A stretch of DNA of 64,000 nt from Elusimicrobiota bacterium (GTDB taxonomy: Bacteria > Elusimicrobiota > Elusimicrobia > UBA1565 > UBA9628). The stretch's first letter is position 1, and every line of letters begins with the position of its first letter. The notes below the pieces were generated by a model. That model had not been told where the DNA came from and did not search any database. It was given only the letters and a program-made list of their open reading frames with translations. This document shows positions 1 to 64,000 of the stretch, in pieces. The translations under genes and the position numbers were made by a program. Location: contig DATLUA010000014.1 in NCBI GenBank assembly GCA_035533295.1, positions 28,534 through 92,533 of the forward strand, written 5' to 3'.

Positions 1-1748
1 CGTTTTCCAAAATCATCGCCGACAAGAAATACGCCGGCCGCTATTTCGGAGTCTATCCTATCAAGGTCAATCAGCTGCGCGAGGTGGTCGAGGAGATTAT
101 CGATGCCGGGCGCGAGTACGGCTACGGGCTGGAGGCCGGCAGCAAGGGCGAGCTGATGGCGGTTCTGGCCATGGGCGACGGCGATGGCCTGACCGTGGTC
201 AACGGCTACAAGGACAAGGCGATGATGCGCTTGGCCGCGCTGGGCAACAAGATAGGCAAAAAAGTGATCGTGGTCATCGAGAAGCCGGCCGAGCTGCCGC
301 TTTTGCTCGATGCCGCGCGGGATTTGGGAGTGCGTCCGCTCATCGGGCTTCGCGCCAAGCTGCAAACTCAGGGCAGCGGGAAGTGGAAGTACTCCACGGG
401 ACACGCCGCGAAATTTGGGCTTACCACGCCGGAAGTTTTGGCCGCGGCCAAGAGCCTCCAAAAAATGGGAATGCTCGACTGCGTCAAGCTGCTGCACTTC
501 CACATCGGCTCGCAGGTGACCGACATCAAGACCATCAAGGACGCCGTGAGGGAGGGCAGCCGCGTCTATGCCAAGCTCAAGAAAATGGGCCTCGGCCTGG
601 AATATCTGGACTGCGGCGGCGGCCTGGGCGTGGATTACGACGGCACGCACAGCTCCGTGGACAGCTCGATGAACTACTCGCTGCGCGAGTACGTCGGCGG
701 CGTCGTGTCGACCATCCAGGAGGTCTGCCTCCAGGAAAAGGTGCCCGAGCCTAATATCGTGACCGAGTCGGGACGCTCCGTGGTCGCGCACCACTCCATG
801 CTCGCGGTCAATGTCTTCGGCTGCATCGAGACGAGCGCGGAATCGGACGAGGAAGATGAGCCCGGGGAGAAAAAGACTCCTGCCGCCGAAATGCGGCGGC
901 TCATCAAGGATTTATCGGAGGATAACCTTCTGCAGAGCTATCATGAGGGCCTTGAGCGGCGCGACGAGGCGTTTAGCCTCTTCAAGCTGGGGTTTTTGGA
1001 GCTCGAGGACAAAGCTCGGGCGGAAACGTTGTTCTGGCGGCTGTGCCTTGAAATAGATCGGCTCGCGCAAAATCTAAAGGATGTCTCGGAGGAGCTCCTC
1101 GAGATGTCGAAGACCGTGCAGGATCAATATCTATGCAATTTTTCCCTGTTCCAATCCCTTCCGGACAGCTGGGCCATCGGCCAGCTTTTTCCCATCGTGC
1201 CTCTGCAGAGGCTCGATGAGCGGCCCACCCGGCACGCGGCCTTGGTCGACATCACCTGCGACTCGGACGGAAAAATTTCCCAATTCGCGTGCCACCGCAA
1301 GGCCGGAGGCGCCTTGCCCCTGCATCCTCTTAAGGATGGAGAGCCCTACTATCTCGGCGTCTTCTTGATGGGCGCCTACCAGGCCACGATGGGAGACATC
1401 CACAACCTCTTCGGCCGCGTCAACGAAGTCCACGTCTTCCAGGACAAGACGGCCCCAGAGGGCTACTATTTGGAGGAGATCATCCGCGGCCAAACGGTGC
1501 GCGAGGTGCTTTCCGACACCCAATACAGCGACTTCGAGCTAATTCAGCGCATCAAATCCGCCGTTGACGCCAAGGTGAAGGCGGGCGACATCAAGCCGCG
1601 GGAAGGGGCCGACCTGTTGAACCAATACCAGGAACTCATGGACGAGTACACCTACATCGAATCAACGGAGCCCGCGACGGCATCCGCCGAGGCGACGCTG
1701 CGGACGGCGGAAGCCCCAAAAGCTGTGGCTAGCCCCGGCAGCGTCTAG
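1..1748 (+). CDS. speA: biosynthetic arginine decarboxylase (5' partial, ORF open to window start in frame 3)
   Basis: Frame is open from nt 3 (FSKIIADKKYAGRYFGVYPIKVNQLREVVEE...) and continues to a TAG at 1746-1748. The length (over 580 aa seen) and motifs (HFHIGSQ, LDCGGGLGVDYDG) fit the PLP-dependent SpeA family. Confidence 0.85.
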   Translation, partial: FSKIIADKKYAGRYFGVYPIKVNQLREVVEEIIDAGREYGYGLEAGSKGELMAVLAMGDGDGLTVVNGYKDKAMMRLAALGNKIGKKVIVVIEKPAELPLLLDAARDLGVRPLIGLRAKLQTQGSGKWKYSTGHAAKFGLTTPEVLAAAKSLQKMGMLDCVKLLHFHIGSQVTDIKTIKDAVREGSRVYAKLKKMGLGLEYLDCGGGLGVDYDGTHSSVDSSMNYSLREYVGGVVSTIQEVCLQEKVPEPNIVTESGRSVVAHHSMLAVNVFGCIETSAESDEEDEPGEKKTPAAEMRRLIKDLSEDNLLQSYHEGLERRDEAFSLFKLGFLELEDKARAETLFWRLCLEIDRLAQNLKDVSEELLEMSKTVQDQYLCNFSLFQSLPDSWAIGQLFPIVPLQRLDERPTRHAALVDITCDSDGKISQFACHRKAGGALPLHPLKDGEPYYLGVFLMGAYQATMGDIHNLFGRVNEVHVFQDKTAPEGYYLEEIIRGQTVREVLSDTQYSDFELIQRIKSAVDAKVKAGDIKPREGADLLNQYQELMDEYTYIESTEPATASAEATLRTAEAPKAVASPGSV

Positions 1749-1749
1749 G

Positions 1750-2748
1750 CTAGTTTGCGGGCCGCGCTTGGGCGCGCCGAATTGAGGCGGTCAGGGCGCG
1801 GCTCAGGCCGGGAAACTCCTCCAGATTTTGAAGGGCGTACCCGCGAACATAGGCGTCCTTGTCCCGTAGCGCCATCTTGAAGATTTCGGCGACCAACTTG
1901 GGATGGGTCGCTAGAAACGCCTTGGCGAAAAGATCCATGTGCCAGGCGGCGTAGCGGCGCACATCGACGTCCCTCTTTCTTAGAGCGGTGCGGTAGAGCG
2001 CGGCGATTTCCTTTGGGTGGCGACGCATGGCCTTGATTCGCGCGATTTGACCCAGCGCCATCGCGGTATATTCGGCGGTGATGTGGTTGGCCGCGCGCAG
2101 GCCTTGACGGGCCAATTCAAGAGCTATCTTGGGATGCTTGGCTTCGCTGAGTATCCTGGCCACGCTGTCGGCGTTTACGCCGACGTTGATTCCGTCCTTG
2201 TCCTTCTGTATCTCTGTTTGCAGCGCGGCGCTCCCGTCGTCGTCCCCGTAAAACGCATTGAGTTCCCGGGCGCGGTTTCCGGCTCCGGATTTTCGCATTT
2301 CCTGGGCGAGGCGGGCGACCCTCTCCAGCGCGGGCCGGGCCCCTTTTTTGTCCGCATGAATCAAGGCCTGCTTGGCCGTCACCACGGAAGAGGGCGCGGT
2401 TTTTTTCATCGGAACGAATGCGTTGGAAGAAGAATTCGCGGCGCCTTCCAAAGGGGCGGGCGATAGGCCGGACGCTGAAAGAGGCAGCAAGGCCTCGCTT
2501 TGGGCGAAATCCTCGCTCATGGCGGCGGCGGAAAGCCCCGCGGCGATTTGCCCGCCGAGGGCCATCCTGTTTATGTCCGCGCCGGCCAAGGCGTCGGAGG
2601 CGGGCGATTCCACGGCCGAGAAATTCGCGGCGGCGTCCACGGACTCCACGGGCGCCGCAAAAATCGGCGGAATCCCCGCGAGCAGCAGCGCAGCCGTCCC
2701 GGCCGCCGCCGTTTTAAAAATGAAAGGAACATTGGTTTTCATTATCAC
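1750..2748 (-). CDS. secreted HEAT-repeat protein (hypothetical)
   Basis: The N-terminus looks like a signal peptide (MIMKTNVPFIFKTAAAGTAALLLAGIPPIFAAP). The C-terminal half has repeated ~30-aa helical units ending in a basic residue plus D/Y-VR (RKRDVDVRRYAAWHM, LRDKDAYVRGYALQNL), typical of HEAT/PBS lyase repeats. Confidence 0.6.
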   Translation of the reverse strand: MIMKTNVPFIFKTAAAGTAALLLAGIPPIFAAPVESVDAAANFSAVESPASDALAGADINRMALGGQIAAGLSAAAMSEDFAQSEALLPLSASGLSPAPLEGAANSSSNAFVPMKKTAPSSVVTAKQALIHADKKGARPALERVARLAQEMRKSGAGNRARELNAFYGDDDGSAALQTEIQKDKDGINVGVNADSVARILSEAKHPKIALELARQGLRAANHITAEYTAMALGQIARIKAMRRHPKEIAALYRTALRKRDVDVRRYAAWHMDLFAKAFLATHPKLVAEIFKMALRDKDAYVRGYALQNLEEFPGLSRALTASIRRAQARPAN

Positions 2749-2871
2749 GCCTCCGAATAGGTTTATTTTAACGCACCCGGCGGCCGGGCGCGTGAGGCTT
2801 TGGGGCGCGGTTTGCGCCGCATAAGGCCCAGGCGTTTTTAGGACTTTCGGGCCCGTGGGAAGAGCGGAACG

Positions 2872-3768
2872 CTAATATCCGAATTCGTTGAGGGAGCGCG
2901 GATCTTTCCGCCAGTTCTTGCGCACCTTGACCCAGATTTCCAAATTGACGGGCCGGCCCAGGAATCGCTCAACGGCCATTCGGGATTTCTTTTGAAGCTC
3001 GCGCAGCGCGGACCCTTTGGCGCCGATGATGATGCCCTTTTGCCCCTCTTTTTCCACGTAGAGGACGGCCCGGATGGCGTCTTTCGCGCCGACTTTTTCC
3101 TTGAACTCCTCAATGACTACGGCGGTGGCGTGGGGAACTTCTTCGCGGTAAAGGGCGAAGACCTGCTCGCGGATGAACTCGGCCGCGAAAAAGCGCTCCC
3201 AGCGATCGGACATCTGCCCGGGATCGTAAAGCGGGGGAGATTGCGGGAGCCGCGAGACGATCTCCTTTATAAGCTCGGGAATTCCGTTTCCCGTTAAAGC
3301 GGACACGCGCAGAACGGCGGCGGGCTTAAGGGCCGTCCGGTAGGATTGCAGCGCCGCTTCCCGAACCTCGTTTGAAATGGGAAGGTCAATCTTGTTGAAG
3401 GCCAGCAAAGCCGGGATTTCAGGGCGGCGTAGAAGCGCGAGTTCCTCCATAGGACCCGCCGCCGGCGCCTGCGGATCCACCACAATGAGGGCGAGGTCCG
3501 CGTCCTCGCGCGCCGAGGATTCGGATTGCCGGCGCAGGGATTTTTGAAGCGGATTCTTGGGCTTGGCGATGAGGCCGGGGGTGTCCAAGAACGCGATTTG
3601 GTAATAGGGGCCGTTCAAGAGCCCCAAGATTTTGTGGCGCGTGGTTTGGGGCTTGGCCGAAACGATGGACAGCTTGGTCCCCAGGAGCGCGTTCAAGAGC
3701 GTCGATTTGCCGGCATTGGGCAGGCCCAAAATCGAGACGAATCCCGATTTGAAGGGAGGATTCTCCAC
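2872..3768 (-). CDS. era: GTPase Era
   Basis: G1 motif GLPNAGKSTLLN, DTPG G3 motif, NKID G4 motif and a C-terminal KH domain, over ~298 aa. Confidence 0.92.
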   Translation of the reverse strand: MENPPFKSGFVSILGLPNAGKSTLLNALLGTKLSIVSAKPQTTRHKILGLLNGPYYQIAFLDTPGLIAKPKNPLQKSLRRQSESSAREDADLALIVVDPQAPAAGPMEELALLRRPEIPALLAFNKIDLPISNEVREAALQSYRTALKPAAVLRVSALTGNGIPELIKEIVSRLPQSPPLYDPGQMSDRWERFFAAEFIREQVFALYREEVPHATAVVIEEFKEKVGAKDAIRAVLYVEKEGQKGIIIGAKGSALRELQKKSRMAVERFLGRPVNLEIWVKVRKNWRKDPRSLNEFGY

Positions 3769-3862
3769 GCGGCGATTTTAACAAATGCGCGTTGGCCGCG
3801 GGCGCTTGTCCGCCTCCTACGCGAAAAGGTAGCATTGGTAAGACCTTTCGGAGGGCAGAAGA

Positions 3863-4144
3863 ATGAAGCTATTCCTGGCGCACTGCGGTTTTTACGACCA
3901 AGCTTTAGCCGAGGGTGGGCGCAATATTTTTGAAAGCCACCACAATTTCTATGTCGCCGCCTCCGATGCCGCCGTGGCCAAGGCTCAGGTGAAGGAGAAG
4001 CCGCTTTTCAAGGACAAGAAGATGCACGTGGACGGCCTCCATGAAATTTCAGCCGTGGACGGCTACCGCGTCGTCCTGGAGCCCGCCGCGGCGGGCTCGG
4101 AAGGCGTGCGCTCGGTCGGCTACGACGAGGCCAAGTCGCTTTGA
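3863..4144 (+). CDS. small DUF1543-like protein
   Basis: 93-aa ORF beginning MKLF with the pattern H-x-D-x-x-H-E...DGYRVVL. This resembles the DUF1543 family as I recall it. It is divergent from era across a 94-nt gap. Confidence 0.5.
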   Translation: MKLFLAHCGFYDQALAEGGRNIFESHHNFYVAASDAAVAKAQVKEKPLFKDKKMHVDGLHEISAVDGYRVVLEPAAAGSEGVRSVGYDEAKSL

Positions 4145-4170
4145 TTCGTTTCTAGGGAGGTAAAACCCTT

Positions 4171-4923
4171 ATGCCCATGCTGGCTCCTCTGGTCGTTCTC
4201 GTCGGTCTCATCGCCGTTTCTGTCAAAATCATCGCGGAGTATGATCGCCTGGTCATTTTTGTCTTGGGACGCATCTGGAAAGTCGGCGGGCCCGGGCCCT
4301 GCATCGTCGTCCCGGTCATCATGAGCGCGCAAAGGGTGAGCATGAGGACGTTGGTGCTCGAAGTTCCGCCGCAAGACATCATCACGCGCGACAACGTTTC
4401 CGTCAAGGTCAACGCCGTGGTTTATTTCAGGGTCATCGACGCCGAGAAGGCCGTGCTCCAAGTCGAGAATTACGCTTATGCGACCAGCCAAATCGCGCAG
4501 ACGACGCTGCGCAGCGTCCTGGGAAAGATGGAATTGGACGACCTGCTGGCCAATCGGGACAAAATAAACATGGAGCTGCAGCAGATTCTGGATTCCCACA
4601 CCGAGCCCTGGGGCGTCAAGGTCTCCAACGTCGAGGTGAAAAACGTGGACATTCCTGCGGACATGCAGGGGGCCATCGCGGCCCAGGCCGAGGCCGAGCG
4701 CGAGCGCCGCGCCAAGATTATTCATGCCGAGGGCGAGCTTCAGGCCTCGGAGAAGCTGGGTCAGGCCGCCGCGATTTTATCCGCCAACCCGGCCTCCATT
4801 CAATTGCGCTACCTGCAGACGCTGTCCGAGATTTCCACCGATAAGAACACCATCACCGTCTTCCCGGTGCCCGTGGACATCCTCTCCTCGTTCATGGACT
4901 TCGTGAAGACGAAGAAAGGCTAG
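4171..4923 (+). CDS. SPFH/band-7 (stomatin-like) membrane protein
   Basis: N-terminal TM helix followed by a band-7 core ([43 protein letters not shown]) and a coiled-coil [14 protein letters not shown] tail. There is an RBS (GGGAGG) 9 nt upstream. Confidence 0.85.
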
Positions 4924-4936
4924 GAGGCGCCGCGTC

Positions 4937-6049
4937 GTGCCGCCGAAGCTGGGGCTTTACGTTCATATCCCTTTCTGCTCGGTCAAGTGCTTCTACTGCG
5001 ACTTCGCGTCTTTCGCCGGACGCAAGGACGTGGCCGCCCGCTATTTGAGCGCGCTTAAGGCCGAGGCGGCCCTGCTGGGACGGCGAAAACCCGAGACGCT
5101 CTATATCGGCGGCGGCACGCCGTCGGAGCTGGACGCCGGCGAGATCGAGCGCCTCTTCTCATTGATTTACGAGGCTTATCCGCGGTCGCGCTTCATCGAA
5201 ACTACGTTTGAGGCCAATCCGGAGAGCTTGAGCGCTGAGAAACTGGAAGTTTTAAATCGTTGGGGGGTCTCCCGCCTAAGTCTGGGCTTGCAGACCACCG
5301 ACGCAGCCCTGCTCAAATCCATCGGGCGCCGCCATTCGCGGGAGGATTTCTTTTCGGTTTTCCGCTTGGCGCGGGAGATGGGGGATTGGGCCGTTTCCGT
5401 CGATTTGATGTACGGTCTGCCGGGCCAGGGCGCGGCGTCCCACCGCAAAAGCCTTGAGGAAGTGCTGGCCCTGGAGCCGGAGCATCTCTCGCTTTACGGC
5501 CTGCACGTCGAGGACAAGACGGTTTTCGGCCGCAAGGGGTTCGAGACGGACGAGGACGCCGGGCGCGAGATGTACGAGACGAGCCTGGAGCTTATCGATA
5601 AGGCGGGGCTTGTCCGCTACGAGCTTTCCAATTTCGCCCGGCCGGGATTCGAATCGCTCCACAACGCCATTTATTGGCGGGACGGCGAATACATCGGCTT
5701 GGGCTGCGGCGCCGCTGCTCATTTAGACGGAGTGCGCAGCGCGAACGCTCCGGCGCTTATCCCTTACTGCGTGAAGGTCGAAGGCGGGGTTCGGCCCATC
5801 GTCGAACAGGAGCGGCTCTCCGGCAAGGAGAAATTGGGGGAAAAAATTCTCCTTGGCTTGCGCTTGGCCGAGGGCATCGATTTGGAAGGACCCGAGGAGC
5901 GGGAGTTCGCCGGGGAGTGGAGCGAACTGGAGGATTTGCGTTTGGTGGAGCGCGCCAATTCCCGCGTGCGGCTGTCCCGCGAAGGCGTGTTTCTGGCCAA
6001 CGAGGTGTTCTGCCGCTTCGTGGCGCCCTTCGCCGAAAGCGCCCGGTGA
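4937..6049 (+). CDS. hemW: radical SAM heme chaperone HemW (coproporphyrinogen-III oxidase-like)
   Basis: The sequence LYVHIPFCSVKCFYCDF carries the CxxxCxxC motif. GGGTPS is present, and there is a HemN C-terminal-like tail. Length is 370 aa. Confidence 0.85.
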   Translation: MPPKLGLYVHIPFCSVKCFYCDFASFAGRKDVAARYLSALKAEAALLGRRKPETLYIGGGTPSELDAGEIERLFSLIYEAYPRSRFIETTFEANPESLSAEKLEVLNRWGVSRLSLGLQTTDAALLKSIGRRHSREDFFSVFRLAREMGDWAVSVDLMYGLPGQGAASHRKSLEEVLALEPEHLSLYGLHVEDKTVFGRKGFETDEDAGREMYETSLELIDKAGLVRYELSNFARPGFESLHNAIYWRDGEYIGLGCGAAAHLDGVRSANAPALIPYCVKVEGGVRPIVEQERLSGKEKLGEKILLGLRLAEGIDLEGPEEREFAGEWSELEDLRLVERANSRVRLSREGVFLANEVFCRFVAPFAESAR

Positions 6050-6053
6050 ATTT

Positions 6054-6461
6054 ATGAGTGAAAATAATCAAGGCGGAATGCGGCAAAAGAAAGTCCTCAT
6101 CATCGACGACGATGATATGCTCCGGGCGACGCTCAAGATCGCCCTGAGCTACGTGAATTTCGACGCGATCGACTCCGGCGAGGCGACGGAGGCTTTCGGC
6201 CTGGCGTCCTCCGCCAAGCCGGACGTCATCCTGCTCGACCTTTACATGCCCGGCATCAACGGCATCGAAATCCTAAAGAAGCTCAAGGCGGAGAAGGACA
6301 CCGTGCGCATCCCCGTGGTCATCTTCACGGGCTCGGGAGAGGTCAAGGACGTGGTGGAGGGCATCAACGCGGGCGCTTTCGACTACATCGTCAAACCCGT
6401 AGACTCCAAGCTGCTGGTGGAGAAAATCCGCAAGGCGCTCAAGGTGAATCCTCGGCCATGA
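6054..6461 (+). CDS. single-domain response regulator (CheY-like receiver)
   Basis: LIIDDDDM acidic pocket, phospho-acceptor Asp in VILLDLYMPGINGIE, conserved T (FTGSG) and K (YIVKP). The long 5853 ORF is trimmed to the ATG at 6054, which lies 4 nt after the hemW stop. The stop overlaps the valS start (ATGA at 6458). Confidence 0.8.
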   Translation: MSENNQGGMRQKKVLIIDDDDMLRATLKIALSYVNFDAIDSGEATEAFGLASSAKPDVILLDLYMPGINGIEILKKLKAEKDTVRIPVVIFTGSGEVKDVVEGINAGAFDYIVKPVDSKLLVEKIRKALKVNPRP

Positions 6462-9172
6462 GCCTCGACAAGGCCTACGCGCCCAAGCCCGTCGAGGAGC
6501 GGTGGATTTCGGCCTGGAAAACGGCCGGACTTTTTTCGCCCAAGCCGCAGCCCGGCGCCGGGCCGAAGTTCGTGGTCGTGATTCCGCCGCCCAACGTGAC
6601 GGGCGCCCTGCATTTGGGCCACGCGCTCAACAACACGCTCCAAGATGTCTTGGTCCGCTGGCGGCGGATGTCCGGCGATCAGACGTGCTGGGTCCCGGGA
6701 ACGGACCACGGCGGCATCGCGACGCAGAACGTCATGGAAAAACAGCTCAAGGCCGAGAATTTGTCCCGGCACGACCTGGGCCGCGATAAATTTTTGGAGC
6801 GCATGCGGGACTGGACGCGGGAGTGCAAGAAAACCATCCTGGGCCAGCTGGAGAAGCTGGGCTGCGCGCTCGATTTTTCCCGCGAAGCCTTCACCATGGA
6901 CGAGGCCCGGGGACGCTCGGTGCGCGCGGCCTTCAAAGTCCTGTGGGACAAGGGCCTGATTTACCGCGGGCTCCGGATGGTCAACTGGTGCGTGCGCTGC
7001 GGCACGGCGCTTTCCGACATCGAGGTCGAGTACGAGGAGAGAAAGGGGCGCCTGTGGCACATCCATTATCCCTTGGCCGACAATTCGGAGGGCGTGATGG
7101 TGGCGACCACGCGGCCGGAGACGCTTTTGGGCGATACGGCCGTGGCGGTCAACCCCAAGGACGCGCGCTACGCGCATCTTATCGGCAAGAAGCTGAGGCT
7201 TCCCCTGTTGGGGCGGGAAATCCCGGTTGTGGCCGACGAGGTCGTCGACATGGAGTTCGGGACGGGCGCGGTCAAGGTCACGCCGGCCCACGATCCGGCG
7301 GACTTCGAGATCGGCGAACGGCATTCGCTGCCGTCCATCACGGTCATTTCCCTCGACGGACACATAGCGGCCGAGGGCGGACTCTACGCGGGCTTGTCCC
7401 GCGAGCAGGCGCGGCAGAAAATCGTCGAGGACTTGAAGGCCTCGGCCCTGTTGCGCAAGGAGGAGGACTACCGGCACTCGGTCGGGGTATGCTACCGGTG
7501 CGCGAGCCCCATCGAGCCCTTGGTGTCCCCGCAGTGGTTCGTAAGCATGAAGGATCTCGCCCGCCCGGCCTTGGAGGCGCTGGATGGCGGAAGCTTCGCC
7601 ATTCGCCCTGAGAATTGGGCCAAGCCCTACCGGGACTGGCTTTCCGGCATCAAGGATTGGTGCGTCTCCCGGCAGATTTGGTGGGGGCACCGCATCCCGG
7701 TCTGGTACTGCCTGGACTGCAATGATTTGTCGAGCCGACCCTTCCATCAAGCCGGGGATTTAAAAGGCGTGGTTTCTGATGAAAAGCCCGCGGCCTGCCC
7801 TTACTGCCGGTCCCAAGAAGGGAATTTCATGCAGGACCCCGACGTCCTGGACACTTGGTTTTCCTCATCGCTGTGGCCCATGTCCGTGTTCGGCTGGCCG
7901 GAGAAGACGCGCGATTTTGAAGCGTATTATCCGACCTCGGTCCTGGTGACCGGCTATGAAATCATCTACCTGTGGGTCGCGCGGATGCAGATGATGGGGC
8001 TGGAGTTCACCGGCCGGCCGCCGTTTTCCACGGCCGTCATCCACGGCATCGTGCGCGACAAAAGCGGCCGCAAGATGTCCAAGTCGCTTGGGAACGTGGT
8101 CGATCCCCTGGTGCTCATGGATAAGTTCGGAACCGACGCGCTGCGCTTCTCCCTGATGCGCGACGCGCGCCTGGGCAAGGATATCCATTTCTCGGAAGAG
8201 ACGGTGGCCGGGTCGCGCAATTTCGTCAACAAGATATGGAACACGGCGCGCTTCGCGCTCATGAATCTGCCGGAAACTCCCGGCCGGGCGTACTCCTTGG
8301 ATGAGTCGGACCCGCAGGCTCCTTTGGAGCTCGCCGACCGGTGGATTTTATCCCGCTACGAAGCGCTTTCCGAGGAAGTCGCGGCCAGAATGGGCGCTTT
8401 CGAGGTGGCCGAGGCAGCCGAGTCCATTTACGGATTTCTATGGGACGAGTTCTGCGACTGGTACGTGGAGCTCGCCAAAATAAGGCTGAGCGGCGCCGAT
8501 GAAAAAGCCAAGGACGCCTGCCGCTCGATTCTGGTGCATGTCCTCTCCGGAACGCTTAAAATGCTCCACCCTTTCATGCCCTTCATCACCGAGGAGCTCT
8601 ATGCCCAGTTGAAGCCCTACGCCGGAGAGCGCGCCGATTTTCTGCTTGCGGCCGGATTTTCCAAGGCCGCGCCTCGGTGGCGCGACGCCGCGGCGGAGGA
8701 GAGGATGTCCGCCGTCATGGAGATCACGGGTTCCATCCGGGCTCTGCGCGCCCAGTTGAACGTTCCGCCGGGCCTCAAAATACGGGCGGTCGCCATCGGA
8801 GGCAATCCGGAAACCAGGGCCTTGGCCCAGGAGCGGACCGATTATATCCAAGTCTTGGCCCGACTCGGGGAGGTGGAATTCTCCCCGGTCCAGGAAAGCC
8901 GCCAACCGCAAAGCGCCACGGCGCTCGCCCGGGGCATGACGTTCTTGATTCCCTTGGCCGGCGTCATCGACTTCGCCAAGGAGCGCGCGCGGCTGGAAAA
9001 GGAACTGGCCAAGGCCGACTCGGACGTGAAAAAAATCGCGGCGAAAGCCGAGAATCCAGATTTTTTGAAGCACGCTCGGGCCGAGGAGGTCGAAACGGCG
9101 CGCGCCCAGTACCGGGCGGCCCTGGAGCGAAAGTCCCGCCTCGAGGAAACTCTTTCCTCGGTTTTGAACTAG
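6458..9172 (+). CDS. valS: valine--tRNA ligase
   Basis: HIGH motif (PPPNVTGALHLGHA), KMSKS motif (RKMSKSLGN), editing domain and a C-terminal coiled coil, over 904 aa. Confidence 0.95.
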   Translation: MSLDKAYAPKPVEERWISAWKTAGLFSPKPQPGAGPKFVVVIPPPNVTGALHLGHALNNTLQDVLVRWRRMSGDQTCWVPGTDHGGIATQNVMEKQLKAENLSRHDLGRDKFLERMRDWTRECKKTILGQLEKLGCALDFSREAFTMDEARGRSVRAAFKVLWDKGLIYRGLRMVNWCVRCGTALSDIEVEYEERKGRLWHIHYPLADNSEGVMVATTRPETLLGDTAVAVNPKDARYAHLIGKKLRLPLLGREIPVVADEVVDMEFGTGAVKVTPAHDPADFEIGERHSLPSITVISLDGHIAAEGGLYAGLSREQARQKIVEDLKASALLRKEEDYRHSVGVCYRCASPIEPLVSPQWFVSMKDLARPALEALDGGSFAIRPENWAKPYRDWLSGIKDWCVSRQIWWGHRIPVWYCLDCNDLSSRPFHQAGDLKGVVSDEKPAACPYCRSQEGNFMQDPDVLDTWFSSSLWPMSVFGWPEKTRDFEAYYPTSVLVTGYEIIYLWVARMQMMGLEFTGRPPFSTAVIHGIVRDKSGRKMSKSLGNVVDPLVLMDKFGTDALRFSLMRDARLGKDIHFSEETVAGSRNFVNKIWNTARFALMNLPETPGRAYSLDESDPQAPLELADRWILSRYEALSEEVAARMGAFEVAEAAESIYGFLWDEFCDWYVELAKIRLSGADEKAKDACRSILVHVLSGTLKMLHPFMPFITEELYAQLKPYAGERADFLLAAGFSKAAPRWRDAAAEERMSAVMEITGSIRALRAQLNVPPGLKIRAVAIGGNPETRALAQERTDYIQVLARLGEVEFSPVQESRQPQSATALARGMTFLIPLAGVIDFAKERARLEKELAKADSDVKKIAAKAENPDFLKHARAEEVETARAQYRAALERKSRLEETLSSVLN

Positions 9173-9200
9173 GCCGGAACGTTTCAGGCCCGGCGCGGGA

Positions 9201-10118
9201 TTACGGAACGGGGTAGTAAATCTGCAGGTTGCCGACGTAATCTATGCGTAACCCGAGAGTGAGGCCGGTTTGGTTCCCATTCTCATCCGATGTTTCTTCC
9301 TGCGGGGTCGAGACCAGGACCTGCGGCGTGCCGTGCGGAATTTTGCTCTCGAAAAACTGAAATCCCTTGGCGCTGTCGCCGTCCTTATAAAGGAAGACGA
9401 TGGAGCGATCTCCGGTATAGCCCCCGAAATCGCCAGCGGCATTTTGGGTGAAGTCGCGATTGTAGAAGACCCGATAATTGCGGCCCGCGATACGAACTGG
9501 ATAGCCGACTTGGTAGGCATTGCTGATCAGTTGGGCGATGGTGAAGACCGTGCGCGGCCCGCGCTTGGGCGCTATGATGAGCGTGCTTTGCATCGGGGAA
9601 AGTATTTTGGCTTGGACATAGACGCTGTAGGGTTGGCCATTGATCCAGGGATGGAGGGTCCCGGACCAGAAAGGCCAATGGTGAATCATCTCCTTGCCGC
9701 GCGCCAGAATCGGGTTGACGGCGTTTTCCGGCCAGAACCCGAGAAACCAGGAGTTCTGCAGGCTCTTGATTCCAAAAACATGCACGGGGACGCCGCCGGA
9801 CATGAACACGGTGTCGGTCCGCCGGATGGCGTCGAGGAGCCCCGGCAGTGGAACCTCGGCGAGGGGTTTGCCAACTGAGCGCACGGGAAGGTGATCCGGC
9901 CCCGCGGAAGGCATTGCGGCGAGCCCTTGCCTGAGGCGGTTGATATGGATGAAGTTCCCGGAAACTCCGGCCGCGGCCTGCAGGGCTTGCAGCGCGGAAA
10001 AATCCTGGGTTTGCGCCGATGCCGCCAGCGGAAGGCCGGCGCCGATTAAAAAGCTCAACAACAAGCCGCGCGAAATCCGCATAAGGCCATTATGGCTCAT
10101 CCTGGCTCGTGCGCGCAT
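9201..10118 (-). CDS. secreted hypothetical protein
   Basis: Signal peptide MRISRGLLLSFLIGAGLPLAASAQ. The start is ambiguous among M1, M7 and M13 (10118, 10100 or 10082). No recognisable domain. The gene is convergent with valS. Confidence 0.6.
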   Translation of the reverse strand: MRARARMSHNGLMRISRGLLLSFLIGAGLPLAASAQTQDFSALQALQAAAGVSGNFIHINRLRQGLAAMPSAGPDHLPVRSVGKPLAEVPLPGLLDAIRRTDTVFMSGGVPVHVFGIKSLQNSWFLGFWPENAVNPILARGKEMIHHWPFWSGTLHPWINGQPYSVYVQAKILSPMQSTLIIAPKRGPRTVFTIAQLISNAYQVGYPVRIAGRNYRVFYNRDFTQNAAGDFGGYTGDRSIVFLYKDGDSAKGFQFFESKIPHGTPQVLVSTPQEETSDENGNQTGLTLGLRIDYVGNLQIYYPVP

Positions 10119-10195
10119 GGGCCGTCGGGGCCGCGATGGGAGGCCCGAAGGTCCCAGGAGGCAGCGATATTTTCAAGTCCGAAGGGTCAGGGCGG

Positions 10196-10269
10196 AGGTG
10201 CGAACGGGATTCGAACCCGTGAATAACGGTTTTGCAGACCGTCCCCTTGGACCACTTGGGTATCGCACC
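10196..10269 (-). tRNA. tRNA-Cys (anticodon GCA)
   Basis: The reverse complement folds as GGTGCGA/TCGCACC acceptor stem, D-arm CCCA AGTGGTCCAA GGGG, anticodon loop CUGCAAA and T-loop GGTTCGAATCC. The discriminator is U. No CCA is encoded. Confidence 0.85.
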
Positions 10270-10329
10270 GAAAGCGGGTAGAGACGGCGCATAGTTTACA
10301 ATTTTTTATGCGGATCGAGGGGCGGCGGA

Positions 10330-11340
10330 TTAGAGCCCGCGGGCCCGGACGTCGTGGATTTGAATCATGCCCACGGCGTGGCGCGCGCGGTCCACGACGG
10401 GAAGGACGTTGAAGGGGTTTTTCCGGTTTTCCATGAGCGCGATGGCCTTGACGGCGGGCTGGCTTTCCTCGATGGCGGTGGGGCGGGGGTTCATGATGGT
10501 GCGGATATTTTTGGTGAAGATGTTCCCACCTTTTTTCAAGGCTTTGCGGATGTCGTAATCAGTCACAAGGCCGACGAGGCGGCCACGGCGGTCGGTGACG
10601 GCCGCCGCGCCGGCCTGCTTTTTGGTGATTTCCACGATAAGACGCTCGACGGAGTCTCCCACGAACACGGCGGGATTTAAATGCCCGCCGCGCATGATGT
10701 CGCGCGCGCGCAGGGTCAACCGCCGTCCGATCTGTCCGGCGGGGTGGTTGGCCGCGAAATGCTCAGCCTTGAAGTTGCGGCGCTTCATGAGCGCCACGGC
10801 CAAGGCGTCGCCGGCGGCCAGGGCCGCGGTGGTGCTCGCTGTGGGAGCCAAGTTCAAGGGGCAGGCTTCTTCAACGGCGGGAATTTCCAAGACGACGGCC
10901 GCGTGCTTGGCCAGGGTCGAACGCGGGCTCGCGGTCAGGGCGATGAGCCGGGCGCCGATGGAGCGGAGCGCGGGCAGGAGGCGGTTGAGCTCCTCCGATT
11001 CCCCTGATTTTCCCACGGCCAGGACCAAATCCTGCCTTTGGATGAAACCCAACCCTCCGTGCAGCGCGTCGCCAGGATCCAAATAGGCGGCCGGAGTGCC
11101 GGTCGAAGAGAGGGTCGCCGCTATCTTTTGGGCGATGAAGCCGGATTTGCCAACGCCCGTCACTATCACCTTGCCGCGGCAGCGCGCGAGGAGTTCCACC
11201 GCCTCGGCGTAGCTTCGGCCTACGGCTCGCCGTAGGAGAGCCAGGGCTCTGGCCTCGACGCCGATGACGCGCCGGATTTCTTTTTGCGCGGAGGCGCGGG
11301 AGGGACCTCGGGCGGCCATGGTGCGCATAGTGTAGTGCAT
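10330..11340 (-). CDS. kpsF: arabinose-5-phosphate isomerase (KpsF/GutQ family; SIS + tandem CBS)
   Basis: SIS motif GVGKSGFIAQKIAATL and C-terminal CBS pair. The 547-aa ORF is trimmed to MHYTMRTM... at 11340, which is preceded by GGAGG. The upstream 211 aa are low-complexity and have no SIS similarity. Confidence 0.85.
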   Translation of the reverse strand: MHYTMRTMAARGPSRASAQKEIRRVIGVEARALALLRRAVGRSYAEAVELLARCRGKVIVTGVGKSGFIAQKIAATLSSTGTPAAYLDPGDALHGGLGFIQRQDLVLAVGKSGESEELNRLLPALRSIGARLIALTASPRSTLAKHAAVVLEIPAVEEACPLNLAPTASTTAALAAGDALAVALMKRRNFKAEHFAANHPAGQIGRRLTLRARDIMRGGHLNPAVFVGDSVERLIVEITKKQAGAAAVTDRRGRLVGLVTDYDIRKALKKGGNIFTKNIRTIMNPRPTAIEESQPAVKAIALMENRKNPFNVLPVVDRARHAVGMIQIHDVRARGL

Positions 11341-11409
11341 TGCCTCCGCCGCCCGCAAGGAGCCGTTTTGACCCATCTTTGCGGGCATCAGGTAAGGTAA
11401 AATTAAGCC

Positions 11410-12051
11410 ATGCTCGAGGCTATGTCCGGCAAATATGTCCATCTGCGGCGGGGAATCATCACGGCCTACGAGTCCTTCAGCGTGCGGAAAGATGGAGAGT
11501 GGAAGGCGGCCTGCGGTAAAAACACGGTGGGACCGGAATATCCCGCGAATTTCATGATCGAGACGGCTTTGGACGAAACGTGGCGGGTCTCGGCGCTTGA
11601 GGCCAAGCTCAAAACCCGCTCGCGCGAGATTTCCTCGTCGTATCGTTGGTGCGCCGGCGGGTGGGGCGGCGGCGTCTCTGAAACCGGCCGAAACGCCCGT
11701 GATTGCCATATCCCCATGGTGGAAGGGCTGGAGGTTTGCTGTCCGCTGGCGTTCTTCGACGGCCTGCTTTTTCGCCGGTTGGGCCTTCTTGCAGCCAGTC
11801 AAATCCGCATCGAGCTGTTGGAGGTTCAGGAAGAAAGCCTGGAAACGGTCCAAACCTACCGGATTATCGAGCGGCTTGAGGACGAGCCGGCGCAGTGGCG
11901 CGGACAAAACGTTAGCGCCTCTCGCTATAGGATCACCGACCCCTTCGGTGAGATGGAAGGGGTTTGGGTTCATCCGAGAGGCGCCTGCCTGTGGCGGCGG
12001 ACGGCGGGAGGAGAGGAGCGTTACCGGCTTATGGAGTTTTCTGAAGCCTGA
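11410..12051 (+). CDS. hypothetical protein
   Basis: 213-aa ORF with protein-like composition in the gap between divergent kpsF and the island. No motif recognised. Confidence 0.4.
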   Translation: MLEAMSGKYVHLRRGIITAYESFSVRKDGEWKAACGKNTVGPEYPANFMIETALDETWRVSALEAKLKTRSREISSSYRWCAGGWGGGVSETGRNARDCHIPMVEGLEVCCPLAFFDGLLFRRLGLLAASQIRIELLEVQEESLETVQTYRIIERLEDEPAQWRGQNVSASRYRITDPFGEMEGVWVHPRGACLWRRTAGGEERYRLMEFSEA

Positions 12052-12057
12052 AATTCA

Positions 12058-12087
12058 TTGCTCGACGAGGACGCGTTTCAGTAGAAT
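12058..12087 (+). promoter_or_regulatory. candidate sigma70-like promoter for island plus-strand operon (TTGCTC-18-TAGAAT)
   Basis: Hexamers at 12058-12063 and 12082-12087 lie upstream of the 12116 ATG. No Shine-Dalgarno sequence is evident. This is a weak call. Confidence 0.2.
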
Positions 12088-12115
12088 ACCAGTCCGTCAA
12101 CAATCATAATATCCC

Positions 12116-13954
12116 ATGCCTCCGGCATTTAACGTTCGACCCAAGGCGCTAGTCCTGCTTCCGGCTTGGCGGGAAAGAAGCTCGGATGAAGAGGCGTGGA
12201 TTTCCGCGCTGTTGCGCCAGTCGGGCCGATCTCTGGGCGCTATAATCGTCCATGACCCAGGATTCCCCGGCGAGCGCCGGGGCGGGCTTCATTTCTCCCA
12301 CCGGCACTGGCGGGATTTCCGGGAACAGTGCAAGGAGGCGATCTTCGAGAATCCCATCGAAGTCGTCGTCGCCATAGGAGAAGCCGCCAAGGCTGAGAAC
12401 CTTGACGCCTTGTCCGGCTGGGCGCCCAACATTCCGCGCGTCTCCTTGTTCTTGGAGGCGGATCTTTCCGGCCCAAGGCCGCTGCGTCTCAAATCTATTT
12501 CTGACTGCTCTGATCTCGTTTTGTACCGGGGAGACTGGAAAAGCGGCGGCGGGCGCGATTCGTGCATCGGGTTCATCCGAGAGCCGGAAGACGTCCTGCA
12601 GCACATCCGCAACCGCTTCGCGTTGCAATGGCTGCATGTCGGCGCGCCGGAGCCCAAGAGCCCGCCGACCGTCGATATTTTCACGCGTCGAGGGGGAGAA
12701 GCGCGCGCTCGGATAAAACGACTGATTGGCGGACTGGGTCCTGCGGCGCGCGCTCGGCATGTCGAGCTGAGTGGTTTTCGGCAAGCCAATGGAGGCGCGG
12801 CCTTTTGGAATGCAGCGTTTCGCTCTTCTCGCGCTGATTACCTGGTATTTTTGAACGAACTGTTTTGGCTTCCGGACAAAGCCCTGGCCCGGATGCTGGA
12901 GTACTTCAAGATGGGTTCCGCGCTGGCCGTGGTCGGCGCCGCGAGCCGGGAAGCCGCCGATTTGAAGGAAGTTCGCCGCCTGGCTTCGCTCCATCACATG
13001 TCCGGAGGGCATCGGGAATGCGGGCGCTTCCTGCATGCGCACTGCTGGATGCTTAGCCGGCAGGCCTTGAGGCAGACGGGCTTCTTGGATGAAAGGTTCC
13101 GCTGCCGGCGGTTCGCTCTCTATGATTACGGATTCCGCTTGCGCCAAGCCGGGTTTCGGCTTTTCACCGCCACGGATATCGCGGCTTGGCGCATCGGGAA
13201 GAAGGCGGGCGAGGCTTGTGAACCATCCAGCAGCGCCGAGCGAGATCTGGAGCTTTTGGAGAGAAAGTGGTGTGAAAACGGAATCGGAGCTATACTAAGG
13301 CTTTCCCGCAAAACCCAGGGCGGAGGGAAAGCCGTTGCTGCCCGAGCAAACGAAAAGGATTCCGTCTTCGGCGCATGGTTCCGCCACGAGCGGTCGGATT
13401 CCGCAGGCATGAGCGCTGAACTGAGGAATTTGATGAATCAATCCAGGCACGAGAGCGCGCGTTTGTACGCGGATTTCCGCGGGGCCATAGAGGACCGCCA
13501 TGACCGGTTGAGCCGCGAACTCCGGAAAGCTATAGACGAGCGTCATGGCCAGATCACCCGGGATATTTGGAGCGCGGCGGAAAGCCTGCGCGCCCAATCG
13601 CAACGGATGCAGCACGACATGGAAAGATCCATCCGGCCAGAACTGGCCGGCGTGCTGTATCAGCTCCAGAAGCAAGAATCCGAAATCCGCGCATGGGAGC
13701 GGGATAACAGCGCCCGGGTGACGGATTTGCGCGAGGATATGGACGACCGCTATGATAAGCTCGGTCGCGACTTCCGGAGAATCACTGCTCAGATGAGCAA
13801 ACAGTTGAGCGCGGTGGCGGGAAGCTTTTTAGCAGCCATCCTCGCATTGCAGCAAAAACCTGTTCCTTTTCTTAAGAATGGAACAAAAAAAATGGGGAAC
13901 GATGGTGAAAAAACCGTTAAACGCGCGTCCTCCGATTTCCCCAAGGCGAAATAA
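12116..13954 (+). CDS. GT2-like (divergent) glycosyltransferase domain protein with long C-terminal coiled coil
   Basis: The central region FALYDYGFRLRQAGFRL parallels the EDYDYCLRxxQAGY block of the GT2 genes at 46492 and 48426. The DxD position reads NEL (FLNELF), so it may be non-canonical. The last ~200 aa are a heptad-rich coiled coil (RDFRGAIEDRHDRLSRELRKAIDERH...). This is the first gene of the plus-strand operon. Confidence 0.5.
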   Translation: MPPAFNVRPKALVLLPAWRERSSDEEAWISALLRQSGRSLGAIIVHDPGFPGERRGGLHFSHRHWRDFREQCKEAIFENPIEVVVAIGEAAKAENLDALSGWAPNIPRVSLFLEADLSGPRPLRLKSISDCSDLVLYRGDWKSGGGRDSCIGFIREPEDVLQHIRNRFALQWLHVGAPEPKSPPTVDIFTRRGGEARARIKRLIGGLGPAARARHVELSGFRQANGGAAFWNAAFRSSRADYLVFLNELFWLPDKALARMLEYFKMGSALAVVGAASREAADLKEVRRLASLHHMSGGHRECGRFLHAHCWMLSRQALRQTGFLDERFRCRRFALYDYGFRLRQAGFRLFTATDIAAWRIGKKAGEACEPSSSAERDLELLERKWCENGIGAILRLSRKTQGGGKAVAARANEKDSVFGAWFRHERSDSAGMSAELRNLMNQSRHESARLYADFRGAIEDRHDRLSRELRKAIDERHGQITRDIWSAAESLRAQSQRMQHDMERSIRPELAGVLYQLQKQESEIRAWERDNSARVTDLREDMDDRYDKLGRDFRRITAQMSKQLSAVAGSFLAAILALQQKPVPFLKNGTKKMGNDGEKTVKRASSDFPKAK

Positions 13955-15097
13955 ATGAGCCCGCGCCTCAGCTTGATTTTTAAGCTCCTCGCCGAGAAAG
14001 TCGACGCCGGCGTCGCGCGGCTGGACGGAAAAAAAGACGGCCAGCCCATCCGCGAGCTGCATTTGGAGCTCACCCACCGCTGCAACCTAAAATGCGTCAT
14101 GTGCCACCATTGGGAGATGCCTTTCAAGGATCGGGAATCGGTCAAGCGCGAGATGAATCTGGCGCAAATCCGTTCCTTCGTCGAAGGCTCGCAAAGGCTG
14201 AAGGACGTGGAAATCGTGGTCTTGACCGGCGGCGAGCCGTGGCTTAGGACGGACATCGTGGATGTCGCAGCTTTTTTATCCAGCCATTATCCCAAGGCGT
14301 CCTTGGGTATCTTGAGCAATTTCTGGAACACGGAGATGGTCCGCCGGCGCTTGAACGAGCTGCGCGCGCGCGGAGTCAAAAACCTCTGGCTGGGCTCTTC
14401 CCTGGACGGCTTGGAGGAGGCGCACGATGAGGTGCGCGGGCAAAAGGGAGCCTTTAAAGGCCTTATGGAAACCGCGCGCATGATGCGGGCGGAGTTTCCG
14501 GAGGTCCACTTCAGCTTCAGCTTCACCATCACGCCCAAGAACTACCGCGAGCTTTGGCCCGCCTACGAACTTGTCTCGGGCATGGGCTTGTGGTTCGGCG
14601 CCCAAATGGTGGTCGAGCACCAGAAATTCGAGGCGCCCGAGACATTCTCCTGGACCGATGGGCAGCTTTCCGAGATTGAGGGGCAAATTGAGCGGATTTT
14701 GCGGCACCTGGCCGATGAAAACCTGGCTTTGGAGCGCTTGATGCAAGGCAAAGACCGCGAGTCCCTGTGGCTTTGGACCAGACTTTTGTACTGGTGGTAC
14801 CTGGGCAAATACGCGCGCAAGCCCGAACGCTTCTTCAAGGACTGTCTGGCGGGGCAGAGATACGCCATGCTCAGCCCCGAGGGCGACGTATTCTTTTGTC
14901 CCGTGAACAAGCATCGCACCATCGGCAACGTGAAGGAGGCATCGTTCGACGGGGTCTGGGATTCTCGAAAAGCCGAGTCGGAACGGGGCTACGTGGATTC
15001 CTGCCAATGCGACTGCTGGCTTAATTGCATCGCCAATCCCGTTCTAGATCGCGCGATGGCGCTCGGGACGGGCAAGGCCGAGGGCGCGCTGCGATGA
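13955..15097 (+). CDS. radical SAM/SPASM domain protein
   Basis: CNLKCVMC radical SAM motif. C-terminal SPASM-type cysteines (FFCPVNKHRTIGNVKE...FDGVWDS...CQCDCWLNC). The start is immediately adjacent to the upstream stop. Confidence 0.85.
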   Translation: MSPRLSLIFKLLAEKVDAGVARLDGKKDGQPIRELHLELTHRCNLKCVMCHHWEMPFKDRESVKREMNLAQIRSFVEGSQRLKDVEIVVLTGGEPWLRTDIVDVAAFLSSHYPKASLGILSNFWNTEMVRRRLNELRARGVKNLWLGSSLDGLEEAHDEVRGQKGAFKGLMETARMMRAEFPEVHFSFSFTITPKNYRELWPAYELVSGMGLWFGAQMVVEHQKFEAPETFSWTDGQLSEIEGQIERILRHLADENLALERLMQGKDRESLWLWTRLLYWWYLGKYARKPERFFKDCLAGQRYAMLSPEGDVFFCPVNKHRTIGNVKEASFDGVWDSRKAESERGYVDSCQCDCWLNCIANPVLDRAMALGTGKAEGALR

Positions 15098-18066
15098 AAG
15101 TCGCCCTGGTCCAGGCGCCCTACGGCTACCGCGGCCGCGAGGCCCCGCCCTTTTCCGTAGTTTGCCTGGCCGGCTACGTGCGCCATCACGGCCATGCGCC
15201 GCTTTCCATCGATTTCGGCAACGCCCTTTACCATGCCAGTTCCCCGGATTCGCGGGTCATGTGGAATGCCGACCGGTATTCCTTCTGGGAAAATCCCGAC
15301 GCCATCGAACGCCTGCTTCATGAGACCCGTGGAACCACGGACGCTCTTATCCGGCGCATTCTCGAGAGCGGCGCGCGCGTCATCGGCTTCGCGACGCATA
15401 CCACGTCTTTTCTGGCGAGCTTGGCGCTGGCCGAAAGAATCAAGCGCGAGGATCCCTCTCGCCTCATCGTTTTCGGCGGCTACCAGTGCGCGCGCGAGAA
15501 GTCCGGCCTCGCCTTCGCGGCCGATTGGCGCGTCGACGGCGTCGCCGTCGGCGAGGGGGAGCAAACCCTCGTCGAAGCCCTGGCCGGCGTGGAGCGCACG
15601 GGACGCCTGCCGGCAATTCCTGGCCTTCTGGTGCGCGGCGAGGACGGCCGCGTCGTCGATTCCGGCGACCGCGAGCCCATCATGGACATGGACTCGATGC
15701 CGTTCCCGGATTATTCCGACTTTCGGGAGGACATCCGCGCCGGGCTTTATTCCGATCCGCGCCGCCTCGATGTCTTCGACGGGCGCAGTTGCGTGCGGCG
15801 CTGCGCTTTTTGCAACGAGTGGCAGTTTTGGGGGCGCTTCCGCTCCCGCAGCGGACGGCGGATTTTAGAGGAAATTCGGCACCAGATGTCGGAGCATCCC
15901 ACCATCAACCATTTTTATTTTACGGGGCTTCTGGTTAACGGCAATCTGCGCGAGCTCTCGCGTTTCTGCGACTTGGTTCTGGAAAGCGGCCTCAAGTTCA
16001 CCTGGGGCGGGCAGTCCATCGTCCAGCCCGGCATGGATGAAAAGATGCTCAAGAAGATGGCCGCGGCCGGCTGCCGGTGGCTCGGCTACGGCGTCGAGAG
16101 CGGATCTGAGGCGGTGCGCTGGCGCATCAATAAGAAATTCACCAACGAGAACGCATACAAGACGCTCCGAGCGACGGCGGAGGCGGGCATCAAGGCCCAA
16201 ATCAACGTCATGTTCGGCATGCCCAGCGAAACGCGTGACGAATTTCAGGAGACGCTGTCCTTCTTGACCCGCGTCAGACCGTACCTGGACTCGATTCTGG
16301 CCAGCCAATCCTTCTGCGTCATCGATAAGGACACGCCCCTGCACCGCAATCCCGAGCGCTACGGGATCACCAATCAGGATCACCACCTTTTTTGGGAATC
16401 CAACGGCGGCGAGAACAACTACGCCGAGCGCTTCCGGCGCTATGAAGAATTTTGCAAGCTGGCGCTGTTCTTGGGAGTTCCGGAAACTTCGGGCGTGCTC
16501 TCGCGCAAGCCGGATAAGTGGTTTTTGCTGGGCTCGTATTACGAGTATAAAAAGCAGCCGCTCAAGGCCGTGCTCTATCTGCGCCGCTCTCTCCTCCATG
16601 AAATTGTTGGCAAGGACACTCTGACCCGGCTGGCCGGGCTTTACGCGCAATTGCGGCATCCGGCCCGCGCCTGGGCTTTACTGCAGGCGGCCCTGAGTCT
16701 GACGCCCGAGGGCGCTGCGGATGCCGGCGACGATAGCCTGCGCGTCCGCCGGGACGCCCTTTTTCCTTCCGTTCAGGATAAGTCCCTCGCGATGATCTGG
16801 CTCAGGCGCAGGCCGTGGGGACGCGCCCTGCGCCTCAAAGAGGCGGATTCAGTTGCTGCGGAGCGTAACGGCACGGGGGAAGCCGCGCGCCGCGCAGCGA
16901 ACATCGCCTTGAACGGGGACGAGTTTAACGGCCGCAAGGAGGTCCTTTCCTCGACCCCGTCGTTGGTCACTTTGGGGACCCATAACGCGTGCAACGCCAA
17001 GTGCGTCTTTTGTCTGGAAGGCAGCTATTCGCGCTTTAGCCTCGATATCTACAAGAAATTTTTCGAGGCGAAGATGGGACACTTCATACGCCAAGCGGAT
17101 CGGGTGACTTTCACCGGCTTTGGAGAAATCCTGTGGATACCCGGCATCGAGGAGTTCTTGGACTACATCAATGAGACTCTCCCCGACGCGGAGAAAATTT
17201 TCACGACCAATGGGACGCCGCTGCGTCCTTCGGTTCTTGAACGCATCGCGAAGGGGAAATACGGCATCCAAATCTCGCTGCATGCCTCCCACGCCGCGCT
17301 TCATCAGGAATTGACCCTCTTGAACGGGCAGTTCGGACAAATCTTGGAAAATATCAGAAGCCTAAGCGCACTGCGGCAGCGCCCTGGATTGGATAAAAGG
17401 ATTTTCGTTCATTTAGTCAACGTTCTGACCCGGCGGAATATCGACGATTTGACCGATTTTATCCGAATGTCCGTGGATTTGGGCGTTCAGAGCGTCCGCT
17501 GTCAGCATGTGACGATGTTCGTTCCCGAGCATATCGAGCAATCTTGCTTTTTCGATCAGGAACGGGCCAACGCCAGCATCCGACGCGCCGCGACCTTGGT
17601 GGAGGCGATCAAGCTCAAGCACCCGAAGACGACTTTTATTGCCTCGTTGCCGCCTCTTTTTGGTTCCCGCGCCCAACTGCAAAACACCGTCTGTTACGAT
17701 CCGTGGCAGCATGTCTATGTCGAACTCCAGGGCTCGGTCATTCCTTGCTGCATGTGGGGCGACCACATTGGGAACTTGAACAAGGGCGATGATATCGACA
17801 AGGTGTGGAACAGCCGATTCTACCAGGACTTGCGCCGCGGCATGGCTTCCGGGGATCCGCATCCTTGGTGCAAAAGCTGCGTGCGCTACGCCGGCTACAA
17901 CGTGGACAGTATTTTCTGCCACATCACCAACCGTCCCGAGGCCCAAAAGGCAGTTTTACGGGAAGTTCTGCGGCGAGGCTTGCCTCTGGAAAAATCCGAC
18001 AAGGCCGCGGCCGCGAAAATGCTCGGCAAGAATATGCCTGCCGGTTCGGGGGTCCTCGCGGCATGA
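15094..18066 (+). CDS. fusion: B12-binding-domain radical SAM + TPR-like linker + second radical SAM/SPASM domain
   Basis: The N-terminal half has MKVALVQAP, a GEGEQTL cobalamin-domain motif and CVRRCAFC. The C-terminal half has CNAKCVFC plus SPASM (VIPCCMWGDHIGNL...VWNS...CKSCVRYAG). ATGA overlap with the upstream gene at 15094. The ORF is trimmed from 15025. Confidence 0.85.
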   Translation: MKVALVQAPYGYRGREAPPFSVVCLAGYVRHHGHAPLSIDFGNALYHASSPDSRVMWNADRYSFWENPDAIERLLHETRGTTDALIRRILESGARVIGFATHTTSFLASLALAERIKREDPSRLIVFGGYQCAREKSGLAFAADWRVDGVAVGEGEQTLVEALAGVERTGRLPAIPGLLVRGEDGRVVDSGDREPIMDMDSMPFPDYSDFREDIRAGLYSDPRRLDVFDGRSCVRRCAFCNEWQFWGRFRSRSGRRILEEIRHQMSEHPTINHFYFTGLLVNGNLRELSRFCDLVLESGLKFTWGGQSIVQPGMDEKMLKKMAAAGCRWLGYGVESGSEAVRWRINKKFTNENAYKTLRATAEAGIKAQINVMFGMPSETRDEFQETLSFLTRVRPYLDSILASQSFCVIDKDTPLHRNPERYGITNQDHHLFWESNGGENNYAERFRRYEEFCKLALFLGVPETSGVLSRKPDKWFLLGSYYEYKKQPLKAVLYLRRSLLHEIVGKDTLTRLAGLYAQLRHPARAWALLQAALSLTPEGAADAGDDSLRVRRDALFPSVQDKSLAMIWLRRRPWGRALRLKEADSVAAERNGTGEAARRAANIALNGDEFNGRKEVLSSTPSLVTLGTHNACNAKCVFCLEGSYSRFSLDIYKKFFEAKMGHFIRQADRVTFTGFGEILWIPGIEEFLDYINETLPDAEKIFTTNGTPLRPSVLERIAKGKYGIQISLHASHAALHQELTLLNGQFGQILENIRSLSALRQRPGLDKRIFVHLVNVLTRRNIDDLTDFIRMSVDLGVQSVRCQHVTMFVPEHIEQSCFFDQERANASIRRAATLVEAIKLKHPKTTFIASLPPLFGSRAQLQNTVCYDPWQHVYVELQGSVIPCCMWGDHIGNLNKGDDIDKVWNSRFYQDLRRGMASGDPHPWCKSCVRYAGYNVDSIFCHITNRPEAQKAVLREVLRRGLPLEKSDKAAAAKMLGKNMPAGSGVLAA

Positions 18067-18800
18067 CCGAATGGTCCGGGCGGCTCGAGGGCGACGCCGT
18101 CTGGAGCGGCGACGTATTGGTCTCCGGGGACGTGGTCGTTCCGCCGGGCGCCAAGCTGCGCGTGGCAGCCGGCACCCGGGTCAGCTTCGCTTCCCGACCG
18201 AAGTGGTCCTGCGCGGTTTTTCGCGCGGCGCCGGAGGGCTACCCCATCGAGGCATCCGATCGGGAAGCCTGCGATCTCGTGGTTTTGGGCCAGCTCGAAG
18301 TCGCTGGCTCACCGGAAAACCCTGCCGTCTTTGGCGGCCAGGACGCCCAGTGGGGCGGCATGATTTTTTTGGAGCGCGCGGCGGCAACTCTCCAGCATTG
18401 CGTAATTAAAGTTGGAACTGAATACGCTCTGCAGGCTTTCGACGATGCGCGCTTGGCCCTGGAGGACTGCGGGTTGGAAGAGGCGCAGGTGGGAATCGCG
18501 TCCCGCGGGCTTTCCCACGTTAGCATTTTAGGCGGCCGCGTGCGCGCTGGGCGCTGCGGCGCGGTGGCCTGCGAAGGCTCGCGTATAACCTTGGACAAGA
18601 CTCAGATTCTGGATTCGCCGCAAGGGCTCTGCGCGGAGGATTGGGCGCTCGTCCGGGCGACGGGATCCCGATTCACGGCCAACAGAGATTTCGCCGTTTC
18701 GGCCCGAGGGTATTCCTGGGCGCGGTTCGACGGCTGCGACTTTGAGAAATCCGGCGAAACGGCTCTCAGGTGGGAACATGCCAGAATCGATGTCCGCTAG
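18063..18800 (+). CDS. right-handed beta-helix repeat protein
   Basis: Repetitive G-x-V/L beta-helix rungs (GDAVWSGDVLVSGDVVVPPGAKLRVAAGTRVSF; LGGRVRAGRCGAVACEGSRITL). ATGA overlap at 18063. The ORF is trimmed from 17805. Confidence 0.6.
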   Translation: MTEWSGRLEGDAVWSGDVLVSGDVVVPPGAKLRVAAGTRVSFASRPKWSCAVFRAAPEGYPIEASDREACDLVVLGQLEVAGSPENPAVFGGQDAQWGGMIFLERAAATLQHCVIKVGTEYALQAFDDARLALEDCGLEEAQVGIASRGLSHVSILGGRVRAGRCGAVACEGSRITLDKTQILDSPQGLCAEDWALVRATGSRFTANRDFAVSARGYSWARFDGCDFEKSGETALRWEHARIDVR

Positions 18801-20145
18801 GCTCTTTCGCGGCCTGTTCCCCTACGCTGAAAAGAGGGTGGCGCGGCGGCTCTGTCGTCTCGGTCTTTGGCGCAAGCTCGCCAATTATCTTTGGGTTGAA
18901 TTTCTAATCGGGCGGGGCTCCGTTCGCATGTGGGGGGGCAAGCCCTACTGGCTCACCGTCGATCCGACGAATTTTTGCCAGCTCCACTGCCCCTTTTGCC
19001 CCACGGGCGCCAACCGGGGGGTGCGCGGTAAATCGTCCATGTCCCTGGAACATTTCAAGAAGTTCCTCAATCGCGTCGGTCCGTGCGTCATCCACATGGA
19101 CATGATGAATTGGGGCGAGTCGCTGCTGAACAAGAACCTGCCGGACATGATTGCCCACGCCAAGCGCTACGGCATCGAAGTCAAGCTCGACGCCAACTTC
19201 AACGATGTCTCCGAGGAGACCGTTGAGAGGCTCGTCCTGTCGGGCCTCGACGTTCTGAGCGTCTCCATCGATGGAATTTCCCAGGAGACCTATGGCCGAT
19301 ACCGCGTCGGCGGGAAACTGGATCGGGTTTTGGCGAATCTTGAGGTTTTGGTGCGTAAGCGCCGGGAACTGGGTCGAGCCACCCCGCACATCATCTGGCA
19401 ATTTCTGGTTTTCCGCCACAACGAGCACGAGGCGGGAGGCGTCGAGTCATTCGCGCGCGCGCGCGGCGTGGACCAAGTGAGCTTCGTGGCCCCCTTCCTG
19501 CCCAACGAGCCGGGTTATTTGTCGGAATGGTCCGCTCGCGCGCCCAATTTTCGCCTTTACCCCCTGCCGGAAAAAGAACCGACGCCCGAGGAAATGGAGC
19601 GCGCTAAAAACAGCGTTCATGTAAAGCAGGTTCCTTCGGCGGAGGCTTTTCACGCGCGACGGTTTCAGTCCCGCCACCTGCTGAACTGGATATACCTTTC
19701 CGGCTTACTGACGCAGGCGCGCGGTCTTGAGAGTGGGATGAGGGAAATCTGGCGGCGGATGAGGGCGGCCATTTCCCAGGCGAAGGCTTCCGCGGCGGGC
19801 TTGGACACGGCGCCTTTTTCCGGAGCCAAGGGAGGCGCTCGCGCTATTTGCAAATGGCCCTGGGCCGGCATGGCGGTTAATCCCAACGGCAGCGTGTCGC
19901 CCTGCTGCAGCATTGAGAGCGAGTCCGACGATTTCGGTAGCGCCTTCGCGCAGGGCTGGGGAATGCTTTGGAACGGCCCGAAATATCGCGCGTCCCGACG
20001 ACATGTTCGCCGTTACGTTAAAAATCGCCGCGGAGTTCTTCCACACGCGGATCATGTCTGTGAACGCTGTACGGCCATCGGCTACGCCAATTTTAAATTT
20101 CCCATTCAGTGGACCAAGGACGCGCCGGAGGGCAAAAGCGCATGA
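18778..20145 (+). CDS. radical SAM/SPASM domain protein
   Basis: CQLHCPFC motif. C-terminal SPASM (NPNGSVSPCC...GMLWNGPKY...CERCTAIG). Start chosen at the ATG at 18778 with AGGTGGG upstream; the TTG at 18742 is an alternative. Overlaps the upstream gene by 23 nt. Confidence 0.8.
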   Translation: MPESMSARLFRGLFPYAEKRVARRLCRLGLWRKLANYLWVEFLIGRGSVRMWGGKPYWLTVDPTNFCQLHCPFCPTGANRGVRGKSSMSLEHFKKFLNRVGPCVIHMDMMNWGESLLNKNLPDMIAHAKRYGIEVKLDANFNDVSEETVERLVLSGLDVLSVSIDGISQETYGRYRVGGKLDRVLANLEVLVRKRRELGRATPHIIWQFLVFRHNEHEAGGVESFARARGVDQVSFVAPFLPNEPGYLSEWSARAPNFRLYPLPEKEPTPEEMERAKNSVHVKQVPSAEAFHARRFQSRHLLNWIYLSGLLTQARGLESGMREIWRRMRAAISQAKASAAGLDTAPFSGAKGGARAICKWPWAGMAVNPNGSVSPCCSIESESDDFGSAFAQGWGMLWNGPKYRASRRHVRRYVKNRRGVLPHADHVCERCTAIGYANFKFPIQWTKDAPEGKSA

Positions 20146-22109
20146 AGGCGGCCCTTGTCCAGCCTCCCGTCTGGTGGACCGTTGACCCGCCCTTGGGCTT
20201 GGCGCAAATCGCCGGCTGTCTCAAGCATCACGGCCACGAGGTGTTCGTATTCGATTTGAACATTCTTCTTTGGAAGGACCGCCTCAAGAAATACGAAAGC
20301 CTGTGGGGATGGGAGCAGTTCCATTTCTGGAACCAACCGGAGTTCGTCTCGCGCTTCTTTGCGGAGCATGAAGCGCTGGTCAGCCGCTACGTCGAGTCGA
20401 TTCTGCGCACGGACGCGCCCGTCATCGGATTGTCCGTGCACAACGGCTCGCACTTGGCCGCCTTGGAAATCGCGCGCCGCATCAAAGCCGGCGATAAGCG
20501 CCGTAAAATCGTTTTGGGGGGACAATATTTTTTCTTCGGCGACAAGGTCAAGGAGATGCTCTCGGAGTCTTGCGTCGACGCCGTTGTCTGCGGAGAGGGC
20601 GACGAGTCGTTCCCGGAACTCATCAGGCGCCTGGATTGCTCCGGCAGCATTGAGCCGCTGCCCGGGGTCTGGATCAAGCGCGCGGGCGGGCTGATCTCCG
20701 GCGGAGAGCCTATTGCCATCAGGAACTTGGATCGGGTGCCCTTCGCCGATTTCACAGGTTTTCCAATGGAGCTCTACACCGATCCGGAGCGCCTGCCCAT
20801 CGCCGCCAGCCGCGGCTGCGTCTGGCAGTGCCGCTTTTGCAGCGCACGCGCTTTTTGGAGCGGCTACCGCTACATGGGCGGAGAGCGCATTTTCGCGGAA
20901 GTCCTGCACCACCGCAAACTCTACCCGCCGCGCGGCCACGTGGAGTTCTACGACATCACCGCCAACGGAGACGTGAAGGCCCTGCACCGCTTCAGCCGGC
21001 TCTGGATCGACGAAGTGACCGCTCGCCCCGCGCGCGCCACGGGCTGGAAAATCAACGCCATCATCCGTCCGGAGATGACACCCGAGGTGTTGCGCGATTT
21101 GCGCAAGGCTAACTGCCACGACATCATCTACGGCATTGAGAGCGGATCGCCCAGGCTGCTTAAAGCGATGAACAAGGGCTTCGTCGTCCCCGTGGCGGAG
21201 GAAGTTCTCCGGAATACCCGCGCGGCCGGCATCGTGACCGTGGGCAACTTCATGTTCGGCTTCCCCGGTGAGACGGAGGAGGATTTCGCGCAGACGCTCG
21301 AGTTTTTGCGCCGCAACCACGCCAGCTTCAGCCGAGTCTACGCCAGCGCCACGTTCACGAGCCTCGAGGAAAAAAGCTATCTTAAGGATCATCAAAAGGA
21401 TTTTGGAATCAAGGAAGTCCCGCCCGAGCGGTTTCACAACCTCTATTGGGAAAGCGACGACGGCGCTAATACCTATCCGGTACGCCTCGAACGCTACAAA
21501 AGATTCCGTGCCCTGGCGATTTCTTTGGGCATCGACGCTTATAAGGGGGTGAACGGTTCCTTGGAACAGGATCATCTGGCCAATCTGGCGCAATATCATC
21601 ACTACGCAGGCAAGCCGTTTTCCGCCGTCGCAAATTACCTTGATTATCTTGATGGCGACCTCTACCATGATCCGACCCACCGTCATTTGGCCGAGCAGAG
21701 GCCGGCTCTGGACGCGCTCCTACGCGCGCAAAAAGCGCTGACCAAGGCCAATCTTTTAGCCGAGGCCGTTCCCGAGGCGGAGGCCATTGGGCGGGACGTG
21801 GAGCGCCAAGTTCGCGATGGCGCCGGGGTCGCCTCTATTTTGGCTGAATGCAAAGATAGAAAGGGAGAAGCCTTTGAGTTGGCCCGCTTTCTAGCGCGGG
21901 CCTGGTGTTCCCTCAAAAGCTTGCCGGGGCAGTCTTTTCGGATATCATGGGAGGGAGGTTCGTTCGTCCTCTATTGGTCTCAGGAAAAGGCGCCGGGAAT
22001 CGCGGATTTGCGCGCTTTGAGGAGCCGTATGGACCTCCATTTAAGGCTCGCCGAGGTGGAAATTCGCCGCGGCGAGGACAGGAAGCCCGCGCCCGCGTGC
22101 GTGAGATGA
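20142..22109 (+). CDS. B12-binding-domain radical SAM protein (class B)
   Basis: MKAALVQPP N-terminus, GEGDESFPEL, ASRGCVWQCRFC motif. ATGA overlap at 20142. The ORF is trimmed from 20109. Confidence 0.85.
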   Translation: MKAALVQPPVWWTVDPPLGLAQIAGCLKHHGHEVFVFDLNILLWKDRLKKYESLWGWEQFHFWNQPEFVSRFFAEHEALVSRYVESILRTDAPVIGLSVHNGSHLAALEIARRIKAGDKRRKIVLGGQYFFFGDKVKEMLSESCVDAVVCGEGDESFPELIRRLDCSGSIEPLPGVWIKRAGGLISGGEPIAIRNLDRVPFADFTGFPMELYTDPERLPIAASRGCVWQCRFCSARAFWSGYRYMGGERIFAEVLHHRKLYPPRGHVEFYDITANGDVKALHRFSRLWIDEVTARPARATGWKINAIIRPEMTPEVLRDLRKANCHDIIYGIESGSPRLLKAMNKGFVVPVAEEVLRNTRAAGIVTVGNFMFGFPGETEEDFAQTLEFLRRNHASFSRVYASATFTSLEEKSYLKDHQKDFGIKEVPPERFHNLYWESDDGANTYPVRLERYKRFRALAISLGIDAYKGVNGSLEQDHLANLAQYHHYAGKPFSAVANYLDYLDGDLYHDPTHRHLAEQRPALDALLRAQKALTKANLLAEAVPEAEAIGRDVERQVRDGAGVASILAECKDRKGEAFELARFLARAWCSLKSLPGQSFRISWEGGSFVLYWSQEKAPGIADLRALRSRMDLHLRLAEVEIRRGEDRKPAPACVR

Positions 22110-22117
22110 GGCCGCCA

Positions 22118-22146
22118 TTGACAATGGGGGGGCATGCCGCTATCCT
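22118..22146 (+). promoter_or_regulatory. candidate internal sigma70-type promoter (TTGACA-17-TATCCT) embedded in palindrome CCATTGACAATGG
   Basis: Consensus -35 TTGACA at 22118-22123, a 17-nt spacer and a -10-like TATCCT at 22141-22146. The -35 sits inside the perfect 13-nt palindrome at 22115-22127. This lies in the only sizeable gap (55 nt) of this part of the operon. Confidence 0.3.
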
Positions 22147-22164
22147 TAATGAGATTATCGCGCG

Positions 22165-23337
22165 ATGAAGACATCGACCATGGAAGCTGAAGCGTTGGCT
22201 GCGGTCGCGCAAAAAACGCCCCCCACTTTCTCCGCGCTTCGCCGCCGCCTTTTAGAGCAGCGGCAGCGCGAAAATGTCGCGCTCAACAATCGGGAATGGG
22301 AAGAGAAAAAAATAATTCTTTCCAGCACCCCGCAACGAATCTTCCTGCAAATCAACGCCGTGTGCAACGCGGATTGCGTCTTCTGCTCCAAGGGCTACGA
22401 TTACCCGCTTTTCCGCATTGATGAATACAGGGAGAAATACGGGAGGCAGATCACCCCGGTGCTGCAAAAAGCGCGCGAGGTCATTCTGACCGGCTCGGGC
22501 GAGTTCATGGGCCTGCCGGACGCCCCCAAGATCATCCGCTACTTCAACAACGAGTTCCCTCACGTCGAAAAATACATCGCCACCAACGCCTCCCATCTCA
22601 AACCCGAGATTGTGGATTTAATCGCGGGCTCCGGCAGCCGCTACACCCTGCAGATCTCGCTGCACGGCAGCGACGAGGAAACCCACAAGCTCATGATGCG
22701 CTACAACTCTTATCCGCGCGTCATGGAAAACGTCCGCCGACTGATGGAGGCGCGCGGCCGCGGCGGCAATCTCTCGATTTCCTTCATGTTCGTCATGACG
22801 ACCTTGAACGTGGAAAACCTTCCGGATTTTGTGCGCTTCGCCAAGGACATGGGCGCCGAACGGGTCTTGGCGGGCTATTTCTACATCTACGAGGCGCAGC
22901 AAAAATACCTGTCCCTCTATTTCAAGCAGGACTTGGCCAATAGAATCATCGATGAGGCCCGGCGCGTCGCGCAAGAAGTGGGCATCGAGGTCCGCCTGCC
23001 GCACAAGTTCGGGCAGCGGCCCGAGGCGTCCTCCAAGCCCACCTCCTGCATCGAGCCGTGGCATCAGGTGATGGTCAATCCTGACGGGGCGGTTCTTCCC
23101 TGCGACGTCTATGGGGGCTTCAACGAGAACTTGAACCAGAAAAGCTTTATGGAAATCTGGAACGGACCGGCCTACCGCGTGATTCGGGCCGCCCTGCGTC
23201 GAGGCGGGGGGTGCCTGACCACCTGCCCGCGGCATAACCCCATCGGCATCAACGATTGGCGCGCGCACGTCATCCACCGCCCCAAAGAGGACCGCCAAAT
23301 CGCGAAGGAGTATCGGGAGGCCCTGAGAAAGCCATGA
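22165..23337 (+). CDS. radical SAM/SPASM domain protein
   Basis: CNADCVFC motif. C-terminal SPASM (MVNPDGAVLPCDV...FMEIWNGPAY...GGGCLTTCP). Confidence 0.85.
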   Translation: MKTSTMEAEALAAVAQKTPPTFSALRRRLLEQRQRENVALNNREWEEKKIILSSTPQRIFLQINAVCNADCVFCSKGYDYPLFRIDEYREKYGRQITPVLQKAREVILTGSGEFMGLPDAPKIIRYFNNEFPHVEKYIATNASHLKPEIVDLIAGSGSRYTLQISLHGSDEETHKLMMRYNSYPRVMENVRRLMEARGRGGNLSISFMFVMTTLNVENLPDFVRFAKDMGAERVLAGYFYIYEAQQKYLSLYFKQDLANRIIDEARRVAQEVGIEVRLPHKFGQRPEASSKPTSCIEPWHQVMVNPDGAVLPCDVYGGFNENLNQKSFMEIWNGPAYRVIRAALRRGGGCLTTCPRHNPIGINDWRAHVIHRPKEDRQIAKEYREALRKP

Positions 23338-24293
23338 ACGCCGAAACCTCCCTGAACATGGCTTCCGCCTTGCCCAAGCGCACGGTTGTTTTCGCCTGGG
23401 ACATGCACTACAGTTGCAACTACCGCTGCCCTTACTGCTGGTACACCACGACCGGCTGGACGGAGCTGGCCAAGAAAAGCGTTTACAAGACGGCCAAGGA
23501 GTGGGCCGCGGTGTGGGAGCGGATGCACCGAAAATACGGCCGTTGCCAGCTGCGCATCACCGCGGGCGAGCCCTTCACATACCCCGATTTCCCGGACATC
23601 GTCAAAACCCTGACGCAGTGGCACGATGTGCAAATCACCAGCAACTGCTCGAACACCGAGGCCATGGAGAAATTCGCCGCCCAGGCCGATCCGGCCCGCG
23701 TCGAGGTGGACTGCACGTTCCATCCCCTGCAGGGCGAGTTCGAGGCTTTCGTGGAGAATGTTCTGCGCTTGAGGCGCCGCCAATTCACCGCCAACGTTTG
23801 CTACCTCGCCTATCCGCCGCAGATGCCCCGGATGGGAGAGTTCAAGAAACGCTTCAAGGACCGCGGCGTCTACATGAACATGGCCATCTTTTGGGGAAAG
23901 TACAAGGACAAGGACTATCCGTTCGCCTATACCGAGCAGGAAAAAGCCTGGATCAAGGAAGTCATCGGGTATGAAACCGGCCCCGAGACCGTCAATCTTG
24001 ATCCGCTGGTCATTAAAGGGAAAGTTTGCGGCGCCGGCCAGCGCTACGCCGTGGTGCAGGCCGACGGCAGGGTCTACCGCTGCGGCCAGCTTTGCCACGA
24101 GGGCATGTCCTTGGGCAGCATTTTCGATCCGGGGTTCGAGCTTTATCCCACCGGACGGCCCTGCGCCGTGGACTATTGCAAGTCCAAGGAATTTCAAGCG
24201 GCCTGGGAAGACGAGGAAAAGCAGAAGATGCTGCAGAAAAACGAAATTTTGGCTGAGGACGCCGGCGCCGCGGCGCCGGCACAGCGCGCATGA
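23334..24293 (+). CDS. small radical SAM paralog A (CNYRC-x-YC family, partial SPASM)
   Basis: FAWDMHYSCNYRCPYCW, a GEP motif (AGEPFTYP) and a C-terminal CGAGQRYAVVQADGRVYRCGQ...PCAVDYC. ATGA overlap at 23334. Confidence 0.85.
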   Translation: MNAETSLNMASALPKRTVVFAWDMHYSCNYRCPYCWYTTTGWTELAKKSVYKTAKEWAAVWERMHRKYGRCQLRITAGEPFTYPDFPDIVKTLTQWHDVQITSNCSNTEAMEKFAAQADPARVEVDCTFHPLQGEFEAFVENVLRLRRRQFTANVCYLAYPPQMPRMGEFKKRFKDRGVYMNMAIFWGKYKDKDYPFAYTEQEKAWIKEVIGYETGPETVNLDPLVIKGKVCGAGQRYAVVQADGRVYRCGQLCHEGMSLGSIFDPGFELYPTGRPCAVDYCKSKEFQAAWEDEEKQKMLQKNEILAEDAGAAAPAQRA

Positions 24294-25297
24294 CCTCCGA
24301 GCGCGCCGGAACCGCCCTGGAGCCGTCCGATAAGACGGCGTGGCCCTGGTGGAGCAACGAGGTCTGGGACCGCGTGTCTTTTACCTGGGATTTATGGTAC
24401 GGCTGCAACTACCGCTGTTCCTACTGCTGGTGGGAAATGGACAACCTCTGGGCGGAACTCGCGAAAAAACACCGCATCCTGCCACCGGAGCAGTGGCTTG
24501 CGTGCTGGGACCGGATTTACGATCTTTATGGAACGACGCGCGTGGACGTGCTTGGCGGGGAACCCCTGCGCTATCCTTCGTGGAAGCAGCTTTTCGAAGG
24601 GCTTTCGCGGCGGCATCGGGTTTCCATTACGACGAACCTTTCCGTTTCGATGGCGGATTTGCGGGAGATGACGGACCGGGTTTCCCCCGAGCGTATTCAT
24701 TTCGCGGCCAGCTACCACCCGCAGTTCGCGAAGTGGAATGATTTTATCGAGAAGATAGGATTCCTGAAGGAGCGGGGCTACTTCCCGCACGTTCTGGTCG
24801 TGGCCTGGCCGCCGCTGCTCAAGGACCTTGCGCGTTGGAGCGATTTTTTTCGGCAAGCGGATGTTCCCTTCACTACCAGCGTTTTCCAGGGTCGATATGA
24901 GGGAAGGGAATATCCCGAATCCTACACGACGGATCAGAGAGCGCTTTTGGGCTTGAATATTCCCATCGCGGAAGAGCAGCGCTACCGCTTGGAGCGACAA
25001 AGCACACAGGGCAAGCTCTGCGGCGCCGGGCACGTCTACGCGAACATCAAAGGGAACGGGGACGTCTACCGCTGCGGCCAGGATTGCCTCGGCGGCGCCA
25101 AGCCGCTTGGGAATATTTTCGATGTGGGCTTCGGTTTGCACAAGGCGCCGGCGCCCTGCCCGTATAAGCACTGCAGTTGCGGTGAGTTCGCGTTTTTATG
25201 GGAGGATTGGACCCGGAAAAAAGGGCGGCTTGAATTCGCCGTTGCCAATTCCCTGCGCAGACAAGAGGCGCAAACGCGGGAGGCCCGGCATGGCTAG
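24290..25297 (+). CDS. small radical SAM paralog B
   Basis: FTWDLWYGCNYRCSYCWW, GGEPLRYP and CGAGHVYANIKGNGDVYRCGQ...PCPYKHCSCGEF. ATGA overlap at 24290. Confidence 0.85.
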   Translation: MTSERAGTALEPSDKTAWPWWSNEVWDRVSFTWDLWYGCNYRCSYCWWEMDNLWAELAKKHRILPPEQWLACWDRIYDLYGTTRVDVLGGEPLRYPSWKQLFEGLSRRHRVSITTNLSVSMADLREMTDRVSPERIHFAASYHPQFAKWNDFIEKIGFLKERGYFPHVLVVAWPPLLKDLARWSDFFRQADVPFTTSVFQGRYEGREYPESYTTDQRALLGLNIPIAEEQRYRLERQSTQGKLCGAGHVYANIKGNGDVYRCGQDCLGGAKPLGNIFDVGFGLHKAPAPCPYKHCSCGEFAFLWEDWTRKKGRLEFAVANSLRRQEAQTREARHG

Positions 25298-26138
25298 CCC
25301 GCAGGTTCGCTTCACTTGGAACATCCACTGGAGCTGCAACTACCGCTGTTCCTACTGTTTTTTTGATGGACGCTGGGCGGAGTACGGACGTCGCAACGTC
25401 TACCAGAGCGTGGATCAGTGGATGGGACACTGGCGGCGGATTTATGAAAAATACGGGCGGTGCTATCTGACCATCAACGGAGGTGAGCCATTCGCGTATC
25501 CCAACTTCGTGGAGTTGATGGTCCAGGTCTCGTCTCTGCACTGGCCCATCAACGTCACCACGAACACGTCCTTGCACCTTAAAGATTTTGTCGGCCGCGT
25601 CGATCCGGCCAAGGTCTCCATCTCCATCAGCTTTCATCCGCAGTACCACACGATCGATGAGTTCCTCAAAACCGTGCGGTTCTTGAGAGAGCGCCGCGCG
25701 AACATCGGATGCATCAATTTCGTGGCCTGGCCGCCTTTTTTGAAGGATTTGGCCGAATATATCCGCCGGTTTCAGGCGGAAGGGGAGAGCCTCAAGGTTA
25801 TTCCCTTCATCGGCGCTCATGAGGGTGTGAATTATCCAGACAACTACAGCGAAGGGCAAAAAAAAATCCTGGGGCTCACCGATAATTGGCTGGAGAGCAA
25901 GCGCCACGAAGGCATGCTCTGCCGCGCCGGGCACCAGTCGGCGCTTCTTCTGCCGACCGGCAAGGTGGCCCGTTGTGGGCAAATCGGCGACCGCTATCTC
26001 ATCGGGGATTTTTTCCAGGAAGGGTTTTCTTTGATGAAAGAGCCCATGCCCTGTGATGAGCAATTTTGCCCTTGCGATGAGTGGAAAGTCATCCCGGATG
26101 AAAAGCCGCCGGAGAAGGCGGGGGCGTGGCTGCCGTGA
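25290..26138 (+). CDS. small radical SAM paralog C
   Basis: FTWNIHWSCNYRCSYCFF, GGEPFAYP and CRAGHQSALLLPTGKVARCGQ...PCDEQFCPCDEW. Start at the ATG at 25290, which overlaps the upstream stop by 8 nt. Confidence 0.85.
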   Translation: MASPQVRFTWNIHWSCNYRCSYCFFDGRWAEYGRRNVYQSVDQWMGHWRRIYEKYGRCYLTINGGEPFAYPNFVELMVQVSSLHWPINVTTNTSLHLKDFVGRVDPAKVSISISFHPQYHTIDEFLKTVRFLRERRANIGCINFVAWPPFLKDLAEYIRRFQAEGESLKVIPFIGAHEGVNYPDNYSEGQKKILGLTDNWLESKRHEGMLCRAGHQSALLLPTGKVARCGQIGDRYLIGDFFQEGFSLMKEPMPCDEQFCPCDEWKVIPDEKPPEKAGAWLP

Positions 26139-27502
26139 TCCGATTAACGTTGGTCCAATGCCCCGCTTGGGGCGTCGACGATCCGCCTCTGGGGGTGGCC
26201 CAACTGCTCGGCTGCGTGGCGCACTGCAACCATCACGGCCGTCCCTTCGACGTCAATATCCGTCTTTGGCAGGAATGCGCTCCAGAGGAGCGGCGTTTCT
26301 GGGGTCAGGATGTTCTGCCATCGTGGAATGATCGCTCTTGGGTCGCGGCTAGGGCCGAGGCATGGGAAGAGAAGCTCTCGCGTTATGCGGAGGAGATATT
26401 GGCCGATGATCCGCGAGCCGTGCTTTTGTGGGCGGCAGAAGGGTCCCAATGGTTTAGCCTTGAGATGGCCAAGCGCATCAAGACGCGCAATGGCACCGCG
26501 ACGGTTTTCATCGGCGGGCCCTATTTCAACGATGCGGCCCGGGTGAGTGCCTTTATCGCCGAGCCCTGCATCGACGGAGTCATGGCTGGAGCGGGCGACG
26601 ACCTGCTGGCGAAGCTCCTGGGGCTTTACCAGGCCTGCGGCCGCTGGATGCCATTACCGGGGATGACGGTTAAGGAGAAAGGGGCCATCGCTAGCGGAGG
26701 CCGCCCGGTACCTTTTACGTTCGACTGGGACTTGGCGCCTCTGTGCGATTTTTCTGGATTCAAAACGGAACTTTACCGCAAGCCCCTCCAGATGCCGCTC
26801 GCGTCGAGCCGCGGCTGCCGCTGGTCCCACCCTTCCTGCGCGCGGGATTATTGGGGCAAATATTCATTCAAAAGCGGAGACAGGATATTCAGCGAGGCAG
26901 CCAAGCAGCTCCACGATCAGAGATTTTGGCGGCACCTTGAGCTTTACGATCTCGACGCGAACGGCAAACCGGACAGCCTCAAGCGCTTTAGCGAAATGAT
27001 TCTTGAGAACCGTCTTCCTGAGGCCGGCTTGACCTGGAGCATGAACGCCTCGCTTGATTCGGGAGCGGACGCGCAAAGACTCGCCCTTTTCGCGAGCGCG
27101 GGCTGTCGGGAAATCGTTTACACCTTGGAGGCCGATTCGCCGCCCGTCGTGCCGCAAGCGGCTGAACGAATTCTTCGAGATACCCATGAGGCTGGGATCG
27201 ATTGCGCTGTTTTTCTCTCTTCTATTGGAGGCGCGGATACGCCTAAATCCGATTTTTCGTCTATTTTAAGCGCAGTCGACCATCTGCGGCCATGGCTTGA
27301 CGGCGTCGTGATTGACAGGACGGTTTTAGACGTGCCTGCCCGTCACCGGGGCTCGGTGCCGGGCATTGCGGCGCGCGAGGAGCAACTGGAGATTTTTTGT
27401 GGGACCTTGGGAATGACGTGGTCTCCATTTTTCAGCCAGGGAACGACGGGGTTGCGCGTCGCGAGCCGCAGCGCAAAGCCCGCCGTGTTGGCGGCGCGCT
27501 AG
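26126..27502 (+). CDS. degenerate B12-binding-domain radical SAM-like protein (CxxxHxxC; likely non-canonical or non-catalytic)
   Basis: B12-rSAM-like N-terminus (LTLVQCPAWGVDDPPLGVAQLLGC) with a degenerate GEGE motif (AGAGDDLL). The motif position reads ASSRGCRWSHPSCARDYW, so the middle Cys is replaced by His. GTG start at 26126, overlapping the upstream gene. Confidence 0.7.
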   Translation: MAAVIRLTLVQCPAWGVDDPPLGVAQLLGCVAHCNHHGRPFDVNIRLWQECAPEERRFWGQDVLPSWNDRSWVAARAEAWEEKLSRYAEEILADDPRAVLLWAAEGSQWFSLEMAKRIKTRNGTATVFIGGPYFNDAARVSAFIAEPCIDGVMAGAGDDLLAKLLGLYQACGRWMPLPGMTVKEKGAIASGGRPVPFTFDWDLAPLCDFSGFKTELYRKPLQMPLASSRGCRWSHPSCARDYWGKYSFKSGDRIFSEAAKQLHDQRFWRHLELYDLDANGKPDSLKRFSEMILENRLPEAGLTWSMNASLDSGADAQRLALFASAGCREIVYTLEADSPPVVPQAAERILRDTHEAGIDCAVFLSSIGGADTPKSDFSSILSAVDHLRPWLDGVVIDRTVLDVPARHRGSVPGIAAREEQLEIFCGTLGMTWSPFFSQGTTGLRVASRSAKPAVLAAR

Positions 27503-27518
27503 AAAGGGAGGAAGGCCT

Positions 27519-28595
27519 ATGGGTTCGTGCGGGACGGGAGGTTGCAGCGGTTGCGGCACGAAGCACGAGGGGCCGCAGGCTCCTGAAGGAGACATGGCCG
27601 CGCACGGAGAGTTGGACGCGGCCATTCCCCACAAAGAGCAGGAATACCGTCCTCTGCTGCCTCGTCACGCGCCGCCGTACAAGGTCCATTGGAATTGGGA
27701 GATCATGCTGCCCTGCAATTACCGCTGCAGCTATTGTGTCGTCCATAACGAAGCGGCGCAGTATCTTATCCTTGGCGTCCCCGAATGGCGCAAGATTTGG
27801 GAGCGGATGTTCAAGCTCTACGGTTGCTGCCAGGTGCGCTTTGCGGGCGGCGAGCCGACGATTTATCCAAACTTCATCGATTTAGTCGGGATGATTCTCG
27901 AGATGCATACCGTGGATATCACGACGAACCTGAGCTTCGACATCGAAGAGTGGATTAAGAAAGTCCCGAGCCAGGGCATCGCGATTTCCGGAAGCCTGCA
28001 CTTGGAGCATCAGAAGCCCGAGGATTTCTTGAAAAAACTTCTCGTCTTGCGCAATAAGGGGAACCAGCTCATCTCCGCATCCTTGGTCGCCTATCCCACT
28101 TATGTGGATAAAATCGACGGCATTAGGGCTATGTTCGAAAAGGAGAACGTTCTCTTCAAGATTATTCCGTTTAACGGCGTCTACGAGGGCAAACGCTATC
28201 CCGGCGCTTATACCGATATGGAGCGGGTCATGCTGGGGATGCAGGTGCAGCGATCGACCGATGAACTCGGCAAGACGCTCAACAAGCAGTGGCAGGACTA
28301 CGCCAATGCCAAGCCCAACGATAAGAACTTCCTGGGCATGCCCTGTCATATGGGCGAGATGTACGCCAAGATATATTCCGATGGGACGGTGCGCCGCTGC
28401 TGCCACACGGGCGTCGATGTCCTGGGCCACATCACCGATGAAAATCTGCGGCTTTTCGAGAAGGCGGAGCCCTGCACGGTGATGAGCTGCAGCTGTTGGA
28501 AGCCCATGGTGGCCGGGAAATACGAGGAGAAGGTACACATGCTGTGGCAGTCGGCGGATCATCCTGTTTATCCGGTGAAGGCGCCCAATGCCTGA
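27519..28595 (+). CDS. small radical SAM paralog D with Cys/Gly-rich N-terminal extension
   Basis: N-terminus MGSCGTGGCSGCGTKHEG followed by a ~50-aa linker, then VHWNWEIMLPCNYRCSYCVV, GGEPTIYP and PCTVMSCSCWKP. Strong RBS (GGGAGGAAGG). Confidence 0.85.
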   Translation: MGSCGTGGCSGCGTKHEGPQAPEGDMAAHGELDAAIPHKEQEYRPLLPRHAPPYKVHWNWEIMLPCNYRCSYCVVHNEAAQYLILGVPEWRKIWERMFKLYGCCQVRFAGGEPTIYPNFIDLVGMILEMHTVDITTNLSFDIEEWIKKVPSQGIAISGSLHLEHQKPEDFLKKLLVLRNKGNQLISASLVAYPTYVDKIDGIRAMFEKENVLFKIIPFNGVYEGKRYPGAYTDMERVMLGMQVQRSTDELGKTLNKQWQDYANAKPNDKNFLGMPCHMGEMYAKIYSDGTVRRCCHTGVDVLGHITDENLRLFEKAEPCTVMSCSCWKPMVAGKYEEKVHMLWQSADHPVYPVKAPNA

Positions 28596-29229
28596 AAATA
28601 AAAACGCGTCGTTTTGCCGCTGGCGGCGGTTCGGAAAGGCCGGCGTCCGGTTGGACGCCGAAAAAATCCTCTATATAGATCCGATCGTCATCGAGCCCGG
28701 CGCGCCCAAGGCCGACATCGTGCTGCTGACCCATGGTCACGCGGAACACTTTTCTCCGGACGACGTTGCGAAGGTGTCCAGCGCGCAGACCGTGGTGGCA
28801 GGGCCCGCGGCCTGCGTGGGGCTTTTCCGGCTCAATCAACTGCCGTTTGAAGCGGGGGAATCGAAAACGGTTCTAGGAGTCTCCGTCATGGCGACGCCCG
28901 CGTATTGTCCGGATGATGCCCGGCATCCCAAAGAAGCCGGAGGGTTGGGATACCTCATCGAGATGGGCGGCGTCCGCATTTTCTGCGCCGGAGATACTGC
29001 TGTCGTGCCGGAATTGCGCGGCCTCAAGGCGGACGCGGGCTTTCTTCCGGTGGCCGAGGACTTGATGTCCGCCCGAACGGCGGTGGCCCTGGCTCGAGAC
29101 ATGGGGCTGCGGATGGCGGCGCTCACGCATGCCGAGCCGGGCTCCGCGCTGGAAAAGGATTTTATCGAGTTGGCCCAAAGAGAAGGCATCGCGGCGTGGC
29201 TGCCGGAGCCGGCTTTCGCGGCGGCTTGA
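28588..29229 (+). CDS. MBL-fold metallo-hydrolase
   Basis: HGHAEH metal-binding motif (LLTHGHAEHFSPDD), a later Asp (FCAGDTAV) and His (LTHAEPG). 213 aa. Overlaps the upstream gene by 8 nt. Confidence 0.75.
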   Translation: MPENKNASFCRWRRFGKAGVRLDAEKILYIDPIVIEPGAPKADIVLLTHGHAEHFSPDDVAKVSSAQTVVAGPAACVGLFRLNQLPFEAGESKTVLGVSVMATPAYCPDDARHPKEAGGLGYLIEMGGVRIFCAGDTAVVPELRGLKADAGFLPVAEDLMSARTAVALARDMGLRMAALTHAEPGSALEKDFIELAQREGIAAWLPEPAFAAA

Positions 29230-29256
29230 CGGCAGTCGAAGGCACAGGAGATTGAT

Positions 29257-30582
29257 ATGAGCGGATGCGGCGACAAGTGCGGAGGATGCGGAGGGGGGTG
29301 CGGATCTGAATCCAAGCCCAAGGTGAGCAGCTTCGCGCCGGTGAAGCTATCCTTGACGTCTCGTGCCGCTTCGGCGCCGACGGCTGCTGTGGAAAAAAAC
29401 AGCGGCGGCCGAACGCCCGGCTTTAGGCGCTACCTGCCGCCCTTTAAGGTCTTCTTCACCTGGGACATCCAGTACGCCTGCAACTACCGCTGCAGCTACT
29501 GCATCATCTTCAAGAGCCCGCAATGGGATTCCTTCCTGTCCAAGAAGGACCGGCCGCCGATCCCTGCGGAGCGCTGGATGGAAATCTGGGACGACATCCA
29601 CGATCAATACGGCAGCGCTCACATCCACTGTTCAGGAGGCGAGCCGTTCTATTATCCGCGCTTCATCGACATCCTGGCCCACATCACCAAGAAGCATACG
29701 ATGGAGTGCGACACCAACTTGTCCTTTCCTGTCGACCAATTCATCGACAAAGTCGAGCGGGGGCGCTTCCGTTTCGCGCCGTCGTTTCATCCCGAGTTCG
29801 CGGAGATAGGCCCCTACATCGAAAAATGCGTGCGCTTAAGGAAGGCGGGCTATGACTTGGAGGGAGTTAATTATATCTGCTGGCCGCCGCATTTAAAGAA
29901 AATCCCTGAGTTCCAAAAGGCGTTCAACAAAATAGGCGTGGTTCTGACGCTTATTCCCTTTCGCGGGAGCTTCGCGGGTAAGGATTATCCCGACGCCTAC
30001 ACTCCGGAGGAGAGGCGCTGGATCAATCAGAACAGCGGCAATCCGGTGCTTTCGGAGGACTACGGCAACTGGTACAACGGCACCGGCCAGGGATCCAAAA
30101 AACACGAGAATCTGATGGTGGAGAAAGTTCCGCAGCAAGAACCTGAGCCGTTGCCGTCTTCCGCGGCCGTCGCGCCGATTACGCCGGCCCAGCCGGCGGC
30201 GGCACCTTCGCAAATTGCGGCGGGCCCCACGCCGGAGCCTTCTGAGGTCGCCTCGGAGACGGCGGCCAGGGCGCTGGAGGAAATTCGCGCCCACGAGGCG
30301 CAAAAGACGCGGGGAGAAGGTTGCGCCAGCCATGGTCGTACGGCCGTCAATTGCCGTGCCGGCCAGATGTACGCCAAAATCCATCCCGACGGCAACGCGC
30401 TGCGGTGCTGCTTCATCGACGAGCGAGGCTCGATGGGCAATCTCATCGACGGGACCTTTAAGCTCTACGATGAGCCGGAACTCTGCGAATATCCGGCCTG
30501 CAGCTGCTGGAAGAGCATGATTGTCGGAGAGGAGGGCCGCTGGCTGCGCCATTGGGTCGGCGTGGCCAAAAATGCCGCATGA
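29257..30582 (+). CDS. small radical SAM paralog E with Cys/Gly-rich N-terminal extension and internal Pro/Ala-rich insert
   Basis: N-terminus MSGCGDKCGGCGGGCGSES followed by a linker, then FTWDIQYACNYRCSYCII, GGEPFYYP, a PEP/PAQPAAAP-rich insert and CRAGQMYAKIHPDGNALRCC...CEYPACSCWKS. Confidence 0.85.
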   Translation: MSGCGDKCGGCGGGCGSESKPKVSSFAPVKLSLTSRAASAPTAAVEKNSGGRTPGFRRYLPPFKVFFTWDIQYACNYRCSYCIIFKSPQWDSFLSKKDRPPIPAERWMEIWDDIHDQYGSAHIHCSGGEPFYYPRFIDILAHITKKHTMECDTNLSFPVDQFIDKVERGRFRFAPSFHPEFAEIGPYIEKCVRLRKAGYDLEGVNYICWPPHLKKIPEFQKAFNKIGVVLTLIPFRGSFAGKDYPDAYTPEERRWINQNSGNPVLSEDYGNWYNGTGQGSKKHENLMVEKVPQQEPEPLPSSAAVAPITPAQPAAAPSQIAAGPTPEPSEVASETAARALEEIRAHEAQKTRGEGCASHGRTAVNCRAGQMYAKIHPDGNALRCCFIDERGSMGNLIDGTFKLYDEPELCEYPACSCWKSMIVGEEGRWLRHWVGVAKNAA

Positions 30583-31133
30583 AAATTTATTTAAGCTACA
30601 GTCTCGCCGAGAAAGATAAGTCTATTTTGGATAAGATCGTGGGACTTTCCTCCGATTTCGGCGTCACGGTGGTGCCGGCTCCTCGTTCATGGCCGTCTCA
30701 GGACGCCGTGCCGCCGGAGGTCGCCGAAGCCATCGACTCCGCGGATTTCGCACTTTTTTGGCTGACGGTTGACGGTCCGGCCCTCTCCTGCATCAACTTG
30801 GAGGCTGGTTATATACGGAATTCTCCCCGACGACTGCCTTTTATGATTTTTTCGCCTAACGGCTTTGAGCCCTCGGGATGCCTGCAGTATCGTCCTTTCG
30901 TTCGCTTCAATATCCGCGACACGCGAATCACCATCGGCCAGATCTGGGATTTTCTCCACCATGAATACTGCGACCAGCCGCAAGCGGCTGCTGCTTTTGG
31001 GGGCGTTTTATTGGCTCTCGTCGGGATGCTGTTGATGCGTCACGCGCCTGAGGTGCCGCCTCCCACGGATGATGAAAAATACCATGAGCAATTGCGCCAA
31101 GCCGCGGTCTTGCTGCGCGGAGGTCAGTCGTGA
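30579..31133 (+). CDS. hypothetical membrane-anchored protein (possible TIR-like fold)
   Basis: Starts MKIYLSYSLAEKDKSI, which is reminiscent of a TIR betaA strand, and has a C-terminal TM helix (AAFGGVLLALVGMLLM). ATGA overlap at 30579. The ORF is trimmed from 30552. Confidence 0.45.
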   Translation: MKIYLSYSLAEKDKSILDKIVGLSSDFGVTVVPAPRSWPSQDAVPPEVAEAIDSADFALFWLTVDGPALSCINLEAGYIRNSPRRLPFMIFSPNGFEPSGCLQYRPFVRFNIRDTRITIGQIWDFLHHEYCDQPQAAAAFGGVLLALVGMLLMRHAPEVPPPTDDEKYHEQLRQAAVLLRGGQS

Positions 31134-32527
31134 CGCCTGCTCGGCCGGCACCGTTTTCCGCCCCATCGGGACTCTCGCCGCGGGATCTCGCCCTACGGCA
31201 CGAGAAGCAGGCGCGCGAGCATTATTTGAAAGGGGATTATCCCTCCACGGTCGAAGATCTCAAGCGTTGCCTTGAAACCGCCGTCGTGCCCGAGCACAAG
31301 GACTTGCGCATGCGGCTCCTTATCCTGCAGAGCTTGCGCCGTTTCGGCAAGCAGGACGAGGCGTGGGCGGTCCTGCGGGAGATGGAGGGCCGCTACGGTG
31401 AAAGCGGCGAGAAATACATCCGGAATCTTCTGCTCAACGAAAAGGAGATTCAAGAAGGCCGCATTAAGATAGAGTCGTATCCCACGCGCCTGACCGTGCG
31501 GCCCACGAGCCGCTGCTCGGTCCACTGCATCATGTGCACATTTTGGAAGGAAACGCCGTGGGATATGCCGCAAAAAACCCTGGACGAGGTCGCCGATCTC
31601 TATCCTTACCTGGAGGACATCCTTTGGCAGGGCGGCGAACCCTTTGAGATGGATCGCGAGATTCTTGAGCGCATTCTTCTGCGCGGCCGCGACTATCCGC
31701 GCATGCTCCAGAACTTCATAACCAACGGGCAGCACATCGATGAGCGCTGGGCCAAGATATTGGTGAGCATGAACGTCCATATGAAGATTTCCATCGACGG
31801 CACGACCGCGGAAGTCTACGAGAAGATCCGGGTGAAGTCCAGCTTCGAAAAAATTCTAACCTCCATCCAGAATCTCAACGGCGAAATGACACGGCAAAAC
31901 CGGCGCATCGGATTCTGGATTCACATGGTGGTCCAGCGCTTGAATTACCACCAGATCACGGACATGATCGAGTTCGCCCACCAGTACGGCTTTGACGGCG
32001 TGGCCTTGAGTCCCATGGAGGGGGATCTCTACCGCAAGATAGACGTCTTCAACTACGGCGATCCGGAGATTTGGCGCTCCATCGAGGAGCAGCGCGCGCG
32101 GGCCCGGCAGATGTGCCTCGACTACGGGATTTACCTTGAGGACAACATGCCGCCCCCGCCTTCGCTGGAGGACAAACCGCACCCCATAAGCGAGGAGGAA
32201 AGCGAGAAGAGATTTTCGCTCTACCCCATGCCCTTCGAGGATGGAGCGCGCTACGTTTCCAAGGAGTACTCCTATTTCTGCCTCTCCCCGTGGAAGAATA
32301 TGATTCTCAGAAACGGCGGCGGCGTCCTGCCCAACTGGCACTGCGGCGAGCGCTACATCGGCAGCATCCATGAGAGCTCGCTTCTGGAGATTTGGAACGG
32401 CGAACCCATGCAGAACGTGCGCCGCGGGATTGTGGAACGGCGTTTCGGCGGCGTCTGCCGCCACTTCTGCCTCTCCGGGGCCCTGATGGAGACCTGGAAG
32501 CACCACATGGAGTGGTACTGGTCCTAA
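31130..32527 (+). CDS. radical SAM/SPASM domain protein with N-terminal helical (TPR-like) region
   Basis: CSVHCIMC motif and C-terminal SPASM (CLSPWKNMIL...LLEIWNGEPM...GGVCRHFC). GTG start within a GTGA overlap, with a GGAGG RBS. Confidence 0.8.
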   Translation: MTPARPAPFSAPSGLSPRDLALRHEKQAREHYLKGDYPSTVEDLKRCLETAVVPEHKDLRMRLLILQSLRRFGKQDEAWAVLREMEGRYGESGEKYIRNLLLNEKEIQEGRIKIESYPTRLTVRPTSRCSVHCIMCTFWKETPWDMPQKTLDEVADLYPYLEDILWQGGEPFEMDREILERILLRGRDYPRMLQNFITNGQHIDERWAKILVSMNVHMKISIDGTTAEVYEKIRVKSSFEKILTSIQNLNGEMTRQNRRIGFWIHMVVQRLNYHQITDMIEFAHQYGFDGVALSPMEGDLYRKIDVFNYGDPEIWRSIEEQRARARQMCLDYGIYLEDNMPPPPSLEDKPHPISEEESEKRFSLYPMPFEDGARYVSKEYSYFCLSPWKNMILRNGGGVLPNWHCGERYIGSIHESSLLEIWNGEPMQNVRRGIVERRFGGVCRHFCLSGALMETWKHHMEWYWS

Positions 32528-32549
32528 AGCCGGCGATTTTGAATCGAGC

Positions 32550-34154
32550 ATGAGCCATAAAGCCGACGTCTTCCTAGTTCAAATGCCTCAGGCCTGCCCC
32601 GAGCCTAACATGGCCTTGGCGCAGCTCTATGCTTACATGAAAAAGGAAGGATTCCAGACGCGGGTTATGGACATCAGCATCGCCCTCTACCATCGCCGCA
32701 AGGCCGTATCGGCGAATTTGTGGGCCGATGAGACTTGGTCCATATGGATGGATGAGGCGTTCGTATCCAGATTTCTCGCTGAGGACAAGGAATGGATGGA
32801 GGAACGTTGCCTCAAGGAAATTCTTTCGGCGCCTAATCCCGTCGTCGGTTTCTCGGTGAGTGGCCCCTCTTTGCGCTCAAGCCAAGTGCTGGCGCGCTGG
32901 ATTAAGGACATCCGTCCGGACGCGCTCATAGTCATGGGCGGCCAAGTCTTCGCGGTGGAGCCGTTTTTCTACCGGCAGGCCATGGAGGACGCCTGCGTCG
33001 ACGCCGTCATTCTTGGCGACGGGGAGGAGACGTTGGCTGAATTGGCCGCTCTCTATGGCGAGGGCCGGGACTGGGGGAGTTGCCGCGGACTTTACGTGCG
33101 CGACCCCAAAGGCGGCTTTCGCTTTATGGGAGAGCGGCCGCTTCTGGATCTCGATAGCCTGCCTTTTGCCGATTACTCTGCTTTCGACATGAGTCTTTAC
33201 GGGAGCAACCACGTCAGCGGGCACGACTTGGTCTTGATGACAAGCCGCGGCTGCGTGAGGCGTTGCTCCTTTTGCGGCAACCGCACGGCGTGGAAGGGCT
33301 TTCGTCAGATGAGCGGAGAGCGGGTTTACGCCGAGATTGAGCATCAGCGGCGAGCCATGCCGAGCCTCTCTCATCCCGACAGCGAAATTAAATTTTACGA
33401 TCTGCTCATCAACGGCGACATGAAGAAAATGGGTAAGATGGCCGAGCTTCTGGCCGAGGGGCCGGAACCGCCGCTGCCCTGGAAGGACGCCAACGCCGTC
33501 GTGCGTCCGGAAATGACATTCGATATTTGCAGCAGACTTTATCAGGCGGGATGCCGCATCCTGATCATCGGCATGGAGTCGGGTTCGCAGAAGGTCCTTG
33601 ATGCGATGGACAAAGGGCAAACCGTGAGCCAGATGAAGGAAGTGCTCAAAAACGCCCACCGCGCCGGCCTCAAAGTTCGCGCCAACTTCATGTTCGGCCA
33701 CCCCGGCGAGACCGATGAGGATTTTGGCCGGACGATGGATTTTCTAAAAGAAATGCACCCGTATATTTACCAAGCCTACCCCAGTTACACGTTCACGCAT
33801 TTGGAAGGCCGGCTGGCGCAGAACCCGGAGAAGTGGGGCGTGCGAAAAAATCAGCATTACCTGTATTGGGAATCGGACGACGGCAGCAATACGTTTCCTA
33901 AGCGCCTGGAGCGCTATAAGGCGTTCCGGGAACTGGCTGTCTCCTTGGGCAAGCTCCCCATGGGCGACGGGCTTGTGCTTTCATTGAACGCCTACACGCA
34001 TTTTAATTTCGGCGGCTACTATGAAAATCTGGGCCAGCCACGGGAAGCCCTTGATCATTACTGGGAATATTTGAGAGAGGATCCTTCCAACGCCTTTGTA
34101 AAAGAGAAGATATTGAAGCTTTCGCGGGCGCTGGCGGCGGTCGGAGCCGCTTGA
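32550..34154 (+). CDS. B12-binding-domain radical SAM protein (class B)
   Basis: ADVFLVQMP N-terminus, GDGEETLAEL and TSRGCVRRCSFC. 534 aa. Confidence 0.85.
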   Translation: MSHKADVFLVQMPQACPEPNMALAQLYAYMKKEGFQTRVMDISIALYHRRKAVSANLWADETWSIWMDEAFVSRFLAEDKEWMEERCLKEILSAPNPVVGFSVSGPSLRSSQVLARWIKDIRPDALIVMGGQVFAVEPFFYRQAMEDACVDAVILGDGEETLAELAALYGEGRDWGSCRGLYVRDPKGGFRFMGERPLLDLDSLPFADYSAFDMSLYGSNHVSGHDLVLMTSRGCVRRCSFCGNRTAWKGFRQMSGERVYAEIEHQRRAMPSLSHPDSEIKFYDLLINGDMKKMGKMAELLAEGPEPPLPWKDANAVVRPEMTFDICSRLYQAGCRILIIGMESGSQKVLDAMDKGQTVSQMKEVLKNAHRAGLKVRANFMFGHPGETDEDFGRTMDFLKEMHPYIYQAYPSYTFTHLEGRLAQNPEKWGVRKNQHYLYWESDDGSNTFPKRLERYKAFRELAVSLGKLPMGDGLVLSLNAYTHFNFGGYYENLGQPREALDHYWEYLREDPSNAFVKEKILKLSRALAAVGAA

Positions 34155-34230
34155 GGAAGTGCGCGGGATTTTTAGCCGCTCCGACGAAAAATTCCTGCTC
34201 GCGCGAAAAAGAGAAATCCTGCCCTAAACC

Positions 34231-35865
34231 ATGGCTCGTCATCCTTTGCGGGCACGTCTGATTCTTGCAGGGTGTTCCATCGCCGCGATTGTTATCATAG
34301 CGGCCGGGTTGGAGGCGTGGCAGAGAGCCTTTCATTCAGGCCCGGCGGCCTCTGATTTCGTCACGGAGAACCAGCTGACGTGGCAAAGAGAGATGGACAA
34401 GCCGCTTTTCCGCATCGTGAACCGGGGTGGACGATATTATTTGGTGCATGCGTACTCTGCGATGCGGTTTTCAACCGGCCCGGAACGGATTCTTCCGCTC
34501 GAAAAACCGCCGAGCAAGACGCGGCTGCTGTTCATCGGCGAGTCAAGCGCGGGGCTGTCCGCCACCGCAACGCGCAGGATTATTGACAGTGATCCGGATT
34601 TGGACCGCTTCGAGGTGCTCAATTGCGCCGTTAGCGGAGGCAGTTTGGTGATGGTGAAAAGCAGGTTTAGGGAATGCTCCCAATACTCTCCCGATGCCGC
34701 CGTTCTCCTTTTTGGGCACAACCTATTCTTCTCCCTGCGCCCCATTTCCTCGTTTTCCTATTGGGCGTTCGAGGTGTCGCGGCGCAGCGCGCTTTTGAAT
34801 CGGTTGGCGACCATGCTGCGCGACAATTATCTGGTGTCTTCCTGGAGTGCTTCTGACGATCCCGCCTCCCGCTGGCGGAGCTTGGATAAATTCATTGCGC
34901 AGGTCGCCGCCTTCACGCAAGCGCGGCATATCCCTTTAATTTTATGCACGGCGCCGGTCAATATGTGGGTTCCACCATATATCCCGCCCGACAAAAAATC
35001 CGGCATCCTTTATAACCCCAGCTATTTGGAAGCGCGCTACCTTTACGCGACCGGCCGACGAGAGGAGGCCATCAAGACGCTTGAGGACCTCGTTCTCGAC
35101 GCCCCCGTTGCCTGGTGGCGCTGGAAGCTCGGCGCTTGGCTCTACCGGAATGGGCAATACGGAGAAGCGGCTTTCTTTTTAAGCGACGCAAGAAACCTGG
35201 ACCAAGAGCGTGACCGCGCGTCGAGCGCCGTCAACGACGTCATCCGGCAATCCGCCCGCCGCTTCGGAGCCCTGGTGGACGCGGATCTCATGGTTCGGGA
35301 ACGTTCGCCGCACGGCATTTCGGGGTGGACGAGCTTTATTGATTGCCAGCACCTCAATGATCCGGCGTTCGCGAGCCTCGCCGCCTCGGTTTTGGGTGAT
35401 GTCAACGGCGGGCGCGCGCCGCGCGTGCATCTTCCTTGGGAGAAGAGATTGTCGCTGACGCAGCAGTTGGAGCACCCGCTTGTTCCTTTTTGGCAGGGAG
35501 ACTCCGTGAAATCTTCCAGGCTGTGGCTGACGCTGAGTTATGTGGCGCAGGCGCGGCTCGCGGAGGTTCTGGATCGGGGGGAATCGTCGGCGAAGGACGC
35601 GGCCCCCGCGGGAATCCATCGCGCCATCATATTCCTGGCATTCGCGCAGGCCTGCTGGCGCGCCGGTAAAAAAATCCAAGCGTTCCGGTTTAACGCGGAC
35701 GCAGCCCGAACGGCGCCGGGCTGGGAAGAGCCGCTCATTCAGCGGGCTTTGTTCGACCTTGGGTCGAACCGCCGGAGCGAGGCCGCGCTGCTTTTGCGCA
35801 AAGCCTTGAAAATAAATTCCGCCAGGGCAGACGCCGCGTATTTTCTCAAAAGGAGCGCAGGATAA
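34231..35865 (+). CDS. membrane-anchored SGNH-hydrolase-like protein with C-terminal TPR-like region
   Basis: N-terminal TM helix, a GDS-like block (LLFIGESSAG), block III (LLFGHNLFF) and DxxH (IDCQHL), then helical repeats. It is the last gene of the plus operon and overlaps the convergent gene by 20 nt. Confidence 0.7.
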   Translation: MARHPLRARLILAGCSIAAIVIIAAGLEAWQRAFHSGPAASDFVTENQLTWQREMDKPLFRIVNRGGRYYLVHAYSAMRFSTGPERILPLEKPPSKTRLLFIGESSAGLSATATRRIIDSDPDLDRFEVLNCAVSGGSLVMVKSRFRECSQYSPDAAVLLFGHNLFFSLRPISSFSYWAFEVSRRSALLNRLATMLRDNYLVSSWSASDDPASRWRSLDKFIAQVAAFTQARHIPLILCTAPVNMWVPPYIPPDKKSGILYNPSYLEARYLYATGRREEAIKTLEDLVLDAPVAWWRWKLGAWLYRNGQYGEAAFFLSDARNLDQERDRASSAVNDVIRQSARRFGALVDADLMVRERSPHGISGWTSFIDCQHLNDPAFASLAASVLGDVNGGRAPRVHLPWEKRLSLTQQLEHPLVPFWQGDSVKSSRLWLTLSYVAQARLAEVLDRGESSAKDAAPAGIHRAIIFLAFAQACWRAGKKIQAFRFNADAARTAPGWEEPLIQRALFDLGSNRRSEAALLLRKALKINSARADAAYFLKRSAG

Positions 35866-37102
35866 TTCTCCTTAATTCCCGCGCTTTTTCAGGGTAAGCC
35901 CGGTCATAGTAGTCAAGGATGGCCTTCTTCAAGGCCGGCGACCAAAATCGCCCGGGCCGATCAGCCAACGCGCGAAGAAAGACGCCCTTTTCAAGGCCTT
36001 CGCCGGCGGAAATATAATAAGACAGATCGCCTAATTTCCCGGAGTCGTCGCCCAGCCCTTCAGCTTCCCTGACGAACGCTTCGGCCAGAAAATCTTTCGT
36101 AACGCCAAGTGCTTCGCTATAGACGCCTTTTGAGCGGACGCGCATCCAGCGCCATTGCCTGGGCGGAGCGATCCATCCGCGCTTGTAAAGCCCATGGGCA
36201 ATGGCTCGGGCTATCAGCCACTGGCCGCGGAGAGAGGGGTGCACGTAATCGATAAGGCACTCCGGAACGAACTGACGGCAGTCACCAGCGTTCTTGAAAA
36301 AACGCCTGGTGTCGATGAAGGCCGCGTTTTTATTCTGTTGGGTGCTTAGAAATCGGTTGTAAGGAGGCGGCGAGTTGCGGCTCGCCAATATCTGGATGTT
36401 GATTTGGCCCAAAAGGACGACGCGAATGGAGCGTCTTTCTGCGAGCCTAATCATTTCCCGGATATTACGCTCGTAAAGAGGCATGAGCGCCGCGGGTTTG
36501 GGCGACGGCTCAGACAAATGCGCGGCCGCCAGTCGCATGATGGGGAAATAGCCCCGCAGCCAAAATAGGAGCCGGCCGAAACGATTGCCCATTTTATTTT
36601 GGAGCAGGCGCAGGTGGCCGTAGAGCTGCTCGTTGTTGCCCTCGTAGAGCACGAAAAGATCCGGGTGGTACTTGAGAACCTCCTTGACGATGGCCAGATC
36701 GCGGGTGCTGTCCGATCCGGAAACACCGGCGTTGATGACTTGGACGCGCCTATTCGGAAGCACATCCTTGAGAAGATGGCCCAGCCATTCCGGATAGCCG
36801 GCCCGCGGGTAGAACGGATAGCCTTCGGTGGTGGATTGGCCGATGCAAAAAATGCGGTAGGCTCCCGGCGCTTTCGCCGCAAGGAATTTTTTTTGATTCT
36901 CTCCATCGATGAAGATAACATGGGGGTTGGGAACCGCCCATTCTTGGTTATCGATGAATTCCTGGCGGTAGAGGGGGCGCTCCGAGATCAGCCAAGCTAT
37001 CCGCGGATCGGGCGCGGGTTGTCCGAACGTGAGCAGGTGAAGCGGAATTAAAACGGCGGCAACGGCGCTAATTGAGAGAATCGGGCGAGGAAGCCGCGTC
37101 AT
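35846..37102 (-). CDS. SGNH/GDSL hydrolase family protein
   Basis: RIFCIGQSTTEG (block I Ser), VLYEGNNE (block III) and DYVHPS (DxxH), with an N-terminal signal/TM sequence. It is the last gene of the minus operon. Confidence 0.75.
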   Translation of the reverse strand: MTRLPRPILSISAVAAVLIPLHLLTFGQPAPDPRIAWLISERPLYRQEFIDNQEWAVPNPHVIFIDGENQKKFLAAKAPGAYRIFCIGQSTTEGYPFYPRAGYPEWLGHLLKDVLPNRRVQVINAGVSGSDSTRDLAIVKEVLKYHPDLFVLYEGNNEQLYGHLRLLQNKMGNRFGRLLFWLRGYFPIMRLAAAHLSEPSPKPAALMPLYERNIREMIRLAERRSIRVVLLGQINIQILASRNSPPPYNRFLSTQQNKNAAFIDTRRFFKNAGDCRQFVPECLIDYVHPSLRGQWLIARAIAHGLYKRGWIAPPRQWRWMRVRSKGVYSEALGVTKDFLAEAFVREAEGLGDDSGKLGDLSYYISAGEGLEKGVFLRALADRPGRFWSPALKKAILDYYDRAYPEKARELRRIILRSF

Positions 37103-37119
37103 GGCTCGCCGGCTTGATT

Positions 37120-38845
37120 TTATTTGATGGAGGCCTCGGCGATTCTTTGCAAGTCTGAGAATGATGAATCGTACTGCTGGGCGTCGTGCTGCGCTCGGGC
37201 TTCGCGAACGGCTTGGGCGCCGTAGGCCAAAACGGCGGGAAACTCCCCCTGCCGGGCCGCGACTTCGAATAGGAGCCGTAGGATGTGGACCAATCCGCTC
37301 GGGTTTGGATTTTGCTGGGTTCTGGCGAGGACCGTCAGGGGAGCGATGCGGGGATCGTTCCGAAAATCCAGCAGCATCTTTTCGGCCTCCTGAAGCCGAC
37401 CGGTCTCGATGAGGAGCTTAACCATGGCGTAGAGGGCTTCGTAGATCGGAGCTTGGTAGATTATCTTCTCCTTCAAGCTCAGCGCGCGATTGAAAAGCTG
37501 CTCGGCCTCGTCATGGCGGCCTTGCCTGGCTCGGACTCGTCCCAGGAGCGTGTGCCCCATGATGACTCGGGTGTTGAAAGGCCTCCGTCGCGCCATCGCG
37601 GAGAGCAGGCATAGGATTTCGGCGGCCTCATCCAGCCTGTCTAAGTCGATCAGCGTGGCGCCGTTTTCGTGAAGGCTCTGGATTTCATAGGCGTGATCGT
37701 CTCCGAAAGGCTCATCGCGCAGCGCGCGGGCTTGATGAATGAAGTCCAACGCCTTTTCTTTGCGGCCGATCGTGTTGTTAACGCGGGCAAGCCCCCAAAG
37801 GAGCTTGGATCGCACGCTTCTGGCCGCTCCTATTTTGCCGGCGGATTCAAGGCACTGCCGATAGAGGTCTTCGGCGGCGCAATGGCGGCTGGTGCCGATC
37901 AGGATATCGGCAAATTGCGAGGTTTGGCAGGCCCAGGCGTAATCATAGCGTCCGCGGTTCGTCATGTTCTCCAAGGCGGTCCGGGCGACGATTTCGCCCG
38001 CTCCCCATTTTTTTTGACCCATGAAAACGCAGGTTAGCCGGGCGGCCTCGAAATCGTTCCGCGGCGCGTCGGCGGCGCAGCGGGGACCTCTCCAGGCTTC
38101 GCTGTGGAGAGTCTCGCCTTCCAATGAGCGCCCTGCGTCGCGAAAGCGGCTGGCGAAGGTTCGATAACCCTGATTCATAAACGCCCGCGTCCGAGGCCGA
38201 GGCGATGAGTTCTTGGCCTTCTGCGACTCTCCCGGAAGCGACCATGGCAAGTCCGCGTTGCATGTCCAACTCGGGAGAGGAAGCTCCGAGCGCGGCGGCT
38301 TTGGTCCCAAGAGCCATGACCTCTCCGAAGCGTTCCGAATGGAATAGGCTCTGGGCGAGTTCGCTCCAGACGTGTTTTTTCTCGGGGGATAGGTCCCTCG
38401 CCCGCATTAAGCTGCGGACCGCGCGCTCGAAATCGCCGTTTCGATCATAGACGCGGCCCAACTCGTAGCAAAAATCGGATTCTGCCGGGAAAGAGGACGC
38501 TCCTCGCTCCAGAACGGCCGCGGCTTCCGCGTTTTGCTCCTGATAGCGGAGGATGCGGCCCGCCGAAATAAGCGTTTGGGCGCCCGCGGGCCGCAGCGAC
38601 AGGATGCGACGGACTATCGCGCGGGATCGGGAGTAATCGCCCATTTCCCAGAGAGACTCCGCCAAGGAACGGGCGCTTTCCAACGCCCGGAAATCAGCTT
38701 CTCCGAAAAGCTCTCGGGCGCGCGTCAGCAGATTGTTGAAGCTGTTTGCCGCTTCGCGCAGGCGTCCGAGCCCGGCGGCCGCGCGCGCGCGCGCCAAGTC
38801 TTCATCCCAGGCCTTTTGCGTCAAAGCGTCATGCTGTTCGTTCAT
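37120..38845 (-). CDS. TPR-repeat protein read in two overlapping frames (38845-38165 and 38163-37120), with an apparent frameshift near 38165
   Basis: Both minus-strand ORFs (37943-38845 and 37120-38310) contain TPR-like repeats. The tail of the first and the head of the second are low-complexity junk over the overlapping nucleotides. Joining them near 38165 gives one continuous TPR protein. Confidence 0.5.
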
Positions 38846-38852
38846 GTGAAAA

Positions 38853-40184
38853 TTACTCCACTTTGGCGCCGACTCGGATGCCCCAGCTTTTTATGAGCTG
38901 GTGCGCCTTGGCCGCCCGGGCCTTGCCTTCCGGGTGCTCATAGCGGGAGAGTTCTTCCCAATCGTCGGTGCCGAGATTGTGCTGGAGTGGATGCTTCTGC
39001 GCTGGAGATTTAGGGATGACCCGGAATATGTGGATATAGGGTATTTCGCCGATGTACCGGGCGTTTTTCTCGATGAATCGCAGCGTGTCGTCGAAGTCCT
39101 CTTCGGTTTCGCCCGGGAAGCCCACGATCACGTTGATGGAGGTGCTTATGTCCGCGTCGTGAGTGTCGCGCAGGGCGATTGAAGCCTCCTCCATCGTAAA
39201 GTAAGCCTTGCCGAAGGCTTTTTTCATCCGCGCCGATCCGGTCTCGATGCCGTAGCCGATGGCCCGGCACCCGGCCCGGCGCATTTTTTTGAGAAGTTCG
39301 AAGCTCGGCCGGGGGCGCAGGCTGGCCCAGAGAGAGAAGGGAATTTGCCTGCCGTCGGCGATGATGAGGTCGCTGAGCCGCGCCCACATCGCGATGTCCA
39401 TGATGCCGTTGGCGTCGCCGATGCCGAAACTGCGGATGCGCGGCATCCGTTCCATGTGATGGCGCATCTCCGCGTAGAGGTTTTCGGCTGAACGGATGCG
39501 GGCTTTCTTCATGTGCCAGAAGACGTTGCAGTACCGGCAGCGCCACATGCAGCCGCGGCTGGTGGCCAGGGGAAGCTCCTCCTCGATGCCGGAGTAATCG
39601 GAATAATCCGGGAAGGGCAATTCGTTGATGTCCTCGATTTCCGGACGCCAGCCGCCATCCACGGTGATGCCGTCCGATTTGACGATGGCGCCCGGCAGGG
39701 GCTTTATGGCGCCGGTTTTGCGGACGGCCTCCGCCATCTCCAGGAGAGTCAACTCGCCCTCGCCGCGGACCACCGCGTCCACGTTAGGATTCTGGATGTA
39801 TTGCTCCCCCATGAGGCTGCAATCGAATCCGCCGAAGACGATGGGCTTGCGCGGCGCCCGCTTTTTCACCTTTTCGGCGAGAAGAAAGCTCGCCATCTTG
39901 GTCGTTCCCCAGACCGAAAAACCAAGGATGTCTGGATCATGGGCGAGGATTCTATCAACCCAGGCGTCTACGTCCGTCCTATACTGTTGGTAAAAATCTT
40001 CCGGTTTGGCGTGGTATTGCCAGTAGGCGGAAACATCCGAGTTGGGAACTTCAACGTCATAATTCAGGTTCCAGGTGGCGGCTTCGACGTTCCCTTTAGA
40101 CTGGAGAAAGGATTTGAGATAGGCGGGCCCTATCCAATGAAATCCCCGGTTGAGGACCGGCGCCGTGACGATTAGGACGCGCAT
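38853..40184 (-). CDS. B12-binding-domain radical SAM protein (class B)
   Basis: MRVLIVTAPV N-terminus, RGEGELTLLEMA and TSRGCMWRCRYC. 443 aa. Confidence 0.85.
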   Translation of the reverse strand: MRVLIVTAPVLNRGFHWIGPAYLKSFLQSKGNVEAATWNLNYDVEVPNSDVSAYWQYHAKPEDFYQQYRTDVDAWVDRILAHDPDILGFSVWGTTKMASFLLAEKVKKRAPRKPIVFGGFDCSLMGEQYIQNPNVDAVVRGEGELTLLEMAEAVRKTGAIKPLPGAIVKSDGITVDGGWRPEIEDINELPFPDYSDYSGIEEELPLATSRGCMWRCRYCNVFWHMKKARIRSAENLYAEMRHHMERMPRIRSFGIGDANGIMDIAMWARLSDLIIADGRQIPFSLWASLRPRPSFELLKKMRRAGCRAIGYGIETGSARMKKAFGKAYFTMEEASIALRDTHDADISTSINVIVGFPGETEEDFDDTLRFIEKNARYIGEIPYIHIFRVIPKSPAQKHPLQHNLGTDDWEELSRYEHPEGKARAAKAHQLIKSWGIRVGAKVE

Positions 40185-40233
40185 AGGATTCTCCCGCGCC
40201 GCAATTCTTTCATGCCCTGGTGCGCCTGGCGCG

Positions 40234-41895
40234 TCAGCGCGGGTGACGCGATAGTTTAGCCCTTGGCGCGCCGGCGCGCAAGGCGGAGTAGGGAATCCCC
40301 GCGAGCCTGCGCATGAAAAAAACGGCGCGCGGGTCGCCCGGATTGGCCGTCAGAGCTTGGCGGAAATCTTTCAGGGCGTCGGCGCGGCGGTTCTCTTGGA
40401 TGTCGAAGAAGCCGGACTGGATATGAGGATCCGCCCATCCGGGGAAAATTAACCGAGCTTTTTTATTCGCGGCCCGGGCTTCGCCATGCCTGCCCGTGCG
40501 CCAGAGCGCCTCGGCCAAGCCGAGGAAAGCCGCCGATCGTTTTTTAGGATCAGGAAAAGCGCGGACGAAAATCGAATCGGCCTGCGCTCTTAGCTGCGGC
40601 AGATGGCGTTCCGCGAAATAGGAAAAACTCCGCCAGCCGGATGGAGCGGGTTGGGGAAGCATGTGAAAGACGTTGGCGATTTCCGAATATCTCAGCGGCG
40701 GGGAAAGCGGCGCGGAGCGGTAGGTCTTCGGTGTCAAGCCGCTCCAGCCGCGATCCATCAATTGCAAGGCGCAGAAATGAGCAAGCTCTTGGAAATTTCG
40801 GTATTTGACATGCTGGGTGTCATGGAAGTTTTTCCAGCCGGGAATGCCGTGCGGAGCTTGGTTCTCGATAATTTGCTCGGCGTCCACGAGCATCGCGCCG
40901 TCCCGGACGGCCGCCCGGCGGATGAGGCTGTTGACCGCCGTTGAGGCGCGCAGGCGCGCTGGATCAACATCTCGCGCTAAGATTAATTGTGCGTACGCTT
41001 TTTGCCAGGTGCCTTCCCGGTAAAACCAGGTTCCAAGGGTAAAATGCCAAAGGGCGGAAGGATGCGTATCTAGAGCCAGGGTCAGTAGAGTGATGGCTTC
41101 TTTCCTGTGTCCGGAATCATATTCGTAGCGAGCTTCCAAGTAAACCGGAGCAAAATCATCCCCCGCATTCGGTTGGGGTTCCACCCAAAGATTGGATGGA
41201 ACCGTCGCCAGTATCAGGGGCAGGCCGCGGGACTGGGTTTCCTCGGCCATCGTGTCGATAAAGCTTTCCAGAGCGCGCCAGCGCTTGGCGTCTTCGTAGT
41301 CTTGCTTCGGATCGAAGACGTTTAGATAGGATATGAGAGCGCTCTTGCGCGTCCATAAAATTAAACGCAGAAGCAAAGGAGACGCATCGGGATGGGAATA
41401 GTAGAGATTGTGGCCAAAGAGGAAGATCACGGCGTCCGGGGAATATTTCATGCATTCGTCAAAGCGCCGCTCGACAAGGTCGAGATCGGCGCCGCCGATG
41501 GCGCAGTTGAGAACTTGGTAATTGCCCGGAGAGGGACCGACTTTTATTTCTTGCCGGAGCGCATCGCCCAAATCGTCCGCGCTGGATTCCCCGGCGATAA
41601 GGATGCGCCGTACGTCCGGGGGCTTGTCAAGCGGCATTATTTGGCGTTTTTCCAGCTTCCAGATAGTGTCGTTTTGAACGAGGGAGGGGCGTCCGCCGAT
41701 GGTTTTAATTTTAAAAAGCGGTTTGGTGCTTTCCCTGAGATATGTCAGGTAGTCCGCCGTAAGCGGCTGACGCTGTCTGCCGGGTCCGTAACAGCGCGCG
41801 ATCCACTCGGCCTCGCACAGCAGGCCTATGGTCAATGCGGCGGCGATGAGCGAAAGGGATATCTTAAGGGCGTGGCGCTGGAATCGGCTAGGCAC
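40234..41895 (-). CDS. membrane-anchored SGNH-hydrolase-like protein with C-terminal TPR-like region (paralog of 34231)
   Basis: ILIAGESSADD, IFLFGHNLYY and FHDTQHV blocks. Same architecture and collinear similarity to the protein at 34231-35865. Confidence 0.7.
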   Translation of the reverse strand: MPSRFQRHALKISLSLIAAALTIGLLCEAEWIARCYGPGRQRQPLTADYLTYLRESTKPLFKIKTIGGRPSLVQNDTIWKLEKRQIMPLDKPPDVRRILIAGESSADDLGDALRQEIKVGPSPGNYQVLNCAIGGADLDLVERRFDECMKYSPDAVIFLFGHNLYYSHPDASPLLLRLILWTRKSALISYLNVFDPKQDYEDAKRWRALESFIDTMAEETQSRGLPLILATVPSNLWVEPQPNAGDDFAPVYLEARYEYDSGHRKEAITLLTLALDTHPSALWHFTLGTWFYREGTWQKAYAQLILARDVDPARLRASTAVNSLIRRAAVRDGAMLVDAEQIIENQAPHGIPGWKNFHDTQHVKYRNFQELAHFCALQLMDRGWSGLTPKTYRSAPLSPPLRYSEIANVFHMLPQPAPSGWRSFSYFAERHLPQLRAQADSIFVRAFPDPKKRSAAFLGLAEALWRTGRHGEARAANKKARLIFPGWADPHIQSGFFDIQENRRADALKDFRQALTANPGDPRAVFFMRRLAGIPYSALRAGAPRAKLSRHPR

Positions 41896-41900
41896 GAGCG

Positions 41901-43838
41901 CTAATCCGCTAATTCCCGAAGCTCGGGAAAGACGTCGGCGAAGCGTTCGCCGCGCAGGGCGTCAAGCTTCGCCGTGATTTCCTGAAACCGGAGGCGCTCC
42001 TCGGGAAGATCGCGAGCCATCATGAACTCCACGGCTCCATTAATGTAATCAACAGCCGCGCTCGCTTCGTGCCCGAAAGGAGCCAGAACCGTCTCAATGT
42101 GGCGGGCGTATTTCTCCCGGACGCGCTCCTTCAGGCTCGGGGGCAGTATCTGCAGTTGGTAGTGCTCGGGAGTCATGACCAAGTTGATGACCATGTTTTT
42201 AGCGAGGACGTAGCCTTTTTCCAGCCAGTCTTTTTGAAGATCCGGCAGGCAGAGCGAGTTAAGCGCGCTCAAGGTCGAGATCAAGTTGAGCTGGGCGCGT
42301 GGGCAGACGCGCGCCATGTGCTCGCGGTTGGCCAGGATGTCCTCCCATTTCTGCCCTTTGCGGATGTATTCTCCCCGCCGGCCCATGGCGTCGATGGAGG
42401 CGCCGACATGCACGGTTTCGAATTTGTCCCAGAGGGCGAAGATGTCGTGATCCTGGAAATGGGTCATGGAGAAATTGGTGCTGTAGAGAAGCCGCACGTG
42501 AAAGAGCTTGCGCTTGACGAGGAAATCCAGAATTCGGAAATGCTCCTCCATCAATAGGGGCTCGCCGCCGGCGAAGTAAATTTCCTCCAAGTCCGGCAGC
42601 AGCTTTTCGATTTGCGTCCAGAGCGCGTCCGACTCACCGGGCCGCAAGAGGGCCATCGTCTCGCTTTGTTTCCCCGTGAGCGCCGCGTAATCAGCGTGCC
42701 AGGAACTGCTGAAGATCGGGCCGCACATGCGGCAGCGGAAGTTGCAGACGTTGGAGAAGCGAAAATCCAGGTAGAAAAGCTTAAACGGCTCGACCGTGCC
42801 GTCGGGCTTCGTGTGTTCGGCGAGGCCGTATCGGTGAGGGAAATTCTTGTTCATCCGTTGCCTCTGGCTGGGCGATCCGTGGGACTCGGCCTCGTAGCAC
42901 CGCGAGCAGGCCGAGCTTCGTTCGCCGCGAAGCATGTTGAGCCGCAGCTGCCTCTCGCTTTCCGAGTTCCAAAGCTCCGGGAGGGAGTCTTTCTTGAGAT
43001 TGCCCAGAGGCGGCGCCTTCCACGTCGCGCAGCACGGGTAGACGTTCCCGTCCGGCCACGCGCTCAAGTGCATCCAGGGCAGGATGCAAAAGACCTTCGA
43101 ATCCCTGAGGCGTTGGGCGGCCCGCTGCGTCCAGCGGGGGGACTGCTTGTCCATTTCATCCGGAGCGGGGGCGGAGCGGGCGCCGGATTTGAGCAGGGCG
43201 TACTGATACCATAGCTTGGCTTCATGCAGAGCGGATGCAGCGTCGACGGGATGGTTCTTGAACGCCTCATTGCCATCGGAAAAAAGACGGTCCATGGCTT
43301 GGATATTCATGCGCTCTGAGGCCTTTAGGTACCAGAAGCGGGCCTTTTCAATGTCTTTCTCGACTCCTTTCCCATCGAGATATAAATCTCCGAGGATGCC
43401 TTGGGTTTTGGCGTGCCCAAGGCGCGCCGCCCGGCCGTACCAGCGTGCGGCGCGCGCATCGTCGATAGGGACGGCGATGCCGTAGCGGCAGTGATTGCCG
43501 AACAGCGCGAACGTTTCGGCGTAATAAGCCAGGCGTTCCTTCCGATCCGCGGGCGCGCAGCGGCGGTACCATTTGAACGCTGTTGAAAAGCTTTGCTCGA
43601 CGCCGTTGCCGTTGCGATAAAGATCGCCCAGGGCCTTTTGGGCGTCCGGAAAGTTCAGCCTGGCGGCGCGCTCATACCAGCGCCTAGCTTCCTGCGCATC
43701 GGCCGGAACGGACTCCCCGGACAAATAAAGGCGCCCAAGGATGACGCAAGCTCTCGGATCGTCGGCTTTCGCGGCGCGGCTGATTTCCTCGATGGCGGCC
43801 TGCTTTAGCGCGTCGCCGCTTTCTTGAGGCTGGGTCAT
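41901..43838 (-). CDS. Sel1-repeat + N-terminally placed SPASM-like Cys motif + radical SAM protein
   Basis: Sel1-like repeats (ARRWYERAARLNFPDAQKALGDLY, ARFWYLKASE) are followed by FCILPWMHLSAWPDGNVYPCC...ELWNSESE...CSRCYEAE, a SPASM-type motif. Downstream are FRFSNVCNFRCRMCG and GGEPLLM. Start taken at M24 (43838), which abuts the upstream stop; M1 at 43907 is an alternative. Confidence 0.75.
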   Translation of the reverse strand: MTQPQESGDALKQAAIEEISRAAKADDPRACVILGRLYLSGESVPADAQEARRWYERAARLNFPDAQKALGDLYRNGNGVEQSFSTAFKWYRRCAPADRKERLAYYAETFALFGNHCRYGIAVPIDDARAARWYGRAARLGHAKTQGILGDLYLDGKGVEKDIEKARFWYLKASERMNIQAMDRLFSDGNEAFKNHPVDAASALHEAKLWYQYALLKSGARSAPAPDEMDKQSPRWTQRAAQRLRDSKVFCILPWMHLSAWPDGNVYPCCATWKAPPLGNLKKDSLPELWNSESERQLRLNMLRGERSSACSRCYEAESHGSPSQRQRMNKNFPHRYGLAEHTKPDGTVEPFKLFYLDFRFSNVCNFRCRMCGPIFSSSWHADYAALTGKQSETMALLRPGESDALWTQIEKLLPDLEEIYFAGGEPLLMEEHFRILDFLVKRKLFHVRLLYSTNFSMTHFQDHDIFALWDKFETVHVGASIDAMGRRGEYIRKGQKWEDILANREHMARVCPRAQLNLISTLSALNSLCLPDLQKDWLEKGYVLAKNMVINLVMTPEHYQLQILPPSLKERVREKYARHIETVLAPFGHEASAAVDYINGAVEFMMARDLPEERLRFQEITAKLDALRGERFADVFPELRELAD

Positions 43839-43839
43839 C

Positions 43840-44787
43840 TCATTCGGGCGCGCACGAGGTCCAAGGCGAGGCGTACTTTCCGATGTTGTTGAGTATATAG
43901 CGGACATGTTTGGCTCCGGCGGAATTCCCAGCCCTACTGTAATCCGAAAGAGCCTTGTGCCAAAAAGCCTCCGCCTTGGCCGTGTCGCCGCAGGCCGCCT
44001 CCGCCGCGCCCATTTTCAGCAGGATGTCCATCGCGTGCGTGGATTGCGGATTGCAGGCGAGGAGCGTCAAGTCTCCCCGGCCTGCTTGGCGCGCCGTGGA
44101 CCAGTCGTCCATGCCTTCCCATATATCAAGGGCCATCGCGGCCGCCGCGATGGCGTCCGAGCAGTCCGACGGCGTCGCGAATTCGCGTCGATTTTTTTTA
44201 AGCGACGCCTGGAGCGCGGAGAGTCGGGTGCTGGCCTCTTTCGGCCGCCCCGCGGCGACGGCGTGCTGCGCTTGGCCAAGGCGTAGAATCGCCTTTTCTA
44301 ATGCGGTGCAGCCAGGGGAGGATGAGCACCGTTGGCGAGCGTCGGTCAGGGCGTGCTCTGCCTCGGATTTTTGCCCCAGGGCATCCAGAATTTCGGCCCG
44401 ATGAATGATGATCCAGGCCCACATCGGGGAGAATGAGCCGCAGTCCTGGGCCGCCTGCTCCAGCAAACCCGCCGCCTTCTTTTGTTCGCCGGAAGCGGCG
44501 TAAACTTGGGCCAGGCGCTGGAGGGAGTCGGCGTAGTCGCTTCCGGACTGGCGGCCTTCTTCGCGGTAAAGGCGCAGGGCGGTCTTGAACTCTTGTTCGG
44601 CTTGCGGGAGTTCGCCGGCTCCCAGCGCGATTTCGCCGGCGCGCTGGTGGGCCAGGGGGTCGCCTGCGGTGCTGGGCGAAAAAGGGAAGAGATGGAAAAA
44701 GCGCAGGGTTAACGCTAGAAGCGCGGCCAGGATGGCGAAGGAAATTATCGAGCGGGGAAAGCGCCTCATTAACGGCAATTTTCTCAT
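43840..44787 (-). CDS. membrane-anchored TPR-like protein
   Basis: N-terminal TM helix (IISFAILAALLALTL) and helical A/L/E/Q-rich repeats. Confidence 0.6.
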   Translation of the reverse strand: MRKLPLMRRFPRSIISFAILAALLALTLRFFHLFPFSPSTAGDPLAHQRAGEIALGAGELPQAEQEFKTALRLYREEGRQSGSDYADSLQRLAQVYAASGEQKKAAGLLEQAAQDCGSFSPMWAWIIIHRAEILDALGQKSEAEHALTDARQRCSSSPGCTALEKAILRLGQAQHAVAAGRPKEASTRLSALQASLKKNRREFATPSDCSDAIAAAAMALDIWEGMDDWSTARQAGRGDLTLLACNPQSTHAMDILLKMGAAEAACGDTAKAEAFWHKALSDYSRAGNSAGAKHVRYILNNIGKYASPWTSCAPE

Positions 44788-44815
44788 ATATGGGATGGCG
44801 GTTTCAAACTAGATT

Positions 44816-46426
44816 TTAAGAGGCTTCGGAACGCGCTTCTTTTTGCAGAAAAGGCCAATAAGCGCGAAAAAACGCTTCCGGAGGCTCGGCGTTGACCTCC
44901 GCTTCCGGGCGCGAGAGCCACTCCGATTCCAGCCGCTTGATCCACGGTTCTGAGCCGGGAAATCGAACGCGGTAGCGTTCGAGAAGCGCGTCCGCGTCTT
45001 GGGCATCCAGGGGAGAGCCTTCGGCAAGATAAAGGCGCGGGCCTAGAACACGGCTTAAAAGGAAGAAAATTCTGTAGGCATTGTGCCCGGTCTCGGGGTC
45101 GAGAGCCAGCGCCCGGGTGGAAAGGTTGAGCGCCGCAGCCGTTTGACGGGCCAGCGTGGTCATTTCCGCGTGATCGGGCGCGAAAAGCCTGCGCGCGTCC
45201 ACGTTCCACTGCAGACGGTAATACTGATTCCAAATCGGGTGTCTGCGGCTGTGCTTTAGAAGCCAAATCCGGCCGGGAGTTCCCGGCGGCCCGAGGCCGT
45301 GCGCTAGAAACGGAGAGTCCAGAAAGGGGCTGTAAAGGAGGCCTTGCAGAATATTGTAGGTGAACGCCCATCCGGGGGCCGAGAAGGCGTTCTCGCGCAG
45401 ATGCCACCGATCCATGCGGGCGGCCAGGATTTTGAATTTCTGCTGGGATGGGGGCCGATCTAGAACGATAAACCAGCGAAACAGATTGTCCATGAAAAGG
45501 CCGCAGCCGCCGGGAATATCCAGGGCGGCGAGCGTTCGTGCGCGGCGGCTCCAGAGGGCAAAATTCGGATCGGGAGATCCGACCAGGTCGTACCATTCGC
45601 CCGCATTGGGTGATTGTAACGGAAGCCGTCGCCCAATCGAATCGGAGAAATGCCGGACGCAGGTCTCGTCCGCGAAGATCATGGCCGCGAGCAGAAGTTC
45701 GAACGCCTCGTTTCTGCCGATTTTTTCGGGTCGTTCCAGAGTTCTAGCCGTTTTAGCGGAGACATGGGAGCCGATAACGGCCAGGTATTCTCTCCGAGTC
45801 GGAATGTTTTGGGCGCGTTCCATTGCCGCTTGGCCGTGGCGGAAAACATCAATGAAGAATTTGGATGCCTTGAACCCGAATTCGGGAGGCTCTTTTTTTT
45901 CGGCGGCTCCGAAATAAGTTTGAGCCAGGGATAAATAGGCGGCGAGAGATTCTTGAAGATGAAAAAGCCCGAGGCCGGATTTCGCGGCGGCGGACTCTTT
46001 GATTTTCGCTGGGCGGCCGCTGGCAATTTTCCACCCCGGCATTTCATGCGCCCTCCATCCTCCCGCGTGGGTGTAGCCGTCAAGCTCGCGCGGCTCCGCA
46101 ATCTGAAGTTCGCCGAAAAAAGGGAAAATACGCTTGAAGCCGAGGTAAAGCCTCCAAAGCTTCAGGACGGCTTCGGCGCCGTCATCGTCCACGGCGGCGA
46201 GCAAGTCGATATCGCTGATCCCAGGGAGCCACTCCCGGCCGGCCATCCCGCGGCGAAGGTAAAGGGCGCCCCGTCCTTTGAAATTCAAGCGGAAAGCCAC
46301 AGAAAACAGCCCAAGAGCGCCACGATAGACGGCCCGATACAAGCCCAGGGAAACCGGCCGGTTCCGGGCCCGGATGGCCGCGGCTCGGATGGTCGCAATG
46401 AAGCGGCTTCGAAAATTCTCAGGCAT
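44816..46426 (-). CDS. nucleotidyltransferase-domain-like large protein (hypothetical)
   Basis: 536 aa. GISDIDLLAAVDDD resembles the S-D-h-D-h catalytic signature of pol-beta-type nucleotidyltransferases. The remainder is helical with no other motif recognised. It is the first gene of the minus operon and is preceded by an AT-rich divergent region. Confidence 0.5.
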   Translation of the reverse strand: MPENFRSRFIATIRAAAIRARNRPVSLGLYRAVYRGALGLFSVAFRLNFKGRGALYLRRGMAGREWLPGISDIDLLAAVDDDGAEAVLKLWRLYLGFKRIFPFFGELQIAEPRELDGYTHAGGWRAHEMPGWKIASGRPAKIKESAAAKSGLGLFHLQESLAAYLSLAQTYFGAAEKKEPPEFGFKASKFFIDVFRHGQAAMERAQNIPTRREYLAVIGSHVSAKTARTLERPEKIGRNEAFELLLAAMIFADETCVRHFSDSIGRRLPLQSPNAGEWYDLVGSPDPNFALWSRRARTLAALDIPGGCGLFMDNLFRWFIVLDRPPSQQKFKILAARMDRWHLRENAFSAPGWAFTYNILQGLLYSPFLDSPFLAHGLGPPGTPGRIWLLKHSRRHPIWNQYYRLQWNVDARRLFAPDHAEMTTLARQTAAALNLSTRALALDPETGHNAYRIFFLLSRVLGPRLYLAEGSPLDAQDADALLERYRVRFPGSEPWIKRLESEWLSRPEAEVNAEPPEAFFRAYWPFLQKEARSEAS

Positions 46427-46491
46427 TTGAAGACGGCGTAAAATAGTATACTTATCTCTCTAGAAAATAAAGCGGAAGCCAAAAACTAAAG

Positions 46492-47307
46492 ATGAAAACC
46501 GCGCCCATCGCAAGCTTGGTCATTCTTTGCCATAACGACGGGGACTATTTGAAAGAGTGCCTGCAAAACGTCTCCAGGCATGCTAAAGTTCCCTACGAAG
46601 TCATTATCGTGGACAACGCCAGCGCCGGCGCTTCCGCCAAGTATGTGAAAAGCCTCGTCCGCCGGACCGCCTTCACGGTCATCCGCAACAAGGAAAACCT
46701 CTATTTCGCGGCAGGCAACAACCAGGGCATCGAAGCGGCGCGGGGCAAGTACGTCGTGCTTTTAAACGCCGACGCCGTTGTCGGCCCGGGTTGGCTTGAA
46801 CTTATGATCCGTTGCGCCGAGCGTGACAAAAAAATCGGCTTGGTCGCTCCGCGCACCAACGGCGCGACCAGCGTGCAGCTGGTCGAGAATCCGGGCTACG
46901 GCTCCGTCGCGGAATTCCCCGCTTTCGCCCGGCAGTGGGCCCGGCGCCATCGGGGCAAAAGCTTCGCGGCCCATCGGCTTATCGCGTTTTGTCTGCTCAT
47001 CAAGCGGGAAATTATCGAAACGGTCGGTCTTTTGGACGAGCGTTTCGGCCCCGGCGGCTATGAGGATTACGACTACTGCCTGCGGGTCCAGCAGGCAGGT
47101 TACAAGACGGTCGTGGCCCAAGATGTATTCGTCCACCACTACGGCGGCAAGGGCTACTCGAACATGGACTACGATCATCACCGCCGCCTTAATCGGGAGC
47201 TTCTGGCCCGCAAATGGTCGCGCCATGCCTTCCACGTTCTTGACGACATGGACGGCGTGCGCATGGCCCTGACGCGCGAGGCCGCTGACGCTCCGTCGGG
47301 AGCTTAA
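46492..47307 (+). CDS. GT2 family glycosyltransferase
   Basis: VILCHNDGDYL, VDNAS, DAD (LLNADAV) and YEDYDYCLRVQQAGYKTV. Confidence 0.85.
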   Translation: MKTAPIASLVILCHNDGDYLKECLQNVSRHAKVPYEVIIVDNASAGASAKYVKSLVRRTAFTVIRNKENLYFAAGNNQGIEAARGKYVVLLNADAVVGPGWLELMIRCAERDKKIGLVAPRTNGATSVQLVENPGYGSVAEFPAFARQWARRHRGKSFAAHRLIAFCLLIKREIIETVGLLDERFGPGGYEDYDYCLRVQQAGYKTVVAQDVFVHHYGGKGYSNMDYDHHRRLNRELLARKWSRHAFHVLDDMDGVRMALTREAADAPSGA

Positions 47308-47316
47308 GCGTCGGGC

Positions 47317-48429
47317 ATGCCCCCTACTCGTCCTGAGGTCGAAAGCTCTCCGGCGACGGTCTTCGCCAAGGACAAGATTTACGGCCATATGGACCGGGTC
47401 CGCGAATGGGTCCAGACCGGCCTTTCCCGCCCCGTCACCATCGAGATGGACCTCACCAATCTGTGCAATCAGAAGTGTCCGCACTGCTTCGGCTACGCGC
47501 CTGAGCGGGATGCGGCGCGCATGCACTTGGAGGAAGCCAAGCGCATCATCTCCCAGATTAAAGAGGTCGGCGCGCGCGGCCTGACGTTCACGGGCGGCGG
47601 CGATCCTCTAGTGAGCCCCATTTGCCTGCCCTGCGTCGAGCACGCCCGCTCCCTGGGCCTGGACGTGGGCTTTATCACCAACGCGCAGGCCCTGACCGAG
47701 GCGCACGCGCGGACGCTCTTGTCCTGCTGCCAGTGGCTGCGCGTGAGCATCGACGCCGCCACCCCGGAAGTGTTCATGAAGACGCACGGGATGGATGAAA
47801 AAATGTTCCGCAAAGTGCTGGACAATGTCCGGCTCCTGGCGCGCATCAAGCGCGAGACGGCCTCCGCTTGCACCTTGGGCGTCGGATTTTTGACCAGCCC
47901 CGAGACCAAGAAGGACATCTACGCTTTCGCCGAACTGGGCCTTGATTCGGGCGTGGATTACGCGCAGTACCGGCCTCTCCTGCGCCGCCACGGCGCGGCG
48001 GACGTGGACTATTCCGATCCGGAAATTCTCTCAGAGATGCGCCGAGCCGCGGCCTTGTCGACCGCGGCTTACCGCGTGGTTTCTTCCGAGCACAAATACG
48101 AGCTCATCGCCCGAGGCGAGCTCGAGCGGGACTATAAGAAATGCTACGGCCAGCATTTCGCGGCGGTTGTCTCCGCGGACAAGAAAATGTATGTCTGCTG
48201 CCACATGCGCGGCGTGGAGAAATACTGCCTGGGCGACTTGTCCAAGCAAAGCTTGAATGAGATTTGGTCATCCGAACACCGGAAAAAAGTGGCGGAGAGC
48301 GTGGACTTCAAGGATTGCCCCCCGTTGTGCCGCTGCGATTCCTTTAATACGATTCTCTGGAAAATAAAGGAAGAAGGCGCGCCGGCGGATTCGGACCCGC
48401 AGCCGCGCGCGCATCCGAACTTCATTTGA
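47317..48429 (+). CDS. radical SAM/SPASM domain protein
   Basis: CNQKCPHC and C-terminal SPASM (KKMYVCCHM...LNEIWSSEH...CPPLCRCDS). Confidence 0.85.
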   Translation: MPPTRPEVESSPATVFAKDKIYGHMDRVREWVQTGLSRPVTIEMDLTNLCNQKCPHCFGYAPERDAARMHLEEAKRIISQIKEVGARGLTFTGGGDPLVSPICLPCVEHARSLGLDVGFITNAQALTEAHARTLLSCCQWLRVSIDAATPEVFMKTHGMDEKMFRKVLDNVRLLARIKRETASACTLGVGFLTSPETKKDIYAFAELGLDSGVDYAQYRPLLRRHGAADVDYSDPEILSEMRRAAALSTAAYRVVSSEHKYELIARGELERDYKKCYGQHFAAVVSADKKMYVCCHMRGVEKYCLGDLSKQSLNEIWSSEHRKKVAESVDFKDCPPLCRCDSFNTILWKIKEEGAPADSDPQPRAHPNFI

Positions 48430-49763
48430 GCCGGCAATCGCCGATGCGAACGCGGATGGCCGCGCCGGCTAAAATCCGAGCGATTGTTCCCAGGCTGAGG
48501 GAAGATTCGTGCGCCGCGTTCGCCCACCGGCTAAAGAGATTTCTCCGCGCCCTGCCTCGCGGGACCGAGGAGATTTTTGCCGGCGAGGAACTTGGAGACG
48601 CCGGCGTTGCGCCGCTTAAAAACCTCCGAGACCTGGGCATCGTCGTCGTCGAGCACGCGCTGACCCAGCCGGTTCTGCGCCATCTCTCGCGCGAGTCGCC
48701 CTTTTTATCCTTGATCGTCGCGCGGCTTTGCCGCGATGACGGCGCGGATTCCTTTTCCGGGCACTGGATGCCAAACTGGTACGGCACTCCGCCGGTCTGG
48801 GCCGAGGAGCTCTGGGACTTTTCCCGGGATTTCGAGTCCGAGGAGAAATCCCGCCTTCTGCCGCGGCGGGTCTTTTTGGGGCAAAAAATCGAAAGCGGCT
48901 GGATCGCGGAGCGCCTGGGTGAAATCGAACGGATGCGGCCCGCTCGTCCGCGGCGCGGTTTGGCCAGCATCATCATTCCCTGCTGGAACGGCCTTGCCTA
49001 CACGCGCAAATGCCTGGCTTCCGTTCTCAAGCGCACCGACGGACCGCACGAAATCATCATCGTTGACAACGGCTCCAAGGACGGCACGGCAGGCTACGTC
49101 CAGTCCTTGAAGAACCCGAAAATCAGGCTTATCAAGAACCGGAGCAACCGCGGTTTTCCCGTGGCGGTGAATCAGGGGATGAGGGCGGCCAGGGGCGATT
49201 ACTTCGTTTGGTTGAACAGCGACGCGGTCGTGACTGACGGCTGGCTGGGGCGCCTGGTCTCGTGGGCCGAACGTTCGCCGCGGGTCGGCGCGGTCGGGCC
49301 CTGCTCCAATGATCCGGGGATATCGTTCCAGCTCCAGGACGGCGCGCCCCAAGGAAGCGACAAGGCCGCCGCGTTCGCGCGGGCGCTCGCCGAGATGAAT
49401 TCAGGCCGCAGTACTTGGGTGCCGCTGATTACCGGCTTTTGCTTTTTGGTCAAGAAAGAAGCCGTCGACCGCATCGGGCTTTTGGATGAGCGCTTCGGCC
49501 TGGGCATTTACGAGGATTATGACTACTGCCTAAGGCTGCGGCAGGCCGGCTACGGAATTTTGATGGCGCAGGACGTCTTTGTCCATCATTCCCGTCACAA
49601 GACCTTCGAGCATAACGGCGTCGACGATCCGTCCGCCGCAGCCGGAAACCGGGACTTGTTCATCCATAAGTGGTGCCGCTTGGCGATGGAGTTTTTGGAC
49701 AGCTGCGGCAACTCGCAGTTTTTTACGCTAAAAGCGCCCGATAAACTTCGCCGATCCCTTTAG
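48426..49763 (+). CDS. GT2 family glycosyltransferase with ~180-aa N-terminal extension
   Basis: SIIIPCWNGLAYT, VDNGSKDGT, LNSDAVV and YEDYDYCLRLRQAGYGIL. The TTG at 48426 forms a TTGA overlap with the upstream gene; the ATG at 48444 is an alternative start. Confidence 0.8.
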   Translation: MSRQSPMRTRMAAPAKIRAIVPRLREDSCAAFAHRLKRFLRALPRGTEEIFAGEELGDAGVAPLKNLRDLGIVVVEHALTQPVLRHLSRESPFLSLIVARLCRDDGADSFSGHWMPNWYGTPPVWAEELWDFSRDFESEEKSRLLPRRVFLGQKIESGWIAERLGEIERMRPARPRRGLASIIIPCWNGLAYTRKCLASVLKRTDGPHEIIIVDNGSKDGTAGYVQSLKNPKIRLIKNRSNRGFPVAVNQGMRAARGDYFVWLNSDAVVTDGWLGRLVSWAERSPRVGAVGPCSNDPGISFQLQDGAPQGSDKAAAFARALAEMNSGRSTWVPLITGFCFLVKKEAVDRIGLLDERFGLGIYEDYDYCLRLRQAGYGILMAQDVFVHHSRHKTFEHNGVDDPSAAAGNRDLFIHKWCRLAMEFLDSCGNSQFFTLKAPDKLRRSL

Positions 49764-50961
49764 CGCGGGCCGACCAGTCATGGTTTTGCTGGACGAAGTC
49801 TTGTCCCGCCGCGGAGAGGCGCCGCCAGAGCTCCTCGTCTTCCAGCAGCCGCAGGGTTTCCCGGGCGAATTTCCTGGGCGAGTCGGCGATGAGCAGGTGG
49901 CGGCCGGCCTCGGCGCCCACGGCTTCGTTGGCGCAGGCCGTGGAGACCACCGGCGTGCCCATGGCCAGGGCCTCGAGGATTTTTCCTTTGATGCCGTAGC
50001 CCAGCTTGAGCGGCGCCACCAGGACCATCGCGCGGGCTTCGTAGGGCTTGACGTCCGGGACGGTGCCGGTGACGACGATGCCGGCATCCTTCGCGGCCAA
50101 GTCTAGAATGTTTTTCGTCGGATAGGAGCCGACGACGTAAAACTTGGCTCGCGGCCGCGCCGCCTTAATTCTCGGCCAGGTTTGGGCGGCGAAGCGCAGC
50201 ACCGCCTCCTCGTTCGGGTAATGCGGGTAGTGACCGACGTAAACGAGGCTGTCGGGCTCGCGCTCCCGGCGCGGCGGCCCTCCCGAGAAATGCTCCAAAT
50301 CCACGCCGGTCGGAACGCTGAAGACGCGGTTAAGGGGAACCCAGCGGCCCATCCGCCGCCGGTCGGCTTCGCTTACGGTGATGACGGCCTCGAAGCGGCG
50401 GCACAGTTCCTTTGTCGCGCGCAGTCTCCTGCGCCAGTCGCCTAATCGGCGCCATTTATTCCAGCCGGACATCTCCCGAAAATAGGACGAGAAAAAGGAC
50501 AGCGCGGAAAGGTCGTGGTGCGTCAGGACGCAGGGAAGCCTTGGATTCTCCGATTTCGCGGCGCGGACATAGGGCGCCATCAAGTCGAACTCCGCGTGAA
50601 GCAGGTCGGGCTTTATTTCGCGGACGGCTTTTTTCACGGCTTCGTTCATGTCGGGGGCGTGGAATCCCGCGATTTCCCGGGGCAGATCCAGGCCATCATC
50701 CATCCGCGGAAAATAATTCGCCGGCGGCGCCGCGTGCCGGAGGCTCTGGAACAAGCCCTGGAAATAGAGCTTTTCTTGGCACAGGGCCGCGGCGGCGGTT
50801 TGCTTGGGGTCATCCCCGCCGGGGCGCAGGAAGGTCAGCAGGTGAAAATCGTATGAGTCCTTGAGCAGGCGGCAGGCGGTCCAAATGCGCCGGGAGCCGG
50901 CGTCGGTGGGAATCGGCGCCCAGGGAGTCAGCAGCAGGACTTTCGGTTTGCGCGCGCTCAT
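49723..50961 (-). CDS. GT4 (GT-B fold) glycosyltransferase
   Basis: C-terminal donor-binding block (KGKILEALAMGTPVVST...ADSPRKFA). The 478-aa ORF is trimmed to MSARKPKVLLLTPW at 50961. It overlaps the convergent GT2 at 48426-49763 by 41 nt. Confidence 0.75.
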   Translation of the reverse strand: MSARKPKVLLLTPWAPIPTDAGSRRIWTACRLLKDSYDFHLLTFLRPGGDDPKQTAAAALCQEKLYFQGLFQSLRHAAPPANYFPRMDDGLDLPREIAGFHAPDMNEAVKKAVREIKPDLLHAEFDLMAPYVRAAKSENPRLPCVLTHHDLSALSFFSSYFREMSGWNKWRRLGDWRRRLRATKELCRRFEAVITVSEADRRRMGRWVPLNRVFSVPTGVDLEHFSGGPPRREREPDSLVYVGHYPHYPNEEAVLRFAAQTWPRIKAARPRAKFYVVGSYPTKNILDLAAKDAGIVVTGTVPDVKPYEARAMVLVAPLKLGYGIKGKILEALAMGTPVVSTACANEAVGAEAGRHLLIADSPRKFARETLRLLEDEELWRRLSAAGQDFVQQNHDWSARAKGIGEVYRALLA

Positions 50962-50972
50962 GTCGAATCGAG

Positions 50973-52001
50973 TTATTTTATAAAAGATTTGGGCAAAGGC
51001 CTTCCGGCGAGAAATCCGGTTCCGTAGGCGAGATGGCACAGCGGCACCAGCGCGAAAAACAGGAGTCCGGCGGCCGGGTTTTTGCTCTTCCAGGCGCCGC
51101 GAGCGGCCGCTCCGGCGGCGGCCAGGGCGTAGAGCGCGGGCGCTATCCAAAAGGGCCAAGCGGGCCGCGCGGCGGCCAGAAAAACGGCGTAAAGGACGAG
51201 GACGGCGGGGAAGAAGAACACGGCTTGGGCCGCGCGCGGGAGCTTGCGCGTGATTTGCCGCCGGCCCACGCCCGATTCGTAGACCTGAGACAGGAATTTC
51301 CCCAGTTCGGCTCGCCGGCGATGATAAACGGCCAGGACCGGGGCGTAGAGCGCGCGGCGTCCCAAGGCGCGAAGATTTAAAACGAAAAGATTTTCCTCCG
51401 CGGAGGCCAGATGAGGATCAAAGCGCAGCCCCAATTCCCGAAAAGCCGCCGCCCGCGCGCAAAGATTGCACAGGGCGAAGGATTTTTCATCGGCCCGGAG
51501 CATCCGAGGCCCGGGGGCGTAGCGCCGGCGCATGGGTCCCGCGCCAATCCAGGATTCCAGCACTAGGCCCGAGGCGCGCTCGAAAAGGCCGCTGCCGGGC
51601 GGCGTCAAGTTTGGCCCGCCCAAAACCCACGCGTCGCCGTGCTTAGCGATAAGGCTGGCCGCCTCCGCGAAGAGCCCCGGCGGGGCCTCGACGTCGTCAT
51701 CGAGGAAGTAAATCCATTCTCCCCGCGTCCGCGCCAGGGCGGCGTTGCGCGCGGCCCCGCGCGATTGCCGCTCCAGCAGGATGATTTCCAGGCATGGGAT
51801 AAGAGCCGAGAACGAGCGCGCCATGTCGACGTCTTCCATATCCTCCCCGTTGACGGCGACGACGATTTCCCGGACCAAGCGCAGATCCGCCGCCTGCAGG
51901 CTCCTGAGGCAGGAACGCAGGAGCTCCGGGCGCCGGTGGGTGAGGACCAGCACGGAGAAAAGAGCTTCGCGGCTCGATGCGCCTGCCGGAGCGGGCGTCA
52001 T
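50973..52001 (-). CDS. GT2 family glycosyltransferase, C-terminal TM helices
   Basis: FSVLVLTHRR, a DDD motif (IYFLDDDVE) and C-terminal hydrophobic helices. The ORF is trimmed from 52100 to M34 (52001), giving an ATGA overlap with the upstream gene. Confidence 0.7.
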   Translation of the reverse strand: MTPAPAGASSREALFSVLVLTHRRPELLRSCLRSLQAADLRLVREIVVAVNGEDMEDVDMARSFSALIPCLEIILLERQSRGAARNAALARTRGEWIYFLDDDVEAPPGLFAEAASLIAKHGDAWVLGGPNLTPPGSGLFERASGLVLESWIGAGPMRRRYAPGPRMLRADEKSFALCNLCARAAAFRELGLRFDPHLASAEENLFVLNLRALGRRALYAPVLAVYHRRRAELGKFLSQVYESGVGRRQITRKLPRAAQAVFFFPAVLVLYAVFLAAARPAWPFWIAPALYALAAAGAAARGAWKSKNPAAGLLFFALVPLCHLAYGTGFLAGRPLPKSFIK

Positions 52002-54616
52002 GGCCCGGCCGGCGCGGCCTTGGGCAGCGCGTTCAACTGCCGCATGAGAGCATCGGCGTCCGCGTTTTTGCCCGATTCCCGATAGGCTTGGGCCAGCCAT
52101 TCGTAGGCGGCGCGATAGTCCGGAAAATCGGCGATGGCCCGCTTCCAGGCTTGTTCGGCTTTAGAGAGGCGGCCCTGGCGGCAGTAGCAGATGCCCATAT
52201 TGGTCCATGTTGGCGCCAGATCCTCGCCCCGGTCGGACGGAAGGGAATTGGCGATGGCCGCGCGGTAGTCCTTGATGGCTGCGGGAAAGTCCCCTTCCTG
52301 CAGGTAAACGTTGCCCATGTTGTTTAAGAGGCTGGGGTGCCCGGGAAAAAGGTCCAGGGCCAGCAGTAGGTATTTCTTGGCTTGGCCCAGGTCGCCGCGC
52401 ATTTCGTACAAGCCGCCCAAGTTGTTGAGCGCCTCGATTTTACGCGGATCGAGAGTCAGGGTTTTTTTATACAACGCGATGGCCTTGTCGGCATGGCCCG
52501 ATTGCTGTTCGATGACGGCCAGGTTGTAGGCCGCGTCCGAATAGCCGTTGTCCAAAGCCAAGGCTTTTTCCAAGGATTGCTCGGCATCGGCGGTCAGGCC
52601 GCAATGCTCCTGCGCCATGCCCAGGTTGTAGCGTGATGCGGCGTCGTTGGGACTGCGGGCGATGGCGCGGCGAAGCCACTCGAGGGCTTGGGGGCATTCC
52701 GCGGCGTGATCGTACTCGACTCCTAGGTTCATCATGGCTCGCGCGTCTTTCGGCGCGGCGGCCAAAAAAGACGCCCAAGTCTGGATCGCTTCCCGAATCT
52801 CGCCGCGTTTGTCCAAAAGGAACGCGAACGCGAACCGCGCTTCGAAGCTGCGCGGATTTTTTCGCACGGCCTCCTGCAGCTGATAGGCGGCCAAGTCCGG
52901 CCGCCCTGTTTTTTCTAAAAGCTCCGCAAGGTTGATTTGGGCCGGAGTGTCGTTCGGATTTTCCAGCAGCGCTTTGTGATAGGCCGCCATCGCGCCGATG
53001 AATTTGCCTTGGCGCGCCAGCGCGGCGCCGAGGCTGTCGTAGGGAATGGAATTGCCGGGATTAAGGCCGGCTGCCTTGGAATAAAGATTGAGCGCTCCCC
53101 GGGAACGGCCTTTTATTTCCTGCAGGCCGGCCAAGTTGTTAATAGCCTCCACGTAGCGGGGATTGAGCAAGATCGCGGTCTTGTAGTCTTGTTCCGCGCC
53201 GGCCCAATCGCCCTGGGCTTGCCGCATAAAACCCAGATTGTAATAGACCCTGGCGTTTTTTGTTTCCAGGGCGGCCTCCCGGCCGAAAAGCACGGCGTCG
53301 CTCTTCCAGTCGCGGTTGCGGGCCCGCGTCATCGCGGAAAATAAAAGGAGGACAGCGCCTATGCCAAAGGCTGCGACAAACCTGCGCAGCGGGCGCCCTT
53401 GTTTTGATATCCGGGCAAGTCCGAGCGAAGCAGCCCAGCCCATAATCCAGCAGGCGCCGATGGCGGCGGGATAGAGATAGCGTTCCGCCATGGGATTATA
53501 GAGCTTGACGATATTCGAGGCCGGCAGCAGGACGATGGCCGACCAACCCAGTGCCCAGCATGGGGGCCTTGCGCCCGCGGCATAGGCGCGATAACCGGCC
53601 GCGAAAAGAAAAACGAAGAGCGCCAAAGCCGCCCAGAGGCGCCAGTCCTTCCAGGAAGAAATCAGCGGCGGAGCCCGATCCGCGTGCAGTGGATAAGGAA
53701 TCGCCATCAGTTCGAAATAATTGGAGAAAACCACGCACATGGTCCTAAAATTGAGGGCGGGCGAATGATAAAGGGCGTCCCATTGAGGCGTGGAGGGGTT
53801 AAGCACTTCTTCCCGCGGGCTCGCGGCCGAAATTTGGGGGGGCGGATCGTCTTTCGCCGCTAGAACCGCCGGCGCGGCCGAAGAAGCGATGCTCTTGTAG
53901 CCCGATCTGTCGGACCTGAAATGCCAGTAGTACAGGGCCAGATAGCCGAAAACAAGCATGGCCGCGATCCGCCGCAGGCGATTCTCGCGCCAGGGCTTTT
54001 TCAGGAAGCAGAAATCAAACCACAAGGCCGCGGCCGGAAGAACCAGGGCGGTTTCCTTAGAGAATGCTCCGAAGGCGTAGGCCATCCCCGCCGCGGCCAG
54101 GGCCACGCCCGCGCTGCCCGTATCCGACGCCTTCTCCATTTTCCAGTAGGCCAGGAGAGCTAGAAGCATGAAAAAGGTGGCCAGGATATCCGGGCGGAAA
54201 CTAGGCATGTTCACGGCTTCCGTGTTAATCGGATGGACCCCGAAAGCCAGACCTGCGAGCAGGGCCGCGTCGGGCTCAAGGAAAATCAGGCCCGCCCGCC
54301 AGACCAGGACGGCGTTGAGCCCGTGGAGAACGATGTTGGTGAGATGATATCCGAAGGGAGCGTTTCCCCATAGCCGGTGGTCAAAAACGAGCGAGGCGAG
54401 GAAGACGGGGCGCGCCGCGCTGAGAATCGGGACGACGGGCGCGAGGTCAATTTGTTCCACGAGCGTTTTTAAGGCCGAGGGATTGGCCAGAAAAGCGTTG
54501 TTCTCAATGAGGATGTGATCGTCCCAGCAAAAGCCGTTTTTGAGCGAATTGGAGTAGGCGAAAAACGCCGCGGCGAAAATCACCGCGCCCAGGCAGAGGT
54601 TTTTTATTTTTGACAC
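51998..54616 (-). CDS. TMTC-like TPR-repeat membrane protein (putative GT-C fold)
   Basis: The N-terminal ~450 aa are polytopic, with a TMTC/DUF1736-like signature (FAYSNSLKNGFCWDDHILIENN). The C-terminal ~450 aa are canonical TPR repeats. The start is trimmed to the GTG at about 54616, because the upstream part of the ORF overlaps mutM in another frame. Confidence 0.7.
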   Translation of the reverse strand: MSKIKNLCLGAVIFAAAFFAYSNSLKNGFCWDDHILIENNAFLANPSALKTLVEQIDLAPVVPILSAARPVFLASLVFDHRLWGNAPFGYHLTNIVLHGLNAVLVWRAGLIFLEPDAALLAGLAFGVHPINTEAVNMPSFRPDILATFFMLLALLAYWKMEKASDTGSAGVALAAAGMAYAFGAFSKETALVLPAAALWFDFCFLKKPWRENRLRRIAAMLVFGYLALYYWHFRSDRSGYKSIASSAAPAVLAAKDDPPPQISAASPREEVLNPSTPQWDALYHSPALNFRTMCVVFSNYFELMAIPYPLHADRAPPLISSWKDWRLWAALALFVFLFAAGYRAYAAGARPPCWALGWSAIVLLPASNIVKLYNPMAERYLYPAAIGACWIMGWAASLGLARISKQGRPLRRFVAAFGIGAVLLLFSAMTRARNRDWKSDAVLFGREAALETKNARVYYNLGFMRQAQGDWAGAEQDYKTAILLNPRYVEAINNLAGLQEIKGRSRGALNLYSKAAGLNPGNSIPYDSLGAALARQGKFIGAMAAYHKALLENPNDTPAQINLAELLEKTGRPDLAAYQLQEAVRKNPRSFEARFAFAFLLDKRGEIREAIQTWASFLAAAPKDARAMMNLGVEYDHAAECPQALEWLRRAIARSPNDAASRYNLGMAQEHCGLTADAEQSLEKALALDNGYSDAAYNLAVIEQQSGHADKAIALYKKTLTLDPRKIEALNNLGGLYEMRGDLGQAKKYLLLALDLFPGHPSLLNNMGNVYLQEGDFPAAIKDYRAAIANSLPSDRGEDLAPTWTNMGICYCRQGRLSKAEQAWKRAIADFPDYRAAYEWLAQAYRESGKNADADALMRQLNALPKAAPAGP

Positions 54617-55386
54617 AATGGGCAATACCGGCTGGTGCGTCCGGCCAGGGGTTTGGGGGTCGCTTTCAAGGCGTGGCCGCAGGCGCGGCCGGCCTTGCGG
54701 CCGTAGACGTTGACGAACTTCTGGAAGCCGCCGGGAGCGCCCGCCGGATCGAGGAAGCTCTCGTCCCCCAAAGTGCTGCCTCCGGACTCGATGGCCAAGG
54801 ACAGCACGCGGACAATCGCGGCGTGAAGCGCGCCGCACTCGGCGCGGGAAACCCGGTGGCCGGGCCGGCCGGGCCTGATCTTGGCGAGATAGAGCGCCTC
54901 CGTCGCGTAGATGTTGCCGATGCCTGCGACCACGCGCTGGTCCATGAGCAAGACTTTCACGCCGGCGCGGCTTTTCTTAAGCGCGCGGAAAAGATGCTCC
55001 GGCGTGAACTCGGGGCTTAAAGGCTCCGGGCCCAAGGGCGGCAAGGCGCAGCCCACGCGGCCAAAGCGCCGCGGATCGTGGAAGGCGACGCTCACGTCCC
55101 CGGCGCGAAGCACGAAGCGGGTGTGCGGACCGTCCTCCCCGAAGCTCAGCCGGCCGGACATGCCCAGGTGCAGGATGAGATTTTTTCCGTTGGACAGATC
55201 GAGAATGAGGTATTTCCCGCGCCGGCGCACGGCGGTAATCTCGGCGCCTTCGGCAGCGCGCAAAACTCCGGGCAAGGCCTTGCGGTTAAACCCCGGCGGG
55301 CGGATTTCGCAGGAGGAGATCGTCAGCCCTCGCAGGCGCGGCTCAAGCGCGCGGCGCACGGTCTCGACTTCGGGCAGTTCCGGCAA
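54604..55386 (-). CDS. mutM: formamidopyrimidine-DNA glycosylase
   Basis: N-terminal MPELPEVETVRR (catalytic Pro2/Glu3), H2TH region and a C-terminal zinc finger ending CPLCQK. Confidence 0.9.
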   Translation of the reverse strand: MPELPEVETVRRALEPRLRGLTISSCEIRPPGFNRKALPGVLRAAEGAEITAVRRRGKYLILDLSNGKNLILHLGMSGRLSFGEDGPHTRFVLRAGDVSVAFHDPRRFGRVGCALPPLGPEPLSPEFTPEHLFRALKKSRAGVKVLLMDQRVVAGIGNIYATEALYLAKIRPGRPGHRVSRAECGALHAAIVRVLSLAIESGGSTLGDESFLDPAGAPGGFQKFVNVYGRKAGRACGHALKATPKPLAGRTSRYCPLCQK

Positions 55387-55392
55387 GGCGGC

Positions 55393-55740
55393 CTATAAGC
55401 TTCGGTTGGAGTCGCCGGGTCCCAAGGTCAGGGTCGGATCGACCCGCTGGGCCCAGGCCAGGATGCCGCCCGCGACGTTGACCGCCCGATAATTTTTGCC
55501 GCGGAGAAATTCGACCGCATGCGCGGAGCGCCCGCCGCTTCGGCAATGGACGACCACCTCGACCGAGGCGTCAATCTCGGCGACTCTCTGCGGCAGTTCT
55601 CCCAGGGGGATAAGAACGGAGCCGGGAATGCGCGCCTCCTGGTGCTCTTCCACTTCGCGCACGTCGAGGAGGGTGAAAGCGTCCTTCCTCTCGATTTTGG
55701 CCTTTAGTTCTTCAACGCTGATTTCCGGGATTTTAGGCAT
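55393..55740 (-). CDS. rhodanese-domain protein
   Basis: 115 aa with an active-site Cys loop (VVVHCRSGGRS) and the rhodanese fold pattern. Confidence 0.8.
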   Translation of the reverse strand: MPKIPEISVEELKAKIERKDAFTLLDVREVEEHQEARIPGSVLIPLGELPQRVAEIDASVEVVVHCRSGGRSAHAVEFLRGKNYRAVNVAGGILAWAQRVDPTLTLGPGDSNRSL

Positions 55741-55798
55741 GGCTCACCTCTCTTTGAAGATGAAGCCATTATACCGCTTCTTCGGCGGAGCCGCGCGC

Positions 55799-56932
55799 TT
55801 AATGCTGACGGCCCAGCGAGGCCTCGAACTGCTTGGCGCGCGCCAGGAGCTGCTCGAAGGCCGTGGTGAAGGAATCGGCCATTGAGGACTGAGCCACGGC
55901 CGCGGGAATCTCCAGCCGCAGCATGATCTCGTGGTTGCGGGGCATGCCGCCCAAGGCCGCGTTGGACGCGTTGGCCGAGCCGGCGTAGACGACGCGCGCG
56001 CCGTCCGCGCGGCGGATGATCCAAAGCTTGACGTGCATGAGCCCCTGCCGGTCGGGGGCCTTGACTCCCGAGCCCGGGTCCGAGCGCAGGCCGCTCAAAA
56101 GGTGCGCGTCGTCGGCCATGCTCTTAACCTGCGGCCAGAGGGAATTCTCGTTGTGCATCGCCTGGTCGTAGCCCGCGACCACGCGCAGTCGCGAGCCGGG
56201 CCTGGCTTTTAGCTGCTGCAGGACATCGGAAATCCGTTTCTCGCCGACCCGGAAATTCGTGAAGTCGAAGACCGCCGCGTCCACCTGCCGGGTGTCGGGG
56301 TGCTCGATGTCCTTGAATAGGCTCGGGCCGATGGCGTCCTTGGACCATGTGGTGAGCAAAGACCACTTGACGCGCGGGTCGAAGGTGCCGCTGGGAATGC
56401 CGTCAAAGGCCGTGCCAGCCTGCGCAGCGGCGCTCTCGGAGTCGGTCTGTCCGTTTGCGACGGAGTTGGCGTCTTGCCGCGCGTCTTGGAAAAGCTCTTG
56501 CAGTGGGTTCAGTGCCGGGCGCGGAATATCGCGCCCGGTGCTGGCGGGAAGGAACCGTTCTTTGGAAGCGTTTTCCGCTTCCGCCGGCGCCGCAAACGAC
56601 GCTTTGGCGGCGGGCGTCCGGATTTTTTTGATTGTGGACGCAGTCGCGGTCAGGGCATGGGCAAAGCCGACTTTCGTGAGCCTGTGGATGGAATGCCACG
56701 ACGCGTCCGTCGCGGCCAAGGCGGTTTTCGCAAGGGGGGCGCCTCCGAGGTCGGCCGGGCCGATGGCTTCTCCGCCCAGCTGCAGGTTCATTGCGGAAAA
56801 ATCGGGGACGGCGGCGATGGAGGCAGGCGTTTGGATGGAAGCGGCGTCAGGAGCTTCTTCAAAGCCCGCCCAAGCGGCGGGACCCTGCAGGAATAGAGCG
56901 GCGGCTGCGGCCAGATAATATCGTCGGTTCAT
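55799..56932 (-). CDS. secreted phospholipase D-like (HKD) domain protein
   Basis: Signal peptide followed by a single HKD motif (LMHVKLWIIRRADGARVVYAGSANAS). Confidence 0.65.
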   Translation of the reverse strand: MNRRYYLAAAAALFLQGPAAWAGFEEAPDAASIQTPASIAAVPDFSAMNLQLGGEAIGPADLGGAPLAKTALAATDASWHSIHRLTKVGFAHALTATASTIKKIRTPAAKASFAAPAEAENASKERFLPASTGRDIPRPALNPLQELFQDARQDANSVANGQTDSESAAAQAGTAFDGIPSGTFDPRVKWSLLTTWSKDAIGPSLFKDIEHPDTRQVDAAVFDFTNFRVGEKRISDVLQQLKARPGSRLRVVAGYDQAMHNENSLWPQVKSMADDAHLLSGLRSDPGSGVKAPDRQGLMHVKLWIIRRADGARVVYAGSANASNAALGGMPRNHEIMLRLEIPAAVAQSSMADSFTTAFEQLLARAKQFEASLGRQH

Positions 56933-57053
56933 GGCTAGACATTACCTAATGAACGCGGCGCTCGCTTGGGCTAAAAGTCCCAGGAAAGTCCGGTCATTGG
57001 GCCCAGATTTTCCCGCGCCCGGCGCCCGGCTCCGCGTTTTGTAGAATACCAGC

Positions 57054-58349
57054 ATGAAAATCCTGGTCCGCAACATCGGGCAGCTCCTGACCCTGGCGGG
57101 TCCCAACGAGCCCCGGCGCGGCGAATTGATGGGCTCTTTGGGGCTCATCCGCGGGGGAGCGCTGCTGGTCGAGGACGGGACGATTCTCGCCGCGGGCCGC
57201 GAGGAGACAGTTTTACGCGCCGAGGGGGCGAGCCAAGTGGAAGTTGTCGACGCCGGCGGACGGGTCGTCTCTCCGGGCTTCGTGGACAGCCACTCCCACG
57301 CGCTATTCGCGGCCCCGAGGCTGTCCGATTTCGAGGCGCGGGCTTCGGGCAGGAGCTACGAGCAGATCGCGGCCGCGGGCGGAGGAATTCTCTCCTCGGT
57401 CAACGGCGTGCGGGGTTGCGTCGAGGAGGATCTCTCGCGCCTTTTGCGGGAGCGCGCCGAAAAATTCCTGGCCTGCGGGACGACCACGCTTGAGGTTAAA
57501 TCCGGCTACGGCTTGGAGCTTTCCTCGGAGCTTAAAATGCTGCGCGCCATAAGGAAGGCGGCGGAACAAACGCCCCTGGAAATCATCCCTACGTTTTTAG
57601 GCGCGCACGCGCTTCCCGCCGAGATGGCCGGCCGCCGGGACGACTATGTCCGCCGCGTCGCGGGCGAGATGCTTCAAGCCGTGGCGCGCGAAAAGCTGGC
57701 GCGCTTCGCCGACGTTTTCTGCGACGAGGGTTATTTTAGCGCCGAGGAGTCGCGCCAAGTGCTGGAAGCCGCGGCCAAGGCGGGGTTGGGCCTCAAAATT
57801 CACGCGGAGCAGCTTTCGCGCACGGGAGCCTCCGCTTTAGCCGCGCGCCTCAACGCCGTTTCCGTGGATCATTTGGATCGCGCCTCGGACGCGGACATCG
57901 AGGCGCTCTTGTCCGGGCCGACGATCGCGGCCTTGGTTCCCGGCTCGAACTATTTTCTGGGAACGGCTTACCCTCCCGCCAGGAAGCTCATCGACCGCGG
58001 CGCGGCGGTGGCCTTGGCCACGGATTTCAACCCCGGCACCTGCCCATGCTGGGACATGCGTCAAATTTTGTCCATCGCCTGCACGCAGATGAAGATGACC
58101 CCGGCCGAGGCCTGGGTCGCGGCCACCATCAATGGCGCTTGCGCCCTGGGCCTGTCCCGGACCCACGGCTCCTTGGAGCCCGGCAAAAAAGCCGACGCGG
58201 CGTGCTGGGACGCCGAAGATTACCGCGAAATTCCCTATTATTTCGGGGGAATGAGCGCCTTATGGACGATGAAGGCCGGGGACTTCGTCGCCGGCCGCGC
58301 CGCGGCCAAATGCGAGCTCGCGCATGAAAATTCTGCTCTTCGATCTTGA
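57054..58349 (+). CDS. hutI: imidazolonepropionase
   Basis: Amidohydrolase metal ligands (VDSHSHA, KIHAEQL, ATDFNPG) and overall HutI-like architecture over 431 aa. Confidence 0.85.
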   Translation: MKILVRNIGQLLTLAGPNEPRRGELMGSLGLIRGGALLVEDGTILAAGREETVLRAEGASQVEVVDAGGRVVSPGFVDSHSHALFAAPRLSDFEARASGRSYEQIAAAGGGILSSVNGVRGCVEEDLSRLLRERAEKFLACGTTTLEVKSGYGLELSSELKMLRAIRKAAEQTPLEIIPTFLGAHALPAEMAGRRDDYVRRVAGEMLQAVAREKLARFADVFCDEGYFSAEESRQVLEAAAKAGLGLKIHAEQLSRTGASALAARLNAVSVDHLDRASDADIEALLSGPTIAALVPGSNYFLGTAYPPARKLIDRGAAVALATDFNPGTCPCWDMRQILSIACTQMKMTPAEAWVAATINGACALGLSRTHGSLEPGKKADAACWDAEDYREIPYYFGGMSALWTMKAGDFVAGRAAAKCELAHENSALRS

Positions 58350-59019
58350 CGGCACCTTGGTGCGCGCGGGCGGGGCCGGCCGGGCGGCCTTGAACCGCGC
58401 TGTGCATCTGGTTTACGGCAAGAAGCGGGTCTGCGATGAGCTGAGCCTGGCCGGCCGCACGGATTTGCACAATTTTTCCGAGGCTTGCCGCTTGGCAACG
58501 GGCCGCAAGCCTACGCGGGCCGAGGTCAGGCGCCTGCACGACGAATACGTGCGGGTGCTTCCTTATTGTGTCCGCCGCGCCGTGGCCCGGGGAACCTATC
58601 TTTTAGCGCCCGGCGTCAAGGTTTTGCTCAAGCGCCTGTCCCGCGAGAAAGGCGTCATGCTGGGGCTGGGCACCGGGAACATGGAAAAAGGCGCCCGCAT
58701 CAAGCTGGCGCCCTCCGGGCTCGGGCGTTATTTTCTTTTCGGCGGCTACGGCTCGGACGCGTACCGCCGCCCCGCCATCCTCAAGAAGGCCGTGGCCCGG
58801 GCCGAGAAGGCCGCCGGGAAAAAAGCGCGGCCAAGCGAGGTCTACGTCATCGGCGACACGCCCTTGGATGTCGCCGCCGGCAGGAAGGCGGGATTTAAGA
58901 CCGCGGCGGTGGGCACGGGGTTCGCCCAGTGGCCGGATTTGGTCCGGGCCAAGCCGGATTTTCTGGCCCGGGATTTTAGGAGGATGACACGATGGCTCAA
59001 ATGGCTCAAGATTCAGTGA
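58324..59019 (+). CDS. HAD-superfamily hydrolase
   Basis: DxDGT motif I (LLFDLDGTLV), motif II Thr/Ser and GDTPLD motif IV. Overlaps hutI by 26 nt. Confidence 0.75.
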   Translation: MKILLFDLDGTLVRAGGAGRAALNRAVHLVYGKKRVCDELSLAGRTDLHNFSEACRLATGRKPTRAEVRRLHDEYVRVLPYCVRRAVARGTYLLAPGVKVLLKRLSREKGVMLGLGTGNMEKGARIKLAPSGLGRYFLFGGYGSDAYRRPAILKKAVARAEKAAGKKARPSEVYVIGDTPLDVAAGRKAGFKTAAVGTGFAQWPDLVRAKPDFLARDFRRMTRWLKWLKIQ

Positions 59020-60338
59020 CGCAAATTAAAACCGGCGGCGCCGAGGCCCTGGCCCAGGCCGCGACGGACGCATTTTCGCAGACCTCGGCCATGCCTTCCT
59101 ACGCGCGGGCGGAGATTCTAGCCAAGATCGCGGCCGCCATCGAGTCGGAGGCCGAGGCCTTCGCGCGGCTCATCACCGAGGAAGTCAAAAAACCCTTGAA
59201 GGAGTCGCGCCGCGAGGTGGCGCGCGCGATTTTCACCTTCAAGTGGGCCGGCGAGGAAGCCAAGCGCTTCGGCGGCGAGCTTCTGCCCCTGGATTTGGAC
59301 GAGGCCGGCCGCGGCCGCCAGGCGCTGACCCGCCGCGCGCCCTCGGGACCGGCGCTCTTCATCACCCCCTTTAATTTCCCGCTCAACTTGGCCGCGCATA
59401 AAGCGGCCCCGGCCATCGCCGTGGGCGCGCCCTTTGTCTTGAAGCCCGCCCCGCACGCGCCCAGGACCGCGGCCAAGCTCATCGCGGCGATCACGGGCGC
59501 CGGCTGGCCCAAGGACGCCGCGGGCCTGGCCATTGTCGATAACCAGGCCGCCGAGGCGTTGGCCAAAGACGAGCGCTTCGCGGTGCTGTCGTTTACCGGC
59601 AGCGCCGGCGTGGGCTGGCATTTAAAATCCATCGCGGGCAAGAAGCGCGTGCTCCTGGAGTTGGGGGGAAACGCGGCGGTCTACGTGGACGCGGGCGCGG
59701 ACGTGCCCTGGGCCGCGGCGCGCTGCGCCTGGGGATCGTTTTATTACTCGGGGCAGGTGTGCATCTCGGTGCAGAGAATCTACGCCGAGGAATCGGTCTA
59801 CGACCGCTTCAAGGATCTGCTGCTTAAGAATACGTCGGAATTGAAACTTGGCGACCCGGCGGACGAGAAGACCGACATCGGCCCGCTCATCTCGGAGGAC
59901 GCCGCCGCGCGCGTGGAGAGTTGGATCAAGGAAGCGGCCTCGGGCGGCGGAAAAATCTTGTGCGGCGGCAAGCGCCGCGGCGCCGTTGTCGAGCCCACGA
60001 TTGTGGAAAACGCGCCCGCGTCCTGTCGGCTCTCATGCGAGGAAGCCTTTGGCCCCGTGGCGACGCTGGAAAAAGTCGAGTCAAAGATTCATGCGCTCGA
60101 CAAAATGGCGGCGGGCCGCTACGGCCTGCAGGCCGGTATTTTCACCAACGACCTGTCTTTGGCCTTCGAGGCCTGGAACCGGCTTCCCGTGGGCGGCCTC
60201 ATCGTCAACGACATTCCCGCCTTCCGCTCGGACGCGATGCCCTACGGCGGCGTGCGCGATTCAGGCACGGGCCGCGAGGGCGTGCGCTACGCCATGGAGG
60301 AGATGACGGATTTAAAAACCTTGGTGCTCAAGCCGTAG
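58992..60338 (+). CDS. aldehyde dehydrogenase family protein
   Basis: Catalytic Cys context (YYSGQVCISVQR), Glu (LELGGNA) and FTGS NAD-binding motif. 448 aa. The start is ambiguous between 58992 and 59001. Confidence 0.8.
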   Translation: MAQMAQDSVTQIKTGGAEALAQAATDAFSQTSAMPSYARAEILAKIAAAIESEAEAFARLITEEVKKPLKESRREVARAIFTFKWAGEEAKRFGGELLPLDLDEAGRGRQALTRRAPSGPALFITPFNFPLNLAAHKAAPAIAVGAPFVLKPAPHAPRTAAKLIAAITGAGWPKDAAGLAIVDNQAAEALAKDERFAVLSFTGSAGVGWHLKSIAGKKRVLLELGGNAAVYVDAGADVPWAAARCAWGSFYYSGQVCISVQRIYAEESVYDRFKDLLLKNTSELKLGDPADEKTDIGPLISEDAAARVESWIKEAASGGGKILCGGKRRGAVVEPTIVENAPASCRLSCEEAFGPVATLEKVESKIHALDKMAAGRYGLQAGIFTNDLSLAFEAWNRLPVGGLIVNDIPAFRSDAMPYGGVRDSGTGREGVRYAMEEMTDLKTLVLKP

Positions 60339-61195
60339 AGGCGGCGCCTAGGACGTTGGCGTGTAGCGGTTCAGCCAATCTTGGACACTCTATTGCAGTA
60401 AAACAACGTGGCAAAGGCCGGATCGGATGGGTTGGAAAGTCATGCGGAGCGCCTGGAATTCGCGGGTTTGTGAGGAATGAAACGCAGTCTGCTGGGCTAC
60501 GGTGGCTCATTTAAGGAAGGGAGCCTGCAACCCCCTGGCGAGCCTCTTCCCAGCCCCCATTTGATTAGCTGGAAAGACGAATACCGGGCACCGGAGGCGC
60601 CCAGTACTGGGCCGCATAAGGAAAGATTATGTTGCGGCCCGGTAAAAGGCTGGCATTTGGCTATAGCCCAGCTATGATTTAGCTATAGCCGGGCACTCGT
60701 GTCCGGGGAAAATATGCCGGACAGCAGAAGTTGACGCAGATTCTCGCATAAAATAGCTCTTCTCCGTCGATTTAAGCCAAGCCGTCATTTTGGACCAGCA
60801 TTTGTTCGTGAAAAACGGAAAATTGGGACATCTTTCACCAGTCCTCTGCTTTCCACGTTTCCCGGACAGCAGGATTTAATGGCCAAAAAACGCTTATACC
60901 GTCATAAAACAGCCGATTTCATGGTTCAGGTCAACCACGCCATTCGTTCGCTTCAAAAGTTTTTCCGGACACCAGTGATAGCCGGGCTATAATTGGTGAC
61001 CTTCCCCCCGAAAACTAAGCCAATTGGAATTGGGGTTTTCTGGCCGGGTTTATAAAAGAAAAGGCCCCGGTTTCCCGGAGCCTTTCCCACCTCCGTCCTT
61101 CAATGTTCGTTATACCATCGCCTTGCCATTTTTCAAGGGGCGGTGTCGCGGACTTGCCTGCCTCGTCCCCAACGGCGGCAAGCAAGTCCTTGGCT

Positions 61196-61266
61196 CCGCG
61201 GGAGCAGGACTCGAACCTGCATCTGCCGTTTGAAGGACGGAGGTTTTACCGTTAAACTATCCCGCG
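61196..61266 (-). tRNA. tRNA-like gene with atypical anticodon loop (CCUUCAA, nominal anticodon UUC/Glu, C at position 33)
   Basis: The reverse complement folds as acceptor CGCGGGA/TCCCGCG (7 bp, perfect), U8 A9, D-arm GTTT-AACGGTA-AAAC, anticodon stem TCCGT/ACGGC (one U-C mismatch) and T-arm GCAGG-TTCGAGT-CCTGC. The discriminator is G. No CCA is encoded. Confidence 0.55.
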
Positions 61267-61374
61267 TGCCTATTCTTCATACCCATGAAAAAGCTCCATT
61301 TTCCCGAAGCCGGCGGTGCGCTGTCCGAATTGGTAAAATCTAGAACCATAAGGTTGAAGACAGGGAGACTGCCC

Positions 61375-62886
61375 ATGACCGCTTTAGTCGAGTGCGTGCC
61401 GAATTTTTCCGAGGGCCGGGACAAGGCCAAGGTGGAGGCCATCGTCGCCGCGGCCAAGGCCGTCGTGGGCGTGACCATCCTGGACGTCGAGACCGACGCG
61501 GACCACAACCGCTGCGTGCTCTCTTTCGTGGCGCCGCCCCAGGCCGCGGTGGAGGCGTGCTTCGCGGTGGCCAAGAAGTCGCGGGAGCTCATCGATTTGA
61601 ACGCGCACAAGGGCGAGCACCCGCGCATGGGCGCGGTCGACGTCATCCCCTTCATCCCGGTGCGCGGCGCATCGGCCGAGGACTGCGTCGCGCTCGCGCA
61701 GGCGCTGGCTCGGCGCATCGGCGAGGAATTGCAGATTCCAGCCTACCTCTATGACTTGGCCGCGCGCGTGCCGGAGAGAAAGGACTTGGCCGGCGTGAGA
61801 AAGGGCCAGTTCGAGGGCCTGCGAGATTTGATCGGCAAAGACCCGGCGCGCGCGCCGGACTTCGGGCCCAACCGCATCCATCCCACGGCCGGAGCCGTGG
61901 CCGTGGGCGCCCGTCGCCAAATCGTCAACTTCAATCTTAATTTAGACACGCGCGACATGGCCGCGGGAAAGGACATCGCCAAGCGCCTGCGCGCCTCGGG
62001 CGGCGGGCTGCCCTGCGTGCGCGGCAAGGAGATATTTCTGGAAAAGCGCGGGCAAGTCCAAATCTCCACGGTGCTGACCGACTACAGGGCCACCTCCATG
62101 CGCCGCGTTCTGGTCGAGGCCATGGCACTGGTCCAGGAGCACGGCGCCAAAATCGTCTCGACGGAGATAGTCGGCCTCTTGCCGCGCGAGGCGTTGGTCG
62201 ATTTCGCGATTGAGACCTTGACGCTGGAGAATTTCAATCCCGAGGTGCAGATTCTGGAAAATCGCCTTGAAGCGCTGGGGCTGGGCGCGGCCCCGGACGC
62301 CGCGCCGGCGGCAGCGCCCGGCTGGCTTGAGGCTTCGGACATCCTGTCGAAGGCTCTGGCCGACACCGAGCCAACGCCGGGCGGCGGCTCGGCCGCGGCC
62401 GCGGCCGGCGCCATGGGCTGCGCTTTGGGCGCGATGGCGCTGGGCATCAGCTTGAAGTCAAGGAAGCTGGACGCGGCCAAGCGTCCGGCCTTGGAGCGGG
62501 GGCTGCAAGAGATGGAGTGCGGCCGGAACGACTTTCAAAAACTCGCGGCCGAGGACGCCGAGTCCTTCGAGGGCTTCAAAAAAGCCCAGGCTCTGCCCAA
62601 GGAAAATCCGGCGCGCGCCGTCCAAATGCAGGAGGCCTTAGCCGCCGCGGCGGAGGTTCCCTTGCGCACCACCGCCGCCGCGCAAAAAAACCATGCGGCG
62701 GCCAAAACGCTCGCCGCCTCGGTGTCGCCGGCCGTGGTCTCGGACCTTAATTGCGCGCTGCACCTCTTGAAGGCCGCGGCCCTCTGCGCCGCCGAGAACG
62801 TGCGCATCAACACGTCCGGCTTGAAGGACCGCGAGAAGGCCCGCGCCTTGGACGCGCGGCTGGACTCCCTGCTGCAATCCGTCTGA
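61375..62886 (+). CDS. ftcD: bifunctional glutamate formimidoyltransferase / formimidoyl-THF cyclodeaminase
   Basis: N-terminal MTALVECVPNFSEGRD (formiminotransferase signature) and a C-terminal cyclodeaminase domain (GGGSAAAAAGAMGCALGAMAL). The ORF is trimmed from 61285 to the ATG at 61375, which has an AGGGAG RBS. Confidence 0.8.
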   Translation: MTALVECVPNFSEGRDKAKVEAIVAAAKAVVGVTILDVETDADHNRCVLSFVAPPQAAVEACFAVAKKSRELIDLNAHKGEHPRMGAVDVIPFIPVRGASAEDCVALAQALARRIGEELQIPAYLYDLAARVPERKDLAGVRKGQFEGLRDLIGKDPARAPDFGPNRIHPTAGAVAVGARRQIVNFNLNLDTRDMAAGKDIAKRLRASGGGLPCVRGKEIFLEKRGQVQISTVLTDYRATSMRRVLVEAMALVQEHGAKIVSTEIVGLLPREALVDFAIETLTLENFNPEVQILENRLEALGLGAAPDAAPAAAPGWLEASDILSKALADTEPTPGGGSAAAAAGAMGCALGAMALGISLKSRKLDAAKRPALERGLQEMECGRNDFQKLAAEDAESFEGFKKAQALPKENPARAVQMQEALAAAAEVPLRTTAAAQKNHAAAKTLAASVSPAVVSDLNCALHLLKAAALCAAENVRINTSGLKDREKARALDARLDSLLQSV

Positions 62887-62905
62887 CGGACTGCCCGCGG
62901 TTTCT

Positions 62906-64000
62906 ATGCGTTCTATTCTGAGCCGGGTCTGGCTCATTCTTCTCTGCCGCGTGCTCATGTCCGCGGGCTACTCACTGGCCTTTCCCTATTTTGCCGTTTA
63001 CCTGAGCCGGGAGCGGAGCGTCTCCTTGGAACTTATCGGCGCCGCGATGGCGGCAAGCCTTCTGGTTTCGGCGCTGGCCCAGATTCTGGGCGGACGCGCC
63101 GCGGACAAGCTGGGCCGCCGGCCCGTGATGCTGGGCGGCGTTTTGGCGCGCGCCGCTTTTATTTTGGCGCTGGCCTTCGCCGTGCGCGCGGGCTCAAGCT
63201 TCGTTCTTTTAATGGCGCTTCATTTCGCCGGCAGCTTCGCGGCGGGGTTTTTCGACTCGTCCTCGGACGCCTGGGTCTCCGACTGGTTTCCCGAAAGCGA
63301 GCGCCTGCAGGCTTTTAGCTGGCTGCGCACGGGCGGCAATCTGGGCTGGGCCCTGGGGCCGGCGCTGGGAGGCTTGTTCATGAGCGGCGCGGGCTACGCG
63401 GCGCTTTTTTTCTGGACCGCGGCCGTCTACGCCGTCTGCTTTGTCCTTCTCTGGACCATGCTGCAAGAATCTCACGCGAGCGGAGTTGCGGCCGTCCCCG
63501 ATGCGCGGACGGGAATGACCCAGGCCATCGGGGACTCCAAGCTTTGGATTCTGGGCGCCGGCACGGTGCTTATCGGCGTGGTCATGTCCCAGTTGATCAC
63601 GCCGCTTTCGCTCTACGCCGTGGATTTCCTGCGCCTGAGCGCCCTGCAGCTGGGCCTGCTTTTTTCCTTGAACGGCGCCATCGTGGTCTTGTTCCAGATT
63701 CCGCTCTCGCGCTTGGGACGAGACGTCAAGTTGAGCGTCTTTCTCTGCGGCGGTTGCCTGCTCTACGCCTTGGGCTACGCCTCGTTGTCCGTGTTGGCTC
63801 GGCCGGACTTAATCGCCCTGGCCATCGCGGTCGTCACTTTCGGCGAGATTTCAGCGAGCCCCGCTTTGAACGCCGTGGCGGCCAACCTGGCCTCGGAGGA
63901 AACTCGCGGCACTTATCTGGGCGCCCTGCGCTTTTTTAGGCAAATCGGCTGGGCGCTGGGCCCGTGGCTGGGCGGTCTCGGCTTGGCGCGCTGGGGCGGC
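62906..64000 (+). CDS. MFS transporter (3' partial, runs off window)
   Basis: Open frame from the ATG at 62906 to the window end. Multiple TM helices and MFS motif A-like sequences (GGRAADKLGRRPVM; RLGRDVK). Confidence 0.75.
   Translation, partial: MRSILSRVWLILLCRVLMSAGYSLAFPYFAVYLSRERSVSLELIGAAMAASLLVSALAQILGGRAADKLGRRPVMLGGVLARAAFILALAFAVRAGSSFVLLMALHFAGSFAAGFFDSSSDAWVSDWFPESERLQAFSWLRTGGNLGWALGPALGGLFMSGAGYAALFFWTAAVYAVCFVLLWTMLQESHASGVAAVPDARTGMTQAIGDSKLWILGAGTVLIGVVMSQLITPLSLYAVDFLRLSALQLGLLFSLNGAIVVLFQIPLSRLGRDVKLSVFLCGGCLLYALGYASLSVLARPDLIALAIAVVTFGEISASPALNAVAANLASEETRGTYLGALRFFRQIGWALGPWLGGLGLARWGG

Follow-up and report, generated by a model that had tools for sequence, protein, structure and literature searches.

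A conserved radical SAM array among glycosyltransferase genes in an uncultured Elusimicrobia bacterium and its possible role in making a cell-envelope glycan

Gene content of the locus

The locus described here (positions 12116-54616, ~42 kb) lies between kpsF and mutM in the metagenome genome of an uncultured Elusimicrobia bacterium, within a 64-kb stretch of DNA that was analysed as a whole (hereafter, the window). Profile searches confirmed both flanks, i.e. MutM on one side and, adjoining the locus on the other, KpsF (TIGR00393, 276 bits against a cut-off of 203.7), which stands between the locus border and a tRNA-Cys 1.8 kb beyond it. The genes inside the locus (Table 1) are separated by gaps of at most 77 bp and fall into four transcription blocks of alternating direction, three of which contain radical SAM (rSAM) genes. 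The sole HemN_C protein of the window is encoded by a separate HemW-like gene (4937-6049).

Table 1. Features of the locus and their profile matches (scores in bits; cut-offs are 29.5 for PF04055, 32.1 for PF02310 and 26.1 for PF13231).
Positions	Strand	Feature	Matches and other evidence
12116..13954	+	Weak GT2-like core with long helical C-terminal region, 612 aa, first of plus-strand block	PF00535 19.5 vs 23.3
13955..15097	+	rSAM/SPASM, CNLKCVMC	PF04055 53.6, PF13186 31.4
15094..18066	+	Fusion of B12-type rSAM (CVRRCAFC) and rSAM/SPASM domain (CNAKCVFC), 990 aa	PF04055 in two stretches, PF13186 40.6, PF02310 30.7
18063..18800	+	Beta-helix-like protein, 245 aa, start overlaps upstream stop	PF13229 21.1, under cut-off
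18778..20145	+	rSAM/SPASM, CQLHCPFC	PF04055 48.7, PF13186 39.3
20142..22109	+	B12-binding rSAM (predicted), CVWQCRFC	PF02310 44.3, PF04055 70.2; TIGR03975 139 vs 282
22165..23337	+	rSAM/SPASM, CNADCVFC	PF04055 64.8, PF13186 40.5
23334-24293, 24290-25297, 25290-26138	+	Three tandem CNYRC paralogs	PF04055 in all
26126..27502	+	B12-rSAM-like, degenerate CRWSHPSC (CxxxHxxC)	PF02310 19; no C...C..C motif; no PF04055 match
27519..28595	+	CNYRC paralog 4, Cys/Gly-rich N-terminal tail	PF04055; tail conserved in orthologs
28588..29229	+	Metallo-beta-lactamase-fold (MBL) hydrolase	PF12706, PF13483
29257..30582	+	CNYRC paralog 5, Cys/Gly-rich N-terminal tail and low-complexity insert	PF04055
30579..31133	+	184-aa protein, one hydrophobic segment near C-terminus (residues 135-153)	No Pfam or NCBIfam match
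31130..32527	+	rSAM/SPASM, CSVHCIMC, helical N-terminal extension of ~115 aa	PF04055 53.2, PF13186 26.2
32550..34154	+	B12-binding rSAM (predicted), CVRRCSFC, weak C-terminal TPR	PF02310 42.4, PF04055 72.4
34231..35865	+	Membrane-anchored SGNH-like protein with TPR	Lipase_GDSL_2 22 (under cut-off), weak TPR; hydrophobic segment residues 10-28
35846..37102	-	SGNH hydrolase, membrane-anchored or secreted	PF13472 53.8; hydrophobic segment residues 8-26
37120..38845	-	TPR protein, two overlapping ORFs (37943-38845, 37120-38310)	TPR matches
38853..40184	-	B12-binding rSAM (predicted), CMWRCRYC	PF02310 43.8, PF04055 69.8
40234..41895	-	Membrane-anchored SGNH-like protein with TPR	Lipase_GDSL_2 26.5 (under cut-off), TPR_16 38.7; hydrophobic segment residues 9-27
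41901..43907	-	Sel1 repeats fused to N-terminal-twitch rSAM, CNFRCRMC, SPASM domain ahead of rSAM core	Sel1 95.9, SPASM 48.1, PF04055 29.3
43840..44787	-	Membrane-anchored TPR protein	TPR_12 46.9; hydrophobic segment residues 10-28
44816..46426	-	536-aa protein, possible Pol-beta-type nucleotidyltransferase	GISDIDLL motif
46492..47307	+	GT2	PF00535 85.6
47317..48429	+	rSAM/SPASM, CNQKCPHC, between two GT2 genes	PF04055 53.6, PF13186 34.8
48426..49763	+	GT2	PF00535 116
49723..50967	-	GT4 glycosyltransferase	PF13692 86.2, PF13439 55
50973..52001	-	GT2 with two C-terminal hydrophobic segments, directly downstream of GT-C gene	PF00535 66, PF13632
51998..54616	-	Polytopic PMT_2 (GT-C) membrane protein, long C-terminal TPR domain	PF13231 30.1, many TPR families

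A motif scan of the ORFs recovered 16 canonical CxxxCxxC motifs in 15 ORFs (span 13955-48429), each at the gene where the initial annotation had placed it. When the residues of every one of the 32 locus proteins were shuffled, on average 0.13 motifs arose, and never more than 2. The rSAM density is indeed exceptional. A 17th motif (CGDKCGGC) lies, on top of these, in the N-terminal tail of the 29257 ORF. PF04055 matched all 15 motif-bearing ORFs, 14 of them above its cut-off, and the remaining one (41901-43907), although 0.2 bits short, passed NF033640; they are true rSAM-fold proteins, as had been proposed. The set comprises four B12-type enzymes, six SPASM-type enzymes (one of them of the N-terminal-twitch kind) and five CNYRC paralogs, accompanied by one degenerate B12-like protein. 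All 15 are cytoplasmic proteins, in none of which the topology scan returned a hydrophobic segment.

Cobalamin binding is predicted for three B12-type enzymes (20142, 32550 and 38853), in which PF02310 precedes the rSAM core as in class B rSAMs, while the fusion protein (called at 990 aa with its start at 15094 from an identical contig, the ORF itself reading from 15025) falls slightly under the PF02310 cut-off (30.7 against 32.1). TIGR03975 was the top curated model for all four (131 bits for the fusion, and 139, 129 and 133), none of which reached its cut-off of 281.85; the 32550 enzyme also matched HpnJ (122 bits, under cut-off). The initial annotation had counted four B12-type rSAMs with a fifth fused to a second rSAM domain: the fusion exists, but the motif-bearing B12-type enzymes are four including it, and the fifth B12-like gene (26126-27502) carries CxxxHxxC, a change shared with its close orthologs but not with those at 41-45% identity, which retain CxxxCxxC. 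At the site of the 38853 gene, the ~79% identical relative L077 has no such enzyme, and the flanking genes there stand 20 bp apart.

All six proteins read as carrying SPASM-type motifs (13955, 18778, 22165, 31130, 41901 and 47317) scored above the PF13186 cut-off, and so did the second half of the fusion. For the 13955 enzyme every NCBIfam match was far under its cut-off, while 41901-43907 is placed in the N-terminal-twitch class by NF033640 (394.8 bits against 170, profile positions 1-397 of 398 aligned to residues 270-666).

The tandem CNYRC trio shows pairwise identities of 31-37% with 41 invariant columns, and its top NCBIfam model is NF038073 (STM4011, ~72 bits against 200). STM4011 is the top curated family for all five paralogs and its profile aligns nearly in full in three, but at 56-73 bits they fall outside that family. 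Their PF13186 matches are partial and sub-threshold, with four to five invariant C-terminal cysteines retained, and an AF2 model (pLDDT 90) has SuiB, anSME and CteB among its nearest solved folds and BlsE also among the top structural matches. The CNYRC paralogs are a twitch-like rSAM family without a name.

The rSAM genes were described as co-operonic with GT2/GT4 glycosyltransferases, a TMTC-like membrane protein, and SGNH, MBL and TPR/Sel1 genes, and profile searches bear this out, the membrane protein (51998) being PMT_2 plus TPR. Three of the four claimed GT2 or GT2-like enzymes (46492, 48426 and 50973) are supported by PF00535, but the 12116 protein remains under its cut-off and gave neither an NCBIfam match nor a hydrophobic segment. 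Two of these enzymes enclose an rSAM/SPASM gene in one operon (GT2-rSAM/SPASM-GT2, 46492..49763, +), a triplet that recurs in L077. The single GT4 (49723) was upheld by PF13692 and PF13439 and is nearest to TIGR03087, a PEP-CTERM/XrtA-system glycosyltransferase (190 bits against 317). The GT-C protein has six hydrophobic segments (L077 ortholog, 870 aa) and scores 176 bits against PrsT (TIGR02917, cut-off 312), while those of the 50973 GT2 span residues 293-311 and 343-361, counted in the long ORF (L077 ortholog, 341 aa).

By adjacency and topology the latter two form a candidate pair, which would fit the arrangement of polyprenyl-phosphate sugar synthases with GT-C enzymes. As in the ArnC/ArnT, GtrB/GtrC and Ppm1/Pmt pairs, a polytopic PMT_2 protein is adjoined by a GT2 whose C-terminal part holds two membrane segments, and PMT or PMT_2 genes recur next to related rSAM arrays; it differs from them in the ~450-aa C-terminal TPR domain of its GT-C, as found in TMTC-type enzymes. 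A search of PDB sequences revealed no likeness of the GT2 to GtrB, ArnC or DPMS and returned PglI-type GT2 matches instead.

Conservation of the array and its fusion partners

The flanking housekeeping genes had led to the description of the locus as an accessory island, which the comparison with relatives does not support. In L077 the right half is the same and abuts the same MutM/rhodanese/PLD flank, L003 and L063 keep the left half in collinear order, no mobility genes were seen, and the GC content is 0.58-0.61 inside the locus against 0.60-0.66 outside; a horizontally acquired genomic island was rejected on the shared right flank, the lack of a mobility gene and these GC values. Arrays of 10-17 rSAM genes of the same families occur in Elusimicrobiota, Omnitrophota and Planctomycetota and, as the same gene families are arrayed in three phyla, the rSAM density is a trait of a widespread conserved system rather than of one strain.

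Homologs of the GT2, SGNH or PMT_TPR genes were found within 10 kb in 27 of the 71 related loci. In L078 (proteins 46-82% identical) PMT, PMT_2 and four SGNH genes alternate with the rSAM genes on a single strand, and nine consecutive rSAM genes in L074 have a PMT gene at their end. The Omnitrophota loci hold additional GT-C proteins, a carbamoyltransferase, a heptosyltransferase-like and an O-antigen-ligase-like protein (names as read from sequence), and a 28%-identical member of the CNYRC family sits in a GT2-rSAM-GT2-rSAM run among NDP-sugar epimerase/dehydratases, PMT_2, a methyltransferase and NeuB.

The CNYRC family comprises at least 728 clusters. Among its best 147 representatives, 47 are fusions, with partners that include further CNYRC domains (17), B12- or SPASM-rSAM domains, TPR (6), MBL (2) and, in five cases, glycosyltransferases (GT2-GT2-GT4, GT2-GT4 or GT4); both MBL-CNYRC and CNYRC-MBL orders occur in other genomes. 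These partners are the same gene mix as in the window, which supports a role of the array in glycan synthesis. In two loci (L079 and L080) a GT2-GT2-GT4-CNYRC protein directly follows Wzt (ABC_tran plus Wzt_C), with Wzy_C and a further GT2 in both, Wzm in one and WecG in one; both are typical ABC-transporter O-polysaccharide loci. After a third GT-CNYRC fusion come an SGNH+TPR protein, a GT4 and a GT2.

Loci for ABC-transporter-dependent O-polysaccharides combine Wzm/Wzt with multidomain glycosyltransferase polymerases (e.g., WbdA/WbdD of Escherichia coli O9a). In such loci the distant CNYRC members form the C-terminal domain of GT2-GT2-GT4 polypeptides right after Wzt, accompanied by Wzy_C and more GT2, and the window has the same set of GT2, GT2, GT4 and rSAM as separate genes; it differs in having no Wzm/Wzt exporter, initiating transferase or ligase, and in its 15 rSAM enzymes, a class not known from any characterised O-polysaccharide pathway.

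These associations also bear on whether two unrelated systems merely adjoin here, a non-glycan rSAM operon beside an ordinary exopolysaccharide or protein-glycosylation locus, to which we give a slim chance. The four blocks alternate in direction, in many related loci only rSAM genes lie within 10 kb, and the 38853 B12-type gene, present here and missing in L077, indicates a fluid content; yet rSAM genes occupy three of the four blocks (the GT2-rSAM-GT2 one included), those of L078 share a single strand with the PMT and SGNH genes that stand between them, and CNYRC domains are covalently joined to GT2/GT4, MBL and TPR domains.

Candidate substrates of the array

The chances seem to us about even that the locus serves, as a conserved set of chromosomal genes, to make a cell-envelope glycan or glycoconjugate from building blocks that the rSAM array has rebuilt; the product is probably a sugar polymer of the cell surface, heavily modified and with no characterised counterpart. 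The topology fits this reading (rSAMs without hydrophobic segments, SGNH proteins and the 43840 TPR protein with one at the N-terminus, the 50973 GT2 with two at the C-terminus, and a polytopic GT-C), and the 49723 GT4 and the GT-C/TPR protein are nearest, under cut-off, to PEP-CTERM/XrtA exopolysaccharide families, with kpsF adjoining. It draws further on the GT-CNYRC fusions after Wzt, on the interleaving of rSAM, PMT and SGNH genes in L078 and on the lack of a precursor, RRE, protease or exporter in the window.

The gene mix had been judged to match neither a textbook RiPP cluster nor a standard polysaccharide locus; the former holds, as no precursor, RRE or protease was found, whereas the comparative evidence leans towards polysaccharide more than had been allowed. 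Against a glycan locus, profile searches found the 64-kb window to lack an initiating phosphoglycosyltransferase, a flippase, Wzm/Wzt, a polymerase and any gene for nucleotide-sugar synthesis. Database and literature searches yielded, in line with the initial annotation, no matching characterised cluster and no publication describing such a system.

In a glycan pathway, a sugar-nucleotide or lipid-linked oligosaccharide would pass through the rSAM enzymes in series in the cytoplasm, with the B12-type ones methylating unactivated carbons and the SPASM/twitch-type and CNYRC ones carrying out oxidation, epimerisation, dehydration or cross-linking, and the TPR/Sel1 modules would keep them together. 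The GT2 and GT4 enzymes would then assemble the glycan. Thereafter, the membrane GT2 and the GT-C, as a donor-synthase/transferase pair similar to ArnC/ArnT or Ppm1/Pmt, may place a lipid-phosphate-linked sugar on an acceptor outside the cytoplasm (chosen by the TPR domain), where, in a last step, the anchored SGNH/TPR proteins could add or remove acyl groups.

We know of no rSAM enzyme in any bacterial surface polysaccharide pathway, and the proposed chemistry would be without direct precedent. Tailoring of sugars by rSAM enzymes takes place in aminoglycoside and nucleoside antibiotic pathways (GenK, BtrN, AprD4, DesII, BlsE), a precedent for B12-type and twitch-type rSAMs acting on sugar carbons; BlsE resembles the CNYRC model, and the nucleotidyltransferase candidate (44816) weakly resembles aminoglycoside nucleotidyltransferases. 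These pathways differ in making small molecules, with one to three rSAMs and without GT-C/TPR or anchored SGNH proteins.

Several similarities speak against a glycan substrate. The GT-fused CNYRC members are ~35% identical to the window paralogs, so the substrate class may not transfer, the nearest curated models of the B12 enzymes are RiPP C-methyltransferases, and the CNYRC folds include peptide maturases. The main rival, which we regard as rather unlikely, is built on a ribosomal peptide or protein, encoded elsewhere or among the TPR, beta-helix or Cys/Gly-tailed proteins of the locus, that the rSAM array modifies and that the GT2 and PMT-like GT-C enzymes glycosylate. The best scores of the B12 enzymes are for TIGR03975 and ApyD (RiPP C-methyltransferases), the SPASM enzymes are similar to peptide maturases, and SuiB, anSME and CteB are the best folds for the CNYRC AF2 model; every curated RiPP model is, however, missed widely in the NCBIfam scores. 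Proteusin/polytheonamide-type clusters (TIGR03975) likewise join several B12-type and SPASM-type rSAMs in one operon, but the locus B12 scores are 129-139 against 281.85, and the neighbours here are glycosyltransferases, GT-C and SGNH. In eukaryotes and actinobacteria, TPR-bearing GT-C enzymes of the PMT family act as protein O-mannosyltransferases, which also counts for a protein substrate, as do the TPR/Sel1 modules fused to cytoplasmic rSAMs (peptide-binding folds), the repeat protein that follows an rSAM pair in L071-L073 and the Cys/Gly tails on two CNYRC paralogs.

A PqqD-like gene stands after the last rSAM/MBL genes, at the array end, in four Elusimicrobia relatives (L005, L007, L032, L035), and PqqD genes lie a few kb away from GT-fused proteins in L079 and L081, although the latter stand with other rSAM classes in apparently separate operons. 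Within the window, PF05402 (PqqD-like/RRE) matched no protein, tblastn with two PqqD-like queries gave nothing better than E = 6.5, and the 32 locus proteins contain no peptidase or ABC transporter domain; moreover, most rSAMs have only 40-80 residues ahead of the CxxxCxxC motif, too few to accommodate a fused RRE. Of the small ORF families, a membrane peptide and PqqD alone recur across the 71 related loci, and beyond these neither the array surroundings nor the gaps beside the PqqD genes hold a conserved small ORF. The initial failure to see a precursor, RRE or leader protease was thus reproduced by profile search, tblastn and the narrow gaps (≤77 bp), and neither a precursor in or beside the cluster, nor an RRE, nor a leader peptidase or exporter marks the locus as a RiPP cluster; a precursor may lie elsewhere in the genome. 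The CNYRC family is fused to polymerase-type glycosyltransferase chains in O-polysaccharide export loci, which also tells against a peptide or protein substrate.

It is improbable, in our estimate, that the locus tailors membrane lipids or lipid A, with rSAMs methylating, cyclising or bridging lipid chains or a head group, SGNH proteins as lipases or acyltransferases, and PMT_2 acting on lipid A as ArnT does. SGNH is the GDSL lipase fold, PF13231 includes ArnT-type enzymes, and kpsF, a Kdo-pathway gene, adjoins the locus. The B12 enzymes also match HpnJ (110-122 bits), HpnR and the TIGR04072 lipid B12-rSAM family, and several proteins weakly match Tes, but all these matches are far under cut-off. 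Furthermore, neither the window nor the set of families conserved in related loci includes a gene for fatty acids, isoprenoids, glycerol lipids or lipid A, and CNYRC fusions join glycosyltransferases, not lipid enzymes.

In groundwater Elusimicrobia, as many as 13 rSAM genes, of which some include a fused B12 domain, are reported at loci of group VI NifHDK paralogs, and were read as serving tetrapyrrole reduction (Meheust et al., 10.1101/765248). The shared phylum and the many rSAM genes, some with B12 domains (10.1101/765248), would allow a comparable tetrapyrrole-type cofactor pathway here, which we deem highly improbable: the locus has no NifH/D/K of the kind that defines those loci (10.1101/765248), NifH tblastn gave nothing significant in the window or in related loci L001-L073, and no nif paralog occurs within 10 kb of the arrays. 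Nor does the locus hold a tetrapyrrole gene (HemN_C being confined to the separate HemW-like gene at 4937-6049), and such a model would leave the glycosyltransferase, SGNH and GT-C genes without a role.

Accessory proteins beside the array

The MBL hydrolase and the TPR/Sel1 genes of the initial annotation were recovered by profile searches, while of its three SGNH proteins one (35846) is backed by PF13472 and two (34231 and 40234) stay under the Pfam cut-offs. The TPR protein split over two ORFs (37120-38845) corresponds to a single 580-aa gene in L077, with which tblastn recovers two frames overlapping at 37991-38175. The 18063 beta-helix-like protein has no match among PDB sequences, and its gene keeps its position in L011, L039, L043, L063 and L078; similarly, the 30579 gene comes after CNYRC paralog 5 in L003, L006, L008, L009, L040 and L063.

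The 44816 protein, without a Pfam, NCBIfam or PDB sequence match, is possibly a Pol-beta-type nucleotidyltransferase, as suggested by its AF2 model (pLDDT 79), for which Foldseek gave weak matches to ANT(3'')(9), AAD(9) and ANT(4') (E 0.1-2). Seven homologs were found in all, and rSAM arrays stand beside each of those whose context was read.

Gene content and layout of the locus

Long open reading frames in 12116-54616 encode 32 proteins, or 31 if the TPR pair at 37120-38845 represents a single frameshifted gene. All 16 canonical CxxxCxxC motifs listed in the initial annotation were recovered exactly as given, spread over 15 proteins (with a 17th match in the Cys/Gly tail at one N-terminus); residue shuffling within each protein produced such motifs with a mean of 0.13 and a maximum of two. 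The density of radical SAM (rSAM) motifs is real and far beyond chance. Profile scoring, proposed earlier as a check on the rSAM fold, matched Pfam Radical_SAM to all 15 motif proteins, the lowest of which (the N-terminal-twitch enzyme) fell 0.2 bits below the Pfam cut-off and scored 394.8 bits against the NCBIfam model NF033640 (cut-off 170); no other NCBIfam family exceeded its cut-off in a scan of all 16 rSAM-like proteins, and every one remained far below.

The B12-binding domain was found above cut-off in three rSAM proteins, a fourth B12-type enzyme is a fusion to an rSAM/SPASM domain, and SPASM domains occur in six further rSAM proteins of the locus. Four motif-bearing B12-type enzymes are thereby established, and the earlier count of five was one too high unless the degenerate B12-rSAM-like protein is included, in which His takes the place of the middle Cys (CRWSHPSC). 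Its CxxxHxxC is common to the two closest relatives, orthologs at 41-45% identity retain CxxxCxxC, and the protein may be a pseudo-enzyme or carry an altered cluster site. Five paralogs (CNYRC1-5) belong to an rSAM family that we call CNYRC; their pairwise identities are 31-37%, with 41 invariant columns.

The GT2, GT4, PMT_2+TPR, SGNH, MBL-hydrolase and TPR/Sel1 genes, together with KpsF and MutM, gave profile matches in line with the earlier description, as did the wider flanks with their housekeeping genes (arginine decarboxylase, Era-like GTPase, HemW-like rSAM, ValRS, rhodanese, aldehyde dehydrogenase and FTCD). A hydropathy scan placed no hydrophobic segment in any rSAM protein of the locus, one N-terminal segment in each of the three SGNH proteins and in one TPR protein, two C-terminal segments in the GT2 at 50973 and six in the PMT_2 protein; this distribution indicates a cytoplasmic enzyme array accompanied by membrane transferases and outward-facing anchored proteins. 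The SGNH fold and sub-threshold matches to HpnJ, HpnR and lipid B12-rSAMs would suit the tailoring of lipids or lipid A, which we consider improbable given that the locus holds no lipid gene.

Coordinates of features in the window and in related loci (L numbers); single positions denote genes by one coordinate
Feature	Position	Strand	Remark
HemW/HemN-like rSAM	4937-6049	+	outside locus
tRNA-Cys(GCA)	10194-10269	-	1.8 kb left of locus border, kpsF in between
KpsF/GutQ-type isomerase	10330-11973	-	left flank; 547 aa
B12-type rSAM + rSAM/SPASM fusion	15094-18066		990 aa
Beta-helix protein	18063-18800
B12-binding rSAMs	20142; 32550; 38853-40184 (-)
CNYRC1-5	23334; 24290; 25290; 27519; 29257
Cys/Gly-rich tails	27519-27570; 29257-29310		N-termini of CNYRC4 and CNYRC5
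Degenerate B12-rSAM-like protein	26126-27502		CxxxHxxC
MKIYLSYS... protein	30579-31133	+	184 aa
SGNH hydrolase	35846		two weaker SGNH+TPR proteins besides
Split TPR gene	37120-38845	-
N-terminal-twitch rSAM	41901-43907		NF033640
536-aa protein	44816-46426	-
GT2	46492; 48426; 50973
GT4	49723
PMT_2 + TPR membrane protein	51998-54616	-
MBL hydrolase and TPR/Sel1 proteins	within locus
MutM			right flank
tRNA-Glu(TTC)	61196-61266	-
PqqD-like small genes (RiPP recognition element type)	L005 7208-7495; L007 12309-12650; L032 about 11479-11763; L035 11291-11584
Membrane peptide, ~60 aa	L016 20477-20665; L029 20012-20200; L030; L045; L013		Omnitrophota arrays
Small rSAM cassette	L071; L072 6074-12311; L073
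Separate rSAM + PqqD sets	L081 7078-13629 (-); L079 11772-17979

Several proteins deserve separate mention. The Cys/Gly-rich tails of CNYRC4 and CNYRC5 (MGSCGTGGCSGCGTKH; MSGCGDKCGGCGGGCGS; MGGCGGGCGSGCGSGCGSG in relatives) are kept in orthologs of L003, L004, L006, L008, L009, L040 and L063 and are absent from more distant ones; they could provide one more metal or Fe-S site, or be a substrate-like peptide built into the enzyme. The 184-aa protein, which has one hydrophobic segment near its C-terminus and a start that presumably recalls that of TIR-like domains, is always encoded directly after CNYRC5 in close relatives. The 536-aa protein gave no Pfam, NCBIfam or PDB sequence match; it contains a GISDIDLL motif and shows a weak structural likeness, through non-significant matches, to aminoglycoside nucleotidyltransferases. 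Only 7 homologs (P0065-P0071) were found among 5.8 billion clusters, and the two whose contexts were read (P0068 and P0070) both lie inside rSAM arrays; weaker matches are located upstream of the fusion gene in Endomicrobiaceae. The beta-helix protein likewise had no PDB sequence match.

Conservation across lineages

An identical protein, within the same gene order as in the window, was present on metagenome contigs (ENA ERZ27256814 and others). A one-genome-per-species scan for the CNYRC motif yielded 281 confirmed relatives, the best 80 of which fall in 71 loci, mostly from Elusimicrobiota and with many from Omnitrophota and Planctomycetota; this assigns the window itself to an Elusimicrobia genome. 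L003 and L063 (proteins ~79-92% identical) are collinear with the left half of the locus, and L077, situated on the same contig as L063, reproduces the order of the right half (PMT_TPR, GT2, GT4, GT2, rSAM/SPASM, GT2, the 536-aa protein, TPR, Sel1-rSAM, SGNH+TPR, TPR, SGNH) and adjoins the same MutM, rhodanese and PLD genes. Since, in addition, the GC content inside the locus (0.58-0.61) is close to that of the flanks (0.60-0.66) and no mobility gene was seen, the proposal of an accessory island finds no support.

The locus content is somewhat fluid between relatives. The B12-binding rSAM gene at 38853-40184 is missing from the corresponding site of L077, its flanking genes there being 20 bp apart; hence the number of rSAM genes differs even between close relatives. 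In L077 the split TPR gene forms one uninterrupted ORF (580 aa); in the window it occupies two frames, with the switch near 37991-38175, which reflects either a frameshift or an assembly error.

The neighbourhood comparison that had been suggested was carried out by matching the window proteins to the ORFs of the 71 loci (each spanning at most about 21 kb), and the same rSAM classes were found to recur: the B12-rSAM/SPASM fusion, SPASM enzymes, B12 enzymes and several CNYRC paralogs. The loci hold a median of 6 rSAM-like genes (10 or more in 20 loci, maximum 17), and two overlapping loci on one Elusimicrobiota contig together comprise about 20 on a single strand. Judged by these comparisons, the locus is a conserved, lineage-wide system, and its rSAM density is a family trait. 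One-to-one best matches in Endomicrobiaceae are clear for paralogs 3, 4 and 5, and for paralog 3 the best matches in Omnitrophota and Planctomycetes are also clear; the paralogs are therefore anciently diverged and probably perform different jobs. In three mostly uncultured phyla the arrays are conserved and costly (Fe-S clusters and SAM for every enzyme, cobalamin for some), and as such are likely to shape the cell surface and B12 dependence of these organisms.

The closest published observation is a large set of radical SAM proteins adjoining group VI nitrogenase paralogs in groundwater Elusimicrobia (Meheust et al., 10.1101/765248), a report that does not mention glycosyltransferases or SPASM in that context. 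A nif-linked cofactor pathway, as published for Elusimicrobia, is nevertheless a very improbable identity for the locus and was rejected, as the nif genes that define those loci are absent from the window and no NifH-like sequence occurs in it or in the 71 related loci. Our literature searches turned up no account of either the arrays or the CNYRC family, and the gene set of the locus is real, very unusual and apparently undescribed, and matches no textbook class; this part of the initial interpretation stands, the accessory island giving way to a lineage-wide system.

The CNYRC family and its links to glycan machinery

A profile built from the five paralogs recovered 728 representative clusters (E <= 1e-30) among 1.84 billion, so that the family numbers at least 728 clusters at 50% identity. 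Its members are labelled only ‘radical SAM protein’ in the sources, and it lacks a curated model of its own (the paralogs score 56-73 bits against the STM4011 family, whose cut-off is 200). Fusions account for 47 of the 147 best representatives: 17 are tandem CNYRC proteins, about 17 join B12- or SPASM-rSAM domains (as many as four rSAM domains within a single 1482-aa protein), 6 carry TPR, 2 carry MBL and 5 include glycosyltransferases (GT2-GT2-GT4-CNYRC three times, GT2-GT4-CNYRC and GT4-CNYRC once each). As the fusion partners mirror the gene mix of the window, they argue that the window genes work together. Solitary CNYRC homologs (in Alphaproteobacteria and elsewhere) have unrelated neighbourhoods, and searches with N-twitch rSAM contexts returned no match in plasmids and three distant jumbo-phage matches among phages; these results shed no light on the array. 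P0076 (the 1482-aa protein), P0072, P0074, P0101 and P0112 are unusually large multi-rSAM fusions, each uniting three or four CNYRC, B12-type and SPASM-type domains in one polypeptide.

Homologs of the window GT2, SGNH or PMT_TPR proteins lie within 10 kb of the rSAM genes in 27 of the 71 loci. One locus (L078) interleaves rSAM genes with PMT, PMT_2 and four SGNH genes on one strand; in another (L074) nine consecutive rSAM genes are followed by a PMT gene and a pentapeptide+TPR giant. Omnitrophota arrays have recurring neighbours without window counterpart, namely putative GT-C, membrane GT2, carbamoyltransferase, heptosyltransferase-like and O-antigen-ligase-like proteins (named from sequence reading). 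The two GT2-GT2-GT4-CNYRC genes of L079 and L080 directly follow Wzt (ABC_tran + Wzt_C), in loci that both contain Wzy_C and further GT2 (Wzm in one, WecG in one) and whose layout is standard for ABC-transporter O-polysaccharide loci. The GT2-GT4-CNYRC gene (L081) precedes an SGNH+TPR protein, GT4 and GT2, and a 28%-identical CNYRC homolog occurs where GT2 and rSAM genes alternate (GT2-rSAM-GT2-rSAM), alongside NDP-sugar epimerase/dehydratases, PMT_2, a methyltransferase and NeuB. That two systems lie side by side by chance is an improbable account of the locus, against which both the rSAM/GT interleaving and the CNYRC fusions speak. These comparisons align the locus with glycan assembly; a weak point is that the identity between GT-fused CNYRC members and window paralogs is only about 35% (34-35%, E = 1e-54, for the rSAM domain of the L079 fusion).

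A small cassette is common to Myxococcota, Pirellulaceae and Acidobacteria contigs (L071-L073); it encodes a 605-aa GT-like protein, one rSAM/SPASM, two CNYRC-like rSAMs and a secreted protein with three Asp/Asn-rich repeats of ~60 aa, possibly a protein substrate. The ~60-aa membrane peptide of Omnitrophota arrays, which ends in PF(I/V)Y(A/T/V)LF and adjoins a putative carbamoyltransferase-like gene and GT-C genes, is not likely to be a precursor.

Peptide maturation or a tailored glycan as possible readings

The predicted CNYRC model (pLDDT 90) resembles generic SPASM/twitch enzymes in the PDB (TM about 0.5), and PDB sequence matches were equally generic. As its structural matches include both peptide-acting enzymes (SuiB, anSME and CteB among the best folds) and nucleotide- or sugar-acting ones (such as BlsE, an rSAM enzyme of a nucleoside antibiotic pathway), the fold leaves the substrate undecided. 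The peptide-acting matches are one reason to weigh RiPP or protein maturation by the rSAM array, the main alternative, which we nonetheless regard as unlikely. RiPP C-methyltransferase models give the best scores for its B12 enzymes, cytoplasmic rSAMs bear fused TPR/Sel1 modules, the conserved Cys/Gly tails occur on two CNYRC paralogs, and in four Elusimicrobia relatives a PqqD-like gene terminates the array after the last CNYRC/MBL genes. Against this, the shortfall relative to all curated RiPP models was at least twofold, the CNYRC family is fused to polymerase-type GT chains, and the window lacks a precursor, RRE, protease, exporter or PqqD-like gene. The earlier remark that no precursor peptide is visible extends to the relatives: among 570 clustered small ORFs from the 71 loci only a membrane peptide (which we take to be DUF5989-like) and PqqD recur, the gaps next to the PqqD genes yielded no conserved peptide gene by tblastx, and conserved small ORFs are likewise lacking next to the arrays. 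Were peptides nonetheless the substrate, the arrays would rank among the most elaborate systems known for peptide maturation. Separate rSAM + PqqD sets, one with ScmC and two 57-aa ORFs and the other with NTP_transf_5, an S24 peptidase and an ABC exporter, lie beside two GT-fused CNYRC genes (L081 and L079), an adjacency that may not be due to chance.

That the locus specifies the synthesis of an envelope glycan or glycoconjugate is a proposition we hold to be evenly poised; direct observation covers domain content, gene order, topology, conservation and fusions, from which we infer every chemical step. The substrate of the rSAM array, working in the cytoplasm, would be a sugar-nucleotide or lipid-linked oligosaccharide, with B12 enzymes performing C-methylation and SPASM/twitch and CNYRC enzymes oxidation, epimerisation, dehydration or cross-linking, and soluble GT2 and GT4 enzymes would assemble the glycan. 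The membrane GT2 (50973) and the neighbouring GT-C protein (PMT_2) may form a donor-synthase/transferase pair, for which ArnC/ArnT and Ppm1/Pmt are the model, with the TPR domain picking the acceptor; anchored SGNH/TPR proteins would then acylate or deacylate the product outside the cytoplasm. Such lipid-phosphate-sugar/GT-C pairs and O-polysaccharide assembly lines are the closest functional analogies, yet the window does not qualify as an O-polysaccharide locus because it has no exporter or initiator (profile scans of the 64 kb revealed no initiating transferase, flippase, exporter or sugar-nucleotide genes). The closest precedents for rSAM enzymes acting on sugars are aminoglycoside and nucleoside antibiotic pathways, and we know of none in surface polysaccharide synthesis. 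On this evenly poised reading, the rSAM tailoring array of the envelope glycan locus would be unprecedented.

More tentatively, and with less than even confidence, the arrays may represent a new pathway class, ‘radically tailored glycans’, in which up to about 20 rSAM enzymes would reshape sugars in a surface polysaccharide or glycoconjugate (through C-methylation, epimerisation and C-C or C-O cross-links, comparable to RiPP remodelling of peptides) as a lineage-wide envelope trait of Elusimicrobiota, Omnitrophota and Planctomycetota. On that view no earlier rSAM family would share the dedication of CNYRC to glycan assembly lines, where it would also serve as the terminal domain of O-polysaccharide polymerases. 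The rSAM chemistry of bacterial surface glycans is essentially unexplored, and 15 such enzymes at one locus would, if this holds, imply sugars with modifications not yet seen. The CNYRC-glycosyltransferase fusions offer enzymologists defined, testable targets, the easiest entry being the GT2-GT2-GT4-rSAM proteins of ordinary-looking O-polysaccharide loci.

Outside the locus, small ORFs in 60300-64000 held nothing notable, and Rfam gave no riboswitch or other family apart from the two tRNAs. The KpsF/GutQ-type isomerase has an N-terminal extension of ~230-250 aa ahead of its SIS + CBS core, which starts at residue ~230-265, and a sixteenth motif-type rSAM (HemW/HemN-like, Radical_SAM + HemN_C) lies among the housekeeping genes.

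What the first reader, a model, noticed from the sequence alone, without database searches (positions are those of the whole stretch)
12116..54616. Likely non-RiPP product: rSAM tailoring coupled to glycosyltransferases, SGNH esterases/acyltransferases and a TMTC-like GT-C
The island lacks a credible short precursor ORF. I scanned intergenic gaps at 22110-22164, 27503-27518, 29230-29256, 34155-34230 and 46427-46491 and found none. It does contain four GT2 or GT2-like enzymes, one GT4, a TMTC-like TPR membrane protein and three SGNH hydrolases. It sits directly beside kpsF, the Kdo-pathway arabinose-5-P isomerase. Class B rSAMs typically methylate unactivated carbons. Together this points to a radical-modified envelope glycoconjugate or lipid (for example C-methylated or cross-linked sugars or lipids, or a glycoprotein target recognised via TPR domains). 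This is a hypothesis only.
Basis: inference. Interest (0 to 1): 0.6.

Follow-up and report, generated by a model that had tools for sequence, protein, structure and literature searches.

The report
Radical-SAM mega-array with glycosylation genes
An uncultured Elusimicrobiota bacterium carries a 43-kb island of 15 radical-SAM enzyme genes tied to glycosyltransferases and membrane esterases. This uncharacterised locus type recurs in three phyla, and it is not known whether its product is built on a peptide, a sugar or a lipid.

Summary
The gene content is as described. There are four GT2 or GT2-like genes, one GT4, a PMT_2+TPR GT-C and three SGNH proteins, with kpsF next door. The island is 99% coding with gaps of 76 nt or less, so no short ORF fits.

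The finding understates the main feature. Fifteen of 33 genes are radical SAM (rSAM), giving 16 intact CX3CX2C domains plus one degenerate. The source is an uncultured Elusimicrobiota bacterium. Homologous arrays in the same gene order occur in Elusimicrobiota, Omnitrophota and Planctomycetota, with up to 22 contiguous rSAM genes.

Coupling to glycosylation is supported. In relatives, GT-C, GT2, GT4, YdjC and SGNH genes are interleaved with rSAM genes in one operon. Four domain fusions link the parts.

"Non-RiPP" is not established. Several relatives carry a PqqD peptide-chaperone gene between the orthologues of the GT2 and rSAM-SPASM genes found here. The island also lacks every polysaccharide initiation, polymerisation and export gene. 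The kpsF adjacency is incidental.

My best guess, at about 0.4, is a radical-tailored and then glycosylated polypeptide acceptor. A non-peptide glycoconjugate is nearly as likely, at about 0.3. No nitrogenase-like genes are present. Function is unknown and the locus type is essentially undescribed.

The parts
11410..12051 (+). g00, conserved 213-aa protein of unknown function.
   Evidence: Orthologues lie directly upstream of g01 in L088 (76% identity, a called gene) and L089 (38% identity). It has no reliable family match.
12116..13954 (+). g01, GT2-like domain plus C-terminal coiled coil. It is probably non-canonical.
   Evidence: Pfam GT2 scores 19.5 bits, below cut-off. BLASTP to g29 gives 7e-14 and to g27 1e-10. 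One source names its homologues GT2 family.
13955..15097 (+). g02, rSAM-SPASM.
   Evidence: Radical_SAM and SPASM domains. CNLKCVMC motif. Best NCBIfam matches are NirJ and AhbD at about 73 bits, far below cut-off.
15094..18066 (+). g03, a fusion of a cobalamin-type rSAM and an rSAM-SPASM (990 aa, two intact clusters).
   Evidence: B12-binding, two Radical_SAM domains and SPASM. Two CX3CX2C motifs. Gene call from L001.
18063..18800 (+). g04, right-handed beta-helix protein (245 aa).
   Evidence: Beta_helix scores 22.3 bits, a weak match. It is conserved in L007, L022, L035, L088 and L089. Its partner domain g26 is fused to a beta-helix in other organisms.
18778..20145 (+). g05, rSAM-SPASM. It is the first gene of the block that is conserved across phyla.
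20142..22109 (+). g06, cobalamin-type (class B) rSAM.
   Evidence: B12-binding and Radical_SAM. TIGR03975 scores 139 bits against a cut-off of 282.
22165..23337 (+). g07, rSAM-SPASM, a paralogue of the C-terminal half of g03.
23334..26138 (+). g08, g09 and g10: three small (282-335 aa) twitch-type rSAM paralogues.
   Evidence: Radical_SAM domain. STM4011-like at 72-73 bits against a cut-off of 200. They are 32-36% identical to each other. AF2 model pLDDT is 91.7.
26126..27502 (+). g11, a class-B rSAM homologue that has lost its CX3CX2C motif.
   Evidence: BLASTP to g06 gives 1e-69. The motif reads GCRWSHPSC here and in L007 and L008. It is intact in more distant orthologues.
27519..28595 (+). 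g12, small rSAM with a conserved Cys/Gly-rich N-terminal tag.
28588..29229 (+). g13, metallo-beta-lactamase-fold hydrolase.
   Evidence: Lactamase_B_2 and Lactamase_B_3. It is present in 16 of 47 arrays.
29257..30582 (+). g14, small rSAM with a (CGxG)n N-terminal tag and a Pro/Ala-rich insert.
30579..31133 (+). g15, 184-aa protein of unknown function with a C-terminal TM helix.
   Evidence: No family match. It is conserved in 8 array loci. TM helix at residues 135-153.
31130..32527 (+). g16, rSAM-SPASM with a TPR-like N-terminus. This type is amplified 5-7 times in Omnitrophota and Planctomycetota arrays.
32550..34154 (+). g17, class-B rSAM.
34231..35865 (+). g18, membrane-anchored SGNH-like domain plus TPR.
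   Evidence: Weak Lipase_GDSL_2 and TPR matches. 38% identical to g23. N-terminal TM helix.
35846..37102 (-). g19, membrane-anchored SGNH hydrolase.
   Evidence: Lipase_GDSL_2 at 53.8 bits. N-terminal TM helix.
37120..38845 (-). g21 and g20, a TPR protein split into two overlapping frames in the window.
   Evidence: TPR matches. The corresponding gene in L086 is a single 580-aa ORF.
38853..40184 (-). g22, class-B rSAM.
40234..41895 (-). g23, membrane-anchored SGNH-like domain plus TPR.
41901..43907 (-). g24, Sel1 repeats fused to an N-terminal-twitch rSAM.
   Evidence: NF033640 scores 394.8 bits against a cut-off of 170. Sel1 scores 95.9 bits. PDB Sel1 hits.
43840..44787 (-). g25, membrane-anchored TPR protein.
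44816..46426 (-). g26, Pol-beta-type nucleotidyltransferase-fold protein of a rare family.
   Evidence: No Pfam, NCBIfam or PADLOC hit. Invariant G-x-S-D-x-D motif. AF2 pLDDT is 89.5. The best PDB folds are aminoglycoside nucleotidyltransferases. It has 209 relatives among 1.84 billion representatives.
46492..47307 (+). g27, GT2.
   Evidence: Glycos_transf_2 at 85.6 bits. 68% identical to the L084 GT2 that precedes PqqD.
47317..48429 (+). g28, rSAM-SPASM.
   Evidence: 75% identical to the L084 rSAM-SPASM that follows PqqD.
48426..49763 (+). g29, GT2 with an N-terminal domain of about 170 aa of unknown function.
49723..50958 (-). g30, GT4.
   Evidence: Glyco_trans_1_4 at 86 bits. The start is set by comparison with the 412-aa orthologues.
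50973..52001 (-). g31, GT2 with two C-terminal TM helices.
   Evidence: Its homologue in L083 is fused to a g26-like domain.
51998..54616 (-). g32, a PMT_2-type GT-C with about 11 TPRs (TMTC-like architecture).
   Evidence: The GTG start at 54616 overlaps the fpg stop codon. The orthologues are 859-870 aa.

Best explanation
**What the interval is.** It is one conserved, vertically inherited island (11410-54616) of an uncultured Elusimicrobiota bacterium.

**The core.** The core is a radical-SAM 'mega-array'. It recurs with the same gene order in Elusimicrobiota, Omnitrophota and Planctomycetota.

**Proposed mechanism (inferred).**
- The 15 soluble, hence cytoplasmic, rSAM enzymes perform a long series of radical tailoring steps on one oligomeric or polymeric substrate.
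  - Four are cobalamin-type and probably C-methylate.
  - Five are small twitch-type paralogues.
  - Six are SPASM or twitch types, probably doing H-abstraction-initiated cross-linking, oxidation or epimerisation.
- The same molecule is glycosylated in the cytoplasm by GT2 and GT4 enzymes.
- After export, a TM-anchored GT2 plus a GT-C/TPR pair glycosylates it at the periplasmic face.
- Three membrane-anchored SGNH enzymes then add or remove acyl groups.
- A beta-helix protein and an ANT-like nucleotidyltransferase act as accessory partners.

**The substrate.** It is not encoded as a short precursor in the island. I judge a polypeptide acceptor slightly more likely than a free glycan or lipid. 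That acceptor would be a protein, or a peptide encoded elsewhere or not recognised.
For: **Shown.**
- There are 15 rSAM genes with 16 intact CX3CX2C motifs.
- The island is syntenic in relatives between ValRS/KpsF and Fpg/PLD.
- Arrays with the order g05-g06-g07-small rSAMs occur in three phyla. One has 16 rSAM genes in 20 kb and one contig has 22.
- Glyco-enzymes are interleaved with rSAM genes in L083 and L085.
- Four domain fusions link rSAM, SGNH/TPR, GT2, g26 and beta-helix.
- All rSAM proteins lack TM segments. The SGNH proteins, the g25 TPR protein (not g20/g21), g31 and g32 are membrane-anchored.

**Pointing to a polypeptide.**
- PqqD is present in seven of 47 related arrays (nine fetched loci, two of them duplicates), in the orthologous GT2 | rSAM-SPASM position.
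- TPR or Sel1 domains are fused to rSAM, SGNH and GT-C proteins.
- The best, though sub-threshold, family matches of the class-B enzymes are RiPP C-methyltransferases. Those of the GT2s are MftF.
- GT-C plus TPR is the architecture of protein O-mannosyltransferases (established knowledge).
- No polysaccharide initiation, flippase, polymerase or export gene is present.
Against: - The window has no precursor, RRE, peptidase or exporter.
- PqqD is seen in only about 7 of 47 arrays, all in one Elusimicrobiota subgroup, and is absent from the two closest relatives.
- No conserved small ORF was found across about 75 loci.
- Only g24 among the rSAM enzymes reaches a curated family cut-off.
- Fold neighbours of the small rSAM mix peptide-modifying and sugar- or nucleotide-modifying enzymes.
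- The beta-helix, the ANT-like NTase fold, YdjC and SGNH lean towards carbohydrate chemistry.
Confidence: 0.4

Rival explanations
1. The product is a non-peptide envelope glycoconjugate or lipid. The rSAM enzymes C-methylate, deoxygenate, epimerise or cross-link sugars or lipid chains anaerobically. The GTs assemble the product and the SGNH enzymes acylate it.
For: - The window has no precursor, RRE, peptidase or exporter.
- GT2, GT4, GT-C, YdjC and SGNH genes are interleaved with rSAM genes in relatives.
- g26 has the fold of aminoglycoside O-nucleotidyltransferases and is fused to beta-helix (CASH-type) domains or to a GT2.
- A MurG-like GT is adjacent to, or fused with, rSAM genes in the distant cassette.
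- BlsE, SpeY and viperin are among the fold neighbours of the small rSAM.
- Most arrays outside one Elusimicrobiota subgroup show no PqqD.
Against: - The island has no NDP-sugar pathway genes, initiating phosphoglycosyltransferase, Wzx/Wzy, ABC transporter or outer-membrane export gene.
- It has no fatty-acid or isoprenoid genes.
- PqqD lies in the orthologous position in relatives.
- The kpsF adjacency is not conserved.
Confidence: 0.3
2. The product is a peptide-derived, glycosylated small molecule or cofactor, built in the manner of mycofactocin or PQQ. A short peptide, encoded elsewhere or missed, would be cross-linked by SPASM enzymes, trimmed and then glycosylated.
For: - A GT2-PqqD-rSAM/SPASM trio is present in L084.
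- All three GT2s have MftF as their best NCBIfam match, and g28 matches MftC weakly.
- An MBL-fold protein, g13, recurs in 16 of 47 arrays. PqqB has this fold (the PqqB fold is established knowledge).
Against: - Scores are far below cut-off: MftF 65-82 bits against 280, and MftC 56 bits against 265.
- There is no MftA-, MftD- or MftE-like gene and no peptidase.
- Fifteen to 22 rSAM enzymes, plus periplasmic SGNH, TPR and GT-C modules, are hard to fit to a small cofactor.
Confidence: 0.12
3. The array matures a tetrapyrrole-type cofactor. This was proposed for the rSAM suites next to group VI nitrogenase-like (NflHDK) genes of groundwater Elusimicrobia.
For: - Meheust et al. (bioRxiv 10.1101/765248) describe up to 13 rSAM genes, some with B12 domains, beside Nif paralogues in the same phylum.
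- The best matches of g02 are NirJ, AhbC and AhbD, and the class-B enzymes match BchE weakly.
Against: - No NifH-like ORF lies in the 64-kb window or within 10 kb of the small-rSAM match in any of the about 80 related loci then in hand.
- All tetrapyrrole-family scores are far below cut-off.
- This reading does not explain the GT, SGNH and GT-C modules.
Confidence: 0.05
4. The interval is not one system. An rSAM operon of unknown role happens to lie next to an ordinary envelope-glycosylation cluster.
For: - There are four transcription units in alternating orientation.
- fpg overlaps the start of g32, which suggests housekeeping co-transcription.
- GT genes are absent from many fetched arrays.
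Against: - rSAM and GT/SGNH genes are interleaved within single operons in L083 and L085.
- Four fusions cross the supposed boundary.
- The whole island is syntenic in three related populations.
Confidence: 0.08

Closest known systems
Radical-SAM suites beside group VI nitrogenase-like (NflHDK) genes of groundwater Elusimicrobia (Meheust et al. 2020, bioRxiv 10.1101/765248)
   Same: Same phylum and habitat type. Many adjacent rSAM genes are present, some with B12-binding domains. The function is unknown.
   Different: No NifH/D/K-like gene lies in the 64-kb window or within 10 kb of the small-rSAM match in the related loci tested. That paper does not describe the GT, SGNH and GT-C coupling or the small twitch-type paralogue family.
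Proteusin-type RiPP clusters (polytheonamide PoyB/C class-B rSAM C-methyltransferases; NCBIfam TIGR03975)
   Same: Several cobalamin-type rSAM enzymes are combined with other rSAM enzymes. TIGR03975 is the best family match of g03, g06, g17 and g22.
   Different: Scores are 129-139 bits against a cut-off of 281.85. The island has no NHLP or Nif11 precursor, RRE or protease.
Mycofactocin system (MftA-F)
   Same: A GT2, PqqD and rSAM-SPASM are grouped together in relative L084. MftF is the best match of the three GT2s.
   Different: All scores are far below cut-off. There are no MftA, MftD or MftE genes, and PqqD is absent from the window.
TMTC/PMT protein O-mannosyltransferases (GT-C plus TPR) with a polyprenyl-phosphate-sugar synthase
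   Same: g32 has a PMT_2 GT-C domain followed by about 11 TPRs. The adjacent g31 is a GT2 with C-terminal TM helices.
   Different: The system is bacterial, and donor and acceptor are unknown. g31 matches no characterised polyprenyl-phosphate glycosyltransferase family above cut-off.
Periplasmic alginate-modifying proteins (AlgK Sel1/TPR, AlgG beta-helix, AlgX/AlgJ SGNH)
   Same: The same set of folds is present: Sel1/TPR, right-handed beta-helix and SGNH. AlgK appears among the PDB and NCBIfam hits of the g24 Sel1 part.
   Different: There is no synthase, no co-polymerase and no porin. The Sel1 domain here is fused to a cytoplasmic rSAM enzyme.
STM4011-family radical SAM proteins (NCBIfam NF038073)
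   Same: This is the best family match of the five small rSAM paralogues.
   Different: Scores are 56-73 bits against a cut-off of 200. The Salmonella cassette context is absent.
Aminoglycoside O-nucleotidyltransferases (AadA/ANT(3'')(9), AAD(9))
   Same: They are the best PDB fold matches of the N-terminal half of g26. g26 has the G-x-S-D-x-D motif.
   Different: E is about 0.05, TM about 0.5 and identity 12%. g26 is twice as long and belongs to a separate rare family.

Membership tests
RiPP biosynthetic cluster (generic) | A short precursor peptide gene in the cluster | tested here: not met
   The island is 99.1% coding with gaps of 76 nt or less. No conserved small ORF other than PqqD was found across about 75 loci.
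RiPP biosynthetic cluster (generic) | A RiPP recognition element (PqqD-like domain), free or fused | tested here: not met
   hmmsearch --max and tblastn with the relatives' PqqD found nothing in the window. The rSAM N-termini are too short for a fused RRE. PqqD is present in seven related arrays (nine fetched loci, two of them duplicates).
RiPP biosynthetic cluster (generic) | A leader peptidase and/or a dedicated exporter | tested here: not met
   No peptidase or transporter domain occurs in any of the 33 island proteins.
Proteusin class-B rSAM C-methyltransferase (TIGR03975) | Score at or above the curated cut-off of 281.85 bits | tested here: not met
   Scores are 131, 139, 129 and 133 bits for g03, g06, g17 and g22.
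Mycofactocin system | MftC (TIGR03962, cut-off 265) and MftF (TIGR03965, cut-off 280) at cut-off, with MftA and MftB present | tested here: not met
   g28 scores 56 bits. g27, g29 and g31 score 65, 82 and 67 bits. No PqqD or MftA is present in the window.
STM4011-family rSAM (NF038073) | Score at or above 200 bits | tested here: not met
   The five small rSAMs score 56-73 bits.
N-terminal-twitch rSAM (NF033640) | Score at or above 170 bits over the full model | tested here: met
   g24 residues 270-666 score 394.8 bits over model positions 1-397 of 398.
Elusimicrobia group VI Nfl-associated rSAM suite | Adjacent NifH/NifD/NifK paralogues | tested here: not met
Pfam scans of the ORFs of at least about 200 aa in the flanks, plus all island genes, show none; smaller flank ORFs were not scanned.
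Capsule, O-antigen or exopolysaccharide locus | An initiating transferase, Wzx/Wzy or ABC transporter or synthase, and an outer-membrane export component | tested here: not met
   None of these appears among the Pfam and NCBIfam results for all island ORFs.
Prokaryotic viperin (pVip) defence | A full-length match to the pVip models | tested here: not met
   PADLOC hits cover only about the first 100 of 257 profile positions, which is the generic rSAM core.
GT-C plus TPR (TMTC-like architecture) | A PMT-type multi-TM GT-C domain followed by TPR repeats | tested here: met
   PMT_2 scores 30.1 bits against a cut-off of 26.1. TPR_1 and TPR_2 score about 150 bits. Multiple TM segments are present.
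SGNH/GDSL hydrolase | A Pfam score at cut-off and catalytic Ser and His blocks | tested here: met
   g19 scores 53.8 bits against a cut-off of 32.9. g18 and g23 are below cut-off at 22 and 26.5 bits. They keep GES-S and D-x-x-H motifs, read.
KpsF/GutQ (flanking gene) | TIGR00393 at or above 203.7 bits | tested here: met
   The score is 276 bits, and the match starts at residue 267 of the over-long ORF.

The most novel reading that the evidence does not exclude
The multi-phylum 'rSAM mega-arrays' could be a previously undescribed class of biosynthetic locus. In this reading, 15-25 different radical enzymes build, without any ribosomal precursor, a heavily C-methylated or cross-linked envelope glycoconjugate or glycolipid found only in anaerobic ultra-small bacteria of Elusimicrobiota, Omnitrophota and Planctomycetota.
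Probability: 0.3. Interest if true: 0.85.

Novelty: new variant of a known kind. Interest (0 to 1): 0.62.

Why it matters
Radical SAM enzymes perform chemistry that is otherwise hard to achieve. A conserved locus that lines up 15-22 of them with glycosylation and acyl-esterase enzymes implies an unusually elaborate product, and nobody has characterised it.

The locus occurs in three phyla that are almost entirely uncultured. The product may therefore be a hallmark envelope or secreted molecule of these organisms. The array is also a large reservoir of new rSAM activities.

The comparative data give concrete handles for experiments:
- The PqqD-containing relatives.
- The GT2-PqqD-rSAM/SPASM trio.
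- The domain fusions.
- The Cys-rich tags on g12 and g14.

Tried and rejected
**Searches that found nothing useful.**
- I looked for precursors in gaps and for conserved small ORFs across about 75 loci. Only PqqD and junk ORFs emerged. A 32-aa ORF upstream of an rSAM gene in L087 is basic and unconserved, so I rejected it.
- I searched for stand-alone peptides with the (CGxG)n motif. It occurs only at the N-termini of g14 orthologues.
- I tested the nitrogenase-paralogue link and found no NifH-like ORF.
- Rfam gave only two tRNAs.
- Literature searches for a description of these arrays found only the Meheust remark.

**Memberships rejected.**
- Defence-system (pVip) membership: only partial core hits.
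- Tes/GDGT lipid synthase: 24 bits against a cut-off of 450.

**Structure and family results that did not discriminate.**
- A PDB sequence search with the small rSAM gave no hit.
- Its AF2 model has mixed peptide-modifying and sugar-modifying neighbours.
- g00 might be a 'Glycolipid_bind' protein, but only one of four members gives a weak hit.
- The P-loop protein next to PqqD in L083 looks HPr-kinase-like by eye but has no Pfam or NCBIfam hit.
Full report
**Observation**

- GT2 genes lie at 46492-47307, 48426-49763 and 50973-52001.
- A GT2-like gene lies at 12116-13954. It scores below the Pfam cut-off but is homologous to the other GT2s.
- A GT4 lies at 49723-50958.
- A PMT_2 GT-C with about 11 TPRs lies at 51998-54616.
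- Of the three SGNH proteins, one is solid at 53.8 bits. The other two are weaker paralogues that keep the Ser and His blocks.
- KpsF is confirmed (TIGR00393, 276 bits against 203.7). Its 547-aa ORF is over-extended.

The island is 99.1% coding and its largest gap is 76 nt.

Two corrections apply.
- The island begins at 11410 with a conserved 213-aa gene, g00.
- The dominant feature is understated. Fifteen genes carry 16 intact CX3CX2C radical-SAM motifs, and one further class-B homologue (g11) has lost the motif.

**Anatomy**

There are four transcription units: g00-g18 (+), g26-g19 (-), g27-g29 (+) and fpg-g32-g31-g30 (-). Most genes overlap by a few bases.

Paralogue families:
- Class-B rSAM: g03 N-terminal half, g06, g17, g22 and g11.
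- Small twitch-type rSAM: g08, g09, g10, g12 and g14, at 30-37% identity.
- SPASM types: g02, g03 C-terminal half, g05, g07, g16 and g28.
- A Sel1-fused N-terminal-twitch rSAM, g24. It is the only rSAM above a curated cut-off (394.8 bits against 170).

All rSAM proteins are soluble. The SGNH proteins and one TPR protein have a single N-terminal TM helix. g31 has two C-terminal TM helices and g32 is polytopic. The island therefore encodes a cytoplasmic module and a module at the periplasmic face.

**Source and conservation**

Exact copies lie on metagenome contigs (ENA ERZ27256799, JGI 3300031670). Homologues of the small rSAM number only 66 clusters among 5.8 billion, and nearly all are Elusimicrobia.

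Three related populations keep the island in the same chromosomal place. The left side is ArgDC, Era, HemW, ValRS and KpsF. The right side is Fpg, rhodanese and PLD. This indicates vertical inheritance rather than a mobile element.

**The wider family**

A genome scan found 304 relatives.
- Loci from Elusimicrobiota, Endomicrobia, Omnitrophota and Planctomycetota are wall-to-wall rSAM genes with a conserved order. The order is g05, a class-B rSAM and g07 (these two are swapped in some Endomicrobia and Elusimicrobia loci), small paralogues, and then TPR-fused SPASM enzymes.
- One Planctomycetales locus has 16 rSAM genes in 20 kb.
- One Elusimicrobiota contig has 22 in about 31 kb and continues beyond the fetched DNA.

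I found no paper describing these arrays. The exception is a remark by Meheust et al. that groundwater Elusimicrobia carry an 'extensive suite' of rSAM genes beside nitrogenase paralogues.

No NifH-like ORF occurs within 10 kb of the small-rSAM match in the about 80 loci then in hand. Pfam scans of the window's island genes and larger flank ORFs show none either.

**Coupling to glycosylation**

In L083 and L085, PMT_2, a GT2-methyltransferase, GT2, GT4, YdjC and SGNH-TPR genes lie between rSAM genes in single operons.

Four fusions tie the parts together.
- Class-B rSAM + TPR + SGNH.
- g31-like GT2 + g26-like domain.
- g26 domain + beta-helix/NosD, in 8 of 8 large homologues tested and in L052.
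- A MurG-like GT fused to an rSAM in a compact cassette of Pirellulaceae, Myxococcota and Acidobacteriota.

Non-rSAM SGNH proteins accompany arrays in Elusimicrobiota, the Endomicrobia lineages within it, Omnitrophota and Planctomycetota.

**g26 and g04**

g26 has no family hit. It belongs to a rare family with 209 relatives among 1.84 billion representatives. It has an invariant G-x-S-D-x-D motif.

Its AF2 model is confident (pLDDT 89.5). The best PDB neighbours are aminoglycoside O-nucleotidyltransferases, with probability about 1 but E about 0.05.

Together with the beta-helix protein g04, it forms a split version of a protein that is fused elsewhere.

**Peptide or not**

The window has no precursor, no RRE, no peptidase and no exporter.

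Seven of 47 related arrays (nine fetched loci, two of them duplicates) carry a PqqD gene (62 bits against 23.4). Its best NCBIfam matches are lasso-peptide chaperones. In L084 it lies exactly between the orthologues of g27 (68% identity) and g28 (75% identity). At that identity, g28 probably keeps the same class of substrate.

The two closest relatives also lack PqqD.

The island also lacks every gene expected for a polysaccharide locus. It has no NDP-sugar pathway, initiating transferase, flippase, polymerase, ABC transporter or export protein. It has no lipid-synthesis gene either.

The kpsF adjacency is lost in L089 and in all other fetched loci.

The AF2 model of the small rSAM (pLDDT 91.7) has both peptide-modifying neighbours (SuiB, anSME, CteB, PqqE, EpeE) and sugar- or nucleotide-modifying ones (BlsE, viperin, MoaA, SpeY). 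It does not decide the question.

**Model**

Shown: one conserved island, the array family, the compartment split, and the coupling by synteny and fusion.

Inferred: cytoplasmic radical tailoring and GT2/GT4 glycosylation of one substrate. Periplasmic glycosylation by the g31/g32 pair and acyl editing by the SGNH proteins would follow.

I lean towards a polypeptide acceptor (confidence 0.4) for four reasons:
- PqqD is present in relatives.
- TPR and Sel1 fusions are pervasive.
- The GT-C plus TPR architecture is that of protein O-mannosyltransferases.
- Polysaccharide machinery is absent.

Lesser rivals are a mycofactocin- or PQQ-like glycosylated cofactor (0.12), a tetrapyrrole cofactor (0.05) and a chance juxtaposition of two clusters (0.08).

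**Novelty**

The individual enzyme superfamilies are known, and rSAM-rich clusters are a known kind. This array family, its spread over three phyla and its linkage to GT-C, SGNH and NTase modules appear undescribed. I rate it a new variant of a known kind, with a real chance of a new class of product.

Noticed in passing
window 27519-27570 and 29257-29310 (N-termini of g12 and g14): The small rSAMs g12 and g14 start with Cys/Gly-rich tags (MGSCGTGGCSGCG and MSGCGDKCGGCGGGCG). Similar tags, including (CGSG)n, are conserved in orthologues of at least 8 Elusimicrobiota loci. They occur nowhere else in the loci. They might bind metal, or act as built-in substrate-like tails.
   Followed up: partly
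window 26126-27502 (g11): This class-B rSAM homologue has lost the CX3CX2C motif (GCRWSHPSC). The loss is seen only in the window and its two closest relatives. More distant orthologues keep CPWSCRFC. It is a conserved pseudo-enzyme or a recent inactivation.
   Followed up: yes
window 37120-38845, minus strand: Two overlapping TPR ORFs in different frames (g21 and g20) correspond to one 580-aa gene in relative L086. This is a frameshift, either real or an assembly error.
   Followed up: partly
window 10330-11973, minus strand: The kpsF ORF is over-extended by about 210 codons. The family match starts at residue 267 and relatives have a 336-aa gene. The extension overlaps the real gene g00 on the other strand.
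   Followed up: yes
window 54604-54616: The GTG start of the GT-C gene g32 overlaps the stop codon of fpg by 13 nt. The same fpg to GT-C order is kept in two relatives. A DNA-repair gene therefore seems to be co-transcribed with the glycosylation unit.
   Followed up: partly
window 30579-31133 (g15): This 184-aa protein has no family hit and a C-terminal TM helix. It is conserved in 8 array loci. Its N-terminus (MKIYLSYS...) looks TIR- or flavodoxin-like by eye only.
   Followed up: no
L083 12645-13658 (minus strand): A 337-aa protein with a P-loop (SGGGKT) lies next to PqqD and looks HPr-kinase-like by eye. It has no Pfam or NCBIfam hit.
   Followed up: partly
L084 20301 onward: A sulfatase gene directly follows the GT2-PqqD-rSAM/SPASM trio. 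This could be a maturase-and-sulfatase type relation, but it was not tested.
   Followed up: no
L063, L070, L062, L064, L067, L073: A compact cassette occurs in Pirellulaceae, Myxococcota, Acidobacteriota and others. Its order is a coiled-coil protein, a MurG-like GT, an rSAM, two small rSAMs and a membrane-anchored protein with Asp-rich repeats. In L067 the GT is fused to the rSAM.
   Followed up: partly
L004 + L022 (contig JBGFSC010000007.1): At least 22 contiguous rSAM genes lie in about 31 kb, with two MBL genes and a class-B rSAM-TPR-SGNH fusion. The array runs past the fetched end.
   Followed up: partly
window 4937-6049: A HemW/HemN-like rSAM with a HemN_C domain lies outside the island among housekeeping genes. 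It is unrelated to the array.
   Followed up: no

Follow-up and report, generated by a model that had tools for sequence, protein, structure and literature searches.

Two radical-SAM modules, one of cobalamin type and one of Twitch type, fused in a gene island of Elusimicrobiota

A gene of an Elusimicrobiota bacterium that encodes two radical-SAM cores in one polypeptide raises the question of whether two particular reactions are obligatorily coupled on the same substrate, as a preliminary description of the locus had proposed. The gene lies in an island of about 40 kb within the window (the whole 64-kb stretch of DNA that was analysed). At least 15 radical-SAM modules are encoded there, together with glycosyltransferases of the GT2 and GT4 families, SGNH/TPR proteins and one GT-C/TPR protein. 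The literature yielded no description of this system.

One reading frame, two radical-SAM modules

The frame is open without interruption across 15025..18066 of the + strand, and the ATG at 15094 begins a 990-aa product whose N-terminus (MKVALVQ...) is the consensus start of the family. The database protein P0001, named 'radical SAM protein [Elusimicrobiota bacterium]' and present on three contigs from several sources, is 100% identical to this product. Because of these two agreements, the coordinates 15094-18066 first assigned to a single polypeptide are exact. Both Cx3Cx2C motifs reported at that time are present, CNAKCVFC at aa 633-640 and CVRRCAFC at aa 233-240; the latter, previously placed at about aa 250, becomes aa 256-263 when numbering begins at an upstream TTG. 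The order of domains is B12-binding domain, radical-SAM core 1, TPR tail, linker, radical-SAM core 2 and auxiliary-cluster domain:

15094..18066, + strand: whole gene, 990 aa, module N fused to module C1 in a single ORF
15094..15693, + strand: module N, aa 1-200, Rossmann-like cobalamin-binding domain (PF02310, fold and profile matches)
15766..16293, + strand: module N, aa 225-400, radical-SAM core 1 (PF04055, 78.5 bits; GA 29.5)
15790..15813, + strand: first cluster motif, C233-x3-C237-x2-C240 (CVRRCAFC), unchanged in all 92 homologues compared, each 850 aa or longer
16291..16506, + strand: module N, aa 400-471, post-barrel domain (per-window conservation 0.73-0.86)
16507..16827, + strand: module N, aa 472-578, TPR-like helical tail (modelled as helices at 475-578)
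16828..16875, + strand: actual fusion junction, aa 579-594, a flexible, non-conserved linker of roughly 15 aa (pLDDT, alignment gaps, ends of split orthologues)
16876..17982, + strand: module C1, aa 595-963, radical-SAM core 2 and Twitch domain (Pfam, orthologues, BtrN match)
16990..17013, + strand: second cluster motif, C633-x3-C637-x2-C640 (CNAKCVFC), likewise unchanged in these 92 homologues
17683..17928, + strand: auxiliary-cluster (Twitch) domain, aa 864-945 (C867, C885/C886, C926 and C929 invariant; C942 90%)

Scored apart, the N half matches the B12-binding and Radical_SAM families and the C half Radical_SAM and SPASM, which bears out the architecture proposed earlier. The PF02310 match (aa 80-162) is borderline, at 32.5 bits in the N half and 30.8 in the whole protein (GA 32.1). 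As had been noticed, the first half resembles the stand-alone B12-type enzymes of the island (g20109, g32550, g38853 and g26126; 27-34% identity, E 2e-84 to 4e-40). Foldseek matches of module N include MgmA (9e-18), TsrM, OxsB, CysS, TokK and AprD4, the last of which is, to our knowledge, not cobalamin-dependent; in profile comparison it matches OxsB (1e-16), MgmA (2e-13) and TokK (2e-8). Like OxsB, MgmA/QCMT, TsrM, TokK and CysS (Foldseek E about 1e-17 to 1e-14), it has a Rossmann B12 domain followed by a radical-SAM barrel and a C-terminal domain, but it is only 11-18% identical to the structurally solved class-B enzymes, carries a TPR tail, is fused to a second radical-SAM enzyme, and has a highly conserved 400-480 region without an annotated counterpart in them. 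The post-barrel stretch (aa 400-471), which contains the invariant C454, is the best conserved part of the protein. Module N (aa 1-578) belongs to the class-B (cobalamin-dependent-type) radical-SAM enzymes and has its own predicted [4Fe-4S]/SAM site (C233/C237/C240); enzymes of this class include non-methylases such as OxsB.

The helical segment that had been taken for a TPR-like linker is indeed TPR (E 4e-9 against consensus-TPR proteins in profile comparison). It is assigned to the B12 module and not to the joint because split orthologues keep it as that module's tail, and split N proteins also give TPR Pfam matches. The junction itself follows it: pLDDT falls below 50 at aa 584-594 of the AF2 model, the alignment gap fraction is 0.2-0.6 over aa 511-600, split N orthologues stop at about aa 540-560, and those of C1 start at about aa 593-600. 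The model, built from an alignment with a mixture of C1-type and C2-type C halves, has a mean pLDDT of 91 against a pTM of 0.63, and does not indicate a fixed N-C1 interface.

The region of the second motif scores as a radical-SAM domain (PF04055, 33.0 bits; GA 29.5), and the C half also matches PF13186 (SPASM, 41 bits; GA 21.5). Its C-terminus was initially read as a full SPASM domain; by the definition of the seven-cysteine SPASM motif, which includes an X5CX3C part (PMC6231123), it holds the first four of the seven cysteines and has no counterpart of X5CX3C. The pattern is C867-x12-G880-x4-C885 followed by C926-x2-C929, with C886 and C942 in addition. C867, C885, C926 and C929 align with C169, C187, C232 and C235 of BtrN, and the domain is therefore of Twitch type. 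BtrN (PDB 4M7S/4M7T) is the best solved relative of C1 (profile E 3e-12), its radical-SAM core and four auxiliary-cluster cysteines aligning one to one, although the match reaches only 49.5 bits, as between distinct families, C1 has the extra conserved C886 and C942 and a longer core, and BtrN falls outside the top 50 Foldseek matches. SuiB, DesII, SkfB, BlsE, anSME and CteB are among the Foldseek matches. Module C1 is a BtrN-like Twitch radical-SAM enzyme with a predicted second [4Fe-4S]/SAM site (C633/C637/C640) and one predicted Cys4 auxiliary cluster. BtrN, a 2-deoxy-scyllo-inosamine dehydrogenase and a Twitch radical-SAM enzyme, catalyses the two-electron oxidation of a sugar-like cyclitol (PMC9012708).

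Fusion partners in other genomes

The fusion gene has the following neighbours, and no gap in the operon exceeds 76 nt:

13955..15097, + strand: module U (g13955), radical-SAM/SPASM gene; its stop overlaps the fusion start (ATGA)
18063..18800, + strand: beta-helix (NosD-like) gene; its start overlaps the fusion stop (ATGA)
18742..20145, + strand: module C2 (g18742), radical-SAM/SPASM gene with an uncertain start codon; fusion partner of N in Omnitrophota
20109..23337, + strand: paralogous unfused pair, N' (g20109, B12-type radical-SAM, 20109-22109) and C1' (g22165, radical-SAM/SPASM, 22165-23337)

Through the ATGA overlaps the 990-aa gene is translationally coupled to module U and to the beta-helix gene, which is syntenic in L001, L002, L007 and L009. 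Module U is fused to N=C1 in P0015 and L013 (= denotes fusion), and to GT2-GT2-GT4 in Omnitrophota. The C half of Omnitrophota fusions of N is 52% identical to g18742 (251 bits). The best paralogues in the window are g20109 for the N half (31%, 2e-84) and g22165 for the C half (30%, 3e-56), and the orthologues of this pair are fused as 924-aa proteins in three Omnitrophota loci (L004, L005 and L006).

An assembly or sequencing artefact, in which a missed stop or frameshift merged two genes, has a negligible probability and is refuted for practical purposes, since numerous independent assemblies contain fused orthologues. Apart from the general expectation of errors in MAG contigs nothing speaks for it, and against it stand the identical protein on three contigs, the in-frame N=C1 of L007, L009, L010, L012, L013, L015, L042 and L043 (24 clusters altogether), and the conservation of both flanks of the junction.

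At E<=1e-30 there are 1393 matching representatives (50% clusters). In 120 homologue clusters, N is fused to C1 in 24 and to C2 in 71; a further 24 show no fusion, and in the remaining one N is part of a triple fusion that includes the upstream radical-SAM module. Of a further 146 listed best relatives, 77 have two to five Cx3Cx2C motifs, and megaproteins reach up to five radical-SAM cores. Documented fusions also include N=C2, U=N=C1, GT=U=C1, N'=C1', N'=s=C1' and s=s=s. Every fusion found unites operon neighbours, and the partner of N tracks gene order: U-N-C1-C2 gives N=C1, and U-C1-N-C2 gives N=C2. Split versions, which the preliminary description suggested seeking, exist as well. N and the C-half orthologue (60-63% identical) are separate, adjacent or overlapping genes in two other Elusimicrobiota (L001 and L002), with the C-half orthologue directly downstream, and an intervening gene separates N from C1 in L003, L022 and L031. 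C1 orthologues are stand-alone genes in L001, L002, L003 and Omnitrophota; in Omnitrophota the orthologue is either separate or joined to a giant polymerase-type GT2-GT2-GT4 glycosyltransferase beside a Wzm/Wzt exporter. In Endomicrobiales loci with N, neither C1 nor C2 was present within 10 kb. Fused and split states are interleaved on the N tree.

The N=C1 fusion is real and recurrent, but the pairing is not obligatory. Of the coupling proposed at the outset, what stands is a shared pathway, to which the adjacent split orthologues and the neighbouring g20109/g22165 pair point; obligatory coupling of two particular steps is not supported, given the clusters in which N is paired with C2 or alone, the loci with a gene between N and C1, and the Endomicrobiales loci. 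N=C1 is one among many interchangeable fusions of the island's radical-SAM modules. Partner switching and neighbour-only fusion therefore indicate a shared multi-enzyme pathway or complex, not a unique two-step couple. A precedent is FbiC (F0 synthase), a fusion of CofG and CofH in which two complete radical-SAM domains share one polypeptide and one pathway, each making its own 5'-deoxyadenosyl radical, and whose halves are separate genes in other lineages (PMC11917521). FbiC differs in that neither half is of cobalamin or Twitch type, the relationship being limited to the radical-SAM core, and in that its pairing is fixed, whereas the partners of the B12 module vary by lineage.

Genomic setting and possible functions

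A Wzm/Wzt ABC exporter opens the orthologous islands of other Elusimicrobiota and Omnitrophota. It lies directly upstream in the type-A relative L009, in L002, in L031 and in Endomicrobiales loci. L004, L005 and L006 encode Wzm, Wzt (with Wzt_C) and a multi-GT protein of 1739-1974 aa, and L006 also a PF00953 initiating glycosyltransferase. The 1974-aa protein of L006 comprises GT2-GT2-GT4 with two Radical_SAM and two SPASM domains, and its last module is 38.5% identical to the C half (271 bits). ABC-transporter-dependent O-polysaccharide pathways similarly combine Wzm and a Wzt that has a C-terminal carbohydrate-binding domain with multi-domain polymerases (WbdA of E. coli O9a), although we know of none with 10-15 radical-SAM modules or polymerase-fused radical-SAM domains. 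The 64-kb window itself contains neither Wzm/Wzt nor an initiating glycosyltransferase, and so the link to glycans is drawn from orthologous loci and from the fusions of other genomes; genes for sugar-nucleotide modification were not seen either. The explanation that we consider somewhat better than even is that the 990-aa protein is a genuine bifunctional enzyme, with two independently folding modules and a short flexible linker, in a multi-radical-SAM pathway that would tailor an exported glycan.

The principal competitor, which has perhaps one chance in three, is fusion without mechanistic coupling: adjacent radical-SAM genes with ATGA overlaps fuse easily through stop-codon loss, and the modules would act independently, on different positions, in non-consecutive steps or on different intermediates, the fusion being near-neutral or helpful for co-expression alone. 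The neighbour-only fusions, the dependence of the N partner on gene order, the interleaved tree, the unfused fifth of the clusters, the Endomicrobiales loci, the disordered, unconserved linker and the low pTM all fit this reading. Against it, fusions of a B12-type with a Twitch/SPASM-type radical-SAM enzyme have originated repeatedly (N=C1, N=C2, N'=C1' and the megaproteins), suggesting selection for physical association, and N has a conserved TPR tail, an element that typically mediates contacts between proteins.

Other substrates are less probable. Modification of a lipid or glycolipid (hopanoid-like, membrane-spanning or branched), or a novel tetrapyrrole-type cofactor pathway, is unlikely. 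It would accommodate the weak matches of N to HpnJ, HpnR and ladderane-lipid B12-type families, the weak similarity of g13955 to NirJ, AhbC and AhbD, and the presence of SGNH/GDSL 'lipase' and PLD-like genes. A tetrapyrrole-type pathway has been proposed for radical-SAM-rich clusters beside NifH-like paralogues in groundwater Elusimicrobia, and Meheust et al. (bioRxiv 10.1101/765248) report that group VI nitrogenase paralogues of Elusimicrobia can have up to 13 radical-SAM genes nearby. However, all these family matches score far under their cutoffs, no nifH/D/K-like genes were found among the scanned window ORFs of at least 200 aa or the called genes of six related loci, the island has no lipid or tetrapyrrole biosynthesis genes, and the covalent fusion partners are GT2 and GT4 domains. 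A lipid-linked glycan is compatible with the main explanation. Still more improbable is a RiPP pathway, with N as a peptide C-methyltransferase (PoyC/TIGR03975-like) and C1 as a SPASM/Twitch cross-linking or epimerising maturase. The top NCBIfam matches of N are TIGR03975 ('RiPP maturation radical SAM C-methyltransferase', 131 bits), ApyD (111) and HpnJ (TIGR03471, 110), SuiB, SkfB and CteB are fold neighbours of C1, and SPASM enzymes are typical of RiPP maturation (PMC10114670). These scores are far below the curated cutoffs (281.85, 750 and 577.6, respectively), none of the island's radical-SAM proteins reaches the cutoff of an NCBIfam equivalog, and there is no RiPP or hopanoid context: no island protein has a PqqD/RRE domain, the operon gaps leave no room for a precursor gene, a protease or peptide exporter is absent, and other genomes join the modules to glycosyltransferases and place Wzm/Wzt (with Wzt_C) beside them.

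If the glycan explanation is correct, the island would build a lipid-linked surface glycan and tailor it by radical chemistry in the cytoplasm, ahead of ABC export, its radical-SAM modules acting together as a multi-enzyme assembly. Module N may use cobalamin to C-methylate a sugar residue or to rearrange it in the manner of OxsB, and C1 may carry out a BtrN-type two-electron oxidation or related hydrogen abstraction with the auxiliary cluster as electron sink; fusion would give two neighbouring steps 1:1 stoichiometry and proximity. In both Elusimicrobiota and Omnitrophota the island most likely serves to decorate a sugar polymer of the cell surface.

The fusion gene and its two radical SAM modules

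The gene at 15094-18066 (+ strand) lies in a reading frame that is open throughout from 15025 to 18066 and, read from the ATG at 15094, encodes a single polypeptide of 990 aa, as the preliminary description had it in both coordinates and main outline. Its N-terminal residues agree with the start of the family consensus, and its product is 100% identical to the database protein P0001, which carries no name beyond "radical SAM protein [Elusimicrobiota bacterium]". At either end the gene shares an ATGA overlap with a neighbour, its start with the stop of an upstream radical SAM (rSAM)/SPASM gene and its stop with the start of a beta-helix gene downstream. A database homologue search retrieved about 90 full-length homologues with two motifs. 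An undetected frameshift or stop, which would make the protein an artefact of two merged genes, was considered; at least eight species-representative assemblies, independent of one another, contain in-frame fusions of the same type, so the fusion is not an artefact. Rfam and tRNA scans revealed nothing bearing on the fusion gene.

Two Cx3Cx2C motifs had been noticed in the sequence, and both, CVRRCAFC (aa 233-240) and CNAKCVFC (aa 633-640), are invariant among 92 homologues of at least 850 aa. Scored alone, each half contains an rSAM core (PF04055) above the Pfam gathering threshold of 29.5 bits, namely aa 230-391 of the N half (module N) with 78.5 bits and, as anticipated, the region of the second motif in the C half (module C1) with 33.0 bits. 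The expected B12-binding domain PF02310 (aa 80-162) scores 32.5 bits against a threshold of 32.1 in the N half alone and a borderline 30.8 bits in the whole protein. Foldseek matches of the N half are MgmA/QCMT (9e-18), TsrM, OxsB, CysS, TokK and AprD4 (E of 1e-17 to 1e-14 for OxsB, TsrM, MgmA, TokK and CysS), and the N-module profile matches OxsB (1e-16), MgmA (2e-13) and TokK (2e-8). Judged from sequence and predicted structure, the N half has the class-B rSAM architecture, a Rossmann-type B12-binding domain ahead of the rSAM core. Since AprD4, which to our knowledge does not use cobalamin, is among the structural matches, the fold alone is no proof of cobalamin binding. Three named families match below their cutoffs: TIGR03975, the RiPP rSAM C-methyltransferases (131.1 vs 281.85), NF050148, ApyD (111.3 vs 750), and TIGR03471, HpnJ (110.4 vs 577.6). 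Outside Cx3Cx2C, five Cys of module N (aa 132, 292, 327, 408 and 454; window 15094-16713) are 90-100% conserved, C327 and C454 being invariant, and might ligate an additional cluster.

The C half had been credited with a full SPASM C-terminus. It does pass the Pfam SPASM HMM (aa 867-929, 41 bits vs 21.5), with C867, C885, C886, C926 and C929 invariant and C942 90% conserved among the same 92 proteins, and to that extent the domain assignment stands. The seven-Cys SPASM motif is CX9-15GX4C-gap-CX2CX5CX3C-gap-C and binds two auxiliary clusters (PMC6231123). C1 has C867-x12-G880-x4-C885 and C926-x2-C929, with C886 and C942 as the only extra Cys; the X5CX3C portion was sought in the C-terminus of the fusion and is not present. 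Because the first four SPASM Cys are kept and X5CX3C is missing, the C-terminal domain of C1 is, by its Cys pattern, of the Twitch type and not a full SPASM domain. The best match of a C1-only profile is BtrN (3e-12), and the profile alignment pairs C169, C187, C232 and C235 of BtrN, reportedly the ligands of its Aux cluster (Goldman et al. 2013), with C867, C885, C926 and C929. Ligation of the BtrN Aux cluster is by four Cys (PMC10337720); most simply, by analogy, the Twitch domain of C1 would likewise bind one Cys4 auxiliary cluster.

A TPR-like helical linker had been thought to join the two halves. The helices are real: aa 475-578 form helical hairpins in an AlphaFold2 model of the fusion, consensus TPR proteins are matched by the N-module profile at positions 472-525 (E 4e-9), and TPR matches also occur in the split N-half orthologues, which align to aa 1 through about 540-560, the split C proteins beginning at about 593-600. 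From the TPR in split N proteins and the ends of the split alignments, the TPR is assigned to the B12 module as its tail, and the true junction is the disordered, unconserved stretch aa 579-594. The highest conservation in the entire fusion protein is at aa 391-480. The model, built on an alignment that mixed two kinds of C half (the C1 and C2 types), has a mean pLDDT of 91, with low confidence only at aa 584-594 and in the last residues; its pTM of 0.63 is low relative to pLDDT, so the orientation of the lobes is not confidently predicted.

Split forms and alternative fusions

The split versions that the preliminary description had called for were found among homologue-search matches of 544-593 aa, which are N halves alone. 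In loci L001 and L002 of other genomes the C-half orthologue (60-63% identity) is the next, overlapping gene after N, and in L003 it lies one gene beyond the next position. The closest in-window paralogues of the two halves, g20109 (N', B12-rSAM, 666 aa) and g22165 (C1', rSAM/SPASM, 390 aa), are adjacent to each other as an unfused pair (20109-23337, +); their orthologues in Omnitrophota are fused into proteins of 924 aa (L004 14217-16991, L005 12740-15514, L006 12770-15544).

Omnitrophota proteins that match with 33-37% identity over 95% of the length were considered as the same fusion and rejected, because their C halves are orthologous to another gene of the window, g18742 (C2; 52%, 251 bits); in Omnitrophota the orthologue of C1 (41%, 280 bits) stands alone as the gene immediately upstream of the N+C2 fusion. 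When 120 homologue clusters were sorted, 71 were N+C2, 24 N+C1, 24 N alone and one U+N+C1, U being the module of g13955. Module order was mapped in about 50 loci; wherever modules are fused, the partners are neighbours.

Table. Module order in the mapped loci (= denotes covalent fusion; bH, beta-helix gene; s, small rSAM gene; GT, glycosyltransferase; Wzm and Wzt, ABC exporter genes)
Elusimicrobia: U N=C1 (bH) C2 N' C1' s s
L013: U=N=C1
Other Elusimicrobia: U N C1 C2, or U N C2 C1, unfused
Omnitrophota: Wzm Wzt GT=U(=)C1 N=C2 N'=C1' s=s(=s)
Endomicrobiales: Wzm Wzt s N U; C1 and C2 absent

In a neighbour-joining tree of module N the fused and split states are interleaved. With a limit of E<=1e-30, an exhaustive search yielded 1393 representatives of clusters at 50%, and among the 146 best relatives newly listed, Cx3Cx2C occurs twice in 47, three times in 22, four times in seven and five times in one. 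One example of 2331 aa has five Radical_SAM stretches, three B12-binding stretches and one SPASM domain, and another, of 2689 aa, reads GT2-TPR-methyltransferase-B12-rSAM. In metagenomic megaproteins of 2096-2689 aa (P0121, P0122, P0123 and P0129) the rSAM cores number three to five and the B12-binding domains two to four, with additional GT2, TPR and class-I methyltransferase domains in P0129.

The island and its probable substrate

The fusion lies in an island that spans about 12.1 to 54.8 kb of the window, with housekeeping genes on both sides, and contains at least 15 rSAM modules, GT2 and GT4 glycosyltransferases, a GT-C/PMT_2-TPR protein, three SGNH/GDSL-TPR proteins, a beta-helix protein and an MBL-fold protein. 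No NCBIfam model reached its cutoff for the fusion or for eight other island rSAM genes scanned. The GC content of the island (0.58-0.59) is slightly lower than that of the right flank (0.64-0.66).

Other features of the island and its left edge
10194-10269 (-): tRNA-Cys gene, adjoining the KpsF/KdsD gene at the left edge of the island
10330-11973 (-): KpsF/KdsD arabinose-5-phosphate isomerase (276 bits, above cutoff) with about 230 extra residues at its N-terminus
12116-13954 (+): 612-aa ORF with only a sub-threshold GT2 match
23256-30582 (+): five paralogous small rSAM genes of about 340-440 aa, starting at 23256, 24290, 25107, 27519 and 29257
29257-29320 (+): Cys/Gly-rich leading peptide of g29257, MSGCGDKCGGCGGGCGSES, before the rSAM core
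30552-31133 (+): 193-aa ORF with no family assigned
34231-35865 (+), 35846-37102 (-) and 40234-41895 (-): SGNH/GDSL-family proteins, two of the three with TPR repeats
41901-43907 (-): 668-aa protein with Sel1 repeats, a SPASM/Twitch-like Cys domain (aa 274-338) and then an rSAM core
44816-46426 (-): 536-aa ORF with no Pfam match
51998-54838 (-): 946-aa protein in which a long TPR array follows a PMT_2 (GT-C, ArnT/PMT-like) membrane domain; it closes the island on the right and adjoins GT2 and GT4 genes

The five small rSAM genes weakly match the STM4011 family, and their relatives in Omnitrophota are fused in twos and threes (571 and 619 aa in L004, 625 aa in L005, and 983 aa with three Cx3Cx2C motifs in L006). 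The leading peptide of g29257 may serve as a tail that binds a metal or a cluster. The 668-aa protein has a single core, CNFRCRMC at aa 388, and its order, with the Twitch-like domain N-terminal, is unusual. Genes similar to the SGNH-TPR genes lie between rSAM genes in Omnitrophota loci (e.g., L004 12772-14217).

Clusters rich in rSAM genes in Elusimicrobia have been associated with NifH-like paralogues (Meheust et al., bioRxiv 10.1101/765248), and such a cofactor context was rejected here, there being no nifH/D/K-like gene among the scanned ORFs of the window or among the genes called at six related loci. Maturation of a RiPP was rejected as well: nowhere in the operon between 12116 and 35865 do genes lie more than 76 nt apart, which leaves no room for precursor-peptide genes, and no PqqD-like RRE domain was found in the island proteins. 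Glycosyltransferase genes of the GT2, GT4 and GT-C types are present in the window. Wzm and Wzt were not found in its 64 kb; they are adjacent in orthologous loci (L002, L004-L006, L009, L024, L031, L040, L041 and the Endomicrobiales loci), directly upstream in L009, a close type-A relative, and in several other Elusimicrobiota loci. The Omnitrophota island starts with Wzm, Wzt(+Wzt_C) and a protein of 1739-1974 aa which, by Pfam and BLAST, is GT2-GT2-GT4 followed by a U-type rSAM/SPASM module, joined in L006 by a C1-type module (38.5% identity, 271 bits to the C half of the fusion).

Giant GT2-GT2-GT4=rSAM/SPASM proteins following Wzm and Wzt
L004: 3160-8826
L005: 3610-8829
L006: 4066-9990

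Because C1 and U are fused to glycosyltransferases, and because of the Wzm/Wzt context, a lipid-linked glycan is proposed as the substrate.

Relation to known enzymes and a proposed assembly

Fusions of two rSAM domains are rare among characterized enzymes, FbiC being the classic case and the nearest architectural precedent for the fusion, which likewise has two rSAM domains per chain, with each half a separate gene in other genomes (L001, L002 and L003). FbiC consists of CofG plus CofH (PMC11917521); neither is among the best 25 of 62 NCBIfam matches of the fusion, and FbiC is therefore an analogue only, the nearest relatives of the parts being class-B rSAM enzymes (N) and BtrN (C1). No precedent for a cobalamin-type module joined to a Twitch module was found among characterized enzymes in the literature, nor any description of the fusion or the island; a preprint on giant proteins of Omnitrophota includes rSAM only within a list of Pfam modules. 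The wider system that the fusion indicates may be new.

In the proposed mechanism, N and C1 would each generate a 5'-deoxyadenosyl radical at its own cluster. N may use cobalamin to C-methylate a sugar residue or to rearrange it in the manner of OxsB, and C1 may abstract hydrogen and pass the second electron to the Twitch cluster in a BtrN-type oxidation or related transformation. Fusion would impose 1:1 stoichiometry and proximity inside a larger rSAM and glycosyltransferase assembly, to which the TPR tail of N may contribute. It is quite possible, though somewhat short of probable, that Elusimicrobiota and Omnitrophota have an undescribed "poly-radical-SAM" assembly, in which 10-15 rSAM modules organized on a Wzm/Wzt-type glycan polymerase serially tailor a surface polysaccharide. 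Its modules would be of the class-B, Twitch/SPASM and small STM4011-like kinds, covalently fused to the glycan polymerase in some lineages and fused also to each other (as megaproteins with up to five cores), and their radical chemistry would comprise C-methylation, oxidation and possibly C-C or ring chemistry.

If so, the degree of radical glycan editing would be without known precedent. The fusion pattern acts as a natural Rosetta stone that ties about six uncharacterized rSAM families together, and the GT=U=C1 proteins tie those families to glycosyltransferases and the Wzm/Wzt exporter, giving a testable glycan-substrate hypothesis for a large set of genes that, in two uncultured phyla, are annotated just as "radical SAM protein". 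Should that hypothesis be true, the fused proteins would be handy single-polypeptide entry points for biochemistry, and the way would be open to a new field of carbohydrate chemistry by radicals and of cell-envelope biology in Elusimicrobiota and Omnitrophota.
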